Source: Candidatus Aenigmatarchaeota archaeon (GTDB lineage: Archaea; Aenigmatarchaeota; Aenigmatarchaeia; GW2011-AR5). Taken from it: a stretch of DNA of 52,013 nucleotides. The stretch covers positions 1 to 52,013 of the forward strand of contig JAWCLW010000005.1 in NCBI GenBank assembly GCA_039091535.1, in the 5' to 3' direction. The translations under genes and the position numbers were made by a program. The notes under the pieces were generated by a model. That model ran no database searches and had not been told where the DNA came from. It saw only the letters and a list, made by a program, of their open reading frames with translations. Of the stretch, positions 1 to 52,013 are shown one piece after another (the first letter of the stretch is position 1; the number at the start of each line of letters is the position of its first letter).

Positions 1-471
1 CAAGAAGCGTATAAAGCTCCCGTTCCACCACCGATATATATTTGTGGTTCAGCTCAGGTACGCGCTACTGTGGTCTCATCTTTTACTGCACCTGAATTTG
101 AATCGCCTTATATAACGGTTAATTTGACAAATATTTCTTATTATGAATTTGGTAAATCAACAGAGCAATTAATTAATAATAGTGATGTAATCAAAATTTA
201 TCTAATTGGCGAAGTTAATTATTCAAAATGTTTTAGACATGAATGTCCTTCACAAACTGAAGGTAAGCCACAATTACCATGTCAAATTATTTCATTACCA
301 TGTACAGATGAAGACAAGTATGGTTCCTGGATATCCTACAATTTAAAAGAAAGGGACAAGATAGAATTATTTATTCAAGGCAAAGCATATGGAAATTGTA
401 ATTTTAAAGAGAATCTACATTGGGAAGCAGAAGACTCTAAAATCCTCCGTATAACTGTAATTTTTGACTAA
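1..471 (+). CDS. Hypothetical Cys-containing protein, 5'-partial
   Basis: Frame is open from base 1 (QEAYKAPVPPPIYICG...) to TAA at 471. Several N-x-S/T sequons; no recognised family. Confidence 0.6.
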   Translation, partial: QEAYKAPVPPPIYICGSAQVRATVVSSFTAPEFESPYITVNLTNISYYEFGKSTEQLINNSDVIKIYLIGEVNYSKCFRHECPSQTEGKPQLPCQIISLPCTDEDKYGSWISYNLKERDKIELFIQGKAYGNCNFKENLHWEAEDSKILRITVIFD

Positions 472-486
472 TTTAATTTATTTGAA

Positions 487-1080
487 TCAACCCTTCAAAA
501 GATGGTTAAGATATGGCAAAATAACATCCTTTGCAGTGTGAGATGAATTTGCCCAAAATGCGATATCCTGTGACTCATGAACTTTGTCATCTGTCAATGA
601 GACAACAACATGCTCGCCATCAACAACATATATCATTCCACTTGCCTGTTTGATTGGCTTTACATCAGCTATCTGAGAAAACATCTTCAGCATCTCTGCA
701 TTTGTCTGAGGTGCAAGTATCTTGAGTTTAACACCTCTCTTGACAACCTTCTTTAGAATCCTGAAATGATTGCTGTGTATATCCTTTAGCCCTCTTTCTG
801 TTGTAAGCACAAATATGTCCTTTTTGGCTGACCTAAACAGGCTCTGAAGTTGTCTGTTTATGTTGTTTCTTCCCTTCAGCGTGCCTGTTATTTCTTCAGA
901 TTGTATGAATGAAAGGCCTTGTTTGAATATGCCCTCTAGTTCATTCATCACCGAAGAACCCTTCAATCTATCAATCCTCTCAATCATTGCTTCATGGTCT
1001 TTCTGCATCTTGTCTTTGACCCTCTCAAATGCCTCGGATGGCTTTATAGCAACATACTTTAGCGGTTTTGATGGCTGGAC
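487..1080 (-). pseudogene. TrmB-family transcription regulator lacking its N-terminal wHTH
   Basis: Frame extends upstream of the ATG at 1008 as VQPSKPLKYVAIKPSEAF (end of the TrmB wHTH/wing) and hits TGA at 1102-1104. C-terminal domain has RGVKLKIL...IYVVDG. Confidence 0.7.
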
Positions 1081-1554
1081 ATATCTTTTTACATATTTCG
1101 ATCAGGTCCCTGCAACCCTCTATTGCATGGTCACCTATCACACCAACACAAGCAATCCATGCATTTTCTCTTACCGGTATGCCAATCTGTTCGAGGATTC
1201 TATAAATTATATAGCTTGTTGATAGATAGACACTCGAAGTGAGCATTGGATTTATGTAAAGGGTATTTTCAGCATTCAAATCTTTTTCAGGTATGTGGAT
1301 GGTCTATGATAAGGTTGCTTTCAATTTCTTTTTCAATGTCTCAAATTCTCTCCATTCCTGGTCTATTGATAGATCAAGAAAGCATAACAAGTCTGGCTTC
1401 TTTTTCAAAATACTATCTATGAACGTGGTGCTAAGGATGGTCCCTCCATCACATTTGCATCGAATTTGTAATATTTCAACATGAATGCAGCAGAGCACAC
1501 ACCATCAGCATCTTGATGATAAAAAAGTTCCCTTTTCCCGCCTAACTCAAGCAT
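1081..1554 (-). pseudogene. DHH-family (RecJ-like) phosphoesterase, frameshifted N-terminal fragment
   Basis: Across three frames: FYHQDADGVCSAA, CFLDLS, IIDH(+1 nt)HIP, YINP, ACVGVIGD. Truncated where the TrmB fragment begins. Confidence 0.75.
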
Positions 1555-1559
1555 GGACG

Positions 1560-2134
1560 AATGAAAATATTTTGAATACAAAATTTGAAGAGAAATTACA
1601 TCTTGCAAAAAAGTCATTGAGACTGCCTTTAGTTTTGAGCAAAGAAGAAATAAACAAGATGATAGAAGCTACAAACAATTTGAAGCACAAGCTTGTTATC
1701 ATGTTTCTTTATTATGCTGGCTTGCGTCTGGATGAGGTAAGAAATCTCATATGGGAAGACATAGACTTTGACAGAGAAATAATCCATTTAAAAACAGCAA
1801 AGGGAGACAAAGAAAGAATTGTGTTTCTTTATAAAAAACTGATTAATATGTTGAAAATGTATGGAACTAAGGAAGAAGGACTTATTTTTGTTTCTCAATG
1901 GGAAAATACAACAAGCGGACAATCCAACAGGTTGTCAAATATGCTTCCAAGAAAGCAGGCATCTGGAAAAGAGTTACTCCCCATACTTTAAGGCACAGTT
2001 TTGTCACTCATTTATTGGAATCTGGCGCTGATATTCGATACATTAAGCAGTTATTAGGCCATAAAGATTTGAAAACGACACAAATCTACACTCATATAAC
2101 AAATAAGGATAAGAAACTTGCAAATCTGCTTTAG
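1560..2134 (+). pseudogene. Xer-like tyrosine recombinase/integrase, N-truncated and frameshifted at ~1900
   Basis: LPLVLSKEE, YYAGLR, AKGDKER in one frame. HTLRHSF, LLGHKD, TTQIYTH in the -1 frame. No N-terminal SAM-like domain. Confidence 0.85.
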
Positions 2135-2175
2135 GCTTTAGAGTTTTTTTAAGTAGAAGATTAATTACTTACAAT

Positions 2176-2437
2176 AAGTTAACAGAACCGTGTAGAGTGA
2201 CATTAAAAAGGGTTATATAAATCTTGATAAAGTTATGTCGAAAGATATTGAAATTCTATATGATATAGAAAAGCCTCTACCATTTAGAGATAAATGAATT
2301 CGAGAAAATATTAGCTTACAATATACTTGAGCATGTAAATTATCCACATTATGAAGAAATTGCATAGAGTCTTGAAGAATGGTGGGATAGTAAAGATATG
2401 TGTCCCACATTTTAATTCAAGAATTGCGTTTTGGTGA
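2176..2437 (+). pseudogene. Class I SAM-dependent methyltransferase remnant
   Basis: Joined frames read SDIKKGYINLD...DIEKPLPFRD/NEFEKILAYNILEHV/IMKKLHRVLKNGGIVKICVPHF, with two frameshifts. Confidence 0.75.
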
Positions 2438-2452
2438 TTACCACAACCCAAA

Positions 2453-3397
2453 TTAAGCTTTTTTATTTTCATATATACCTCTTTTTAATTGTTTTTTAAT
2501 AAATATTTCCATTCTTTTGTTATTTTTTAGATTCATATCAGCGAGAAGACCAAGTATTATAATCTGTATACCAAGCAGAATTAGGAATGCAGCAAGAACA
2601 ACTGAAGGTAAATGAATAATTTTGCCATAGATTATTTTTTCATACAAGATTAAACTTACTGGCCACAATGAGAATAATAGAAAAAATATTCCAATCATTC
2701 CAAAGAAATATATTGGTTTTGTGTCTCTCAGTAATAAAATAATTGTTTTTAAAATCAAGAATCCATCACGAATTGGGTGCAGTTTTGTTTTGCCAATTCT
2801 TTTTTTATAAAATAATGGAATTTCAAGTATTCTAAAATTATTTCTTATTGCTTCTATTGTAATTTCTGTTTCAATTTCAAATTTGTTGCTTAAAAGAATT
2901 ATATTGTCTAATTTCTTTTTGTTAAATGCTCTATATCCACTTAACATGTCAGTTATTTTTTTATTAAATAACCATTTAACAAAGAAGCTAAATATCTTGT
3001 TTCCTATTATGTTAAAATGAGATATAGAGTCTTTTTCTCTATATTTTAAACGTGTAGCAACAACCATATCAGCTCTGTTATCTAGTATTGGTTCTACAAG
3101 TTCATTCATTTTTTCTGCATCGTATGTCCCATCACCATCTATTGTAACAACAACTTCTGCATCTATTTTTTCTAGCGCCTCTTGTATTGCAGAACCTTTT
3201 CCAATACTTTCTTGCAAAATAACATTAGCACCACACTTCTTTGCTATATTTACTGTATTATCAGTAGAGTTACCATCTATAATTAGAATAGAGACAGATT
3301 TGTTCCTAATTTTTTTTGGTATTTTTTCTATAACGTTCTTTATACTTTTTTCTTCATTTAATGTAGGTATTATAACATAAATGTCATCTTTAAACAT
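2453..3397 (-). CDS. GT2 glycosyltransferase (polyprenol-phosphate glycosyltransferase-like) with C-terminal TM helices
   Basis: IIPTLNEE, DGNSTDNT, GKG, IDGDGTY, DMLSGYRAF, FEIETE; two hydrophobic C-terminal segments. Confidence 0.9.
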   Translation of the reverse strand: MFKDDIYVIIPTLNEEKSIKNVIEKIPKKIRNKSVSILIIDGNSTDNTVNIAKKCGANVILQESIGKGSAIQEALEKIDAEVVVTIDGDGTYDAEKMNELVEPILDNRADMVVATRLKYREKDSISHFNIIGNKIFSFFVKWLFNKKITDMLSGYRAFNKKKLDNIILLSNKFEIETEITIEAIRNNFRILEIPLFYKKRIGKTKLHPIRDGFLILKTIILLLRDTKPIYFFGMIGIFFLLFSLWPVSLILYEKIIYGKIIHLPSVVLAAFLILLGIQIIILGLLADMNLKNNKRMEIFIKKQLKRGIYENKKA

Positions 3398-3473
3398 TTA
3401 ATCACTTTATAAAGTTACTATGTATAGGAATTTTTTAAATGTTTAATTTATAGAATATCTTTCGTGATTTTAT

Positions 3474-4373
3474 ATGAATATGGATTTTGAATATATAAAA
3501 TGTAATTTATGTGGAAATAATGATTATACCATATTATACGATAATATGGGAATTCCATGCATTAATGGGTTTAAGGCTTCTGGTAATGAGATAAGCAAAG
3601 ACAGAATCGTAAAATGCAATATATGTGGACTTATTTATGTTAATCCGAGACTTAAAGAAGACATTATTTTGCTTAGTTATTCTAACGGTAAGGATGAAAA
3701 ATTTGTTTCTCAAAATAAATGGAGAGAGATGACATTTAAAAAATCGATGAAATTGATAAATAAGTATGCAAAAAAAGGTAGGCTATTAGATATAGGTACA
3801 GCAGGAGGAGCTTTTTTGCATGTTGCAAAAAAAGATGGATGGAATGTTTATGGAATTGAACCAAATAAATGGCTTTGCGATTGGGGTTTAAAACATTATG
3901 GAATCAAAATAAATCCAGGCACATTATTTGATTATAAATATCCAGACAATTATTTTGATTTGATAACTTTATGGGATGTGCTCGAGCATGTTGGCAACCC
4001 AATAAAAATGTTGAAAGAATGTCATAGAATCCTAAAAAAAGATGGAATTTTGCTTATTAATTATCCTGATATAGGAAGTGGTATAGCAAAAATAATGGGA
4101 AAAAAATGGGTTTTTCTACTTTCTGTTCATTTGTTTTATTTTACAAAAGACAGTATAAGACAAATGCTTGAAAAATCTGGTTATGAAATAATAAAGATAA
4201 AACCACATATTCAGACATTGAGCCTTGGTTATTTAGCAGAAAGGATGGAACCATATAACAAATCGATTTCAAAATTTTTAATAAAATTTGTAAAAGGAAT
4301 TAGAATTGACAATTTTGAGATACCTTATTGGCTTGGTCAGAGTTTAGTTTTGGCGAGAAAGGTGGATAAATGA
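3474..4373 (+). CDS. Class I SAM methyltransferase with N-terminal Zn-binding CxxC pairs
   Basis: CNLC...CNIC, LLDIGTAGG, FDLITLWDVLEH. Confidence 0.88.
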   Translation: MNMDFEYIKCNLCGNNDYTILYDNMGIPCINGFKASGNEISKDRIVKCNICGLIYVNPRLKEDIILLSYSNGKDEKFVSQNKWREMTFKKSMKLINKYAKKGRLLDIGTAGGAFLHVAKKDGWNVYGIEPNKWLCDWGLKHYGIKINPGTLFDYKYPDNYFDLITLWDVLEHVGNPIKMLKECHRILKKDGILLINYPDIGSGIAKIMGKKWVFLLSVHLFYFTKDSIRQMLEKSGYEIIKIKPHIQTLSLGYLAERMEPYNKSISKFLIKFVKGIRIDNFEIPYWLGQSLVLARKVDK

Positions 4374-5851
4374 AAGTTGTTTTAATAAACCCAAACATAG
4401 TAACACAAAAAAATGATTTTTTTGGTACTGGAATACCATATATGCCAATAACATTGGCTTATGCAGCAAGTTATCTCAGAAAAAAAGGTCATGAAATTAG
4501 TGTAATAGATGCATTTGGTGAAAATCCATGGAAGTTGAGAAAAATAGATGACAAATATATTCAGGGTCTTGATACGAATGAAATCATTAAAAAAATTGAT
4601 AAGAATACAGAAATTATATGCATATATGCTGGTCTTGTCGTGACACATGAAATAAATCTTGAAATAATAAAAAATATCAGAAAAAAATTTAATATTCCAA
4701 TAGTTGTTATAGAGAACACACAATCAGTTGTTGCCTATTCATTAAAAAATATTTTTATAGATTTTTTTAATTATGGTGCAAATTATGTTATTACTGGTGA
4801 ACCTGAAATAAGATTAGAAAAACTATTGAATTGCTTAGAAAAGAAAAAAAGTCTTAAAACAATAGATGGTTTGATTTTTAAAAAAGATGGTAAAATAATA
4901 ATTAATAAAAAAAAGAGTTTTATAAAAGATCTAGATGCTCTGCCATTTCCTGCTTGGGATTTATTTCCTTTAGAAAATTATTGGAAATTGGGATATGCTC
5001 ATGCACCATTATCATCAAAGAAATATTTACCAATGTTGACATCACGTGGCTGTATATATGATTGTGAATTTTGTATAATTCCAGAAATGAATAAAAGAAG
5101 ATGGAGATTCAGAAGTCCTGAAAATATTGTTGATGAAATTTTATATTGGAATAAAACTTATGGTATAAGAGAGTTTCATATAGAGGATTTGAATCCAACA
5201 ATTTCAAAGAAAAGAATAATTGATTTATCCAAACTTATTATCAGAAAAAAAATAAATATAAAATGGAAAATAGCCGCAGGAACAAAAATAGAACATATAG
5301 ACAAAAATACATTGAAGTGGATGAAAAAATCTGGTTGTAATTACATATCTTTTTCTCCGGAGTCTGGATCAAAAAATGTTTTAGAATTAATGCACAAACC
5401 TTTTGATCATCTATATGGATTAGAGATTGTTAAAAAAATGAAAAACAATAAAATAAAAACACAAGCCTGTTTTGTAATCGGTTTTCCAGGAGAAAATGAA
5501 AAAGATTTGAATGAAACAAAAAGATATATAAAAAAACTTACAAAAAATGGTCTTGACGAAGTTGCAATATTTATAATGACACCAATACCAGGTTCAAGAC
5601 AATACGGAAAAATTTCTGGTTATAAAAAAATTGATCAACTCACATTTACACCTATATGGAGAAGCGACTTCAAAAAACTTAATGATTTTAGAATTAAAAT
5701 TTATATAAAATTTATTTTGTGGAAACTTATTTACAATCCATTAAGCTTATTTAGACAATTTATTAGTTTGCTTATTGGAAGATATGAAACAAAGAGTGAG
5801 ATGACAATTATAAGAATTTTAAAGATGAACTGTGGAAGATGGTTTAGATGA
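4370..5851 (+). CDS. Cobalamin-binding radical SAM protein (class B methylase-like)
   Basis: N-terminal B12-binding-like domain, TSRGCIYDCEFC (CxxxCxxC), ESGS, IGFPGE. Confidence 0.9.
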   Translation: MKVVLINPNIVTQKNDFFGTGIPYMPITLAYAASYLRKKGHEISVIDAFGENPWKLRKIDDKYIQGLDTNEIIKKIDKNTEIICIYAGLVVTHEINLEIIKNIRKKFNIPIVVIENTQSVVAYSLKNIFIDFFNYGANYVITGEPEIRLEKLLNCLEKKKSLKTIDGLIFKKDGKIIINKKKSFIKDLDALPFPAWDLFPLENYWKLGYAHAPLSSKKYLPMLTSRGCIYDCEFCIIPEMNKRRWRFRSPENIVDEILYWNKTYGIREFHIEDLNPTISKKRIIDLSKLIIRKKINIKWKIAAGTKIEHIDKNTLKWMKKSGCNYISFSPESGSKNVLELMHKPFDHLYGLEIVKKMKNNKIKTQACFVIGFPGENEKDLNETKRYIKKLTKNGLDEVAIFIMTPIPGSRQYGKISGYKKIDQLTFTPIWRSDFKKLNDFRIKIYIKFILWKLIYNPLSLFRQFISLLIGRYETKSEMTIIRILKMNCGRWFR

Positions 5852-7230
5852 AAAGGGCTGTTATTTTAGGTGCTGGGATATCTGGACTTGTGGCAGCAAA
5901 TGAACTTGCAAAAGTGGGTATAGAAACAATAATATTAGAAAAAAGTGATACAGTTGGTGGTTTATGTGCAAGTTTCGAATATAAAGATTTTATTTTTGAT
6001 TATGGACCACATAAACTATATTCTCAGATACCAGGATTGATGAATTATATAAAAAATATACTTGGCGATAAATGTGTGATTGTTAAAAAAAGGAACAGCA
6101 TAAGACTTTTTCGAGATTATTTAAGATTTCCAATAGTTATAAAACAAATACCCTATGTTTTTGGATTGAATAATCTTATAAAAATATTTTTTAGTTATTT
6201 AAAGGCTAAGATAAAAAATGTTTTAAATAAAAAACCAATAATTTCGTATGAAGATTATTTTGTAAATAAATTTGGATCGTACATTTATTCTATTATGTTC
6301 AAGGAGTTTGCATATAAGGTATGGGGTGAACCAAAAAGATTATCAGAAGAACTTGCAAGAAGAAGAGTACCTATAAGTAGTATATTTTCTATGATAAAAA
6401 GAAAAGAAAAAAATAAAATAAGTGCTGATTATTTTTTCTATCCACAAAAAGGTATTGGTGAATTTTGTAATATAATTGCACAAGAATTTATAAAAAATGG
6501 TGGAAGAATTTTATTTAATACTAAACCAAGTAAAATAATCATTGAAGATGGAAAAGTTAGATTTTTGGAATATGTAAAAAACAAAGAAAAAAGAAAGATA
6601 AAAATAGATTATGTTATATCAACCATACCAATAAATGAACTTATTTATTTATTTGATACTATACCTGAAAATGTTAGAAAGGCTGCCAAAGATTTAAATT
6701 ATAGGTCTTTAATGCTTTTTTATATAATCTTAAATAAAGATAGAGTTCTCAAGGACAATTGGATATTTTTTCCAGAGAAAAAATATATAATTAACAGAAT
6801 TTCCGAACAAAAAAGCTTCAGTATACTTACAGCGCCAACAAATAAAACAAGCATAATAGCAGAAGTTACATATAATTCAAATGATAAGAAATTTCACAAA
6901 GAAAAAATAATTAAAAATGTAATTAACGATTTAGAAAAAGCAGGCATAATAAAGAGAGAGTGGATCGATGAGTTTTTTGTCAAAAAAATTGAAAACATTT
7001 ATCCAATATATAACATTGGATTTAGAATAAATCTCAATATAATATTTGATTTTATTCAAGATATAGAAAATCTATATACAATAGGTCGATACGGTCTTTT
7101 TAATTATAATAATATGGATCATTGCATAGATATGAGTATGCGTACTGCTCAGCATATTATTTCTGGTGGATCAAGAGAAAAATGGAGAGAACTTGTTAAA
7201 AGTTTCAATAATTATAGAATTATTGATTAA
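5848..7230 (+). CDS. FAD-dependent oxidoreductase (protoporphyrinogen oxidase / UDP-galactopyranose mutase-like)
   Basis: GAGISG, EK..VGG, FDYGPH, YPIY, GRYGLFNYNNMDH. Confidence 0.85.
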   Translation: MKRAVILGAGISGLVAANELAKVGIETIILEKSDTVGGLCASFEYKDFIFDYGPHKLYSQIPGLMNYIKNILGDKCVIVKKRNSIRLFRDYLRFPIVIKQIPYVFGLNNLIKIFFSYLKAKIKNVLNKKPIISYEDYFVNKFGSYIYSIMFKEFAYKVWGEPKRLSEELARRRVPISSIFSMIKRKEKNKISADYFFYPQKGIGEFCNIIAQEFIKNGGRILFNTKPSKIIIEDGKVRFLEYVKNKEKRKIKIDYVISTIPINELIYLFDTIPENVRKAAKDLNYRSLMLFYIILNKDRVLKDNWIFFPEKKYIINRISEQKSFSILTAPTNKTSIIAEVTYNSNDKKFHKEKIIKNVINDLEKAGIIKREWIDEFFVKKIENIYPIYNIGFRINLNIIFDFIQDIENLYTIGRYGLFNYNNMDHCIDMSMRTAQHIISGGSREKWRELVKSFNNYRIID

Positions 7231-8436
7231 GTGATTAAAATGACTATACAAGCAAAGATAAAGGTGGCAATGAAAATTTTAGATATTTTTGATAATTTAA
7301 TACGCTATATAAAACCAAACAAAAAAATTAGAATAAATAAAATAAAAAAGATATTGATTATAAAGAGTGATAAGCTTGGCGATGCAGTTAATTCTATATT
7401 TATAATATCTTCAATAAAAAAGTCTTTACCAGATAAAGAGATTCATATTCTTGCATCTGATAAAAATTCATTTATTTTTAATGAATTATACAAAGAACAT
7501 GTAATAAGAAAAAAATATATTTTCAAAAATAGCAATATATTAAATCTTAATGTGAACAAAAATTTTCCTATTGGATATATAAAATATCTAAAACTACTTT
7601 TTAGCAAAAATTATTTTGAATTAATAAAAAAAATAAAAAAGGAGAAATATGATTTGGTAATTGATCTTGTTGGAAAAAGACATTTGGCTATCCTATCAAA
7701 ACTAATTTCAAAAAGAACAATAGGCCCAAAGATTTCTGGCTTCACATGGCTATATGATTATGGTTTTGATAGATCGTGGACATATGAAAGTAAAAAGCAT
7801 ATTATAGAAAATTGGAAGGATCTAATAGATGAGGCATTGGGTATAAAATTAAATATAGAAAATGTTAAAATACCGATAAAAAGAATAAAGTCTGATATCC
7901 ATAAAAATTATATTTTATTTCATATTGGAGGTACAGATATAAGACGTTTTGAAAATGAGAAGATAATAAATATAATAAATAGAACTTCTTTATTATCAAA
8001 AATCTTTATAATAGATGATGTTGGACAAAGACATATAAAAGAAATAGAAAATGAGATAAAAAATAGAAATGTTACTTTTATAAAAATAAATTATTCATTA
8101 CCTCAATTAGCATGGCTTGCAAAAAATTCTAAACTATTTATTACATTTGATGGTGGGCATATGCATTATCTTTCTATGTTTACAAAAACTTTAGTTTTCT
8201 GGAGCTGTGGTGTTCTTGAGGCATGGATGCCATGGGATGGTTCAAAATATTCTTTGATTAAAAAATATCCAAATAAAACAATGGTTTTTAAATCAAAAAA
8301 TAAAGGACATAGGGTTCTTGTATATCCTACGATATATAGGCCTTGTTTTGATATTGGTTGTAAAAATAGAGAATGTTTGAAAAATATAAAATTAGAGCAA
8401 ATTATGGAAAATATAAAAGAAATGATAAGTGAATAA
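7231..8436 (+). CDS. GT9 glycosyltransferase (heptosyltransferase-like), divergent
   Basis: IIKSDKLGDAV, KYDLVIDL, FITFDGGHMH, C-terminal PC..C..C. Start may be ATG 7240. Confidence 0.8.
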   Translation: MIKMTIQAKIKVAMKILDIFDNLIRYIKPNKKIRINKIKKILIIKSDKLGDAVNSIFIISSIKKSLPDKEIHILASDKNSFIFNELYKEHVIRKKYIFKNSNILNLNVNKNFPIGYIKYLKLLFSKNYFELIKKIKKEKYDLVIDLVGKRHLAILSKLISKRTIGPKISGFTWLYDYGFDRSWTYESKKHIIENWKDLIDEALGIKLNIENVKIPIKRIKSDIHKNYILFHIGGTDIRRFENEKIINIINRTSLLSKIFIIDDVGQRHIKEIENEIKNRNVTFIKINYSLPQLAWLAKNSKLFITFDGGHMHYLSMFTKTLVFWSCGVLEAWMPWDGSKYSLIKKYPNKTMVFKSKNKGHRVLVYPTIYRPCFDIGCKNRECLKNIKLEQIMENIKEMISE

Positions 8437-8438
8437 AT

Positions 8439-9446
8439 ATGGGAAAAATTGCATGTATAACTTTCAATTATCTACATAAAAATACCGAATTATCAGCAAA
8501 ATCAATAGGTGCTGATATATATAAAGTAACAAAGGAACATGGCTCTAAAGCAACTGCGATATTTCGTTCAATTTGGCTTTCGATAAAACTAAAGAAATAT
8601 GAAACTTATTTAATAGATGCCGCGTGGGCTTTATTTATTCCATTAATTAAAAGACTAATTTTTAGAAATAAGATAATGGTCATTTATAGACTTAATAATC
8701 CATTCTTTAATGATACATGGTTTTTAAAAAATAAGAACCCATTTGAAAAGTTTATTATAAAAATTTTGAGAAAACAGGTCGATGGTATTATTGCTGTTTC
8801 AAGTGTTACTGCAAATGATGCAAAAATTCATAGAAAACCATATGTAATTGCATATTCTATGCTAGAAAATTTAGATGAATTTCTAAAAATAAAACCAAAT
8901 CTTAATACAAACAATTTTCTTACGATGGGCTATGCACCATACAAAGCTTTTGATATCACATTATCCGTTTTTCATGAAATAAGGAAGCATAAACCTGATT
9001 CAAAACTAATCTTTCTTGGTAAATATTCAAATAATGATATAAAAAAATATTATAAAAATTTAGATATGACTAATGTTGTCATTTGTGGTTATGTGAAAGA
9101 TGTTAAAAAATATCTTGAAGGTGCAAGCTATTTTATTGAATTTCCACATTATGAACCAGGACCAACATCTGTTTTGGAATCTATGGCAGCAGGTTTAATT
9201 TGCTTTTCTAATGAAAATCTAGGTCACAAGGATTTCATTAAAAAAGTTTCAAAGGATTTAATAATAAAATCCAAAGATCCAAAAAAGATAGCTAATGAAA
9301 TAATTAAAATAGTTGGTAATAATAAAAAGAAAAAAATAATTAGTAAAAAAAGTAAAGAGATAGCAAAATTATTCAGAAAAGAATATAGATTAAGAATGTT
9401 TAGAAAGGCATTTTTCAATATTTTATCAAAATTAGAACCACATTAA
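8439..9446 (+). CDS. GT4 glycosyltransferase
   Basis: DGIIAVS; E-x7-E motif in YEPGPTSVLESMAAG. Confidence 0.85.
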   Translation: MGKIACITFNYLHKNTELSAKSIGADIYKVTKEHGSKATAIFRSIWLSIKLKKYETYLIDAAWALFIPLIKRLIFRNKIMVIYRLNNPFFNDTWFLKNKNPFEKFIIKILRKQVDGIIAVSSVTANDAKIHRKPYVIAYSMLENLDEFLKIKPNLNTNNFLTMGYAPYKAFDITLSVFHEIRKHKPDSKLIFLGKYSNNDIKKYYKNLDMTNVVICGYVKDVKKYLEGASYFIEFPHYEPGPTSVLESMAAGLICFSNENLGHKDFIKKVSKDLIIKSKDPKKIANEIIKIVGNNKKKKIISKKSKEIAKLFRKEYRLRMFRKAFFNILSKLEPH

Positions 9447-9459
9447 ATGGTGAAAAAAA

Positions 9460-10446
9460 ATGTCGGATATAGCATTTATATTCTCAAAAAAGGCTCATGC
9501 AGCATCGCAGGAATTCGCAAAATCTATTAATGCGGATTTCTATTCTGTGAGCAGATATTCACTATACAAGATATTTACGATACCAAAATACAAGTATTAT
9601 TTTGTTGAGTCTGTGTTTGCATTAACATATCCTGTGATGAAGAGAAAAATATTAAGAGAAAAAAATAAAATAATCTTTCGTTGCAACTCAAATTTATTTT
9701 CAAATGAACCAAAAAGATATTTTCAAGGAAATTTTTTTGTTAGAAAATATATAAAATTTTTATTGAGAAACATTGACGGAATTATTGCTGTATCAAAGAT
9801 GGTAGAAAATGATGCAAAGAGAAGATGCAAAGAAGAAATTGGGAAAAAAATAAAAACAAAACTTGTTTATTCTTTCGTCGATAATCCAGAAAAATGGCTT
9901 AATGTAAAGCCAAATTTAAAATCAAAGAATTTTTTATATATTGGCTATATAAGGCATCATAAGGGCATAGATATTTTATTAAAGACATTTGAATTAATAA
10001 TGAAAAAAAATACAAATGTTAAATTATTCCTTGCTGGCATTAGAGATAGTGACCTTAAAAGATATGGATTAAAAGCTCCTAATAACGTTTATTTACTTGG
10101 TTTTATCAAAGATTTAGAAAAATATATGGAAAAATGCGCCTTTTATGTTACTACACCAAAGTATGAGCCAGGTCCAACTGCAAGCATCGAAGCTATGTGT
10201 GCTGGTCTTATACCTATTGTGAATTATATGACGGGACATAAGGACCACGTTAAGCAAGTAAGTAAAGATTTGATTATAAATTCATTGAATCCAAAAGATG
10301 TTGCAAACAAAATTCTTAAAATTATGAAAAGAAATGATTTGAAAAAATTGTCAAATAAGTCAAGAAAAATCGCATTGAAATATACGAAAGAAAAGATGCT
10401 TACCAAATTTAAGAAGGCATTTTATGATTTAATCAAGGAAACATGA
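9460..10446 (+). CDS. GT4 glycosyltransferase (paralog of upstream gene)
   Basis: DGIIAVS, HKGIDIL, YEPGPTASIEAMCAG; GGTGA SD-like sequence upstream. Confidence 0.87.
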   Translation: MSDIAFIFSKKAHAASQEFAKSINADFYSVSRYSLYKIFTIPKYKYYFVESVFALTYPVMKRKILREKNKIIFRCNSNLFSNEPKRYFQGNFFVRKYIKFLLRNIDGIIAVSKMVENDAKRRCKEEIGKKIKTKLVYSFVDNPEKWLNVKPNLKSKNFLYIGYIRHHKGIDILLKTFELIMKKNTNVKLFLAGIRDSDLKRYGLKAPNNVYLLGFIKDLEKYMEKCAFYVTTPKYEPGPTASIEAMCAGLIPIVNYMTGHKDHVKQVSKDLIINSLNPKDVANKILKIMKRNDLKKLSNKSRKIALKYTKEKMLTKFKKAFYDLIKET

Positions 10447-11480
10447 TATTTATGAATCTAAAGGAAATAAAAAAAATAGCTGTATTGAAAGGCCCTGGTG
10501 TAGGAGATGTAATAACATCTATACCATTATTAAGAAACCTAAGGAAAAATTTTTCAAAATCTGAAATTATAGTATTCAATGAAATTTCATATGGTGTTGG
10601 AAAAGAAATTTTAAGAAAATGTCCATACATTGATCATATTATAGAGATAAATCAAAAATCTGTTTTTTCAATACTAAAGATTATAAGAAAAATAAGAAAA
10701 GAAAAATTTGATATAATTGTTGACTCTTTTCCGAGCACATGGAAAACAGCAATTTTTTGCTATCTCTCTGGCGCAAAATTTAGATTAGGTTATTATCATA
10801 ACCCATTATCATTTCTTTACAATGTAAAAGTAAAGTATAAAAATCAAAATAAGGTTGAATTAGAGGCAAATTTACTTGAAAAGTTGGGTTTGCATATTTC
10901 TGAAAAAGATAAGGAATTAGAATTATTTTTTGATTTAAAGAAAAATGAAAAAAAGATAAATGAATTGTTAAGAAAAAATAGAATAAGAAAGTCTGATATA
11001 CTAATAGGAATTCATGCAGGTAGAACAGATGATATAGTTCGTACTTGGGTTGATGAAAGATGGGCAAAACTTTGTGATATTTTAATAGAAAAATATAAAG
11101 CAAAGATTATTTTTGTTGGAGGGAAATCTGACGAAAAAAGGGTAGAAGATATTGTCAGATTGATGAAAAATAAACCAATAAATTTTGTTAATTTATTAAA
11201 TTTAGAAGAAACTGCGACATTGATAAAAAAAATGAAATTATTTTTATGCATAAATGGTGGTCCAATGCATATAGCTGCAGCATTGAAAAAGCCATTAATT
11301 GCATTATGTGGTGATACAAAACTTGGTTGGGATCCATATGGAAAAAATTCGTATGTGATCAGAAAGAATTTTGATAATTTTAGAGATACAAATTACAAAA
11401 AGGGTAATAATTATTATATGAGATTAATAGATGTTGATGATGTGTTGAATAATGTTATTAAAGTTTTGAGAAATAATTAA
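10443..11480 (+). CDS. GT9 glycosyltransferase (heptosyltransferase-like)
   Basis: GVGDVITSIPLLRNLR, RTW..ERW, CINGGPMHIAAAL, WDPYG. Confidence 0.9.
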   Translation: MIFMNLKEIKKIAVLKGPGVGDVITSIPLLRNLRKNFSKSEIIVFNEISYGVGKEILRKCPYIDHIIEINQKSVFSILKIIRKIRKEKFDIIVDSFPSTWKTAIFCYLSGAKFRLGYYHNPLSFLYNVKVKYKNQNKVELEANLLEKLGLHISEKDKELELFFDLKKNEKKINELLRKNRIRKSDILIGIHAGRTDDIVRTWVDERWAKLCDILIEKYKAKIIFVGGKSDEKRVEDIVRLMKNKPINFVNLLNLEETATLIKKMKLFLCINGGPMHIAAALKKPLIALCGDTKLGWDPYGKNSYVIRKNFDNFRDTNYKKGNNYYMRLIDVDDVLNNVIKVLRNN

Positions 11481-12607
11481 TTATTAACAAGTTCATCAAT
11501 ATATCTCAATACATCTTCTGGTTTTATTGAGTCTGTACCAACATGTTTTTTGCAATAAGGGAATTTTCCAAAAATTTCACATCTTTCGCACTTTATTTTA
11601 TCTTTCCATAAATATATACTACCTTTGTTTAATGGAGCTTTTCTTCTTGGGTCTGTAGGTCCAAAAATAGAAATAACTATAACATCCATTGCTGAAGCAA
11701 TATGCATCAAACCACAATCATGTGTGATAAATAATCTACATCTCTTGATTAATGCAGCAGCCTGTTTTATTTTAGTAATACCGGCTGAATTATAAGTTTT
11801 AACATTAATTTTAGATTGTATTTCTTTTATTGATTTTACATCCTCTTTACTACCAAATAAGATAACTTTTGCATTGTATAGATTTACAAGTTTTTCAATA
11901 ACTTTTGCATAGTTTTCGGATGACCATATACGTAGTGATGATGTTTTTTTTGGATCTTTTGTTGATGCGGGAGCTACACCTATTATTAGATCATCTTTTT
12001 TTATTTTATTTTTTCTAAGAAAATTAGATGCAAATCTTTCATCATTTTTAGATATAAATAAATCTAATTTTGTATCATTTTCATCATATGTTATATTTAA
12101 TGGTTTGAGCAGATCGAGATAATATAAAATTTCATGTCTAACATCTTTATATTTTATGTTATATGTGTTTGGAAAACCTTCACCATTACGATCAAATCCA
12201 ATTCTTACGGGTATTTTACACCAATAAGCGAAAAGGTTTGCGAGATAAGATTTGTCAAGTATAAAACATAAATCAAATTTTTCAGTATGCAAAAAATTTG
12301 CAAATTTTCTAAAATAATTAAATCTTTTTATTATATTTGAATCAAATAGTTTTTTTGTATCAAATGTTATTATTCTATCTATATTTTTATTCCCTTTAAG
12401 TATGTCTTTGAATTTGTCTCCAGTGATATATGTTATTTCAGCATCAGGATAATTTTTTCTCAAAGTTCTAACAAATGGTGTGGTCATCAAAATATCTCCG
12501 ATTGCACCAGATTTTATAATTGCAATTTTTTCTATTCTTATATATTTAACTTTTTTTATAAAACTAAAATAAAATTTACCAAATTTGCATATCAACCACT
12601 TAAACAT
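11477..12607 (-). CDS. GT9 glycosyltransferase (WaaF/RfaF-like)
   Basis: GAIGDILMTTP, RIGF, THDCGLMHIASA, IFGPTDP. Confidence 0.92.
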   Translation of the reverse strand: MFKWLICKFGKFYFSFIKKVKYIRIEKIAIIKSGAIGDILMTTPFVRTLRKNYPDAEITYITGDKFKDILKGNKNIDRIITFDTKKLFDSNIIKRFNYFRKFANFLHTEKFDLCFILDKSYLANLFAYWCKIPVRIGFDRNGEGFPNTYNIKYKDVRHEILYYLDLLKPLNITYDENDTKLDLFISKNDERFASNFLRKNKIKKDDLIIGVAPASTKDPKKTSSLRIWSSENYAKVIEKLVNLYNAKVILFGSKEDVKSIKEIQSKINVKTYNSAGITKIKQAAALIKRCRLFITHDCGLMHIASAMDVIVISIFGPTDPRRKAPLNKGSIYLWKDKIKCERCEIFGKFPYCKKHVGTDSIKPEDVLRYIDELVNN

Positions 12608-12656
12608 AAGTATTCACAATTTGTCTTATAGCATAAATCTTTTAAAATAAATATAA

Positions 12657-13538
12657 TTATAATTTCAATAAAGCATTTGTAATCAATGGTATCATGATTT
12701 CATACTTTTCAATAAAAGAATAACCATCATGGCGCTTTACAACATTTTGTTCAGGTCTATATAATTTCTTAAAATCGATATTCACAGTTGTAAAATTTTT
12801 TAGCCTTTTTAAATTTCTTGCTACTGAAACAGATTTTAGAAAAACTTCTGGTAAAATTACAGCGGAACCAACATTTAAATAAACACCACCATCTAACTTT
12901 GTCACAACTTCGCAAAATGTTTTAAAATCATCATAACTCGTCTTACCTATTGCTGCACCATCACATTCTGGGTGCATATGTGTTATATCAGTACCAATAG
13001 CAACATGAACAGTTATAGGAATTTTATATTTTACAGCATTTGCAAATATACTATAGTTAATATACTTTGCATTCGAATCTATTATTGCCTTACCGATCGA
13101 TTTTCCATATCCATAACCTTTTTTCACACCATTAACTATTGCATTGTTTATAAATTTTCCTGTTTCTTCACAGAAACCAAAAGAACCATCCTTTATAGCC
13201 TCTTCGACATATTCACTTGTTTTACCAAATAATGCAATTTCTGAGTCATGAATTGCTGCTGCACCATTTGTTGCAATACATGTTATGAATCCATTTTTCA
13301 TTAATTCTATTATATATAAACTTAAACCGCATTTTATTACATGTGCTCCAATACCCCATATTATTTGTCTTTTTTCATTTTTTGCATTCTTTATTTTTTT
13401 GATTACAATATCAAAATCTTTTTTTGAGATCGTATCAGGAAAATGAACTTGTTTACCTAAATTTACTAAATCAACAATACTAATTTTGCTTTTTCTCTCA
13501 TGTATCGAATATCTTCTAATCTTGTTAAAATCTATCAT
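12657..13538 (-). CDS. Deoxyhypusine-synthase-like NAD-binding fold protein, function unknown
   Basis: GAHVIKCGL..IIELMKNGFITCIATNGAAAIHD and SIFANAVKYKIPI align by eye with DHS blocks. The DHS catalytic EAxSWGK motif is absent. Confidence 0.65.
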   Translation of the reverse strand: MIDFNKIRRYSIHERKSKISIVDLVNLGKQVHFPDTISKKDFDIVIKKIKNAKNEKRQIIWGIGAHVIKCGLSLYIIELMKNGFITCIATNGAAAIHDSEIALFGKTSEYVEEAIKDGSFGFCEETGKFINNAIVNGVKKGYGYGKSIGKAIIDSNAKYINYSIFANAVKYKIPITVHVAIGTDITHMHPECDGAAIGKTSYDDFKTFCEVVTKLDGGVYLNVGSAVILPEVFLKSVSVARNLKRLKNFTTVNIDFKKLYRPEQNVVKRHDGYSFIEKYEIMIPLITNALLKL

Positions 13539-13566
13539 AAATACTCTCTATCAAGGAAAAGAATTT

Positions 13567-13587
13567 AAGTATGATTATTTCATACTT
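13567..13587. promoter_or_regulatory. Inverted repeat AAGTATGA-N5-TCATACTT, candidate RHH operator in a divergent promoter
   Basis: Perfect 8-bp arms overlapping TATA-like TTTAAGTA, 14 bp before the RHH gene start. Confidence 0.6.
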
Positions 13588-13601
13588 TATAGGATATTAA
13601 T

Positions 13602-14339
13602 ATGCAAAAGAAAAAAATAGCAATTTCTATAACAAAGGACATACTTAAAAAAATAGATGAAAGTGTAGATGGATCTATAATACGAAGTAGAAGCCAAGCA
13701 ATAGAATTTTTTCTTAGAAAAGGGTTTTTAGAAAATATAGATACTGCTATAATAATGCTTAGCAAAAGACACCAAAAAACTGCTCTTACAAGATTTAAGA
13801 AATCTACATTGATAAAAGAGCAAATAGATTTTTTTAGAAATAATGGAATAAAAAATATCTTTGTTCTTATACAAAAGAATGATAATTTATCCTTGATAAA
13901 AAAAGAATGCGAAAAATTTGCAGAAGTTTTTATAACAAATTCAAAAAAGAATGGAGATGCAATATTACAAATGAAAAATATTCTGAAAAATGATTTTATT
14001 GTTATGAGTGGTGATATATATAATAATTTTGATATTAATAGTATGATAAAAAAACATATAGTTAGCAAAAAGATTGCAACAATAGGTCTTATGAGCAGGA
14101 GTACACCTTCAAAATATGGTACAGCTATTCTTGATGGTGATTTTGTAATAAATTTTCAAGAAAAGCCAAAAAAACCAAACTCATTTATTGTTAATTCTGG
14201 AATTTATATTTTTAAAACAGACGTGTTTGAGTTTATGAGTGGGAGCATAGAAAATGATGTCTTACCAAAACTCGCAAGAATGAAGGAACTTATCGGATTT
14301 TTTACAACAGGAGAATATGTACATTTTGATGAATTATAA
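13602..14339 (+). CDS. Ribbon-helix-helix (CopG/NikR-like) domain fused to a degenerate sugar-phosphate nucleotidyltransferase domain
   Basis: KIAISITKDILKKID...SRSQAIEFFLR (RHH). FIVMSGD, KYG, FQEKP, VNSGIYIF (NTP transferase) but no GGxGTR loop. Confidence 0.8.
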   Translation: MQKKKIAISITKDILKKIDESVDGSIIRSRSQAIEFFLRKGFLENIDTAIIMLSKRHQKTALTRFKKSTLIKEQIDFFRNNGIKNIFVLIQKNDNLSLIKKECEKFAEVFITNSKKNGDAILQMKNILKNDFIVMSGDIYNNFDINSMIKKHIVSKKIATIGLMSRSTPSKYGTAILDGDFVINFQEKPKKPNSFIVNSGIYIFKTDVFEFMSGSIENDVLPKLARMKELIGFFTTGEYVHFDEL

Positions 14340-14358
14340 GGATATTAGAAAAAAGTAA

Positions 14359-15471
14359 CTATTTCTTTAATAGAATATTTACCGCCCTTATAACATCTTC
14401 TACTTCTATTTTATTTATTTCATTATTTTCTGAGAAAATACCTTTGAATGGCCTGATTGCTGGTATACCATTTCCTTTATACAATCCAATATTTTTGTTT
14501 CCATAAGGTCCATATCTTTCAGGCAAATTTGGCCCAAATAAACCTATTGTTTTCACACCCATAGCAGCTGATATATGCATCGGCCCAGAATCATTAGCAA
14601 TAAAAAGATCGAAATATTTCATTAATGCAAAAAGCTCCTTCAATTTTAATTTTCCAGAAAAATCTATTATTTTATCTTTATTTTTTGTTATACTAATTAT
14701 TTTGTCGTTTATTTTTTTTTCATTTTTTCCTCCGATAAGAATAATATTTGCATTATAATTCTCTATTAATTTATCACACAATTCTGCAAATTTATATTCA
14801 GACCATCTTCTAGAAATAGAAGAACTAGCAGAACCAGCATGAACACCTATTAATATATTAGATTTTTTTATCATATATTCTTTCATTATTGATTTTATTC
14901 TGTTTTTGTCTTGTTTTGTAAATTTTAACTCAACAAGTTTTTTGGGATACGAAGCTCTATGCAACACACTAATAAGATTAATAAAATTTTTAACTGCATG
15001 TATATCTTCATTTGGTTCCACAATATTTGTATAGAGTTTAGATCTATTAGAAAAACCAATTCTCATTTTTGCATTTGATAAAAGACTTAAAACAGAAGAA
15101 AATTTTGTATATGGTTCAAAATCTATACATATGTCAAATCTTTTTCCCCTTATTTTTTTTATTGTTTTAAAGAATTCAAATGGGTTTAAATTTAAGATAA
15201 TAATTTCATCTATAAAGTTTAATCCCTCAAAAATAGTTTTGTTTTGCTTTGTCGCTATAACAGAAATTTTATACCCACATTTTCTAAGAATATTCAAAGC
15301 AGGCAAAATCAATACACTTTCACCAAGTGCCCATAATTTTATTGCTAAAACATTTTTTCCAGTAATTCTTGATTCATGTTTTTTATACATTATGCTAAAG
15401 ATAATATATAATAGCACCCCAAATATACGATCGATAAAGCGTAAAAATTTTCCATCCATACTTGAAAACAT
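14359..15471 (-). CDS. GT9 glycosyltransferase (heptosyltransferase-like)
   Basis: LWALGESVL, RIGF, RRW, IANDSGPMHISAA, LFGPN..RYGP. Confidence 0.92.
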   Translation of the reverse strand: MFSSMDGKFLRFIDRIFGVLLYIIFSIMYKKHESRITGKNVLAIKLWALGESVLILPALNILRKCGYKISVIATKQNKTIFEGLNFIDEIIILNLNPFEFFKTIKKIRGKRFDICIDFEPYTKFSSVLSLLSNAKMRIGFSNRSKLYTNIVEPNEDIHAVKNFINLISVLHRASYPKKLVELKFTKQDKNRIKSIMKEYMIKKSNILIGVHAGSASSSISRRWSEYKFAELCDKLIENYNANIILIGGKNEKKINDKIISITKNKDKIIDFSGKLKLKELFALMKYFDLFIANDSGPMHISAAMGVKTIGLFGPNLPERYGPYGNKNIGLYKGNGIPAIRPFKGIFSENNEINKIEVEDVIRAVNILLKK

Positions 15472-15496
15472 ATAAGATTAATCTTTTAAACTATTA

Positions 15497-16465
15497 ATGA
15501 TAAAGAATAAAGGTATGATACTTGTAACAGGTTCAGCTGGGTTTATAGGTTTTCATATATGTAAAAGACTTCTTGCTGATGGATATAGTGTGATCGGTGT
15601 TGATAATTTTAATAACTATTATGATGTTAAACTTAAGAAAGCTAGGAATGATGAATTAAAGAAAAATAGAAGATTCAATCTTATTAAGAAGAATATATTA
15701 AATTTAACTAAAAAAGATATTAAAGATGTTGAATTTATTTTTCACGAGGCAGCATATGCTGGTGTTAGGAATTCTGTTGAAAACCCAATACTTTATGACA
15801 AAGTAAATGTTCATGGAACAGTTAGACTGTTAAAATTATCTGTAGATTCGAATGTTAAAAAGTTTTTATTTGCTTCATCCTCATCTGTTTATGGTGATTT
15901 GAATAAATTTCCAACACCAGAAACATATGAAACAAATCCTATAAGTCCTTATGGTGTCTCAAAACTTGCTGCCGAAAAATATTGTAATGCATTCTACAAA
16001 TGCTATGGTTTACCAACAATAAGTTTAAGATATTTTACTGTTTATGGTCCTTGGGGAAGACCTGATATGCTTATTATGAAAGTAATATTAAGTTGTTATG
16101 AGAATAAACCATTAATTCTTTTTAAAAAAGATAAAAAGATTATAGATTTTAGGAGGGATTTCTCATATATAGATGATGTTGTTGAGGCTAATATACTTGC
16201 TATGAAAAGCAATATAAAAAATGATATTTTCAATGTTAGTGCAAAAAAAGATGTTTCTGTAAAATATGTAATAGATTTCATAGCAAATGAATTAGGAAGA
16301 AAACCAAATTTTGTTGAGGCCGAACCAAGCCCAGCTGACCCGTTAAGAACATTAGGTGATATAAGTAAGATAAAAGAAAAACTTGGTTTTGAACCAAAGA
16401 CAAGTATAGAGGAAGGAATAAGAAACACGATAAATTGGTATAAGCAATATAAGGGAATAAAATGA
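15497..16465 (+). CDS. NAD-dependent epimerase (UDP-glucuronate 4-epimerase-like)
   Basis: GSAGFIG, ASSSSVYG, YGVSK, LRYFTVYGPWGRPDM. Confidence 0.9.
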   Translation: MIKNKGMILVTGSAGFIGFHICKRLLADGYSVIGVDNFNNYYDVKLKKARNDELKKNRRFNLIKKNILNLTKKDIKDVEFIFHEAAYAGVRNSVENPILYDKVNVHGTVRLLKLSVDSNVKKFLFASSSSVYGDLNKFPTPETYETNPISPYGVSKLAAEKYCNAFYKCYGLPTISLRYFTVYGPWGRPDMLIMKVILSCYENKPLILFKKDKKIIDFRRDFSYIDDVVEANILAMKSNIKNDIFNVSAKKDVSVKYVIDFIANELGRKPNFVEAEPSPADPLRTLGDISKIKEKLGFEPKTSIEEGIRNTINWYKQYKGIK

Positions 16466-16655
16466 AATTATTAATGGCATCATTTCAGGACTTTCAATGT
16501 GAAAAATATTTTATTTAAAATTTTAGAATTTATGGAAAATATAATTCTCTTTTTTATTATTTTAAACCCATTTTAATTGCTTACAATAATAATCAAAAGT
16601 TCTTAGCTGAAATGAATTTTATGTGTCGCATTTCCCAAAAGATTAGCAAAGAAAA

Positions 16656-16782
16656 TTAGAGTGCATAAATTTTAATTGCCCGGAATTTTATTATGGGTTG
16701 ATGTTGTTTATGATCGTCTTTAATGATATCAAGATTTATATATCCTTTTGGCCAACTACCACAACCTATATTCAATTTTCAT
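16656..16782 (-). pseudogene. Second SAM methyltransferase remnant (N-terminus only)
   Basis: ATG AAA (+1 nt) then LNIGCGSWPKGYINLD, followed by an early stop. Confidence 0.6.
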
Positions 16783-16818
16783 TGTTGACATTATTTTATT
16801 TCAGCAAAAGCTATTTTT

Positions 16819-18078
16819 TTATTTTGTAGGATCAACTACTCTACCAATGAATAAAATATTTCCTGTATCTTTTTGTTGAATTATGAATATGAATGGGTGG
16901 TCTGCTTTGAAAATATTTCTTTGCGCAGCACTTCCCATCATACCAATAGCAGTTGTGGCAGCAGCTTCTGTTCCTTTTTCATCAACTTTGACGTAAGCTT
17001 GATGGATTATAAAATCAATCCAAATTTTTTCTGCGGTAGTCATTCCTGAGAAATCGGCTAAATTCATATCAAAAGCAGTTGGCATTCCTAGAGTACTCAA
17101 AATATCTTTTAAAGAATATTTTGTATTAAACTCAAATTTTGGAAGATATATCGCATCTAATCTCGTTTCCTGCATTTTGCTTTTCCATTCTTCAAGTTTT
17201 TCTGGTGTTAAAGAGGACTCTATTATATCAAGATTTTCTGTAGGCAATAGAATTAGCATAGAAATTTCTTCACTCTTATAAGGCAATTCCAAAATTTGTA
17301 GATCTCCTAAATCAGCATAATTAAACATCGCTTTATCCGGTTTCATATACATTGTTGGAACTTTCACAACATTTGTTGGTGTTATTTTAAAATCCATTTC
17401 CCTCGTATCTTTTGGGTCAAACTGCCATACCCATGTTCCTTTAAAATAGATAGCATTTGTAATGATTAATCTTATTAGTGGACTCAAAGAACTTGGAGGA
17501 AGTAAGTCTTTAATTTTATTATTAGTCTGTTCTTCAATAAAGCTATTAATTGTTTGCCTTGATTTTTCTGTTTCTTTAACAAAATCTACATTTGCTGCTT
17601 TTCCACCATAATATCGTTCAACTCTATTTGTGTAATCTTCAAGCAAAGGATAATCTTGCTGAACCCATAGAGCATTTCCTGTTCTCAGTTCATAATCCTT
17701 ATATCCTTTATTAATCTCATTGTAAATTGCAGCAAAATTTGGTCTTAAAATATCATTTTCTGGAAAATGAAAAACAGACTTTATTTCATCTGCTGTTTTT
17801 CCTTTTGTCCCTTCGTAAGCAATTGCTAAGGCAGCAAAAATACTATAAGGAGAATAGAATATATTTCCTTTTTCAGATTTATCTAATTCAGAATATAAAT
17901 CAAAAGCGAATTTGTTATTTGCATTAACTACCTCCTGAACGCCTTGTGAGGTAAAACCTGTATCATCCGCTTTTGGTGGTTGTTTTGGTTCATAAGGAAA
18001 AATAAACAATACTGCACCAGCTGTTACAATACTAACCATAAATAATACAATTATTCCATTAATCAAAATTTTGTTCAT
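16819..18078 (-). CDS. Serpin (serine protease inhibitor) with N-terminal signal/anchor
   Basis: NIFYSPYS, NAIYFKGTW, hinge EKGTEAAATT, FKADHPFIFII, LFIGRVVDP. Confidence 0.95.
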   Translation of the reverse strand: MNKILINGIIVLFMVSIVTAGAVLFIFPYEPKQPPKADDTGFTSQGVQEVVNANNKFAFDLYSELDKSEKGNIFYSPYSIFAALAIAYEGTKGKTADEIKSVFHFPENDILRPNFAAIYNEINKGYKDYELRTGNALWVQQDYPLLEDYTNRVERYYGGKAANVDFVKETEKSRQTINSFIEEQTNNKIKDLLPPSSLSPLIRLIITNAIYFKGTWVWQFDPKDTREMDFKITPTNVVKVPTMYMKPDKAMFNYADLGDLQILELPYKSEEISMLILLPTENLDIIESSLTPEKLEEWKSKMQETRLDAIYLPKFEFNTKYSLKDILSTLGMPTAFDMNLADFSGMTTAEKIWIDFIIHQAYVKVDEKGTEAAATTAIGMMGSAAQRNIFKADHPFIFIIQQKDTGNILFIGRVVDPTK

Positions 18079-18156
18079 ATTATATTTAATTTACGTTAAA
18101 TATATTTAAATTTTTAGAAGCTTAGTAATTTTTTTAATGAGAAGATGTGATATCAT

Positions 18157-19026
18157 TTATTTCAGCAAATTTTTGAATTCAACAGAATTTACATAATTTA
18201 TTATTTCATTTCTTATTTCAGAATGCTTCAACGAAAAATAGATTACTGTCTTTATGTAATCTTCCTTATTTCCTATATCGAAACGTTTTCCATTGAATTT
18301 ATAGGCATATATTTTTTGCAAATTTTTCAAGAGCTTTAATGCATCTGTAAGTTGTATTTCATTGTTTATGCCTGGTTTTGTTTTTTCTATGCAATCAAAT
18401 ATTTCTGGCATCAAAACATATCGACCAATTATTCCAAAATTAGACGGGGCTTCTTCGATTTTCGGCTTTTCAATTAAATCACTAATAAGAAATACAGAAT
18501 CTTCAATTTTTTCATATTTTATAATTCCATAAAAGCTTATTTTGTTTTTCGGAACTTCTTCAACAGCTATTACAGAAGAATTGTATTTTTTATTTAATTC
18601 TATTAATTGTTTAGTTACAGGGATTTCTGATTCTAAGATATCATCACCAAGCAAAACAGCAAATGGTTCATTGTTTATATGCTTTTTTGCACAGTAAATG
18701 GCATGTCCAAGACCAAGTGGCTCTTGCTGTCTTATATAATGAATATCCACATTTTCAAGCAATTCCTTTATTTCATCTAACTTTTTCTTTATGTTACTAT
18801 TTTTTAACATATTTTCTAATTCTGGGGATTTATCAAAATGATCTTCTATCGACCTTTTTCCACGACCAGTAATTATTATAATATCATCTATACCAGATGA
18901 AACAGCCTCTTCTACAACATATTGAATAGCAGGTTTATCAACTATTGGTAACATCTCTTTTGGCTGTGCTTTTGTAGCTGGAAGAAATCTAGTACCCAAA
19001 CCAGCAGCAGGTATTACAGCCTTCAT
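18157..19026 (-). CDS. galU: UTP--glucose-1-phosphate uridylyltransferase
   Basis: KAVIPAAGLGTRFLPATKAQPKEMLP, GLGHA, EIQLTDA; start at ATG 19026. Confidence 0.95.
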   Translation of the reverse strand: MKAVIPAAGLGTRFLPATKAQPKEMLPIVDKPAIQYVVEEAVSSGIDDIIIITGRGKRSIEDHFDKSPELENMLKNSNIKKKLDEIKELLENVDIHYIRQQEPLGLGHAIYCAKKHINNEPFAVLLGDDILESEIPVTKQLIELNKKYNSSVIAVEEVPKNKISFYGIIKYEKIEDSVFLISDLIEKPKIEEAPSNFGIIGRYVLMPEIFDCIEKTKPGINNEIQLTDALKLLKNLQKIYAYKFNGKRFDIGNKEDYIKTVIYFSLKHSEIRNEIINYVNSVEFKNLLK

Positions 19027-19030
19027 CAAA

Positions 19031-20323
19031 TCACCAACATATACCTTCAAAGTGCTTGACTTTATTCTTATCCAATGTTTTTCTTCCTTCGATAATTATT
19101 TTATTTTTCATTACAGAAAAATCTTTGTCTGTTAACATTTTGAATTCATCCCAATCAGTTAAAATAAGGCATGCATCTGCATTTTTTAGTGCATCATAAA
19201 TATTTTTTGTATATTTTATATTTGGTATTATTTTTTTCATATTGTTTATCGCCTTTGGATCAAATGCATATATATTTGCCTTTTCATTTAATAATTTTTT
19301 GATTATATCAATTGAAGCAGAATCACGAACATCATCTGTTCCTGCTTTGAAAGCAAGACCAAGAATTGCAATTTTTTTATTTTTAAAATTCTTAATTTTA
19401 TTTTTTAATAATTCTATTATGAGCAATCTTTGTTTCCTATTTACATCTAAAACACTATTCAATATCTTCATTTCATATTTCAAATCTTTTGCCTTATTTA
19501 TTAATGCGGATATATCTTTTGGAAAACATGAACCACCAAAACCAATACCAGCATTCAAAAAATATGGAGCAATTCTTTTATCGTATCCCATAGCTTTTGC
19601 AACATCATAAGTATCTATATTTAATTTTTTGCATATATTACCAATTTCATTTATGAAAGATATTTTTGTTGCAAGAAACGCGTTTGATGCATATTTCACC
19701 ATTTCAGCAGTTCTTAAATTTATTCTGATTATTGGAGCTTTGAAATCTTTATACAATCTCTCTAATATATCACCAGATTTTTTGTCATACTCACCAATTA
19801 CTATTCTATCTGGATTTAGAAAATCTTCTAAAGCAAATCCTTCTCTTAGAAATTCAGGATTCATGCATACGCCAAAATCCTTTCCTACTTTCTTATTTGA
19901 ATATTTTTCTAGAATTGGTATAATAATTTCTTCTGTTGTTTTTGGTAGAACCGTAGATTTTACAACAATTAAATGATATGTTTTTTTGTTTTTTAATGAT
20001 TTGCCAATTTGTTTTGATGCGGTTTTTATATAATTCAAATTTATACTACCATTCTTCATGGATGGTGTTCCAACAGTTATAAATGTAATATCAGAATTAA
20101 GTATTGCATAATTTAAGTTATTTGTCGCAGAAATCATTTTTTTATTCAAACATCTCTTTAGATTTTTTTCAAGACTTTTCTCATAAAATGTTGGTATACC
20201 ATTATTTATGCTTTTAATTTTGTTTTCATCTTTATCTGTACATATTACTTTATTATTTTTTAATGCAAATCCAACACCAGTACATAATCCTACATATCCA
20301 GAACCAACTATCGAAATATTCAT
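19031..20323 (-). CDS. ugd: UDP-glucose 6-dehydrogenase
   Basis: GSGYVG, NPEFLREG, GFGGSCFPKD, GLAFK..TDDVR. Confidence 0.93.
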   Translation of the reverse strand: MNISIVGSGYVGLCTGVGFALKNNKVICTDKDENKIKSINNGIPTFYEKSLEKNLKRCLNKKMISATNNLNYAILNSDITFITVGTPSMKNGSINLNYIKTASKQIGKSLKNKKTYHLIVVKSTVLPKTTEEIIIPILEKYSNKKVGKDFGVCMNPEFLREGFALEDFLNPDRIVIGEYDKKSGDILERLYKDFKAPIIRINLRTAEMVKYASNAFLATKISFINEIGNICKKLNIDTYDVAKAMGYDKRIAPYFLNAGIGFGGSCFPKDISALINKAKDLKYEMKILNSVLDVNRKQRLLIIELLKNKIKNFKNKKIAILGLAFKAGTDDVRDSASIDIIKKLLNEKANIYAFDPKAINNMKKIIPNIKYTKNIYDALKNADACLILTDWDEFKMLTDKDFSVMKNKIIIEGRKTLDKNKVKHFEGICW

Positions 20324-20347
20324 AAATAATTCTTCAAGATTAGTCTT

Positions 20348-20932
20348 TTAAAATTTATTTTCATATAGTATTAATGCAGCCTGATATAGATTATCTGCAA
20401 CTATTACGTTATTTCTAGATTCAATAATTTTTTCTTTATAATTTTTTTCAAATCTTTTCCCATTTTTCTTTATTAAAATACCTTTACCACCAAGATTTAA
20501 CATTGGCTCAATACCTTTCCAGCTATCATCTATGCAAAAACATTTTTTTGGATCTAAGTTATAATCTTTTATAGCTTGTTCAAACATACCAGTTTTTGGT
20601 TTTCTACAATTACAATCAATTTTATATTTTTCTATTTTTGCTTTTGTTGGATGGTGTGGACAAAAATAATAATTAAATTTACTTTTTATACCATTTTTTT
20701 CTAAAATAGAAAACATATAGTTCATTAATTTATGAAGATCATCTTCTGTATAAATACCTCTGGCTATTCCGGATTGATTTGTGATTATTATTTTATATGC
20801 TTTGATTTTATCTAATAATTTTAATCCTTCTATAACACCTGGAATAATTTCAAAATCTTCTATTTTATAAATATAACCATTTCTATTGTAGTTTATTGTT
20901 CCATCTCTATCAATAAAAATGGCCTTATCCAT
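20348..20932 (-). CDS. gmhB: D-glycero-D-manno-heptose 1,7-bisphosphate phosphatase
   Basis: DRDGT, TNQSGIARG, CPHHP...CNCRKP; heptose-operon context. Confidence 0.88.
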   Translation of the reverse strand: MDKAIFIDRDGTINYNRNGYIYKIEDFEIIPGVIEGLKLLDKIKAYKIIITNQSGIARGIYTEDDLHKLMNYMFSILEKNGIKSKFNYYFCPHHPTKAKIEKYKIDCNCRKPKTGMFEQAIKDYNLDPKKCFCIDDSWKGIEPMLNLGGKGILIKKNGKRFEKNYKEKIIESRNNVIVADNLYQAALILYENKF

Positions 20933-20934
20933 AA

Positions 20935-21354
20935 TTAATCATATATACTTTTTATTAAATTAAATTCATCTTCAGGAACTTTTTCACTTTTCTTGTCTTC
21001 TATTCTATAACTATCACTTTCTTTATGATATGTTGATATTTCTAGAATTAGACTATTTTTCAAGCCTGTAAATCTATGTAATGTTTCAGGAAGTATACGG
21101 ATGCTATCACCTCTCTCCAATACAGCCATCCCATCATAAGCTTCTATCAAAACCCTTCCATATAATATATAAAATGTTTCATCCTTTTCTTTATGATAAT
21201 GCATACTACTTCTATAACCTTCCCTTAATTCTAATATTTTTCCACAATATTTTTCATTATTAACTATCCATATTTCATTCCCCCAAATCTTATCATGAAT
21301 TTCTGGTTTATTGAGCATTTTTTTCATTTTTTTACCTTCAATAAATTTTGCCAT
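20935..21354 (-). CDS. Cupin-domain protein (sugar isomerase-like)
   Basis: KIWGNE, SMHYHKEKDETFY, LHRF, EIST. Confidence 0.8.
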   Translation of the reverse strand: MAKFIEGKKMKKMLNKPEIHDKIWGNEIWIVNNEKYCGKILELREGYRSSMHYHKEKDETFYILYGRVLIEAYDGMAVLERGDSIRILPETLHRFTGLKNSLILEISTYHKESDSYRIEDKKSEKVPEDEFNLIKSIYD

Positions 21355-21417
21355 ATTAAATTCCCCTGATCTTTATTTTATAATTTTGATTATTAGTTTT
21401 GATACAATAGCTATCTT

Positions 21418-21900
21418 TTATTTCCCTCTTATCTTTTTAATTATGTCTGTTGTAGATATACCTTCTACCTTTCCTACAAGCATAATTTTACCACCATAAC
21501 TTTCAACCGCATTCCTTTCTATTATTTTATCTATTGTATAATCACCACCTTTTACATGTATATCTGGCTTTAATTTATTTATCCATTTTATTGGATTAAG
21601 ATCATCAAAAAGAAAAACAAAGTCAACACATTCTAAAGCAGCAAGTATCTCCATTCTTTCATTTTCAGGTATGATTGGTCGATTCCCCCCTTTTATTTTT
21701 TTAATTGATTTGTCGCTATTCACACCAACTATCAAAACATCTCCAAGTTTTTTTGCTTCACGAAGATAACGTATATGACCAATATGCAATATATCAAAAC
21801 ATCCATTTGTTGTTACAATTTTTTTTCCATCTTTTCTTAGTTTATTAACAATATCAACAATCTCATTTAATGATTTTATTTTATCCATAAAAATCAACAT
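21418..21900 (-). CDS. rfaE2: D-glycero-beta-D-manno-heptose 1-phosphate adenylyltransferase (HldC / RfaE domain II)
   Basis: TNGCFDILHIGH, GVNSDKSI, RPI, VKGGDY, GISTT. Confidence 0.9.
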   Translation of the reverse strand: MLIFMDKIKSLNEIVDIVNKLRKDGKKIVTTNGCFDILHIGHIRYLREAKKLGDVLIVGVNSDKSIKKIKGGNRPIIPENERMEILAALECVDFVFLFDDLNPIKWINKLKPDIHVKGGDYTIDKIIERNAVESYGGKIMLVGKVEGISTTDIIKKIRGK

Positions 21901-22880
21901 TGTTTGTAATATTTTTTCAAAGCTTCTTTTAATTCATCTCTCGTAACAGTCGCAGTGCCAGGCTTTCTTACAACAAGCCCACCAATAGTATTTGAAATAT
22001 ATGCAGCCTCTTCCAGGCTTGAATTGGAAGCTAATGATAATGACAAACCAGCTATTACACTATCACCAGCTCCAGTTATGTCTACTATCTGGCCATCTCC
22101 TATTGCAGGTATGTCTATGCATTTTCCATTTTCAAATATTGATAATCCTTCCTCACCTTTTGTTACAATCATAGCATTTATACAGAGTTCTTTTATTAGA
22201 TTATATATTTTTTCTTTGTTATTTTCATATTTGCCTATATTTAATTCTATTTCATTTTTATTTGGTTTTATAAGATAAGCACCTCGAAACTTACCTAAAT
22301 TATTTTTTGGATCAACAATAACCTTTTTTCCGATACTATTTGATAAATCTATGATATATTTACACACATCTTCTTTGCAAACGCCTTTGTTGTAATCAGA
22401 AATAACAATTATATCAGATTTGTTTACTAAATCTTTTAATGTATTTTTGAATTTTTCAAAATCTATATTTTGTTTATCATCTTCTCTATCTCGTCTTATA
22501 AATAATTGCTGTTTATATCTATTATCTATAAAACGCTCTTTTAATGTTGTTATACCACCTTTTTTTGTTATAAGATAAGAATCATCTATATTGTTTTTTT
22601 TCATAACTTTTCTAAGAATCCAACCTTCATGATCATCGCCTATTATACCTATTAGATATGGGATGCCATCTAAATTTACAATATTTTTTGCTACGTTACC
22701 AGCTCCACCAGGTGTCTCAAGATTTCCACTTTCTTTTAGAATAATACCAGGTGCTTCAGGTGATACTCGTGTTATATCACCATATGTAAATCTGTCAAGC
22801 ATAATATCTCCAATAATTCCAACTTTTTTGCCAGAAAATTTATCAACAATTTCTAATAGTCTATCTACATTATATTTCAT
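21894..22880 (-). CDS. rfaE1: D-glycero-beta-D-manno-heptose 7-phosphate kinase (HldA / RfaE domain I)
   Basis: GDIMLD, RVSPEAP, GGAGNVA, SDYNKG, VDPK, DITGAGD. Confidence 0.92.
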   Translation of the reverse strand: MKYNVDRLLEIVDKFSGKKVGIIGDIMLDRFTYGDITRVSPEAPGIILKESGNLETPGGAGNVAKNIVNLDGIPYLIGIIGDDHEGWILRKVMKKNNIDDSYLITKKGGITTLKERFIDNRYKQQLFIRRDREDDKQNIDFEKFKNTLKDLVNKSDIIVISDYNKGVCKEDVCKYIIDLSNSIGKKVIVDPKNNLGKFRGAYLIKPNKNEIELNIGKYENNKEKIYNLIKELCINAMIVTKGEEGLSIFENGKCIDIPAIGDGQIVDITGAGDSVIAGLSLSLASNSSLEEAAYISNTIGGLVVRKPGTATVTRDELKEALKKYYKQC

Positions 22881-22894
22881 ACTTTTTCATACTT
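22877..22894 (-). promoter_or_regulatory. Tandem AAGTATGA boxes (10-bp period) at the start of the heptose operon
   Basis: TCATACTT at 22877-22884 and 22887-22894; same 8-mer as the arms at 13567-13587. Confidence 0.45.
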
Positions 22895-22973
22895 TTTAAA
22901 AGTTTAAATAATTAACCCTTATACCGTCTGTGATACAAAATCTTAAAATGTAGAAATATTAATATTAACATTT

Positions 22974-23585
22974 ATGAGAATTATTAAGAAATTTGTGGAA
23001 AATGATGAAAAGATAAAATTAATATCAAATATATTTGATAGTATTATTAAAAATTTTGATTTTATTCAGCATTTTGATTCACTAGAATTTCATGTTAGAG
23101 ACAAAAATATAGTTAAATTATATAACAATACCGCATTGATATCAATAGATTATAATAATGAAATTATTCAGGATAGAGATGAAAGAGCAATAAGATCCAT
23201 GATTTTGCATCAATTGTATCATCTTATTATCAAAAGGCGTTATCAAATAGATATGCCACATCTCATAGAAGATATTCTTATAAACAGAGAAATGATTAAA
23301 GATGGCTATGGTGACGATGTTTTCTATATTTATTATATATATTTAATAAAGAAAAAAGAGGTTGACTTTAATGATTTTATTATAATAAACATACCATGGC
23401 TCAGTTTTTATAGGTTTGATAAATATAATTCTGAGTATCTTAAAGATATGATAAAAAGAATAAAATATAAGAAAGAATATGAAGAAAGAACAAAAAAACT
23501 CTTCGAAATATTAAAAAAAGATTTAACAGATGAAAAGAACCTTAGATATGCAATACATCTATACGAGGTAATGCTATGCAGATAA
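22974..23585 (+). CDS. Hypothetical protein with a degenerate zincin-like HQxxH motif
   Basis: 203-aa ORF, ILHQLYH...IED; overlaps the next gene. Confidence 0.7.
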   Translation: MRIIKKFVENDEKIKLISNIFDSIIKNFDFIQHFDSLEFHVRDKNIVKLYNNTALISIDYNNEIIQDRDERAIRSMILHQLYHLIIKRRYQIDMPHLIEDILINREMIKDGYGDDVFYIYYIYLIKKKEVDFNDFIIINIPWLSFYRFDKYNSEYLKDMIKRIKYKKEYEERTKKLFEILKKDLTDEKNLRYAIHLYEVMLCR

Positions 23586-24391
23586 TAAAATATAAATGGT
23601 ATGATTTCGAGCCATTTTTCATATTAAATAATAACGGACTTTTTAAGATGAAATTATTTATGCAAGATATAAATATTAAGATTGGTAAAAAATTTTGCAT
23701 AGGTTTCTTTAAGGATGGAAAATATAATCAATGTCCTGAAAGTAGGGAAATAGAATATGGCCATCATTGCAATGAGTGTATGATTAATGATGATTTCTTT
23801 CAATGTATCCAATGTGATGGTACAATTTGCATCAATGAAAAAAGACGTAACGAGTGTATAACAAATAATTATTTTATATACTTGGCTGCATTTGATAATA
23901 TTTTGAAGGTTGGTATATCATACGAACATCGTATTATTGAAAGACTTATTGAGCAAGGAGCAGATTTTGGCGCAAAGATAGCATTTGTTAAAGATGGTAA
24001 AAATGTAAGGATTATCGAGCAACAGATCAAAAAGACCTTGAGTATATCTGATAGGGTTAGAGGAGAAGAAAAACAGGCTGTATTATTTGGAAATCCGAAT
24101 AGGTCCGCAATGGCGATATCAAATGCAATAAAAAAACTGAGAAATAATGGTATGGAATATCTTATAAGACCAGAGATTTATGATCTTAGAAAATACTATC
24201 ATCTGGAAAATGTATTTTCAAAACCAAAAGAAATAAAGATAAATGATGATATTGATATATCTGGCAAAGTTGTAGCATCAAAAGGCAATATACTTGTTTT
24301 AATGAGTGATGACAAATTTTATTCAATTAATGCACACAACCTTATAGGAAGAGACATTTTAGATATGAATTCTATTGCAGTAGCAATTTGA
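23576..24391 (+). CDS. DUF2797-like Cys-rich protein
   Basis: FCIG...CP...CNEC...CIQC, IYLA..KVGIS, RLIEQGA. Confidence 0.75.
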   Translation: MQIIKYKWYDFEPFFILNNNGLFKMKLFMQDINIKIGKKFCIGFFKDGKYNQCPESREIEYGHHCNECMINDDFFQCIQCDGTICINEKRRNECITNNYFIYLAAFDNILKVGISYEHRIIERLIEQGADFGAKIAFVKDGKNVRIIEQQIKKTLSISDRVRGEEKQAVLFGNPNRSAMAISNAIKKLRNNGMEYLIRPEIYDLRKYYHLENVFSKPKEIKINDDIDISGKVVASKGNILVLMSDDKFYSINAHNLIGRDILDMNSIAVAI

Positions 24392-24471
24392 TTTAATTAA
24401 ATTTTTTGAAATCTTGAATAATTTTTTCAAATATCTTATGATTTTTAATAATTTTGTAAGATATTAGAATT

Positions 24472-25122
24472 ATGCAAATATGCAAAGGTATAGAAATGCT
24501 TGGTGGTACTGGTAACGATTCTAACATATATCTAGTTGATGGTGAATTACTAGTTGATACGGGAACTGGAATATTTTTTTCTGATATTAAAAGAGAAATA
24601 GAGAAAAAATTTGATATAAACAAAATAATGATGATTGTTAATACACACCATCATTTTGATCACACTGGTGGTAATAAGAAATTTCGTGATTGGCTTAAGG
24701 CGAATATAGCAATACATTCTGCTGATAAAAATGCCTTAGAAAGTGGAAAGACACTTGCAGAATTTTTTGGTGAAAAATCAAAAATTATTACTGCAGATAA
24801 AATATTGAAAAATGGAACAATAATAAAAACAAAAAACTTTATTTTTGAGGTAGTTCATACACCTGGTCATACACCTGGTTCTATATGCCTTTATGAAAAA
24901 AATAAAAGAATTCTTATATCTGGTGACACATTATTTAGTGATGGCATCGGTAGAACAGATTTGCCAGAAGGTGATAAGGACCAGATGCTTAGTTCATTAA
25001 AAAAGTTATTGGGTTATAATATTAATTTTCTTTTGCCAGGTCATGGCACACCAAAACTTGGTGGTATAGATTTCCTTATAAAAAGAATGATCATAAAATT
25101 GAAACAAGAAGATTTTTATTAA
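24472..25122 (+). CDS. MBL-fold metallo-hydrolase (glyoxalase II-like)
   Basis: THHHFDHTGG, HTPGHTPGS, SGDTLF, PGHG. Confidence 0.9.
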   Translation: MQICKGIEMLGGTGNDSNIYLVDGELLVDTGTGIFFSDIKREIEKKFDINKIMMIVNTHHHFDHTGGNKKFRDWLKANIAIHSADKNALESGKTLAEFFGEKSKIITADKILKNGTIIKTKNFIFEVVHTPGHTPGSICLYEKNKRILISGDTLFSDGIGRTDLPEGDKDQMLSSLKKLLGYNINFLLPGHGTPKLGGIDFLIKRMIIKLKQEDFY

Positions 25123-25222
25123 TAAAAATAGATGTTTGGTTCTCTATTTATCTTCGAGGTACTGGGAATCAAACGTAAAATATAAAAATACTTAAATATT
25201 TTATTAATTTTTGGTGGTTCTT

Positions 25223-25678
25223 ATGAAAAAGAAAAAGAGAGACTTTAGATTTTTCTGGGAAGAACCATTTGAAAAAACAATGAAAAACTTTTTTGAGGAA
25301 CCATTTGAATTCAAATTTACATTTCCAAGACTTACATTTCCAGAAACGAGAAGAACAATACCGATAAGTATTGGTCAAACAGATAAGGAGATTATCGTAA
25401 GGGCAGAACTTCCAGGTTTTAAAAAAGATGAGATAAATCTGAATGTTACAGAAAACTATATAGAGATAAGCGCTGAAAAAAAAGAAGAAAAGACTAAGAA
25501 AACAGAGCATGAATTTTATCATGAAAAATCAGTTGGTACAGTAAAAAGAGCGTTCACATTACCGGAACATGTTGATCCAGAAAAAACAGAAGCAAAATTA
25601 GAGGATGGTATTTTGACTATTATAATGCCAAAACTATACCCAGAAACAAAAAAGAAGAAAAAAATTGAGATAAAATAA
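25223..25678 (+). CDS. hsp20: Small heat shock protein Hsp20
   Basis: AELPGFKKDEI, RAFTLP, AKLEDGILTI; ATG 25223 after a GGTGG SD-like sequence. Confidence 0.92.
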   Translation: MKKKKRDFRFFWEEPFEKTMKNFFEEPFEFKFTFPRLTFPETRRTIPISIGQTDKEIIVRAELPGFKKDEINLNVTENYIEISAEKKEEKTKKTEHEFYHEKSVGTVKRAFTLPEHVDPEKTEAKLEDGILTIIMPKLYPETKKKKKIEIK

Positions 25679-25696
25679 ATTAAAATATTTTTATTT

Positions 25697-26266
25697 ATGA
25701 ATATCAATAAATTAAAAAATCAAGCATCCAAATGTAAAAGATGTAGACTTTTTAAAACTAGAAGGAACGTAGTTTTTGGTGAAGGTCGCAGTAATGCAAA
25801 AATAATGTTCATAGGTGAAGCTCCCGGTAAGCAAGAAGATTTAGAGGGTAAACCATTTTGCGGTATGGCTGGAAATATTCTAGATAATATTTTATTAACA
25901 GTAAAAATTGAAAGAAAAAACATTTACATAACTTCCATTCTTAAATGTAGACCTCCAAGAAATAGATTACCTAAGAATGATGAGATAGATGCCTGCTATT
26001 TTTGGCTTGAAAAGCAGATAAAATTTATTAAACCAAAAATAATTGTATTATTTGGTAATGTTGCAACGAAACGAGTCCTTGGTTTAAACCTATCAAAAAT
26101 CATGGGAAAAATAATAACAAACAAAATAAAATATATTCCGACATATCATCCCGCTGCTGTTTTATATAATAGGAAATTACAAGATATAATAGTGAAAGAT
26201 ATAGCAAAAATCAAGCACATCGGTGTTTATAATGAAAAATCAGATTGTTGCAAAGATATTATATGA
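25697..26266 (+). CDS. udg: Family 4 uracil-DNA glycosylase
   Basis: CKRC, GEAPG, KCRPP.NR, TYHPAA. Confidence 0.92.
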   Translation: MNINKLKNQASKCKRCRLFKTRRNVVFGEGRSNAKIMFIGEAPGKQEDLEGKPFCGMAGNILDNILLTVKIERKNIYITSILKCRPPRNRLPKNDEIDACYFWLEKQIKFIKPKIIVLFGNVATKRVLGLNLSKIMGKIITNKIKYIPTYHPAAVLYNRKLQDIIVKDIAKIKHIGVYNEKSDCCKDII

Positions 26267-27938
26267 AATTGCAGATCTTCTCGAGTTAAAGGGTGTCGAG
26301 TTCAAACCATATGCTTATAGGCGCGCAGCACAGACAGTTGAATCATTATCAAAAGATATAGAAGAAGTATATAAGGAAGGAAAGTTAGAAGATTTACCAG
26401 GAATTGGAAAAAATATTGCAAAGAAAATTTCAGAAATTATAGAAACTGGTTCTTTAAAATATTATGAAGATTTGAAAAAGGATATGCCTATAGATTTCGA
26501 AGCATTGCTATCTGTAGAGGGTCTTGGTCCAAAGAAGGTAAAGACTTTATATAAAAAATTAAAGATAAGAAATCTAGATGATCTGGAAAAGGCTGCGAAG
26601 TCTGGGAAGATAAAAAATCTTCCAGGATTTGGTGAAAAGACAGAAAGAGAAATTTTAGAAAATATAGAATTTGCTAGAAAAAGTAAAGAAAGAATGCTTC
26701 TTGGTTATGCATTACCTATTGCTGATGAGATAGAAAATAGATTAAAGAGATTAAAAGAAATAAAAAAAATAAGTGTTGCTGGTTCTTTAAGGAGAATGAA
26801 AGAGACAATTGGAGATTTAGATATTTTAATAGTATCAACAAACCCATCAAAGGTCATGGACTTTTTTACAAAGATGAATGATGTTCAAGATATCTTGGCA
26901 AAAGGACCTACAAAATCTTCCATTAGGCTGAAATCAGGATTGCAAGTTGACATAAGGGTTGTTGATGAAAAATCATTTGGTTCTGCTTTACTTTATTTTA
27001 CTGGTTCAAAGGAACATAATATTGCATTAAGAAAAATAGCAATCGAGAAAAAAATGAAACTTAGCGAATATGGTTTATTTAAGGGTAATATACAAATTGC
27101 AGGTAAAACAGAGGAGGAAGTATATAAAAGGTTAGGAATGGATTTTATCGAACCAGAAATGCGTGAAAATTCAGGTGAGATAGATGCTGCAATGAAACAT
27201 TCATTACCAAAATTGATTAATTATAATGATATCAAAGGTGATTTACAAATCCATAGTAAATGGAGCGATGGTTCAAATAGTATAGAAGAGATAGCATTGC
27301 AAGCAAAGAAAATCGGCTATGAATATATATGCATTACTGATCATACAGGAACATTAAAGATTGCTCACGGTCTTGATGAGAAAAAAATAGAAAAACAGAT
27401 GAAAGAAATAGAGAGTATAAACAAAAAGATAGACGGGATAAAAATACTATGTGGTGCCGAGGTTAATATAAAGGCAGATGGTTCTTTAGATATAAAAGAT
27501 GACATATTGAAAAAATTAGATATAGTAATCGCAGCAATACATAGCGGTTTTAAAAATGATAAGAGGTTCATGACAAATAGGATTTTAAAAGCAATGGAAA
27601 ATAGATATGTTGATATAATAGCACATCCAACAGGAAGGATGATACAGAAAAGAAGGGCATATGATATTGATATAGAAAAATTGTTTGAAAAATCAAAAGA
27701 GACAAACACAATTTTAGAAATAGATTCACAGCCAGATAGATTAGATTTAAATGATATAAATGCAAGAGCTGCTATTGAATATGGTTGTAAATTAGTTATA
27801 AATACAGATGCGCATAATATTGATCATTTAAGATTTATGCGTTTAGGTATTGCTACGGCAAGGCGTGCATGGGCACAGAAAAAAGATATAATAAATACAA
27901 ATAGTTTAAATAAATTGTTGAAGTTTTTTGAAAAATAA
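26232..27938 (+). CDS. polX: DNA polymerase X / PHP domain protein
   Basis: HhH GIG, AGSLRR, GDLDIL, YFTGSKEHN, PHP motifs TDH, AHP, NTDAH. Confidence 0.95.
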   Translation: MKNQIVAKILYEIADLLELKGVEFKPYAYRRAAQTVESLSKDIEEVYKEGKLEDLPGIGKNIAKKISEIIETGSLKYYEDLKKDMPIDFEALLSVEGLGPKKVKTLYKKLKIRNLDDLEKAAKSGKIKNLPGFGEKTEREILENIEFARKSKERMLLGYALPIADEIENRLKRLKEIKKISVAGSLRRMKETIGDLDILIVSTNPSKVMDFFTKMNDVQDILAKGPTKSSIRLKSGLQVDIRVVDEKSFGSALLYFTGSKEHNIALRKIAIEKKMKLSEYGLFKGNIQIAGKTEEEVYKRLGMDFIEPEMRENSGEIDAAMKHSLPKLINYNDIKGDLQIHSKWSDGSNSIEEIALQAKKIGYEYICITDHTGTLKIAHGLDEKKIEKQMKEIESINKKIDGIKILCGAEVNIKADGSLDIKDDILKKLDIVIAAIHSGFKNDKRFMTNRILKAMENRYVDIIAHPTGRMIQKRRAYDIDIEKLFEKSKETNTILEIDSQPDRLDLNDINARAAIEYGCKLVINTDAHNIDHLRFMRLGIATARRAWAQKKDIINTNSLNKLLKFFEK

Positions 27939-27941
27939 ATT

Positions 27942-28967
27942 CTATAAAGCTATACATCTAATTATTTTATTTTCTTCATCGATATCAAATTTTACTGGAA
28001 GAAATTTTTCAATAACCCAAATGTTTGTTTTTGTATGATTTGTGAGCTTTGGAATTCTTATAGAACTATTATTGGTTAATGCCATGTAAGGAAGTAATTG
28101 GTCCTCTGCATGTTCATCAACAGCACCAGATTTAATTTGTTCAATCAGATGCGTGGCCGCTTCTCTTCCAACATCTTCTGCTCTTTTACCACGTTCACCA
28201 AGACCATCACTTCCAAAAAAAGAATTTTCTGTTTTACACCATAGATCAAGTGCAGAGCCAGGACACAAGGAGTCAACATATTTTATTTCTATGTTTGGTT
28301 CGATACCAAACTCATTTAATAACATATTGTATGCTATTTCTCGCTGACGTTCTGCAACCCTCAATTTTTCTAAAAATTTGGATGCATGAGAAATTCCATC
28401 TATTGATATGATTTTACCACATTCGATAATATTTAATGGCTTTAATTTCTTACATGGTTCAATTCTTGCATTAACTTTTGCACCACCTTTTGGATAATAA
28501 CCATATTTTTTTATATCAATCTTTATTTTATACCCCATTTTTTCAAGAAATTGTGATATTACATTTTTTATATAATTAACAGGTGCTGCCCACTTACCAT
28601 TTGTTGCACCACCATCTATTTCTATATTAATAACATCTTTTGCATGTATGGATGCTATTAAAATACTTTGCAATATAAGACCGATACTGCCTGCAGTTGG
28701 TATTTTTATTTTAATTTCACCGGATTTTATTTTATTTGGAAAAAATTCTATCTCTTTTGATTTAAGACTTACACCAATAACTTTTGCATCACAAAGGTTT
28801 GCAACAGCATTTATCGCCTCTATATGTTGATATTGTAACCCTGGATTGCATCTACCTTTTCTGATATTAAAAATTCTACATGGTTTTTCTGTGACAGCTG
28901 ACAATGCAACACCAACCCTGACTATGGAACCGCCTCCCTCTAGATAAGAACCATCTAATTCAATCAT
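27942..28967 (-). CDS. rtcA: RNA 3'-terminal phosphate cyclase
   Basis: DGSYLEGGG, GYYPKGG, DEHAEDQL, TNHTKTN. Confidence 0.93.
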   Translation of the reverse strand: MIELDGSYLEGGGSIVRVGVALSAVTEKPCRIFNIRKGRCNPGLQYQHIEAINAVANLCDAKVIGVSLKSKEIEFFPNKIKSGEIKIKIPTAGSIGLILQSILIASIHAKDVINIEIDGGATNGKWAAPVNYIKNVISQFLEKMGYKIKIDIKKYGYYPKGGAKVNARIEPCKKLKPLNIIECGKIISIDGISHASKFLEKLRVAERQREIAYNMLLNEFGIEPNIEIKYVDSLCPGSALDLWCKTENSFFGSDGLGERGKRAEDVGREAATHLIEQIKSGAVDEHAEDQLLPYMALTNNSSIRIPKLTNHTKTNIWVIEKFLPVKFDIDEENKIIRCIAL

Positions 28968-28971
28968 AAAA

Positions 28972-30207
28972 TCACACTCTTATTACTTCATCATTATTTG
29001 GTGCAAATGCTTCTATGTTAAATTGTTTTTCTATTTCTTTAGCAAATCTATCACATTTATCTCCATGAACACATATTATCTGTTTTGGTTTTGTTTTTTT
29101 AATTATCTCTAATAAACCTGATCTATCTGTATGCGCACTTAATTCAAACTGCTGCAAATCGCAATGAACATGAAATCTTTCTTCTGCATTTTCGAATATT
29201 TTTGTTTCTATTAAATTCCTCCCAGGTGTATCCTCGACAAGAAAACCAGTAAATAATACTTTACTTTCTTGTCTCTTTTGTATCTCACGTAAATAATGAA
29301 TGGCTGGTCCACCACCAAGCATGCCAGCTGAGGATATAATAATCGGATATTTTTTTGTCACCTTTATTCTTTCTTCGTATGTTTTAACAAATTTTATTTT
29401 TCTTAAGATATTTCGCAATTCTTTTGGATTTTTAAGATATATATCATAATCTGCAATTATCTCACTAGCTTTTTTTGCAAGTCCATCCAACACTATTTTG
29501 TTTGTATAATCTTTCAATATCAATAAGACTTCTTGTGCACGACCAATGGCAAAAACAGGTATAAGTGCTATCTCATTTTTTGCTATTGTCTCTTCAACTG
29601 ATTGTACAAGTCTTTTTTCTTCTAATTCTCTTTTTGGATGATCCTTATAGCTATATGTACTTTCTATTATTAAGATATCTGCATTGTTTGGCAATTTACA
29701 CGGATTTAATAGATTACTCTCAATTGTTTGAATGTCAGCTGTATAAAATATCTTTTTTCTATTTTCTAATAGAATGCTTGCACTTCCCGGTATGTGTCCT
29801 GCATCATAAAGAGAACAACGGAATTTTCCAATATTAAATATTTCATTATAATTTACCAATTTTGTATTCTTGATAGATTTTTTTAGTTCTGATTTTGAAA
29901 ATGGTGTTCCATATCCTTGTCTCTTTGCAACTTTCATAGAATCTCTAATTAGTAGGGCTGATAATTCAAGTGTTATATCATTCATAAATATTGGTGTTTT
30001 GCCTTTTTTCTGCAATAAAGGCATCGCTCCGCTATGATCCAAGTGTGCATGTGATATAATAGCTGCATCTACTTTCTCTATTTTTGGATATTGTGGTGGT
30101 TCCGGTTGCAATTTAACACCACAATCTAGTAATATTTTTTTATCATCCTCAACAACGATAGCACTTCGGCCAACTTCATTACCCGAACCAAGAATTTTTA
30201 TGTTCAT
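28972..30207 (-). CDS. beta-CASP MBL ribonuclease (archaeal CPSF-like, no KH domains)
   Basis: EVGRS, SHAHLDH, AGHIPGS, ESTY, GRAQE, SAH, VHG. Confidence 0.9.
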   Translation of the reverse strand: MNIKILGSGNEVGRSAIVVEDDKKILLDCGVKLQPEPPQYPKIEKVDAAIISHAHLDHSGAMPLLQKKGKTPIFMNDITLELSALLIRDSMKVAKRQGYGTPFSKSELKKSIKNTKLVNYNEIFNIGKFRCSLYDAGHIPGSASILLENRKKIFYTADIQTIESNLLNPCKLPNNADILIIESTYSYKDHPKRELEEKRLVQSVEETIAKNEIALIPVFAIGRAQEVLLILKDYTNKIVLDGLAKKASEIIADYDIYLKNPKELRNILRKIKFVKTYEERIKVTKKYPIIISSAGMLGGGPAIHYLREIQKRQESKVLFTGFLVEDTPGRNLIETKIFENAEERFHVHCDLQQFELSAHTDRSGLLEIIKKTKPKQIICVHGDKCDRFAKEIEKQFNIEAFAPNNDEVIRV

Positions 30208-30321
30208 AACAACACCATAATTAATTTAATTTATTTATAAAGTCTAAAATAGATAATGGGTTGGGTTCACACTATTCCTAATTAAAACTCATATTTTTAA
30301 ATTATCAGTACATTATTATTA

Positions 30322-31413
30322 ATGAATGTGATTAATATGGATATAGAAAGAAGACTTGAATTAATAAAAAGGCCACCTACAGAGGAGATTATCACAGAAG
30401 AAGATCTTATAAATCTTTTAGAAACTAAGCAAAAGATAGTGGCTTATGATGGATTTGAACCAAGCGGATTTCTACACCTTGGAAGTGGAGTTTTAAGGGC
30501 AATAAAAATAAATGATTTGTTAGAGGCTAAAATAGATTTTATTCTCTGGATTGCTGATTGGTTTGGATATATAAACAATAAAATGGGCGGAAATTTAGAA
30601 CTTATCAAAAAAGTTGGTGAATATTTTGTTGAAGGATGGAAAGCATGTGGGGTAGATATCAAAAAGGTAAAAGTATTATGGACAAGTGATGCTGTAAAGG
30701 ATCCAAATTACTGGAAAGGGGTGATAGATGTTGCTAAAATAGTTACTGTCCAACGAACAATAAGGGCAAGTCCAATAATGGGTAGAAATGAGGCCGAGAT
30801 GAAGTATACAGCTCAATTGTTATATCCTATTATGCAAACATGGGATCCATTCTATTTTGATGCAGATATCTTACAGTTAGGAATGGATCAAAGACATGCA
30901 ACAATTCTTTCAAGAGAAATAGCATCAAAACTAGGAAAAACAACAAGGGTTTGTGTGCATCACCATTTGCTTGCTAGCTTGCAAGGATCTAAAAAAGGAA
31001 GAATGGGACAAGAAATGACTATAATAGATAATAAAATGAGCAAATCAAAACCACAAACAGCAATATTTATACATGATACAAAAGAAGAAATAGAAAATAA
31101 AATCAATAGTGCATTCTGTCCAGAAAAGGTTATAGAAGGAAATCCTATACTTGAAATTTGGAAATATATAATTCTTAGGAAGTTTGAATCAAGAACAATT
31201 AAACGTCCTGCAAAATTTGGTGGTGATATAGAGATATATAATTATGAAGAGCTTGAGAAGATGTATAGAGAAGGAAAATTACACCCACTTGATTTGAAGA
31301 AAGAAACCTCTTCAGCAATAGATGAAATATTAAAACCTGTTAGAAAACATTTTGAGAGGGGCAAAGCCAAAAAACTTTATGAAATTATAAAAAATGCTCA
31401 AATAACAAGATAA
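30322..31413 (+). CDS. tyrS: Tyrosine--tRNA ligase (archaeal type)
   Basis: YDGFEPSG.LHLG, YPIMQ, GMDQ, KMSKS, LHPLDLK. Confidence 0.95.
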   Translation: MNVINMDIERRLELIKRPPTEEIITEEDLINLLETKQKIVAYDGFEPSGFLHLGSGVLRAIKINDLLEAKIDFILWIADWFGYINNKMGGNLELIKKVGEYFVEGWKACGVDIKKVKVLWTSDAVKDPNYWKGVIDVAKIVTVQRTIRASPIMGRNEAEMKYTAQLLYPIMQTWDPFYFDADILQLGMDQRHATILSREIASKLGKTTRVCVHHHLLASLQGSKKGRMGQEMTIIDNKMSKSKPQTAIFIHDTKEEIENKINSAFCPEKVIEGNPILEIWKYIILRKFESRTIKRPAKFGGDIEIYNYEELEKMYREGKLHPLDLKKETSSAIDEILKPVRKHFERGKAKKLYEIIKNAQITR

Positions 31414-31725
31414 TTATTCGAATTTATATAAATATTTCTTTAAATCAATTTTATTGTTATTAATTTCTATCCCATTTTTCCTTAATAATAATATTTTTTT
31501 GTTAATCTCCTTTCCATTAGTCTTACCACAGTATCCACCAATACTTCCATCAGATTTTATAACTTTGAAGCATGGATATTTTTCTAATTGTTTATTATTT
31601 TTCATGATCTGACCAACAACACGTGGTGATGTATTTACATTTTTTGCCAATTCTTTATATGTTGTGACTTTACCTTTTGGTATTTTTCTTAATAAACACA
31701 AGACAATTTCTTTTTTATTTTTCAT
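31414..31725 (-). CDS. MGMT/Ogt-family alkyltransferase (DNA-binding domain only)
   Basis: IPKGKVTTYKELA, PRVVG, PCFKV (variant of PCHRV). Confidence 0.85.
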   Translation of the reverse strand: MKNKKEIVLCLLRKIPKGKVTTYKELAKNVNTSPRVVGQIMKNNKQLEKYPCFKVIKSDGSIGGYCGKTNGKEINKKILLLRKNGIEINNNKIDLKKYLYKFE

Positions 31726-31791
31726 GATATTAAAAATAAATCATTAGCTTTTAAAAGATAAGAGAATTAGATTTAGGTATTGTGGTTAAAT

Positions 31792-33075
31792 ATGCTTGAT
31801 ATAAAGTTAGTAAGAGAGAATCCGAACCTTATTGAAGAAAATCTAAAAAAAAGGAATGATTTGGAGAAGATAAAATTATTACATGAATTGATAGAATTAG
31901 ATAAAGAAAGAAGAACGCTTATTCAAAAAACAGAGAAACTAAAGCAAAAAAGAAATATTTTGACAAAAGAAATATCTGAATTAAAGACAAAGGGAAAAAG
32001 TGTGACGTCAAAATTAAAAGAAGTCAAAGGTATTCCAGAAAAGATAAAAATGCTTGATGCTGAATTAGAAAAACTTAATAAAGATTGTAATTCAATCTTG
32101 ATGAAGTTACCGAATATTCTGCATGAGAGTGTACCAATAGGAAAAGATGAGACAGAAAACAAAGAAATTCGTAGATGGGGACGACCACCAAAATTTGATT
32201 TTAAGCCAAAAAATCATTTGGAAATATTATTAGATTTAGGTCTTATTGATGAGGAAAGAGCAAACAAAGTTGCTGGTGCAGGTTTTTTTTATCTTAAAGA
32301 AGAATTAGTTCTTTTGGATTTAGCTATACAAAGATTTGCAATAGATTTTCTTAGAAAATGTGGATACATACTAATAGAACCACCTTTTATGATTAGAAGA
32401 AAACCATATGAGGGTGTTATAGATTTGACAGATTTCGAAATGGTTATATATAAAATCGAAGGTGAAGATTGGTATCTTATCGCTACATCAGAGCATCCTA
32501 TGGCTGCGATGTTCATGAATGAAACACTTGAAAAAAAAGATTTGCCGATAAAAATGGTCGGTGTTAGTCCATGCTTTCGTAAGGAGATAGGTACACATGG
32601 GAAATACACAAAGGGTTTATTTAGAATGCGTCAATTTAATAAAGTAGAACAATTTATTTTATGTCTTCCAGAACAATCATGGAAAATGCATGAAGAATTG
32701 CAGAAAAATTGTGAAGATTTATACAAGGCATTGGGCTTGCATTATCGTGTTGTTAATGTTTGTACTGGTGATATAGGTTCTATAGCTGCCAAAAAATATG
32801 ATACAGAGGTTTGGATGGCCGATGGTAAATTCCGGGAGAGTGGTTCCAATTCAAATTGCACAGATTATCAAGCAAGGAGGCTTAATATAAAATATAGAGA
32901 AAAAGAAGGATCACCACCAATTGGCTTTGTACATACACTTAATAGTACTGCATTAGCAACAAGTAGGACAATGATTGCAATCATCGAACAATTTCAACAA
33001 AAAGATGGTTCTGTGTTAATACCAAAAGTGCTTCGACCATATATGGATGGAATAAAAAAATTAGAAAAGAAATAA
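31792..33075 (+). CDS. serS: Serine--tRNA ligase
   Basis: MLDIKLVREN, ATSEH, CFRKE, QFNKVEQ, SNCTDYQARR, HTLN. Confidence 0.96.
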   Translation: MLDIKLVRENPNLIEENLKKRNDLEKIKLLHELIELDKERRTLIQKTEKLKQKRNILTKEISELKTKGKSVTSKLKEVKGIPEKIKMLDAELEKLNKDCNSILMKLPNILHESVPIGKDETENKEIRRWGRPPKFDFKPKNHLEILLDLGLIDEERANKVAGAGFFYLKEELVLLDLAIQRFAIDFLRKCGYILIEPPFMIRRKPYEGVIDLTDFEMVIYKIEGEDWYLIATSEHPMAAMFMNETLEKKDLPIKMVGVSPCFRKEIGTHGKYTKGLFRMRQFNKVEQFILCLPEQSWKMHEELQKNCEDLYKALGLHYRVVNVCTGDIGSIAAKKYDTEVWMADGKFRESGSNSNCTDYQARRLNIKYREKEGSPPIGFVHTLNSTALATSRTMIAIIEQFQQKDGSVLIPKVLRPYMDGIKKLEKK

Positions 33076-33141
33076 TTTTTCTAAAAATTTAAAATTTTAT
33101 TTTATATATGAAAAAAATTAATATGATTGGTGATGTGAACA

Positions 33142-35331
33142 ATGTCTTATACATTAATAATAAGTGAAAAACCAAGCGCGGCGAAATCTATTGCTGAAGC
33201 ATTAGCCGATGATAAACCAAAAAAGATAGGTGAGAAAATTTATTATTTTGAATTCGAGAAAGATGGCAAAAAATTTATTGTTGCCCCAGCTGTTGGTCAT
33301 CTTTTTACATTAAAACAAAGTGATAAAGGTTGGTATTATCCTGTCTTTAATGTTGAGTGGGTTCCATCGTATAGGGCAAATGCGATGTCAAAATTCTCTG
33401 AACCTTATTTAAGAAATATAGAAGAACTTGCAAAAGATGCAGATGATGTTATAATCGCAACCGATTACGATGATGAAGGTGAAGTTATTGGTTATAACAT
33501 TCTTAGATTTATTTTTGGTAAAAATGATGCCTCAAGAATGAAATTTTCAACAATGACAAAGGAGGAACTGATTGAGAGTTATGAACATATGATAAAAATG
33601 AATAAAAATCTTATAGAGTCTGGTCTTGCAAGGCATTATTTAGATTTCTACTGGGGTATATCATTAACAAGAGCATTAACGCTTGCTGTAAAATCGGTAA
33701 ATAAGAGATTTAGGATTTTGTCCACCGGAAGGGTTCAGGGTCCTGTTTTGCATATGCTTTCGAAACATGAAAAGAAGATAAGAGCATTCAAACCAAAACC
33801 TTTCTGGGAAATAGAACTAGAAGTTCAAATTGGTAAACAAATATTAAAGGCAACATATGAAAAAGACAAAATCTGGGATAAAAATGAAGCAGATAAAATT
33901 TTACAAAAAGCAAAAACAAAAGAAGCAGTCGTAAAGGACATAAAGAAAAAATTAATTACTCAAAAGCCTCCGATACCTTATAATACAACAGCATTTCTTG
34001 CTGATGTTTATAGATACTTTGGTTATTCACCACAACAAGGGTTAAATATTGCTGAATCTTTATATCAAGCAGGTCTAATATCATATCCAAGAACAAATAG
34101 TCAACAACTACCTCCTGATATAAATTACAAAAAAATATTGTCAAACCTATCAAAACAGAAAAATTATGAAAAGGATTGTAAATTCTTATTAGATAAAAAA
34201 GAACTAAAACCAACAGAGGGAAAGGCAACATCAGCCGCTCACCCTGCTATATACCCGACAGGTGTTTATAAGAAACTTAACGACAAGCAGCAGAAGGTCT
34301 ACGATTTAGTTGTTAGAAGATTTCTTGCAGTTTTTGGAGACCCAGCAAAACGCGAATCTCAAAAACTAAAATTAGATTCTAATGGTATGATATTTTATCT
34401 ACATGGAACAAAAACGATTGATCCTGGTTGGACCACACTATATGGAAAATATGCTATGCGCGATGAAGTTATTTTGCCAGAGATAAAAGTTGGTGATAAA
34501 TTACCTGTAAAAAATGTTTTGCAGATTGCTAAAGAAACATCACCACCACCAAGATATTCACAGGGCTCTGTTCTGAAGGAAATGGAGGCAAAAGGCTTAG
34601 GAACCCAAGCAACAAGGGCGCAGATTTTACAAATTTTGTATAATCGTGGTTATCTTATTGGAAAAAGCATTGAAGTTACTGAATTGGGAATGAATTTATC
34701 TGATATATTAGAGAAAAATGTCCCAGATGTTATTTCAGAAAAATTAACAAGACACTTTGAGGAAATGACCGATGCAATTGAACAAGGTAAATTAAAGCGT
34801 GATGATGTTTTGGAAGAGGCAAAAAATAAGATAAAAAAAATATGTGATGAATTTAGAAAAAAGGAAAAGAAGATAGGAGAAGAATTAACAAATGCAGTTA
34901 TAGCAACACAAGACAAACAGTCAATACTTGGAAAATGCCCAAAATGTGGTGGAATATTACGTGTACATAAAAATTGGCATACGGGAAAAAGATTTGTTGG
35001 TTGTAGCGGTTATAAAAAAGGATGTAATGTAGGGTTTCCATTGCCGAAAGATGGTCTAATAATGTCCACAGAAAAGGTATGTGAGGAGTGCAAAACACCA
35101 ATAATCCAGGTACAACAACAAGGAAGAAGACCATTCAGAATGTGCTTGGACGTTAATTGTCTAACAAAAAAAGATTGGCTTGATAAAAATAAATTAAAGG
35201 AAGCACAAATGCAAAGCAAAAAAACTAGCAAAGAAGCAGAGAAAAATAGATGTGATATATGCGGAAAATTGATGAAATCTAAGCGTGCATTAACTCTACA
35301 TAAGAAAATGCATAATAAAGAAGAAAAATAA
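33142..35331 (+). CDS. topA: DNA topoisomerase I (type IA) with C-terminal Zn ribbons and a C2H2 finger
   Basis: EKPS, ATDYDDEGE, GRVQ, ISYPRT (catalytic Tyr), GT.ATR, CPKC... Confidence 0.95.
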   Translation: MSYTLIISEKPSAAKSIAEALADDKPKKIGEKIYYFEFEKDGKKFIVAPAVGHLFTLKQSDKGWYYPVFNVEWVPSYRANAMSKFSEPYLRNIEELAKDADDVIIATDYDDEGEVIGYNILRFIFGKNDASRMKFSTMTKEELIESYEHMIKMNKNLIESGLARHYLDFYWGISLTRALTLAVKSVNKRFRILSTGRVQGPVLHMLSKHEKKIRAFKPKPFWEIELEVQIGKQILKATYEKDKIWDKNEADKILQKAKTKEAVVKDIKKKLITQKPPIPYNTTAFLADVYRYFGYSPQQGLNIAESLYQAGLISYPRTNSQQLPPDINYKKILSNLSKQKNYEKDCKFLLDKKELKPTEGKATSAAHPAIYPTGVYKKLNDKQQKVYDLVVRRFLAVFGDPAKRESQKLKLDSNGMIFYLHGTKTIDPGWTTLYGKYAMRDEVILPEIKVGDKLPVKNVLQIAKETSPPPRYSQGSVLKEMEAKGLGTQATRAQILQILYNRGYLIGKSIEVTELGMNLSDILEKNVPDVISEKLTRHFEEMTDAIEQGKLKRDDVLEEAKNKIKKICDEFRKKEKKIGEELTNAVIATQDKQSILGKCPKCGGILRVHKNWHTGKRFVGCSGYKKGCNVGFPLPKDGLIMSTEKVCEECKTPIIQVQQQGRRPFRMCLDVNCLTKKDWLDKNKLKEAQMQSKKTSKEAEKNRCDICGKLMKSKRALTLHKKMHNKEEK

Positions 35332-35373
35332 GAAGCAGATTTTAATAATTTTTATTCTATATTTAATTTTAAT

Positions 35374-36111
35374 ATGAAGGTAATAATTTTATTTTTGATT
35401 ATTTTATTGCTTTCTGGATGCGTTCAACAAAGTCAAACAAGTGAAATCATGAATGAATTGAAATTAGATAATGTTACAATAAAATGGCTTGGGCATGCTA
35501 GCCTTGAGATAGTTGGAACAAAAATAATTTATATTGACCCATTTGTTCTACCAGAAAATCCTGAAAAAGCAGATTATATCTTAATTACGCATGACCATTT
35601 TGATCATTGCGCTATTGATAATATCAATAAAATACAAAAAAACGAAACAAGAATCATAGGAACAATAGATTGTATAAAGAAATTAAGCGGTAAAATAAAT
35701 TCTATAAAGGCTAATGAATTCTTCAATTATCCAGATGGTGTAAGAATTGATGCAATTGAAGCATATAACATAAATAAAACATATCATCCAAAAGATTTTG
35801 GCATCGGTTTTATAATAACAATTGATAACAAAATAATATATCACGCGGGAGACACGGACAAAATACCAGAGATGGAAAATTTAAAAAATATGAACATAGA
35901 TGTTGCATTGCTTCCAATTGGTGGAAAATATACAATGAATGTTGAGGAAGCAGCAGAGGCGGCCAAAATGTTTAATCCAAAGATTGTCATCCCAATGCAT
36001 TATAATTCTGATAAATATGGAATTGATGGAATAGATGCTAATCCAGAAAAATTAAAAGAATTGTTAAAAGATACAAATATAGAAGTTAAAATATTGAAAC
36101 CGGTTGTGTAA
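35374..36111 (+). CDS. MBL-fold hydrolase with lipoprotein-type signal
   Basis: Hydrophobic N-terminus ending LLSGC; WLGHAS, THDHFDH, YHAGDT, IPMHY. Confidence 0.88.
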   Translation: MKVIILFLIILLLSGCVQQSQTSEIMNELKLDNVTIKWLGHASLEIVGTKIIYIDPFVLPENPEKADYILITHDHFDHCAIDNINKIQKNETRIIGTIDCIKKLSGKINSIKANEFFNYPDGVRIDAIEAYNINKTYHPKDFGIGFIITIDNKIIYHAGDTDKIPEMENLKNMNIDVALLPIGGKYTMNVEEAAEAAKMFNPKIVIPMHYNSDKYGIDGIDANPEKLKELLKDTNIEVKILKPVV

Positions 36112-36113
36112 AT

Positions 36114-36416
36114 ATGAGACTACTTTTAATATTAGAAACCTTAAAAGACTGCATATATGATTTAAAAATATTTTCATAAAATACAAGGATTTGTTTATAG
36201 TTTGCTAAAAGAACTGATTACAGAATTCTTCATGACAAAAAAAGGCTATAAATTCTTCTGTTTTCCTAACATCTTTCCAATGGGCGATATAAAAAAATGT
36301 GACAATGAAATTTGCTAATTTCTTCACCTGATAAAGTGCTAATAAAATTTTTAGAGGAAAAACAAAATGAGCGCATAAACAAACAAAAGCTAATAAATAT
36401 TTTAGAATCAGACTAA
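36114..36416 (+). pseudogene. cas6: CRISPR endoribonuclease Cas6, frameshifted N-terminal remnant
   Basis: Joined frames read MRLLLILE...YFHKIQGFVYSLLKE..ILHDKKGYKFFCF.NIFP...LLISSPD, the Cas6 N-terminal signature. At least three frameshifts; C-terminal half absent. Confidence 0.8.
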
Positions 36417-36530
36417 ATGTGTCATTAATAAATTTTATATTCTATGAGTGAGCAGTAAAAAATTTAAATCTTTGGCTATATATTTAGAGAGGGTTTGCTA
36501 CTTCTCCTCCAAAAATAAAAGAGGGAGTTT

Positions 36531-37619
36531 ATGGAAGTAAAAAACTTGAGAAAAGCGTATCTAATTCTAGAGGATGGATCTATTTTTTCTGGTTTTGGGT
36601 TTGGTGCAGAAAAAACAGTATCAGGTGAGGTTGTTTTCAATACAGGCATGGTCGGTTATACAGAAGCAATAACAGATCCATCATACAAAGGACAGATACT
36701 CTGCCAAACATATCCAATGATAGGAAATTATGGTGTCTCACCTGAAGATTTTGAGTCAGATAATATAAAAATAGAAGGATATATTGTCAGAGAAGTCTGT
36801 GAAAAGCCAAATCACTGGAAAAATAACATAACATTATATGAATTTTTAATGAAAAATGATGTTCCTGGAATTTATGGTATAGACACAAGAATGCTCACAA
36901 AAAAACTTAGAAGTAAAGGAGTTATGCTTGGAATTTTAACAAATTTTGAAGATAAGGAAATACTTATGAAGAAATTATCAAAAATAGAAGACCCAAATAA
37001 AAGAGACCTTGTGAGAGAGGTAACAATAAATAAACCAATAATTTATGATGGTTGTGAAAAAACAATTGTTGTAATAGATTGTGGTGTTAAGCTAAGTATA
37101 ATAAAATCATTAATAAAAAGAAAAAGTAATGTTATTAGGGTTCCAGCATTTTTTACAGCAGACGAAATAATGAGATTTAATCCAGATGGCATTATTATCT
37201 CAAATGGTCCAGGTGACCCAAAAAAGATAGAATATGTTATAAATTCTGTTAGAGACTTAACTGAATATAAAATTCCAATAATGGGAATATGTTTAGGAAA
37301 TCAGATAATTGCATTAGCTTTTGGTGGAGATACATATAAGTTAAAGTTTGGTCACAGAGGCCAGAATCATCCATGTATGGACTTAAGAACAAAAAAATGT
37401 TATATAACAACACAAAATCATGGGTTTACTATAAACTCAAAATCTCTTAATGAATTAGAAATAAGTTTTGTTAACCTAAATGATATGACAATAGAAGGTG
37501 TGCAGCACAAAAAATTTCCAATATTTGGAGTTCAATTTCATCCAGAAGGAGCACCCGGGCCATATGATACAGAATTTCTTTTTGATAAATTCATGAAAAT
37601 GATTGTTTATGCCAAATAA
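36531..37619 (+). CDS. carA: Carbamoyl-phosphate synthase small subunit
   Basis: GEVVFNTGMVGY, SNGPGDP, GICLG, QNHG, QFHPE. Confidence 0.97.
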   Translation: MEVKNLRKAYLILEDGSIFSGFGFGAEKTVSGEVVFNTGMVGYTEAITDPSYKGQILCQTYPMIGNYGVSPEDFESDNIKIEGYIVREVCEKPNHWKNNITLYEFLMKNDVPGIYGIDTRMLTKKLRSKGVMLGILTNFEDKEILMKKLSKIEDPNKRDLVREVTINKPIIYDGCEKTIVVIDCGVKLSIIKSLIKRKSNVIRVPAFFTADEIMRFNPDGIIISNGPGDPKKIEYVINSVRDLTEYKIPIMGICLGNQIIALAFGGDTYKLKFGHRGQNHPCMDLRTKKCYITTQNHGFTINSKSLNELEISFVNLNDMTIEGVQHKKFPIFGVQFHPEGAPGPYDTEFLFDKFMKMIVYAK

Positions 37620-40600
37620 AATAAGAAAGATTATGATAATTGGTAGTGGTGCTATAAAGATAGGAGAAGCTGGTGAATTTGACTATTCTGGCGCCCAAGC
37701 AATTAAAGCCTTAAAAGAAGAAAAAATAGAAACAATTTTGATAAATCCAAATATAGCAACAATACAGACAGACACAAACTTCGCAAACAAGGTTTATTTT
37801 ATTCCAATAAATGTCGATTTTGTAGAGGATGTTATAGCTAAAGAAAGACCAGATGGTATTTTACTTGGTTTTGGTGGTCAGACAGCTCTTAACTGTGGTG
37901 TTGATTTATATGAGCATGGTATTCTTGAAAAATATGGTATTCGTGTTCTTGGAACAAGTATAGAATCAATAAGAACTGCTGAAAACAGGGAGTTGTTTAG
38001 GAAATTAATGCTTGACAATAACATACCAATACCAAAGAGTGATAAGGCGAATAGTATAGAAGAAGCTATAGAAATTGCAGAAAAAATAGGATATCCAGTA
38101 ATGATAAGGGTTTCTTACACACTCGGTGGACAAGGTACAGGCGTAGCTTATAATAAAAATGAATTGATAAAGATAGCATCACGTGGACTTGTTCAAAGTA
38201 AAATAAAACAAATTTTAATTGAAGAATATTTGGGTGGTTGGAAGGAAATTGAATACGAAGTTATGCGGGATTGCAAGGATAATTGTATAATAGTTTGTAA
38301 TATGGAAAATTTTGACCCACTGGGAATTCATACTGGTGATAGTATTGTTGTAGCTCCATCGCAAACACTTAACAACAAGGAATACAATATCCTGAGGACA
38401 ATGAGTATAAACATTATAAAAGCACTTGGTATTGTGGGTGAATGCAACATACAATACGCCATTAAAGAGGATGAGATACGCGTAATAGAGGTCAATCCAC
38501 GTTTATCAAGAAGCTCTGCACTTGCAAGCAAGGCAACGGGCTATCCGATAGCATACATCGCTACAAAACTTGCCCTTGGATATACATTACCAGAATTAAT
38601 TAATAAATTAACAGGTGTTACAAAAACTTTCTTTGAACCTTCATTAGATTATATTGTTGTGAAAATACCAAGATGGGATTTTCAGAAGTTTAAACGAATA
38701 GAAAGAAGGATTGGTACACAGATGAAGTCAATTGGGGAAGTTATGGCTATAGGTCGATGCTTTGAAGAAGCTCTTCAAAAAGCAATAAGAATGCTTGATA
38801 TAGGAAGAGAATTAACTGATGAAATAGATGGAGATAAGGAAAAAATTATTTCCGAACTTAAAAATCCAACAGATCTTAGGATTTTTTATATTGTAAAAGC
38901 TTTGCATTTTATGGATGTAGATAAAATATCAGAAATAACAAATATAGACAAATTTTTTTTATATAAAATAAAAAACATAATTGATTTAGAAGATGAAATG
39001 AGAAATAGTGAATTTAATGAGATCATTTTAAAGAAGGCTAAGAAGTTAGGGTTTTCTGATAAAAAGATTTCTGAATGCGTTGGAAAAAGTGAATCTGAAA
39101 TCAGAAAAATTAGAAAAGATTATGGTATAGTACCTGTTGTAAAACAAATCGATACACTTGCAGCGGAATGGCCAGCTATTACAAATTATCTCTATCTCAC
39201 ATACGACGAAGAAGATGATATCAGAAAAAACAATAAAAGAAAAATAATTGTTTTAGGCTCTGGTTGTTATAGGATTGGTTCAAGTGTTGAATTTGACTGG
39301 TGTTGTGTAAACATGGCCCTTGCTTTGAAGAAACATGCTGATGAAATAATAATGATAAACTATAATCCAGAAACAGTTTCTACTGATTACGATGTTTTTG
39401 ATAAATTATATTTTGAAGAACTAACATTAGAAAGAATATTAGATATAATTGAAAAAGAAAAACCAATTGGTGTTGTTGTTAGTGTTGGTGGACAGATACC
39501 AAATAGTTTGGCATTAAAGTTAGATAGAAATGGTGTGAAATTGTTAGGAACAACTGCTGAAAATATAGATAAAGCAGAAGATAGATCAAAGTTTTCTATA
39601 CTACTTGATAATTTAGGAATAAAACAACCTTTGTGGAGCAAGTTCGAAGATGTAAATAATGCAAAGAAATTTGCAAATCAGATTGGATATCCTGTTTTGA
39701 TAAGACCATCTTATGTGCTGTCAGGTTCTGCTATGAATATTGCATTTGATGACAAAGAATTGGAAAGCTATATAAAAATAGCAACGCACATTTCAAAAGA
39801 ATATCCTGTTGTGATTTCTAAATTTATCACCGATGCAAAAGAAATTGAGGTTGATGGTGTTTGCGATGGTAGACATGTTTTTCTTGGGGCTATAATTGAA
39901 CACATCGAGAACGCAGGTGTTCATTCTGGCGATGCTACAATGTCTATACCACCATTTAGTGTGCCATTAGAAATACAAGAAAAAATCAAGGATTATGCAA
40001 AAAAGATTGCGATTGCTCTTTGTATAAAAGGTCCATTTAATATTCAGTTTTTATTAAAGGATAATGAGCTATATGTAATTGAATGTAATTTGCGCGCTTC
40101 AAGGACCATGCCTTTTGTCTCAAAAACAATTGGCATAAATATGATGAAGCTTGCCGCAAAAGCAATGTTTTCTTCTATAAAAGATGGCTGTGGCACTCCA
40201 AAGAATTTTGGTATTAAGGCTCCACAATTTTCATTCACACGTTTGACTGGAGCAGATCCTATTACAGGTGTAGAGATGGTATCAACAGGTGAGGTTGCAT
40301 GCTTTGATGAAAGTTTTGAAAAAGCTTTTCTAAAGGCTCTTATGGCAACCTCTTTTAATATTCCAAAAAAAGATGATTCTATTTTAATAACAGTTGGTAT
40401 GCAAAAAGAAAAAATAATCCCAATAAGTAAAAAACTAAGTAAAAAATTTATAATATATGCTACAGAGCATACAGCTGAAGTTTTAAAAAAGAATAAAATA
40501 AAATGTAATGTTCTTTATAAAGCGAGTGAGAACAAAAAACCAAATATACTAGATTATCTAATTAATGGAAAAATAAAATTAATAATAAGCATACCAAGTT

Positions 40601-40722
40601 TGAATAGAGAATCTGAACGGATATTAGAGGATGAATATAAAATAAGGAGGATTGCAACAGAATTTGGAATTCCTGTAATTACAAATATAGAACTTGCTGA
40701 AATACTTGCAAACATATTATGA
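37609..40722 (+). CDS. carB: Carbamoyl-phosphate synthase large subunit
   Basis: GEAGEFDYSG, EVNPRLSRSS, RPSYVLSG, ECNLRASR, C-terminal MGS domain. Confidence 0.97.
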   Translation: MPNKIRKIMIIGSGAIKIGEAGEFDYSGAQAIKALKEEKIETILINPNIATIQTDTNFANKVYFIPINVDFVEDVIAKERPDGILLGFGGQTALNCGVDLYEHGILEKYGIRVLGTSIESIRTAENRELFRKLMLDNNIPIPKSDKANSIEEAIEIAEKIGYPVMIRVSYTLGGQGTGVAYNKNELIKIASRGLVQSKIKQILIEEYLGGWKEIEYEVMRDCKDNCIIVCNMENFDPLGIHTGDSIVVAPSQTLNNKEYNILRTMSINIIKALGIVGECNIQYAIKEDEIRVIEVNPRLSRSSALASKATGYPIAYIATKLALGYTLPELINKLTGVTKTFFEPSLDYIVVKIPRWDFQKFKRIERRIGTQMKSIGEVMAIGRCFEEALQKAIRMLDIGRELTDEIDGDKEKIISELKNPTDLRIFYIVKALHFMDVDKISEITNIDKFFLYKIKNIIDLEDEMRNSEFNEIILKKAKKLGFSDKKISECVGKSESEIRKIRKDYGIVPVVKQIDTLAAEWPAITNYLYLTYDEEDDIRKNNKRKIIVLGSGCYRIGSSVEFDWCCVNMALALKKHADEIIMINYNPETVSTDYDVFDKLYFEELTLERILDIIEKEKPIGVVVSVGGQIPNSLALKLDRNGVKLLGTTAENIDKAEDRSKFSILLDNLGIKQPLWSKFEDVNNAKKFANQIGYPVLIRPSYVLSGSAMNIAFDDKELESYIKIATHISKEYPVVISKFITDAKEIEVDGVCDGRHVFLGAIIEHIENAGVHSGDATMSIPPFSVPLEIQEKIKDYAKKIAIALCIKGPFNIQFLLKDNELYVIECNLRASRTMPFVSKTIGINMMKLAAKAMFSSIKDGCGTPKNFGIKAPQFSFTRLTGADPITGVEMVSTGEVACFDESFEKAFLKALMATSFNIPKKDDSILITVGMQKEKIIPISKKLSKKFIIYATEHTAEVLKKNKIKCNVLYKASENKKPNILDYLINGKIKLIISIPSLNRESERILEDEYKIRRIATEFGIPVITNIELAEILANIL

Positions 40723-40860
40723 TCATGACAATAAGCTTATTATACCTTTTATAAGAAGAAACCAACCAACTATCTGTAATGGGAGCCAATTATGTTGTGT
40801 TATCAAAACTATTGCAGCAATAACATCAATCAAACCCATTATTTTTACAAGTATATCCAT
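40723..40860 (-). CDS. Small membrane protein (45 aa)
   Basis: MDILVKIMGLIDVIAAIVLITQHNWLPLQIVGWFLLIKGIISLLS; two hydrophobic segments, SD-like GAGCGGA upstream; below the ORF-track length cut-off. Confidence 0.65.
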   Translation of the reverse strand: MDILVKIMGLIDVIAAIVLITQHNWLPLQIVGWFLLIKGIISLLS

Positions 40861-40942
40861 AATTATCCGCTCAAAAATTTTATTATAAAATCTTTAAAAA
40901 TCAATGGATTCTGAATAAGATTTCAAATAAATTTATGAAATT

Positions 40943-41623
40943 CTAAAAAATAGTTGAAAATTTTCCTATCATTTTTAATCCATTTTCTGTTATTTCAAAC
41001 TCAACCTTTTTGCCTTCTGGTAAGCTTCTGTGCTTCCTAAGCAATGCAATTCTTTGATTTTCTTTATCTAATTTTTTTAATTCGATAAGCGTCTTTGACC
41101 AATATTTTGCAATAGCTCTAGATATCATTTCTATTTTCTCGTCTTTTAAGCTGTAGACTTGGTTTGTTACAAGAATTGGTATTTTGAACTTTCTTGTAAT
41201 TCTTGATAGAATTGAATATTGTGTCGCCAATTGTTTGTTTATTTTTTGAAAATTTTCATTATCAAGTTCAAGTCTATATAAAGCAACAAGTGAATCTATA
41301 ACAATAAGGCCAATATCACTCTTTTTAATAATATTTTCCAAATTTTGCATCTCTTTATGTTGTTCATCCCAAGAATGGACATCCAGAAATATTATATTCT
41401 TAAGATCTTTTTCTGTTCCACCAAGTTGTTTAAATCTCTCAAATGAGAAAGATCCTTCTGTATCCATATAGATAACTTTTTTGTTTTTTACACAGTTTAA
41501 TAATGCTGCAAGTGCTATATTAGTTTTTCCAGATCCTGGTGGTCCATATATGTTTGTGATTGTATCATATTCAAGTCCACCATCAAGAAGCTTATCTATT
41601 GGTGTATTTGTTTGTAGTTTCAT
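40943..41623 (-). CDS. radB: DNA repair and recombination protein RadB
   Basis: GPPGSGKT, DTEG, IDS, TNQV, RadB basic patch KHR; no RadA N-terminal domain. Confidence 0.93.
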   Translation of the reverse strand: MKLQTNTPIDKLLDGGLEYDTITNIYGPPGSGKTNIALAALLNCVKNKKVIYMDTEGSFSFERFKQLGGTEKDLKNIIFLDVHSWDEQHKEMQNLENIIKKSDIGLIVIDSLVALYRLELDNENFQKINKQLATQYSILSRITRKFKIPILVTNQVYSLKDEKIEMISRAIAKYWSKTLIELKKLDKENQRIALLRKHRSLPEGKKVEFEITENGLKMIGKFSTIF

Positions 41624-41770
41624 GATAAGAAGTTAACATATAAACTTTATAGAATTATCGGATCAAAGTTTCAAAGGCATAGCTTTAGCAAATCATGGAA
41701 TATCAATTTTTATGTTATGATAGTCAAATTTTTAGAGTTCTTATATATACTAACCTTTAAATACTTTATG

Positions 41771-41782
41771 GTACTATAGTAC
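41771..41782. promoter_or_regulatory. Perfect palindrome GTACTATAGTAC just downstream of TATA-like TTTAAATA
   Basis: 12-bp palindrome in the promoter of the hypothetical-cdc48 pair. Confidence 0.45.
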
Positions 41783-41812
41783 TCTAAATAAACATTGTAT
41801 AAAGGTGTCTTT

Positions 41813-42163
41813 ATGAGAATTGAGATAAAAAAAAACAATCTTGCAACAGCCATCATAGTTACATTTCACACTAAGACAGAAAGATTTAAATCTGATTATG
41901 AAAGAATAAAATTTTTCAGAGAACTTTATGGATGGAAACAAATTGTACCAAAAAATAATAAAAGATATCTTTACAGAAGAACTGGATTATTGGATGAAAT
42001 ACCGCATGCAAAGATTGCTGACTCTTCTTTTATGGTCGCAGCAAATAACATACAACAAATCATTGATTTTTTTAATGAATGGGAAGATAAGGTTGAATAT
42101 GATATAATGAAGATTATGATGGAAAAACGTGAATTAATGAGAAGAATTGAAAATAATTTATAA
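41813..42163 (+). CDS. Hypothetical protein upstream of cdc48 (possible Cas2/VapD-like ferredoxin fold)
   Basis: ATG 41813 after AGGTG; IIVTF...FFRELYG...KIADSSFMV pattern. Confidence 0.7.
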
Positions 42164-42195
42164 TAGTAAAAACAAATAATATGGAGTGTGATATT

Positions 42196-44469
42196 ATGGC
42201 TGAAAATCATGAACTTAAATTAAAGGTGGGGGAGCTTACAGAACGCGGCGATTTCGGTCGTGGTATTGTGAGGATTTCTGCAAAAGATATGAAAAAATTG
42301 AATGTCAATGAAGGAGATATTTTAGAGATAGAAGGGAAGAGAAAAACAGCAGCAATTGCTGTGCGTGCTTATCCTGTTGATGTAGGATTGGATATAATCC
42401 GTATGGATGGTCTTGTACGAAGAAATTGTGGTGCAGGTATTGGAGAGGTTGTTAAAATAAGAAAGGCGGATGTAAAAGAAGCGAGGTCTGTTGTCATCGC
42501 ACCTGCTAGAAAAGGGATAATAATTCATATGGGAAGTAATATTATGAAACAAAATCTTTTAATGAGACCAGTTGTTACAGGAGATATAATAATACCAAAT
42601 CCTGTTGTGCAAGATAAAAGAACACAAACAACTTTATTTGAACAATTTTTTGGTATAGATTTTGGAGATTTTATGTTTATGCCTTTTGGAGAGGAAAAAT
42701 TTGTTGTTGTAAGCACAGATCCAAAAGGTATAGTGAGAATTACAAGGGCAACAGATGTGGAACTTTTACCGCAAGCAACAAAGCCATTAGAGGAAGAAAA
42801 GATACCTGAGGTTACATACGAAGATTTAGGAGGATTGCACGAAGAGATTAAAAAAGTAAGGGAAATGATCGAATTACCTTTAAAGCATCCAGAATTGTTT
42901 GAGCGTCTTGGAATTGAACCACCAAAAGGAATCTTATTACATGGTCCACCTGGTACAGGAAAAACATTGCTTGCAAAAGCTGTTGCAAATGAATCAGGTG
43001 CTAGGTTCTTTTTAATAAATGGACCTGAAATAATGTCAAAATTTTATGGAGAAAGCGAAGAAAATCTTCGTAAAATATTTGACCAGGCCGAGAAAAATGC
43101 ACCAAGTGTAATTTTCATAGATGAGATAGATGCTATTGCACCAAAAAGAGAAGAAGTCCGCGGTGAGGTTGAGAAAAGAGTCGTCTCGCAACTTTTAACA
43201 TTAATGGATGGATTAAAATCACGTGGAAAAATAGTTGTTATAGGTGCAACAAATATACCAAACTCTATTGACCCAGCATTAAGAAGACCAGGTCGTTTTG
43301 ATCGAGAGATAGAATTAGGTGTTCCAAACAGAGATGGTAGAAAAGAGATTTTGGAAATTCATACACGTGGTATGCCATTAGGAAAAGATGTGGATTTAGA
43401 TAAAATTGCAGATATAACACATGGATATGTTGGTGCAGATATAGCTGCGTTATGCAAAGAGGCAGCTATGCATGCACTTCGTCGTGTGTTACCGGATATT
43501 GGAGAAATTAAAGAAGATAAACCAATACCACAAGATATCCTAAAAAAACTTGTTGTAATAAAAGAAGATTTTGAGCATGCACTTAAGATGGTTGAACCAT
43601 CTGCAATGAGAGAAGTATTAATAGAGATCCCAAACGTAAAATGGGAGGATATAGGTGGATTAGAAAATGTTAAAAATTCTTTGAAAGAGGCGATTGAGTG
43701 GCCATTGAAGTATCCAGATTCATTTAAAAGATTAGGTATAAAACCACCTACTGGTGTTTTACTTTATGGCCCACCAGGCTGTGGAAAAACATTGCTTGCA
43801 AAAGCTGTTGCAAATGAATCAGGTGCTAATTTTATTTCTGTAAAAGGGCCTGAATTACTCAGTATGTATGTTGGTGAATCAGAAAAACATGTTAGAGATG
43901 TTTTTCGTCGTGCAAAGCAGGTCGCACCGTCAATAATATTTTTTGACGAAATAGATGCGTTAGTTCCTAGAAGAGGATATGGATTTGACTCACATGTTAC
44001 TGAACGTGTTGTTTCTCAATTACTTGCAGAGATATCAGGATTAGAGGAACTAAAAGGTGTTGTAGTTATTGCGGCAACAAATCGACCAGATATTATTGAT
44101 CCGGCATTACTTAGACCGGGTAGATTTGATAGACAGATTCTCGTTCCAACACCAGATGAAGAAACAAGATTGGAAATATTGAAGGTTCATACAAGGAACA
44201 TACCCCTTGGGAAGGATGTTGACATAAAGAAACTTGCAAAAGAAACAACTGGATTTTCAGGAGCAGATCTGGAAGCATTATGTAGAGAGGCAGCCATGAA
44301 CGCAATGCGAAGGGATATTAAATCAACAGAGGTCACAAAATCAGATTTTGATAAGGCAATGAAAGAAATAAAACCATCTGTAAGTGAGGAGATGAACAAA
44401 TTCTATGAAAGTGTATTAAAGAAGAGGAAGTCACAAGCCATAGAAGAAGAGACAAATTACACAGGTTAA
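42196..44469 (+). CDS. cdc48: CDC48/VCP AAA+ ATPase
   Basis: Two AAA domains ([16 protein letters not shown]; DEID; RPGRFDR); C-terminal YTG. Confidence 0.97.
42958..43828 (+). repeat. Exact 46-bp direct repeat inside cdc48 (42958-43003 and 43783-43828)
   Basis: GGAAAAACATTGCTTGCAAAAGCTGTTGCAAATGAATCAGGTGCTA occurs at both Walker A motifs. Confidence 0.9.
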
Positions 44470-45002
44470 TCCTTGTGATATTTTTCCCAAACATCAACAA
44501 ATTTTACAAAATTATCTATTATTTTAAAACCATCAGCACCTAATTCTGGATTAAAGTGAACACCGAAGAGTGGCTTCTCAGCATCTTGTATGATTTCAAA
44601 ATCGTAACTTTTTGAAGAACCTATAACATCAAAATTTTCTGGTATATCTTCAAAAATGCTTTTGCATGTCTTTATCACATTTATATTTTTTTTCATGTCA
44701 AGAACAATTGGGCATGGTCTTTCTATAATAATTTTTTCTTGTTTTGATATTTTTCCATCCTTATATTTTGCTCCAAAACATGCACCAAGAAAAATATAAC
44801 CTACACCTATTGCAAGTAATGGTTTATTAATTTTTTTTATAATATCAATATTAAATTTCTGATTTTTTAATTCACCATCAGATAAAATATAGCCAGATGC
44901 CTTTATAGATCCAGCTTCTTCTGGCTTTACAATCTTTTTTGGCATCCTAACAACTCGAGAAATATTTTCAGCACCACTTCCATTATCAACAATTACTAAC
45001 AT
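44466..45002 (-). CDS. Class I glutamine amidotransferase-like protein (GMP synthase subunit A-like), catalytic residues lost
   Basis: [18 protein letters not shown] (no Cys), FGVHFNPE (His replaced by Asn). Confidence 0.75.
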
Positions 45003-45068
45003 TTTGGGCACCAATTAATTATTTTTATAATGTTAAACTTTTTTAAGTTGTCTGTTAAATTAAAAATT

Positions 45069-45980
45069 TCATTTTGTTGTCACAATTGGCTCATCTTTTA
45101 CAATAATTGTATGCTCTGATTGACTTACCAACCCAAATTTAGCATCCTTCAATACAGGATAATCGTATATTATTCCACGTTCTCGCAATTCTTTCAATGC
45201 TATCCTTATTTTAAATAAAGAATCTGGTATCCCAAATGATTTTGCCTCATTTGTCATCAACCATCTTTCTGTAAATGGAAGACCATTATATTGTTCAGCA
45301 AAATCAACTATCTTTCTTGCATCAAAATTTCTTACAGGTAATTTATTTACTAGCATAAATATGAAAACATCACCTGATTCCTTTACTAAACCAGCACCAT
45401 TTGTGGCAAAAGGTTCTATAGCAATAATCTGATTTTCTTTTAATCTATAATTACTTGAAAATTTTACATTCAGTATTTGAGGCTCAGCATGTAGATTATA
45501 TCGCTCTAGACCATGACCTGTAAGATTTGATATAGGCTTGAAACCAAATGATTTTATAGTTTCCTCTATTGTTGTTGATATATTACTGAGCAATGTACCA
45601 GGCTTACATAACTCTATAGCATTTTTTAATGCTTCTTCACTTGCCCTAATTAAATCATTATATTTATCATCAAATGCAATTGTAAAAGCCGTATCACCAA
45701 TATATCCATCAACATGGACACCAATATCAATTTTAATAACGTCACTTTCTTTTATTGTTTTTTCATCAATATTTGTTGGTGTGTAATGTGCAGCGATATC
45801 ATTTATAGAAATATTAACTGGAAATGCCGGTAAACCACCTTTTTCTTTTATTAATGTTTCTATTTTCTCAGCTAACTTGAGCAATTTAATACCAGGTTCT
45901 ACTATTTTTTTACTTTCTTCTCTTACTTCAGATGCTATCTTACCTGCTAATAGATATTTCTGAAGGATTTCTTCTTCCAT
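45069..45980 (-). CDS. map: Methionine aminopeptidase type II
   Basis: AAHYTP, DIGVHVDGYIGD, LTGH, AIEPF, QSEHT. Confidence 0.96.
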   Translation of the reverse strand: MEEEILQKYLLAGKIASEVREESKKIVEPGIKLLKLAEKIETLIKEKGGLPAFPVNISINDIAAHYTPTNIDEKTIKESDVIKIDIGVHVDGYIGDTAFTIAFDDKYNDLIRASEEALKNAIELCKPGTLLSNISTTIEETIKSFGFKPISNLTGHGLERYNLHAEPQILNVKFSSNYRLKENQIIAIEPFATNGAGLVKESGDVFIFMLVNKLPVRNFDARKIVDFAEQYNGLPFTERWLMTNEAKSFGIPDSLFKIRIALKELRERGIIYDYPVLKDAKFGLVSQSEHTIIVKDEPIVTTK

Positions 45981-46034
45981 TAAAAATTTAATTCTAAAAC
46001 AAGTTTAAATTCTTTAAAATATTAGAATAAAATT

Positions 46035-46440
46035 GTGATTACATGCGTTGATCTTAAGAAGGACACTGCAAAATTTGTTTACTAATTTGCAAGAGATAAA
46101 AATTTAAAACCTGATTATTTTTTGGCATACCAGATGGAGCAACGTGTTGTATAAGATAATACAATAACAGGTACAAGTGCTTTGAAACAATATAGAAATA
46201 CTAAAAGATTTTGAAATTAAAATATATGGACTTATAGCTGTTATAAATAGATGTAAGATTTTTAGTGAAAATGAGAGAAGACAATTCTCTGATATTCTAA
46301 AAGATAGATACAACATTGATTATTTTTCTTTAATTGATGTGAGTGTATTGCTCCAGAAAGTTATAAGAAAATATAAACCAAATGATCACACAATAAAATG
46401 TATAGAAATTACTTTAGAAAGTATTGTACTATTGATATAA
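46035..46440 (+). pseudogene. Orotate phosphoribosyltransferase-like (PRTase) remnant
   Basis: PDYF/GIPDGAT, PRPP loop VV*DNTITGTSA with TAA (46152-46154) at the Glu position, then GLIAVINR; stops, frameshifts and an internal deletion. Confidence 0.6.
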
Positions 46441-46456
46441 TTCTGAACTAAATTTG

Positions 46457-49258
46457 CTATTTCCAATATGGTTTTGTTCTCAAAAATTCTTTTTCAGCTG
46501 CAAAAATATCTTTTAATAATTTTTCTTTTGTTGGATGCAAGCATGATAAAATGCGTGCTGCTGTTTGGGGTCCAATGCCATGACCTGCCATAACCAATGC
46601 TGCACGCTTTCCATATACAATTGTTAGGTCGGCCGATCTTCTTATTGATTGAAATTCTTTTATTTCATCTTTTGTTAATTCTTTTTTCTTTAATTTTTTC
46701 TTTACAATATTAACAGCATTTATTTGACTTTTTCTAAGAATTGCTATCAATCTTGATGAACATTTTGGGCATTCTGGCTGTTCTTCTATTTCACGAACGG
46801 GCTTTATGATATTGTATTCTCCACAATTGACACATAGCAATCTTACACGTGTTGATAGAAGTCTTCTCTTGAAAGCTTCAAATATCTCTTTTTCAGGCAT
46901 CTTTGGCTTCAAAACTTCTGAGAATTGTTGCGTTAGACCAAGTTCACCAAGAATGCTTAATCCTTCTTGTATCTTTATTTTTATGTTACCACTTCTTATT
47001 TTTTCTATTATTTCTTTTGATTTTTCTATGTCCATTTTTTCAAGAAATATTTCTCGGAGTGTTTCTTTGTATGCCGGTGTTCCTGTATAAATTGAAATTA
47101 TTTTATTTATGTTAATTTTATCGTATTGTGCTGACTTTGATATTATTCCAAATCTTTTTGCAACCTGTATAAATCTATGTTTGAATAATGTTGATCTCTC
47201 CAAAGATGTTGTTAATACATCTTCCAAATTTTTAGCATTTTCTAATATTTTTTTTATTTCTTCTGGCTTTGCAACTGTTTGTATCATTATTCTGTATGGA
47301 TCTGTTTTAATATTCACAGCAACACCTGTTTCTGCTGTAATACATGCTGCAATATATTTTCCAATTGTATCATTGACAAGTGAACCACAACAAGAATGTA
47401 AAATTATAAAGTCTTTGTAATTCTCTATTAGAAATGTTTTATCATCTGGGACAATATGTCTATCTTTTTGCTTTTTTATTATTTCTATCATACCTTTTGC
47501 TGAATTAGTATCTATGTTATATTTTTCTTTTAATTTTTGAATAATATTTTTATCATCAATATTTTCTGATATAAATCTTCTTAATCTTCCAACATATTGC
47601 GCAATATCAAAAGGAACAGGTATAAGTTCTCCTTCCCATGCTGGTATTGCAGATTCTATGTCCTCTATTGGCTCTACCATTACTTTATTACCTATAATCT
47701 GTATTATTCGCCAAGCACGACCTGAACATATAAATTTATTTCCAATCATTCCATGTTCTGCTATAAATTCTTCATCTAAATTACCAATTGGCTCATTTTC
47801 AATAACCGATATTATCTTATATTGTTTTGTGTCTGGTATTGTTGAAAGATTTTCAAAATAATATTTCCATGATTTTTTACCTCTTTTAATCTCATAAAAA
47901 TCATTTTTTTGATTAAGCCATATTAGATGAAGACTTTCCAAAAATTTCAAAATTTCTATAAATTCGTTTTTTTCTAAATTATGATATGGGTATGCATTTT
48001 TGATTATGCTATAAATTTTATTACTATTTATTTCATATTCTTCTAACGATAAGCCAATTATTTGCATTGCAAGAACATCTAACGCAGTTTCATGTATTTT
48101 TATTGGCTCTAATAATCTATCAATAGCACATCTAGCTATTATAGATGATTCGAACAAATCTTCATCGCCTGACAGTATAATACCTTTGCTTATTTCACCA
48201 ACTCTATGACCACCTCGACCAACACGCTGTATAAGCTTTGTAACTTGACGTGGTGATAGATATTGGATAACTAAATCTATTGAGCCTATATCTATACCAA
48301 GTTCCAAACTGCTTGTTGCTATCAGAGATTTCAAGTCTTGTAATTTAAATTTTTGCTCACTTCTTATTCTTCTTTCTTTTGACAATGAACCATGATGCAC
48401 ATCTTGTTTAAGTTCTTTATCGAGTTGTCTTAGTCTGGAAGAAAGAACTTCTGCTGTCTCTCTAGTATTTGTAAATACAAGGACACTTTTATGAGATTGT
48501 ATAAGTTCATATAATTTTCTAAGTCTTGCAGTTGTTTCTACTCCTATAAATAAATCATCAGCAATAGTTTTATCATGTATTGTTGGCTGAGGAAATTCTA
48601 TCCTGATATCATACTTTTTTTCTGTTTCTGCATGAATAATTTTTACATTATTACCAAGAAAATTAGCAACTAGTTCTGGAGAACCAATTGTTGCAGACAA
48701 ACCAATTCTTTGAAAATCACCAGCAATCTCTTTCAATCTTTCAAGCAAAACAGAAAGCTGAACACCACGCTTACTTTCGATAAGTTCATGTATTTCGTCA
48801 ATAATAACATATTTTATATTTTTCAGATGCTCTCTCATTTTTTTTCCAGGTAAAATTGCGCCAAGCGTTTCAGGCGTAGTAATCAAAACATGTGGTGGTA
48901 ATTCACGTTGCACATTCCTTTCTTTTTGGCTTGTGTCACCATGTCTAACACTTATATCTAAATCTAATTTGTCAGCCCACCAACATAATCTGTCGAGTAA
49001 ATCTCTATTGAGGCTACGTAATGGTGTAATATAAAGTAAAGATATAGGTTTATTTTTCTCAATAAAAATTTTATCAAATAATGCTAAGATGCTTGCTTCT
49101 GTTTTTCCGACACCAGTAGGTGCTATAATCAAAACATTTTTTCCAGCAATTATCTCAGGTATCCCAAGCTTTTGTGGTAGTGTTGGCTCTAAGAATCCCT
49201 TTTGTTTTATTAGTTCCTGTAATCTTTCAGAAAATAAATTGAATACCATATCAATCAT
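46457..49258 (-). CDS. lhr: Lhr-family ATP-dependent helicase
   Basis: APTGVGKT, TTPE, DEIH, SAT, HHGSLS, LELGIDIG, QRVGR; C-terminal CxxC...CxxC. Confidence 0.93.
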   Translation of the reverse strand: MIDMVFNLFSERLQELIKQKGFLEPTLPQKLGIPEIIAGKNVLIIAPTGVGKTEASILALFDKIFIEKNKPISLLYITPLRSLNRDLLDRLCWWADKLDLDISVRHGDTSQKERNVQRELPPHVLITTPETLGAILPGKKMREHLKNIKYVIIDEIHELIESKRGVQLSVLLERLKEIAGDFQRIGLSATIGSPELVANFLGNNVKIIHAETEKKYDIRIEFPQPTIHDKTIADDLFIGVETTARLRKLYELIQSHKSVLVFTNTRETAEVLSSRLRQLDKELKQDVHHGSLSKERRIRSEQKFKLQDLKSLIATSSLELGIDIGSIDLVIQYLSPRQVTKLIQRVGRGGHRVGEISKGIILSGDEDLFESSIIARCAIDRLLEPIKIHETALDVLAMQIIGLSLEEYEINSNKIYSIIKNAYPYHNLEKNEFIEILKFLESLHLIWLNQKNDFYEIKRGKKSWKYYFENLSTIPDTKQYKIISVIENEPIGNLDEEFIAEHGMIGNKFICSGRAWRIIQIIGNKVMVEPIEDIESAIPAWEGELIPVPFDIAQYVGRLRRFISENIDDKNIIQKLKEKYNIDTNSAKGMIEIIKKQKDRHIVPDDKTFLIENYKDFIILHSCCGSLVNDTIGKYIAACITAETGVAVNIKTDPYRIMIQTVAKPEEIKKILENAKNLEDVLTTSLERSTLFKHRFIQVAKRFGIISKSAQYDKININKIISIYTGTPAYKETLREIFLEKMDIEKSKEIIEKIRSGNIKIKIQEGLSILGELGLTQQFSEVLKPKMPEKEIFEAFKRRLLSTRVRLLCVNCGEYNIIKPVREIEEQPECPKCSSRLIAILRKSQINAVNIVKKKLKKKELTKDEIKEFQSIRRSADLTIVYGKRAALVMAGHGIGPQTAARILSCLHPTKEKLLKDIFAAEKEFLRTKPYWK

Positions 49259-49268
49259 TTAAAATTTA

Positions 49269-49952
49269 TCAATCCGTTATCTCTAAATCATTCAATGTTC
49301 CAAGATCTGTACCATCCAACAAATATACATGTGATTTCTTTTTTATCAATTTTTTTGCTATTGGTCCTAAAAGTTCATCTCTATTAACAATTGTTGCCCC
49401 ACAGAGTTCATTGAATGCTGGCATTATTATTAGTTTCTTTTTATCTTTTGTTAAACCACGTATCCATACTGGTTCTATATATACTGCTCCGATGTCATCT
49501 TTAAATTTTATATGTGGTTGATTATGGCCTATGATAATTATTTTATTTGTTTTTACATTTCTATGACCATGTGTAAGTAAATATTTACCAATAATGAAAG
49601 ATTTCTTCACCTTTATATTTTTATTTATGTTTTTGATAATTTTTTCTATATTACCATCATGGTTTCCTTTTATTATTATAATATCCTTAAAATCTACTAA
49701 TGATAAAAATTCAGGAACTTCTTTTAATTCTTGAAAAGTTATTTTCGGAATTTTATGTTTTATATCTCCAAGAATGATTAATCTTTTTGTATTTGTCATT
49801 ATTTTAAGTTCATTAACTTTTTTTGCCAATGATTTTGTTTGATTTAGTATTTTAACTCCATGTTCATATATGTCTTTTGTTATTCCAATATGTAAATCAG
49901 CAATTATAAGATTATTTCCTATCTTCATTGCCGGATAGTTTTTTACAAACAT
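49269..49952 (-). CDS. Metallophosphoesterase (Lhr-associated MPE-like)
   Basis: ADLHIG, LGD, GNHD, THGH, GH, MPAFN; directly upstream of lhr. Confidence 0.88.
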   Translation of the reverse strand: MFVKNYPAMKIGNNLIIADLHIGITKDIYEHGVKILNQTKSLAKKVNELKIMTNTKRLIILGDIKHKIPKITFQELKEVPEFLSLVDFKDIIIIKGNHDGNIEKIIKNINKNIKVKKSFIIGKYLLTHGHRNVKTNKIIIIGHNQPHIKFKDDIGAVYIEPVWIRGLTKDKKKLIIMPAFNELCGATIVNRDELLGPIAKKLIKKKSHVYLLDGTDLGTLNDLEITD

Positions 49953-49975
49953 AATAGAGATTAGTAATAAAATTC

Positions 49976-52012
49976 TTAAATAAATGAAAATATTGAAAAT
50001 ATATTTTTAATTAATAAAAGATATATTAATTGTTTATCAATTTTATTTTTTAAAAACATACCGGTTATTATATTTTTATCCTCTGTTTTATTAACATTTA
50101 CTTCAATAAATTTTTTTTGAATTATTTTTGAGTCCTTTATTAGAAAAAAATTGTATCTTCCATATGTTGCATTAAAGTTTATTGCTTTATTTTTTGATAC
50201 AATTGTATCATTTGGTGTAATTATCCAAATTTCACAATCTTCGCAATCAGTTGATATATTGATAGACGTGTTGTTTTTATTTATTGTCATATTTGGGATA
50301 GTTGGTCTTTGAATAATTTTTATTTCCTTATCGATGTTATGTTCTTTATTATCAATAATTTTAACTCTAAGATTATACATTCCACGTTCTATATCGTTCT
50401 TTATTTTATTTTTTAAAGTTATTATGAGTGTTTTTGCTTCTATTATTTGTTTGTTTGCATCCCATGTTTCTAACCACCTTTCACCATTATAACCAAGCGA
50501 AACAAGATTATTTCCTTTATGAACATAAGAATATAGTGTAATATTTTTTGTTTCATTGGCAGAGATTTTTACTTTTATATCAAATTCCTCATCAATATGA
50601 ATTGTGTCAGGATAATAGATAATCTCATATTCTGGTGTTTTGCACGGTTTGCAGGAACTACTGGAGTAAGATGTTATATACTCTTTTTGGCAAACAGAAC
50701 TTAAAATACCATTGATACTAACATTTTCAACAGCTATTAAATCTAAGCCTTCTACAACAATAAAATGATTACCATTTGTATAAGCATGGTTACAGTTTGG
50801 TTTTAGTTGTACTGGAATTTTTATGGTATACAATGTATTTTTTGATTTTAGATGTAATTTGGTTATCTCGCTTAGTTTATTCCCTTTATTATCTTTGACC
50901 CACAAATATATCACATACTTATTTGTAGAGTTTTTATATATTTCTAATTCTATATCAATAGATTCACCATACTTAGCTTCATTTCTAGAATTCACATCTT
51001 TTATTCTAATGTAAGAATTTTTGGTTTGATCCATACCCTTAAACAGTATTAATTTTTTATAGAAATTGTTTGTGTAATTTATATCATTGCAATTCGAATT
51101 TGTTATATTCGCTTTTATGTAATATCCTTCTGAGCCAATAATATCATCAGGTGTCCAACTTCTGATAACATTTTTATAGCATATTATATCTTGTGTTATG
51201 TTCGCATAATCTTTTTTATCTTCAAATAAATCTTCTATCCAATATTCTATTACTATAGGATGTTCTATACTATTACATAACGTATCATTTACAGTTAAAT
51301 TATATTTTATTGTCTCATTTTCATATAGAACTTTACTTGTTATATCTAAAGATAAATCACATGTGACTGGGTCTATTACTGTGATATTTTTACATACTAT
51401 ATCATTTGTTATGGTTGTATTATTTGCTGTTAAATTTAAAATCATACCACAGATTGAAAAATTTCCAGCATGAAATGGTATCCAAATGCCTGTATTACTT
51501 GTTGCAGAACATCCAATAGATTTTGTAAATGTATCATTTTTTATTATATCTGTTAAATTTGTTATGTTATAAAATACTGTAGCATTATCATAAATGCTAC
51601 AATTTTTTTTATTTACTATTTCTATCTTAAATAAGGATGTATATGTTGCATTTACAATCGTTATGTCTGGAAGATTAATTAAGATGATTGCATATATTGA
51701 TGTTGTTTCATTTGTATTTGTAGATCCTGGTGTTGGTATACATTCATAAAATATATCATCAATCCTGCATAAAGAATTACCTTCTTTTGCTATTGGTTGA
51801 TATGTTATGTTGTCAATTATATCTGTAGAATTTTTTAGGATTATAGTTTTATTATTTGTATTTATTAATCCACCACAGATAGAATTTGCATCGACATATA
51901 AAGCTATTGAATTCTCAGAAACATTAAAGTTTTGATAGACCTGCGACCCAGAGCCCCCGTCTGTTATTATGGCATATCCATTTGCAGAAATTTCGAATGT
52001 ATTATTAAGATA
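49976..52012 (-). CDS. Lamin-tail-domain cell-surface glycoprotein, 5'-partial
   Basis: Frame stays open from 51445 to the window end: ANGYAIIT...GGL.N...ID..Y...GNSL.R...PTPG (LTD-like). Many N-x-S/T sequons; hydrophobic C-terminus. Confidence 0.75.
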   Translation of the reverse strand, partial: YLNNTFEISANGYAIITDGGSGSQVYQNFNVSENSIALYVDANSICGGLINTNNKTIILKNSTDIIDNITYQPIAKEGNSLCRIDDIFYECIPTPGSTNTNETTSIYAIILINLPDITIVNATYTSLFKIEIVNKKNCSIYDNATVFYNITNLTDIIKNDTFTKSIGCSATSNTGIWIPFHAGNFSICGMILNLTANNTTITNDIVCKNITVIDPVTCDLSLDITSKVLYENETIKYNLTVNDTLCNSIEHPIVIEYWIEDLFEDKKDYANITQDIICYKNVIRSWTPDDIIGSEGYYIKANITNSNCNDINYTNNFYKKLILFKGMDQTKNSYIRIKDVNSRNEAKYGESIDIELEIYKNSTNKYVIYLWVKDNKGNKLSEITKLHLKSKNTLYTIKIPVQLKPNCNHAYTNGNHFIVVEGLDLIAVENVSINGILSSVCQKEYITSYSSSSCKPCKTPEYEIIYYPDTIHIDEEFDIKVKISANETKNITLYSYVHKGNNLVSLGYNGERWLETWDANKQIIEAKTLIITLKNKIKNDIERGMYNLRVKIIDNKEHNIDKEIKIIQRPTIPNMTINKNNTSINISTDCEDCEIWIITPNDTIVSKNKAINFNATYGRYNFFLIKDSKIIQKKFIEVNVNKTEDKNIITGMFLKNKIDKQLIYLLLIKNIFSIFSFI

Positions 52013-52013
52013 T

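Follow-up and report, generated by a model that had tools for sequence, protein, structure and literature searches.

How does an archaeon with a heptose-sugar locus begin its heptose pathway, and on what acceptor would the heptose be placed? The locus in question is an island of heptose-sugar synthesis and glycosyltransferase genes at positions 2453–22880 of a contig, of which a stretch of 52,013 nucleotides (the window) was analysed. The genome is that of a 0.67-Mb DPANN archaeon (Aenigmatarchaeota) from a hot spring, and its assembly is 88% complete. The island is read here, with moderate confidence, as a native surface-glycan locus in which a small cupin would serve in place of the isomerase GmhA and whose heptose oligosaccharide would reach surface proteins via AglB. 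What is new is that a cupin stands in the slot of GmhA, for which the genome gives no match; the heptose island itself is not rare.

Gene content of the island

Family matches indicate that the island encodes an ADP-heptose route together with GT9 transferases (strand in brackets).

2453–3397 (−): AglJ-like GT2; TIGR04182 286.3 bits (cut-off 325), PF00535 85.5 bits
3474–4373 (+): SAM methyltransferase, putatively sugar-modifying, coupled to the glycosyltransferase run
4370–5851 (+): B12-binding radical SAM enzyme, putatively sugar-modifying, coupled to the same run
5848–7230 (+): FAD oxidoreductase, UDP-galactopyranose-mutase-like, putatively sugar-modifying, coupled to the same run
7231–8436 (+): GT9d, divergent GT9-like; PF01075 22.1 bits (Pfam cut-off 22)
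8439–9446 (+): first GT4 glycosyltransferase; PF00534 67.4 bits
9460–10446 (+): second GT4 glycosyltransferase; PF00534 80.9 bits
10443–11480 (+): GT9a; PF01075 109.9–110.7 bits
11477–12607 (−): GT9b; PF01075 118.4–119.5 bits
12657–13538 (−): GSU2086-family, deoxyhypusine-synthase-like (NAD-fold) enzyme; NF052581 384.1 bits, above cut-off 250
13602–14339 (+): NTP-transferase (sugar-1-phosphate); PF00483 82.5 bits
14359–15471 (−): GT9c; PF01075 119.1–120.1 bits
15497–16465 (+): SDR-family NDP-sugar epimerase/dehydratase; PF01370 184.7 bits
16819–18078 (−): serpin with hydrophobic N-terminal anchor; PF00079 392.6 bits
18157–19050 (−): GalU, UTP-glucose-1-phosphate uridylyltransferase; TIGR01099 386.6 bits, above cut-off 326.8
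19031–20323 (−): UDP-glucose 6-dehydrogenase, Ugd/AglM-like; TIGR03026 470.4 bits
20348–20932 (−): GmhB-type heptose-1,7-bisphosphate 7-phosphatase, HAD-IIIA; NF006506 146.7 bits (cut-off 178)
20935–21354 (−): metal-binding cupin of 139 aa, proposed sedoheptulose-7-phosphate isomerase; Cupin_2 32.8 bits
21418–21900 (−): HldC heptose-1-phosphate adenylyltransferase; TIGR02199 207.5 bits, above cut-off 181.5
21894–22880 (−): HldA-type D-glycero-beta-D-manno-heptose-7-phosphate kinase, PfkB fold; PF00294 143.6 bits
22974–24391 (+): orf203 and a DUF2797 protein (64.6 bits), divergent neighbours of hldA

Open reading frames and family matches agree with the co-oriented hldA-hldC-cupin-gmhB-ugd-galU run described in the first-pass annotation: the six genes form one tight minus-strand run with gaps or overlaps of at most 63 bp, hldA overlapping the start of hldC by 7 bp. 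HldC passes its equivalog cut-off and carries the C-terminal motif K-V-E-G-I-S-T-T, whereas HldA (286.9 bits to TIGR02198 rfaE_dom_I, cut-off 345) and GmhB (132.9 bits to TIGR00213, cut-off 149.6) match strongly yet stay under the NCBIfam cut-offs. Ugd scores 479.8 bits against the AglM profile (cut-off 670).

The four GT9 matches of the genome all lie in the island. Three are clear; the fourth gene counted earlier, GT9d, is marginal, matching NCBIfam heptosyltransferase III (TIGR02201) with E 1.1e-12 and retaining the G-D and D-G-G-x-M-H motifs. GT9c has Glu in the N-terminal G-D motif where the other three have Asp, and in GT9a the C-terminal D-x-G motif contains Asn. GT9c is the GT9 kept beside the NTP-transferase across DPANN, with orthologues 42–46% identical in five relatives, named homologues in Aenigmarchaeota, Woesearchaeota and Methanocaldococcus, and 3TOV as the closest solved structure. 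Among 40 relatives searched, a strong HldC (E <= 1e-44) occurs in seven of the nine having an over-cut-off GT9, and no relative lacking such a GT9 has an HldC match better than 5.7e-26. The two GT4 genes and the one GT2 are confirmed by PF00534 and by PF00535/TIGR04182, respectively, and the AglJ-like GT2 is a probable dolichyl-phosphate hexosyltransferase.

The remaining genes of the earlier list also match the open reading frames, except that the serpin, the GSU2086-family protein and the NTP-transferase had been left unnamed and that the name "uronate epimerase" for 15497–16465 does not hold: this SDR scores under cut-off for GalE (168.7 bits), TviC (157.1) and heptose_epim (144.2) alike. 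Start/stop overlaps of 4 bp occur within the 3474–7230 gene set. The serpin lies within the island and probably outside the pathway.

Native origin

The first-pass annotation had allowed that the island might be a chimeric bacterial insert, and we give this reading, or that of a binning contaminant, next to no credence. In its favour are the GC content of the island (26.6%, below the 27.5% minimum of all other 20-kb genome chunks) and a truncated integrase with a high-depth variable stretch at its left end. It is contradicted by composition, the tetranucleotide correlation of the island with the remaining genome (0.9947) falling inside the genome's own range (46 equal-sized chunks; 5th percentile 0.990, median 0.9954). 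The coverage check proposed in the annotation gave the same answer: Logan contigs, an independent assembly of run X1, span 2116–16944 and 16954 onward (the latter in a record of 16,665 nt) without a single difference and at depths of 8.9 and 9.05, and a single even-depth contig links the hld operon with housekeeping genes. The taxonomy is that of an Aenigmatarchaeota genome, and the housekeeping genes noted beside the island are indeed archaeal (RadB, archaeal TopA, type-4 UDG, an aCPSF1-like nuclease, CDC48 and type II MetAP). The closest homologues of GT9c and of the GSU2086-family protein are archaeal as well.

The flanks are syntenic in five relatives, where orf203/DUF2797 adjoin HldA. The full divergent order, from DUF2797-orf203 through HldA-HldC to Ugd-GalU-like-GT9c-NTP-transferase, is kept in G004 and G021; G008 and G023 keep the part from DUF2797 to GalU-like, with the GT9c-NTP-transferase block elsewhere in the genome, and G035 has only the DUF2797/orf203/HldA junction. 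The two genes mark the native right border. Composition, independent assembly and synteny concur that the island is native to the archaeal genome. The HldC and HldA trees do not point to a source of the operon.

A cupin in the operon slot of GmhA

HldA, GmhB and HldC had been taken as sufficient for ADP-heptose synthesis. The pathway also requires an isomerase, usually GmhA, which converts sedoheptulose-7-P to D-glycero-D-manno-heptose-7-P in the first step. In this 88%-complete genome the best match to GmhA is a SIS protein of 577 aa, at 17.8 bits. The cupin stands exactly in the operon slot that GmhA holds in relatives: G021 has HldA-HldC-(HldC-like)-GmhA-GmhB-Ugd, and the island HldA-HldC-cupin-GmhB-Ugd. 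HldA–GmhA fusions of 502–509 aa occur in G004, G008 and G023, and HldA–cupin fusions are their counterpart among the cupin homologues, PfkB being present in 22 of the 34 long homologues scanned. The long forms include one each of PfkB-cytidylyltransferase-cupin, cytidylyltransferase-cupin and GT9-cupin-PfkB. At the 80 genome loci found for the cupin, HldA occurs in 41, HldC in 35 and GmhB in 21.

Among the HldC-positive genomes sampled, the two proteins exclude each other. No over-cut-off GmhA is found in 35 genomes with cupin and hld loci; 29 have no full-length SIS match, and six have a full-length GmhA-like SIS protein (56–162 bits). In 151 genomes of one DPANN order (Woesearchaeales-type), sampled by taxonomy, HldC has a strong match in 54. 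In 29 of these GmhA alone gives a strong match and in 13 the cupin alone; 12 have neither protein and none has both (Fisher p = 4.7e-6, the relatives not being independent). All 13 strong-cupin genomes of the sample are HldC-positive; four of them have a weaker SIS match (60–118 bits), which in three is a paralogue of ~107–118 bits. In favour of the replacement, transketolase occurs in 12/13 cupin-type, 24/29 GmhA-type and 42/97 HldC-negative genomes. Against it, neither transketolase nor transaldolase is matched in the 88%-complete island genome, so sedoheptulose-7-P would come from the missing 12% or from a host.

The predicted model of the cupin (pLDDT 92.5) has KdgF as the top rank in the fold search (Foldseek). 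Phosphomannose isomerases of Thermococcus (7ZVY/7ZVM) and D-lyxose isomerases are also among the best matches (E 4e-8 to 1.4e-7; TM 0.57–0.66 on the query), at 19–22% identity, and the fold alone does not fix the substrate. The cupin metal ligands H52, H54, E59 and H93 are invariant across 25 homologues. The step catalysed by GmhA corresponds to that of phosphomannose isomerase, on a seven-carbon substrate. Judged from gene context and family, the protein is most probably a sedoheptulose-7-phosphate isomerase of cupin type that replaces GmhA, the substrate being the one we infer.

The cupin might instead convert fructose-6-P to mannose-6-P, as an ordinary phosphomannose isomerase does, or isomerise some other sugar, feeding GDP-mannose or another donor into the same glycan, while the real GmhA could be encoded in the 12% of the genome that is unassembled. 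The Thermococcus fold matches, weak PF01050 (mannose-6-P isomerase) matches, the JGI name "mannose-6-phosphate isomerase-like" of some homologues and one fusion with an NTP-transferase, an arrangement familiar from classical GMP/PMI enzymes, all speak for this. We consider it improbable, as the fusions to HldA-type kinases, HldE and GT9 would have no reason, the exclusion of GmhA would be unexpected, and GmhA holds this very position in relatives. Nor does the NTP-transferase help: a constant partner of GT9c, it adjoins that gene in G004, G008, G021 and G023, shares its locus in G005 and is next to it in 15 of the 80 cupin loci, and since this tie to GT9c is present in GmhA-type relatives too, the NTP-transferase has no link with the cupin.

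Still less probable is a later role, in which the cupin would epimerise or otherwise modify NDP-heptose together with an SDR and heptose-7-P would come from another isomerase. The GDP-heptose C3/C5 epimerases of Campylobacter are cupins that work with an SDR; many Woesearchaeota operons have the order cupin-SDR-HldA-GmhB-HldC, and an RmlD-like SDR is fused to the cupin in one homologue. In this window, however, the cupin has no adjacent SDR, and its invariant His/His/Glu/His site suits metal-dependent aldose-ketose isomerases, RmlC-type epimerases being known as metal-free. This reading would also leave the exclusion of GmhA unexplained, and 13 of the 54 genomes with HldC would lack the initial step.

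Predicted route, acceptor and likeness to known systems

With the cupin as isomerase, the operon would yield ADP-D-glycero-beta-D-manno-heptose and UDP-glucose/UDP-glucuronate. The small metal-dependent cupin, having displaced GmhA in place, would carry out the first step, after which HldA would phosphorylate C1, GmhB take off the 7-phosphate and HldC adenylylate. The three clear GT9 enzymes and the divergent fourth, the two GT4 and the AglJ-like GT2 may work on the cytoplasmic side to assemble a heptose-containing oligosaccharide on dolichyl phosphate, its sugars being modified by the methyltransferase, the B12-radical-SAM enzyme, the FAD enzyme, the SDR and the GSU2086-family enzyme. The single Wzx-like flippase and AglB would transfer the glycan to surface proteins. 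Computation shows the gene content, the native origin, the lack of a GmhA match, the positional replacement, the fusions and the mutual exclusion, whereas the donor identity, the lipid carrier and the final acceptor are what we infer.

The window had been noted to hold no Kdo or lipid A genes, and even genome-wide (88% complete) WaaA and LpxC have no match, so the acceptor is expected to be non-LPS, as first proposed. The search suggested for aglB succeeded: STT3/AglB, split into two ORFs, lies 2.5 kb from a Polysacc_synt (Wzx-like) flippase on contig C7, outside the island's contig. AglB, this one flippase and the AglJ-like GT2 make a dolichol-linked N-glycan the likeliest acceptor. Alternatively, pathway and cupin may be as proposed while the GT9 product is a secreted polymer, a glycan in O-linkage, or else a glycolipid or lipoglycan, which we rate as unlikely though deserving some weight. 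The location of the split AglB on another contig agrees with such a product, as do the lack of a PF00953 match (an initiating enzyme type) in the genome and the fact that no archaeal GT9 is known to have a demonstrated acceptor. Against it, the sole flippase match adjoins AglB, the AglJ-like dolichyl-phosphate glycosyltransferase heads the island, and the distance between STT3 and the GT9 block is ~5 kb in both G008 and G023 and ~15 kb in G004.

In Haloferax-type N-glycosylation, AglJ and further glycosyltransferases act on dolichyl phosphate, followed by the flippase AglR and AglB. The island genome likewise has an AglJ-like GT2, an AglM-like Ugd, a Polysacc_synt flippase and AglB, but AglJ and AglM are under equivalog cut-offs, AglB is split, and GT9 and heptose are not known from the Haloferax pathway. 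The N-glycan of Thermoplasma acidophilum is described as containing a heptose (PMC11407970), a chemical precedent from another phylum.

With the bacterial ADP-L-glycero-beta-D-manno-heptose pathway (GmhA, HldE or HldA+HldC, GmhB, HldD; WaaC/WaaF/WaaQ) the island shares split HldA/HldC, GmhB and GT9. GT9b passes the heptosyltransferase II cut-off (TIGR02195, 142.5 against 134.6 bits), its nearest structures being 3TOV (E 3.5e-27) and E. coli WaaF 1PSW (E 4.2e-19). In contrast to that pathway, the island has an archaeal host, no GmhA match or clear HldD in the system and a cupin in the GmhA slot, and without WaaA/LpxC matches no Kdo-lipid A acceptor is expected.

The system is not unusual for archaea, HldC being frequent in the sample above and archaeal isomerase/kinase/phosphatase/nucleotidyltransferase sets making ADP-heptose having been published (Tang et al., Science 2024; commentary PMC11461863). 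Isomerase/kinase combinations described there are matched by the HldA–GmhA fusions of the island's relatives. By the commentary's account, the survey was an intersection of HldC homologues with the other three types of enzyme known; sets without GmhA, the island's included, would not count as complete. No cupin is mentioned in the commentary (PMC11461863). A literature search found no paper on this cupin as a heptose-pathway isomerase. The Thermococcus kodakarensis/T. barophilus cupin phosphomannose isomerases (7ZVY, 7ZVM) and the D-lyxose isomerases have the same small single barrel and His/His/Glu/His site, and the chemistry predicted for the island cupin is the C7 analogue of the PMI reaction, but its family occurs in linkage and in fusions with enzymes of the heptose pathway.

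The GSU2086-family gene is found inside heptose operons of DPANN genomes and here beside a GT9. The Geobacter sulfurreducens member of this NCBIfam family is also near heptose genes, in the order hldE (GSU2085)-GSU2086-gmhA (GSU2087) as reported in PMC5585712; it thus stands between hldE and gmhA, whereas the island homologue is not between hld genes.

Gene content and origin of the island

Twenty open reading frames (ORFs) of at least 100 aa lie almost gap-free at window positions 2453–22880. The co-oriented heptose run of rfaE1, rfaE2, cupin, gmhB, ugd and galU described in the first-pass annotation is present, according to Pfam and NCBIfam models, on the minus strand, and its overlaps and gaps of at most 63 bp make it one operon. 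The plus-strand run (3474–11480) is translationally coupled, with 4-bp overlaps and gaps of 0–13 bp. The short-chain-type gene SDR had been read as a uronate epimerase, which NCBIfam does not allow to be assigned.

Genes of the island (window coordinates, strand, assignment)
2453–3397, minus, AglJ-like GT2, left side of the island
3474–4373, plus, methyltransferase
4370–5851, plus, B12-radical-SAM protein
5848–7230, plus, FAD oxidoreductase
7231–8436, plus, divergent GT9 (GT9d)
8439–9446, plus, GT4
9460–10446, plus, GT4
10443–11480, plus, GT9 (GT9a)
11477–12607, minus, GT9 (GT9b), between the two runs
12657–13538, minus, GSU2086-family protein, between the two runs
13602–14339, plus, NTP-transferase, between the two runs
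14359–15471, minus, GT9 (GT9c), between the two runs
15497–16465, plus, SDR, between the two runs
16819–18078, minus, serpin, between the two runs
18157–19050, minus, GalU (Pfam/NCBIfam)
19031–20323, minus, Ugd (Pfam/NCBIfam)
20348–20932, minus, GmhB (Pfam/NCBIfam)
20935–21354, minus, cupin, 139 aa (Pfam/NCBIfam)
21418–21900, minus, HldC (Pfam/NCBIfam)
21894–22880, minus, HldA (Pfam/NCBIfam)

The serpin is full-length (392.6 bits) and carries a hydrophobic N-terminal anchor. Its gene, embedded among the glycan genes of this 0.67-Mb DPANN genome, is missing from the syntenic clusters of the relatives compared. A protein of no family (orf203) and a DUF2797 protein (22974–24391, plus strand) are divergent neighbours of hldA, are kept in five relatives and may be co-regulated with the island.

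The island is native to the archaeal genome. The contig has 59,493 bases, of which the window is the first 52,013, and belongs to a genome of 673,598 bases in 14 contigs (88.29% complete, 0.42% contaminated). Contig taxonomy and coverage, on which the first-pass annotation had made its reading depend, agree with this: the remaining part of the contig has genes for archaeal RadB and archaeal topoisomerase I, type-4 UDG, an aCPSF1-like nuclease, CDC48, tRNA ligases and carbamoyl-phosphate synthase, and two Logan contigs cover the island with 0 differences. The stretch is matched in two hot-spring metagenome runs of one study (X1 and X2). One X1 contig spans 2116–16944 at depth 8.9 and a second, of 16,665 nt, runs from 16954 into housekeeping genes at depth 9.05; X1 is possibly the source sample, which makes this an independent assembly and not an independent sample, and X2 gives short identical pieces only. 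No RNA run was among those matching the stretch, and the single metatranscriptome from this study had no contig on it, a result that does not bear on expression. The tetranucleotide correlation between the island and the rest of the genome is 0.9947 (5th percentile 0.990 and median 0.9954 for 46 equal-sized chunks), and the island GC of 26.6% is the lowest of any chunk of the genome. The nearest named homologues of GT9c are from Aenigmarchaeota MAGs. Among the relatives, G004 and G021 have the complete order DUF2797-orf203, then divergently HldA-HldC-...-Ugd-GalU-like-GT9c-NTP-transferase; G008 and G023 match it up to the GalU-like gene, with the GT9c-NTP-transferase block elsewhere in both, and G035 has the DUF2797/orf203/HldA junction in common with the window. 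A chimeric insert is rejected on the tetranucleotide profile, the Logan contigs of even depth and the synteny in relatives.

At the left island end, window positions 1400–2116 have a depth of 28, about three times that of the island (9–14), with several variant short contigs, and a truncated XerA-like integrase is found at 1485–1991; this border looks like a repeated or mobile element.

Takeover of hldA-hldC-cupin-gmhB as a block from Woesearchaeota was tested with HldC and HldA trees, which settle neither the donor nor which event came first. In the HldC tree (43 rows, careful search) the source genome groups with G002 (support 95/87), and at least three changes are required for the Aenigmatarchaeota rows; the HldA tree (47 rows, quick version) places the source genome on a long branch.

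In itself, an ADP-heptose/GT9 island in an archaeon is no rarity and no novelty: heptose/GT9 islands are common in DPANN, in the 40 relatives and in a sample of 151 genomes, and NDP-heptose enzymes from archaea have been published (Tang et al., 2024, as described in the commentary PMC11461863). In open-access PMC and bioRxiv, so far as the texts were accessible, no paper on such a heptosyltransferase/heptose island in DPANN was found.

The isomerase step of the heptose pathway

D-glycero-D-manno-heptose-7-P, required by HldA, GmhB and HldC, is normally the product of GmhA. HldC passes its model (TIGR02199, 207.5 bits, cut-off 181.5), HldA matches TIGR02198 over its full length with 286.9 bits (E 1.7e-85), below the cut-off of 345, and GmhB remains below the cut-offs of NF006506 (146.7 bits, cut-off 178) and TIGR00213 (132.9 bits, cut-off 149.6) and passes the HAD-IIIA subfamily model (88.7 vs 44.6). 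GmhA (TIGR00441, SIS fold) was not found in the 88%-complete genome, where the best match, a 577-aa SIS protein on contig C9, has 17.8 bits (cut-off 209).

The motif of HldC (21418–21900) reads K-V-E-G-I-S-T-T, with Lys at the first position of (F/L)xxGxSTT. This position is described as Phe or Leu, and as Arg in enzymes with wider NTP use, in the commentary PMC11461863 on Tang et al. (2024). Judged by this residue, the heptose could be activated with a nucleotide other than ADP.

The relatives indicate which gene is expected in the operon. GT9 is over cut-off in 9 of the 40 (10 counting one weak match), and seven of these nine (G002, G004, G008, G021, G023, G029, and G035) have a strong HldC (E 1.5e-57 to 3.1e-44); relatives without over-cut-off GT9 score no better than E 5.7e-26 for HldC. 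GmhA lies within 2 kb of HldC in five of the seven and beside GT9 on another contig in G029, and it was not found in G002 in the search of these seven. HldA-GmhA fusions of 502–509 aa are present in G004, G008 and G023. The order is HldA-HldC-(HldC-like)-GmhA-GmhB-Ugd-GalU-like-GT9c in G021 and HldA-HldC-cupin-GmhB-Ugd-GalU in the window; the two are otherwise collinear, and the cupin thus occupies the GmhA slot. The cupin is not family-conserved: only 3 of the 40 relatives have a match, and the best of these (36% identity) is in a genome that lacks both GT9 and HldC.

G002, whose HldC is sister to that of the window, has HldA, HldC, and GT9, with neither GmhA nor a clear cupin. Its cluster (L051, on G002:C101) includes two ORFs without Pfam family, of 391 and 283 aa (1327–2502 and 4267–5118), which are candidates for another solution to the first step.

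The cupin passes Cupin_2 (32.8 bits vs 27.2) and has a His/His/Glu/His metal site (H52, H54, E59, H93) that is invariant across 25 homologues. The best PDB matches of its AlphaFold model (pLDDT 92.5) are small metal-binding cupins, namely KdgF, the Thermococcus phosphomannose isomerases (PMIs) 7ZVY and 7ZVM, and D-lyxose isomerases; Lyx_isomer (PF07385) reaches 30.2 bits vs 20.8, with no single stretch passing alone. A PMI role is a less likely rival to sedoheptulose-7-P isomerization. In established chemistry, PMI and GmhA carry out corresponding reactions, the latter on seven carbons, so that a PMI-like cupin would be a chemically natural substitute. The GMP_PMI score of the cupin is 20 bits only. 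The NTP-transferase adjoining GT9c provides no evidence for a PMI role, since both the GmhA-type relatives and the cupin-type Woesearchaeota retain the GT9c-NTP-transferase pair.

At E <= 0.001 the cupin family counts 3,907 cluster representatives, of which 1,306 remain at E <= 1e-10. Among the 150 best homologues 41 are at least 210 aa long, and 34 of these were scanned against Pfam. A PfkB kinase is fused to the cupin, in either order, in 22 of the 34. P0032 (587 aa) is a PfkB-cytidylyltransferase-cupin and P0084 (809 aa) a GT9-cupin-PfkB protein, each with three predicted heptose-pathway activities in one polypeptide; P0043 is a cytidylyltransferase-cupin. Fusions of the types cupin-NTP-transferase (P0104), cupin-RmlD-type SDR (P0177) and cupin-methyltransferase (P0086) occur once each. 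Genome contigs were also scanned with a profile from a 9-row cupin alignment; this gave 175 relatives, from which the best 80 loci were kept. These 80 span Woese-, Pace- and Nanoarchaeota, CPR phyla, TM6, Bdellovibrionota and others, and BLASTP with the window proteins finds HldA in 41, HldC in 35, GmhB in 21, GT9c in 17 and the NTP-transferase in 15 of them. Cupin-SDR-HldA-GmhB-HldC is a common order among these best 80 loci, and in 12 of them the cupin match lies inside an ORF with HldA as best hit.

The cupin and GmhA tend to exclude each other. None of the 35 genomes with cupin and hld loci (including G046 and G057, both flagged as unpublished) exceeds the GmhA cut-off; six have a full-length SIS match (56–162 bits), and the other 29 have partial hits to long SIS proteins or none. 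A second sample, not chosen by cupin, consists of 151 genomes from the order of G048 (Woesearchaeota-type), with author-set thresholds of E <= 1e-25 for HldC, E <= 1e-50 for strong GmhA and E <= 1e-40 for strong cupin; it counts the unpublished-flagged genomes G205 (HldC-positive, GmhA type) and G194 and G185 (both HldC-negative). HldC is positive in 54 of the 151, of which 29 have strong GmhA only, 13 strong cupin only, 12 neither and 0 both (Fisher's exact p 4.7e-6, a descriptive value and not a formal test, because relatives are non-independent and the thresholds author-set). All 13 strong-cupin genomes are HldC-positive, vs 41 of the remaining 138, and at least 8 of the 13 carry the cupin no more than 3 kb from HldC.

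A paralogous pair of SIS (~107–117 bits to GmhA) and HldC-like (~106–120 bits) genes is seen in the Woesearchaeales-type genomes G123 (C22), G138 (C103), G146 (C27) and G167, beside or apart from the main heptose operon and in some cases accompanied by a gene resembling transketolase. Its product may be another activated sugar.

The main difficulty for the cupin reading is the supply of its substrate. Transketolase and transaldolase have no match in the 88%-complete window genome, and transketolase is present in 3 of 5 GmhA-type relatives. Within the sample of 151 genomes, 12 of 13 cupin-type, 24 of 29 GmhA-type and 42 of 97 HldC-negative genomes have a transketolase, which indicates that the cupin type as a class has sedoheptulose-7-P; in the window genome this may come from the missing 12% or from a host. 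Several transketolase genes are internal to heptose operons. In at least seven genomes (G175:C1 61310, G100:C26 63946, G115:C64 7069, G122:C38 89, G146:C11 13327, G154:C137 1543, and G188:C1 1857) a gene for the transketolase N-terminal domain is the immediate neighbour of gmhA or hldC, and the heptose operon seems to bring its own precursor supply.

On balance, we lean towards the view that this family of small cupins, which depend on a metal and number at least 1,306 cluster representatives at E <= 1e-10, consists of overlooked sedoheptulose-7-P isomerases that took the place of GmhA repeatedly, among other lineages in DPANN archaea and CPR bacteria, and that here the cupin would act with a GSU2086-family enzyme and GT9s (three clear, one marginal) in building a heptose-rich N-glycan. 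All conclusions on the island and the cupin are drawn from sequence, and from a genome that is 88.29% complete. No paper linking a cupin to GmhA or phosphoheptose isomerase was found in open-access PMC and bioRxiv. ADP-heptose is both a building block of LPS and a signal, an innate-immune agonist sensed by ALPK1, and any tally of its producers depends on knowing every enzyme of the route. If the proposal is true, surveys that require GmhA undercount the organisms capable of making ADP-heptose, and predicted producers widen to many ultra-small archaea and bacteria. The replacement would then be a clean non-orthologous gene displacement in a textbook pathway, and a large family whose present annotation stops at 'cupin domain protein' would gain a function.

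GT9 enzymes and the glycan acceptor

The four GT9 (PF01075) matches of the genome all lie in the island, with 120.1, 119.5, 110.7 and 22.1 bits vs a cut-off of 22. Of the four GT9 genes counted in the first-pass annotation three are thus strong, and the fourth, GT9d, is only just at the Pfam cut-off; GT9d has a heptosyltransferase III match of E 1.1e-12. The four proteins (TRANSFERASES) share 28–30% identity pairwise. GT9b is over the NCBIfam heptosyltransferase II cut-off (142.5 vs 134.6), and for both GT9b and GT9c the closest solved structures are 3TOV, a GT9 from Veillonella, and 1PSW, the WaaF of E. coli. The roles of the GT9 motifs, N-terminal G-D and C-terminal D-x-G-x-M-H, are known from work on HepI. 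Both are kept in GT9b and GT9d; GT9c has G-E in the N-terminal motif, and GT9a has N-G-G-P-M-H in the C-terminal one.

No lipid A or Kdo genes had been seen in the window. At genome scale the search for acceptor machinery covered WaaA (PF04413) and LpxC (PF03331), both unmatched, with Gram-negative controls positive; the WecA/AglH family (PF00953), to which control genomes also responded, is unmatched too. The aglB search proposed earlier gives one STT3/AglB match (78.6 bits, contig C7). The match lies in a 413-aa STT3 membrane ORF; the next ORF, 318 aa long and 10 bp away, has the AglB signature (WWDYG type) in the variant form Y-W-D-P-G (L006, 504–2712, minus strand), and the gene appears to be either split or miscalled. 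STT3 open frames in relatives are also short (300–522 aa), so that the split may be characteristic of the family rather than erroneous. The only match in the genome to a Polysacc_synt (Wzx/AglR-type) flippase is over cut-off (102.3 bits) and 2.5 kb from AglB. The AglJ model gives 286.3 bits for the GT2 at 2453–3397, below its cut-off of 325. In relatives, about 5 kb separate STT3 and the GT9 block in G008 (C1, 80.6 kb vs 86.6–90.0 kb) and G023 (C25), and about 15 kb in G004. Heptose is reported in the N-glycan of Thermoplasma acidophilum in the accessible part of a review (PMC11407970). Taken together, the unmatched LPS genes, the presence of AglB and flippase, the closeness of STT3 to GT9 in relatives and the T. 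acidophilum heptose lead us to infer a dolichol-linked oligosaccharide, which the GT9, GT4 and GT2 enzymes would build and AglB would transfer. The island, with GT9 beside AglJ/AglB-type machinery, provides a concrete and testable answer on archaeal heptose use. GT9c homologues with 41% identity occur in two cultured Methanocaldococcus strains, sp. FS406-22 and M. bathoardescens, where the glycan chemistry can be checked.

The GSU2086-family protein

The 293-aa protein at 12657–13538 (minus strand) belongs to the NCBIfam GSU2086 family (384 bits vs cut-off 250), a large and conserved group: its 8,000 scored candidates keep ~50% identity between phyla and go by the names 'hypothetical' or 'deoxyhypusine synthase family'. 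The family is present in 10 of the 151 sampled genomes, 8 of them HldC-positive and the other 2 GmhA-positive, and in at least 7 of the 10 the gene is between or beside gmhA and hldC. A search of PDB sequences with the family profile gives nothing below E 0.03. The model of the protein (pLDDT 86) has likeness to deoxyhypusine synthase and to the LOR/SDH domain of ArgZ/AgrE (TM 0.54–0.61), and both groups have NAD-bound solved structures. Our guess is that the protein might modify a heptose intermediate through transient oxidation. In Geobacter sulfurreducens, according to a table in PMC5585712, GSU2086 lies between hldE and gmhA and shares their Tn-seq electrode-growth defect, at −3.2 as compared with −3.1 and −3.7 for hldE/gmhA.
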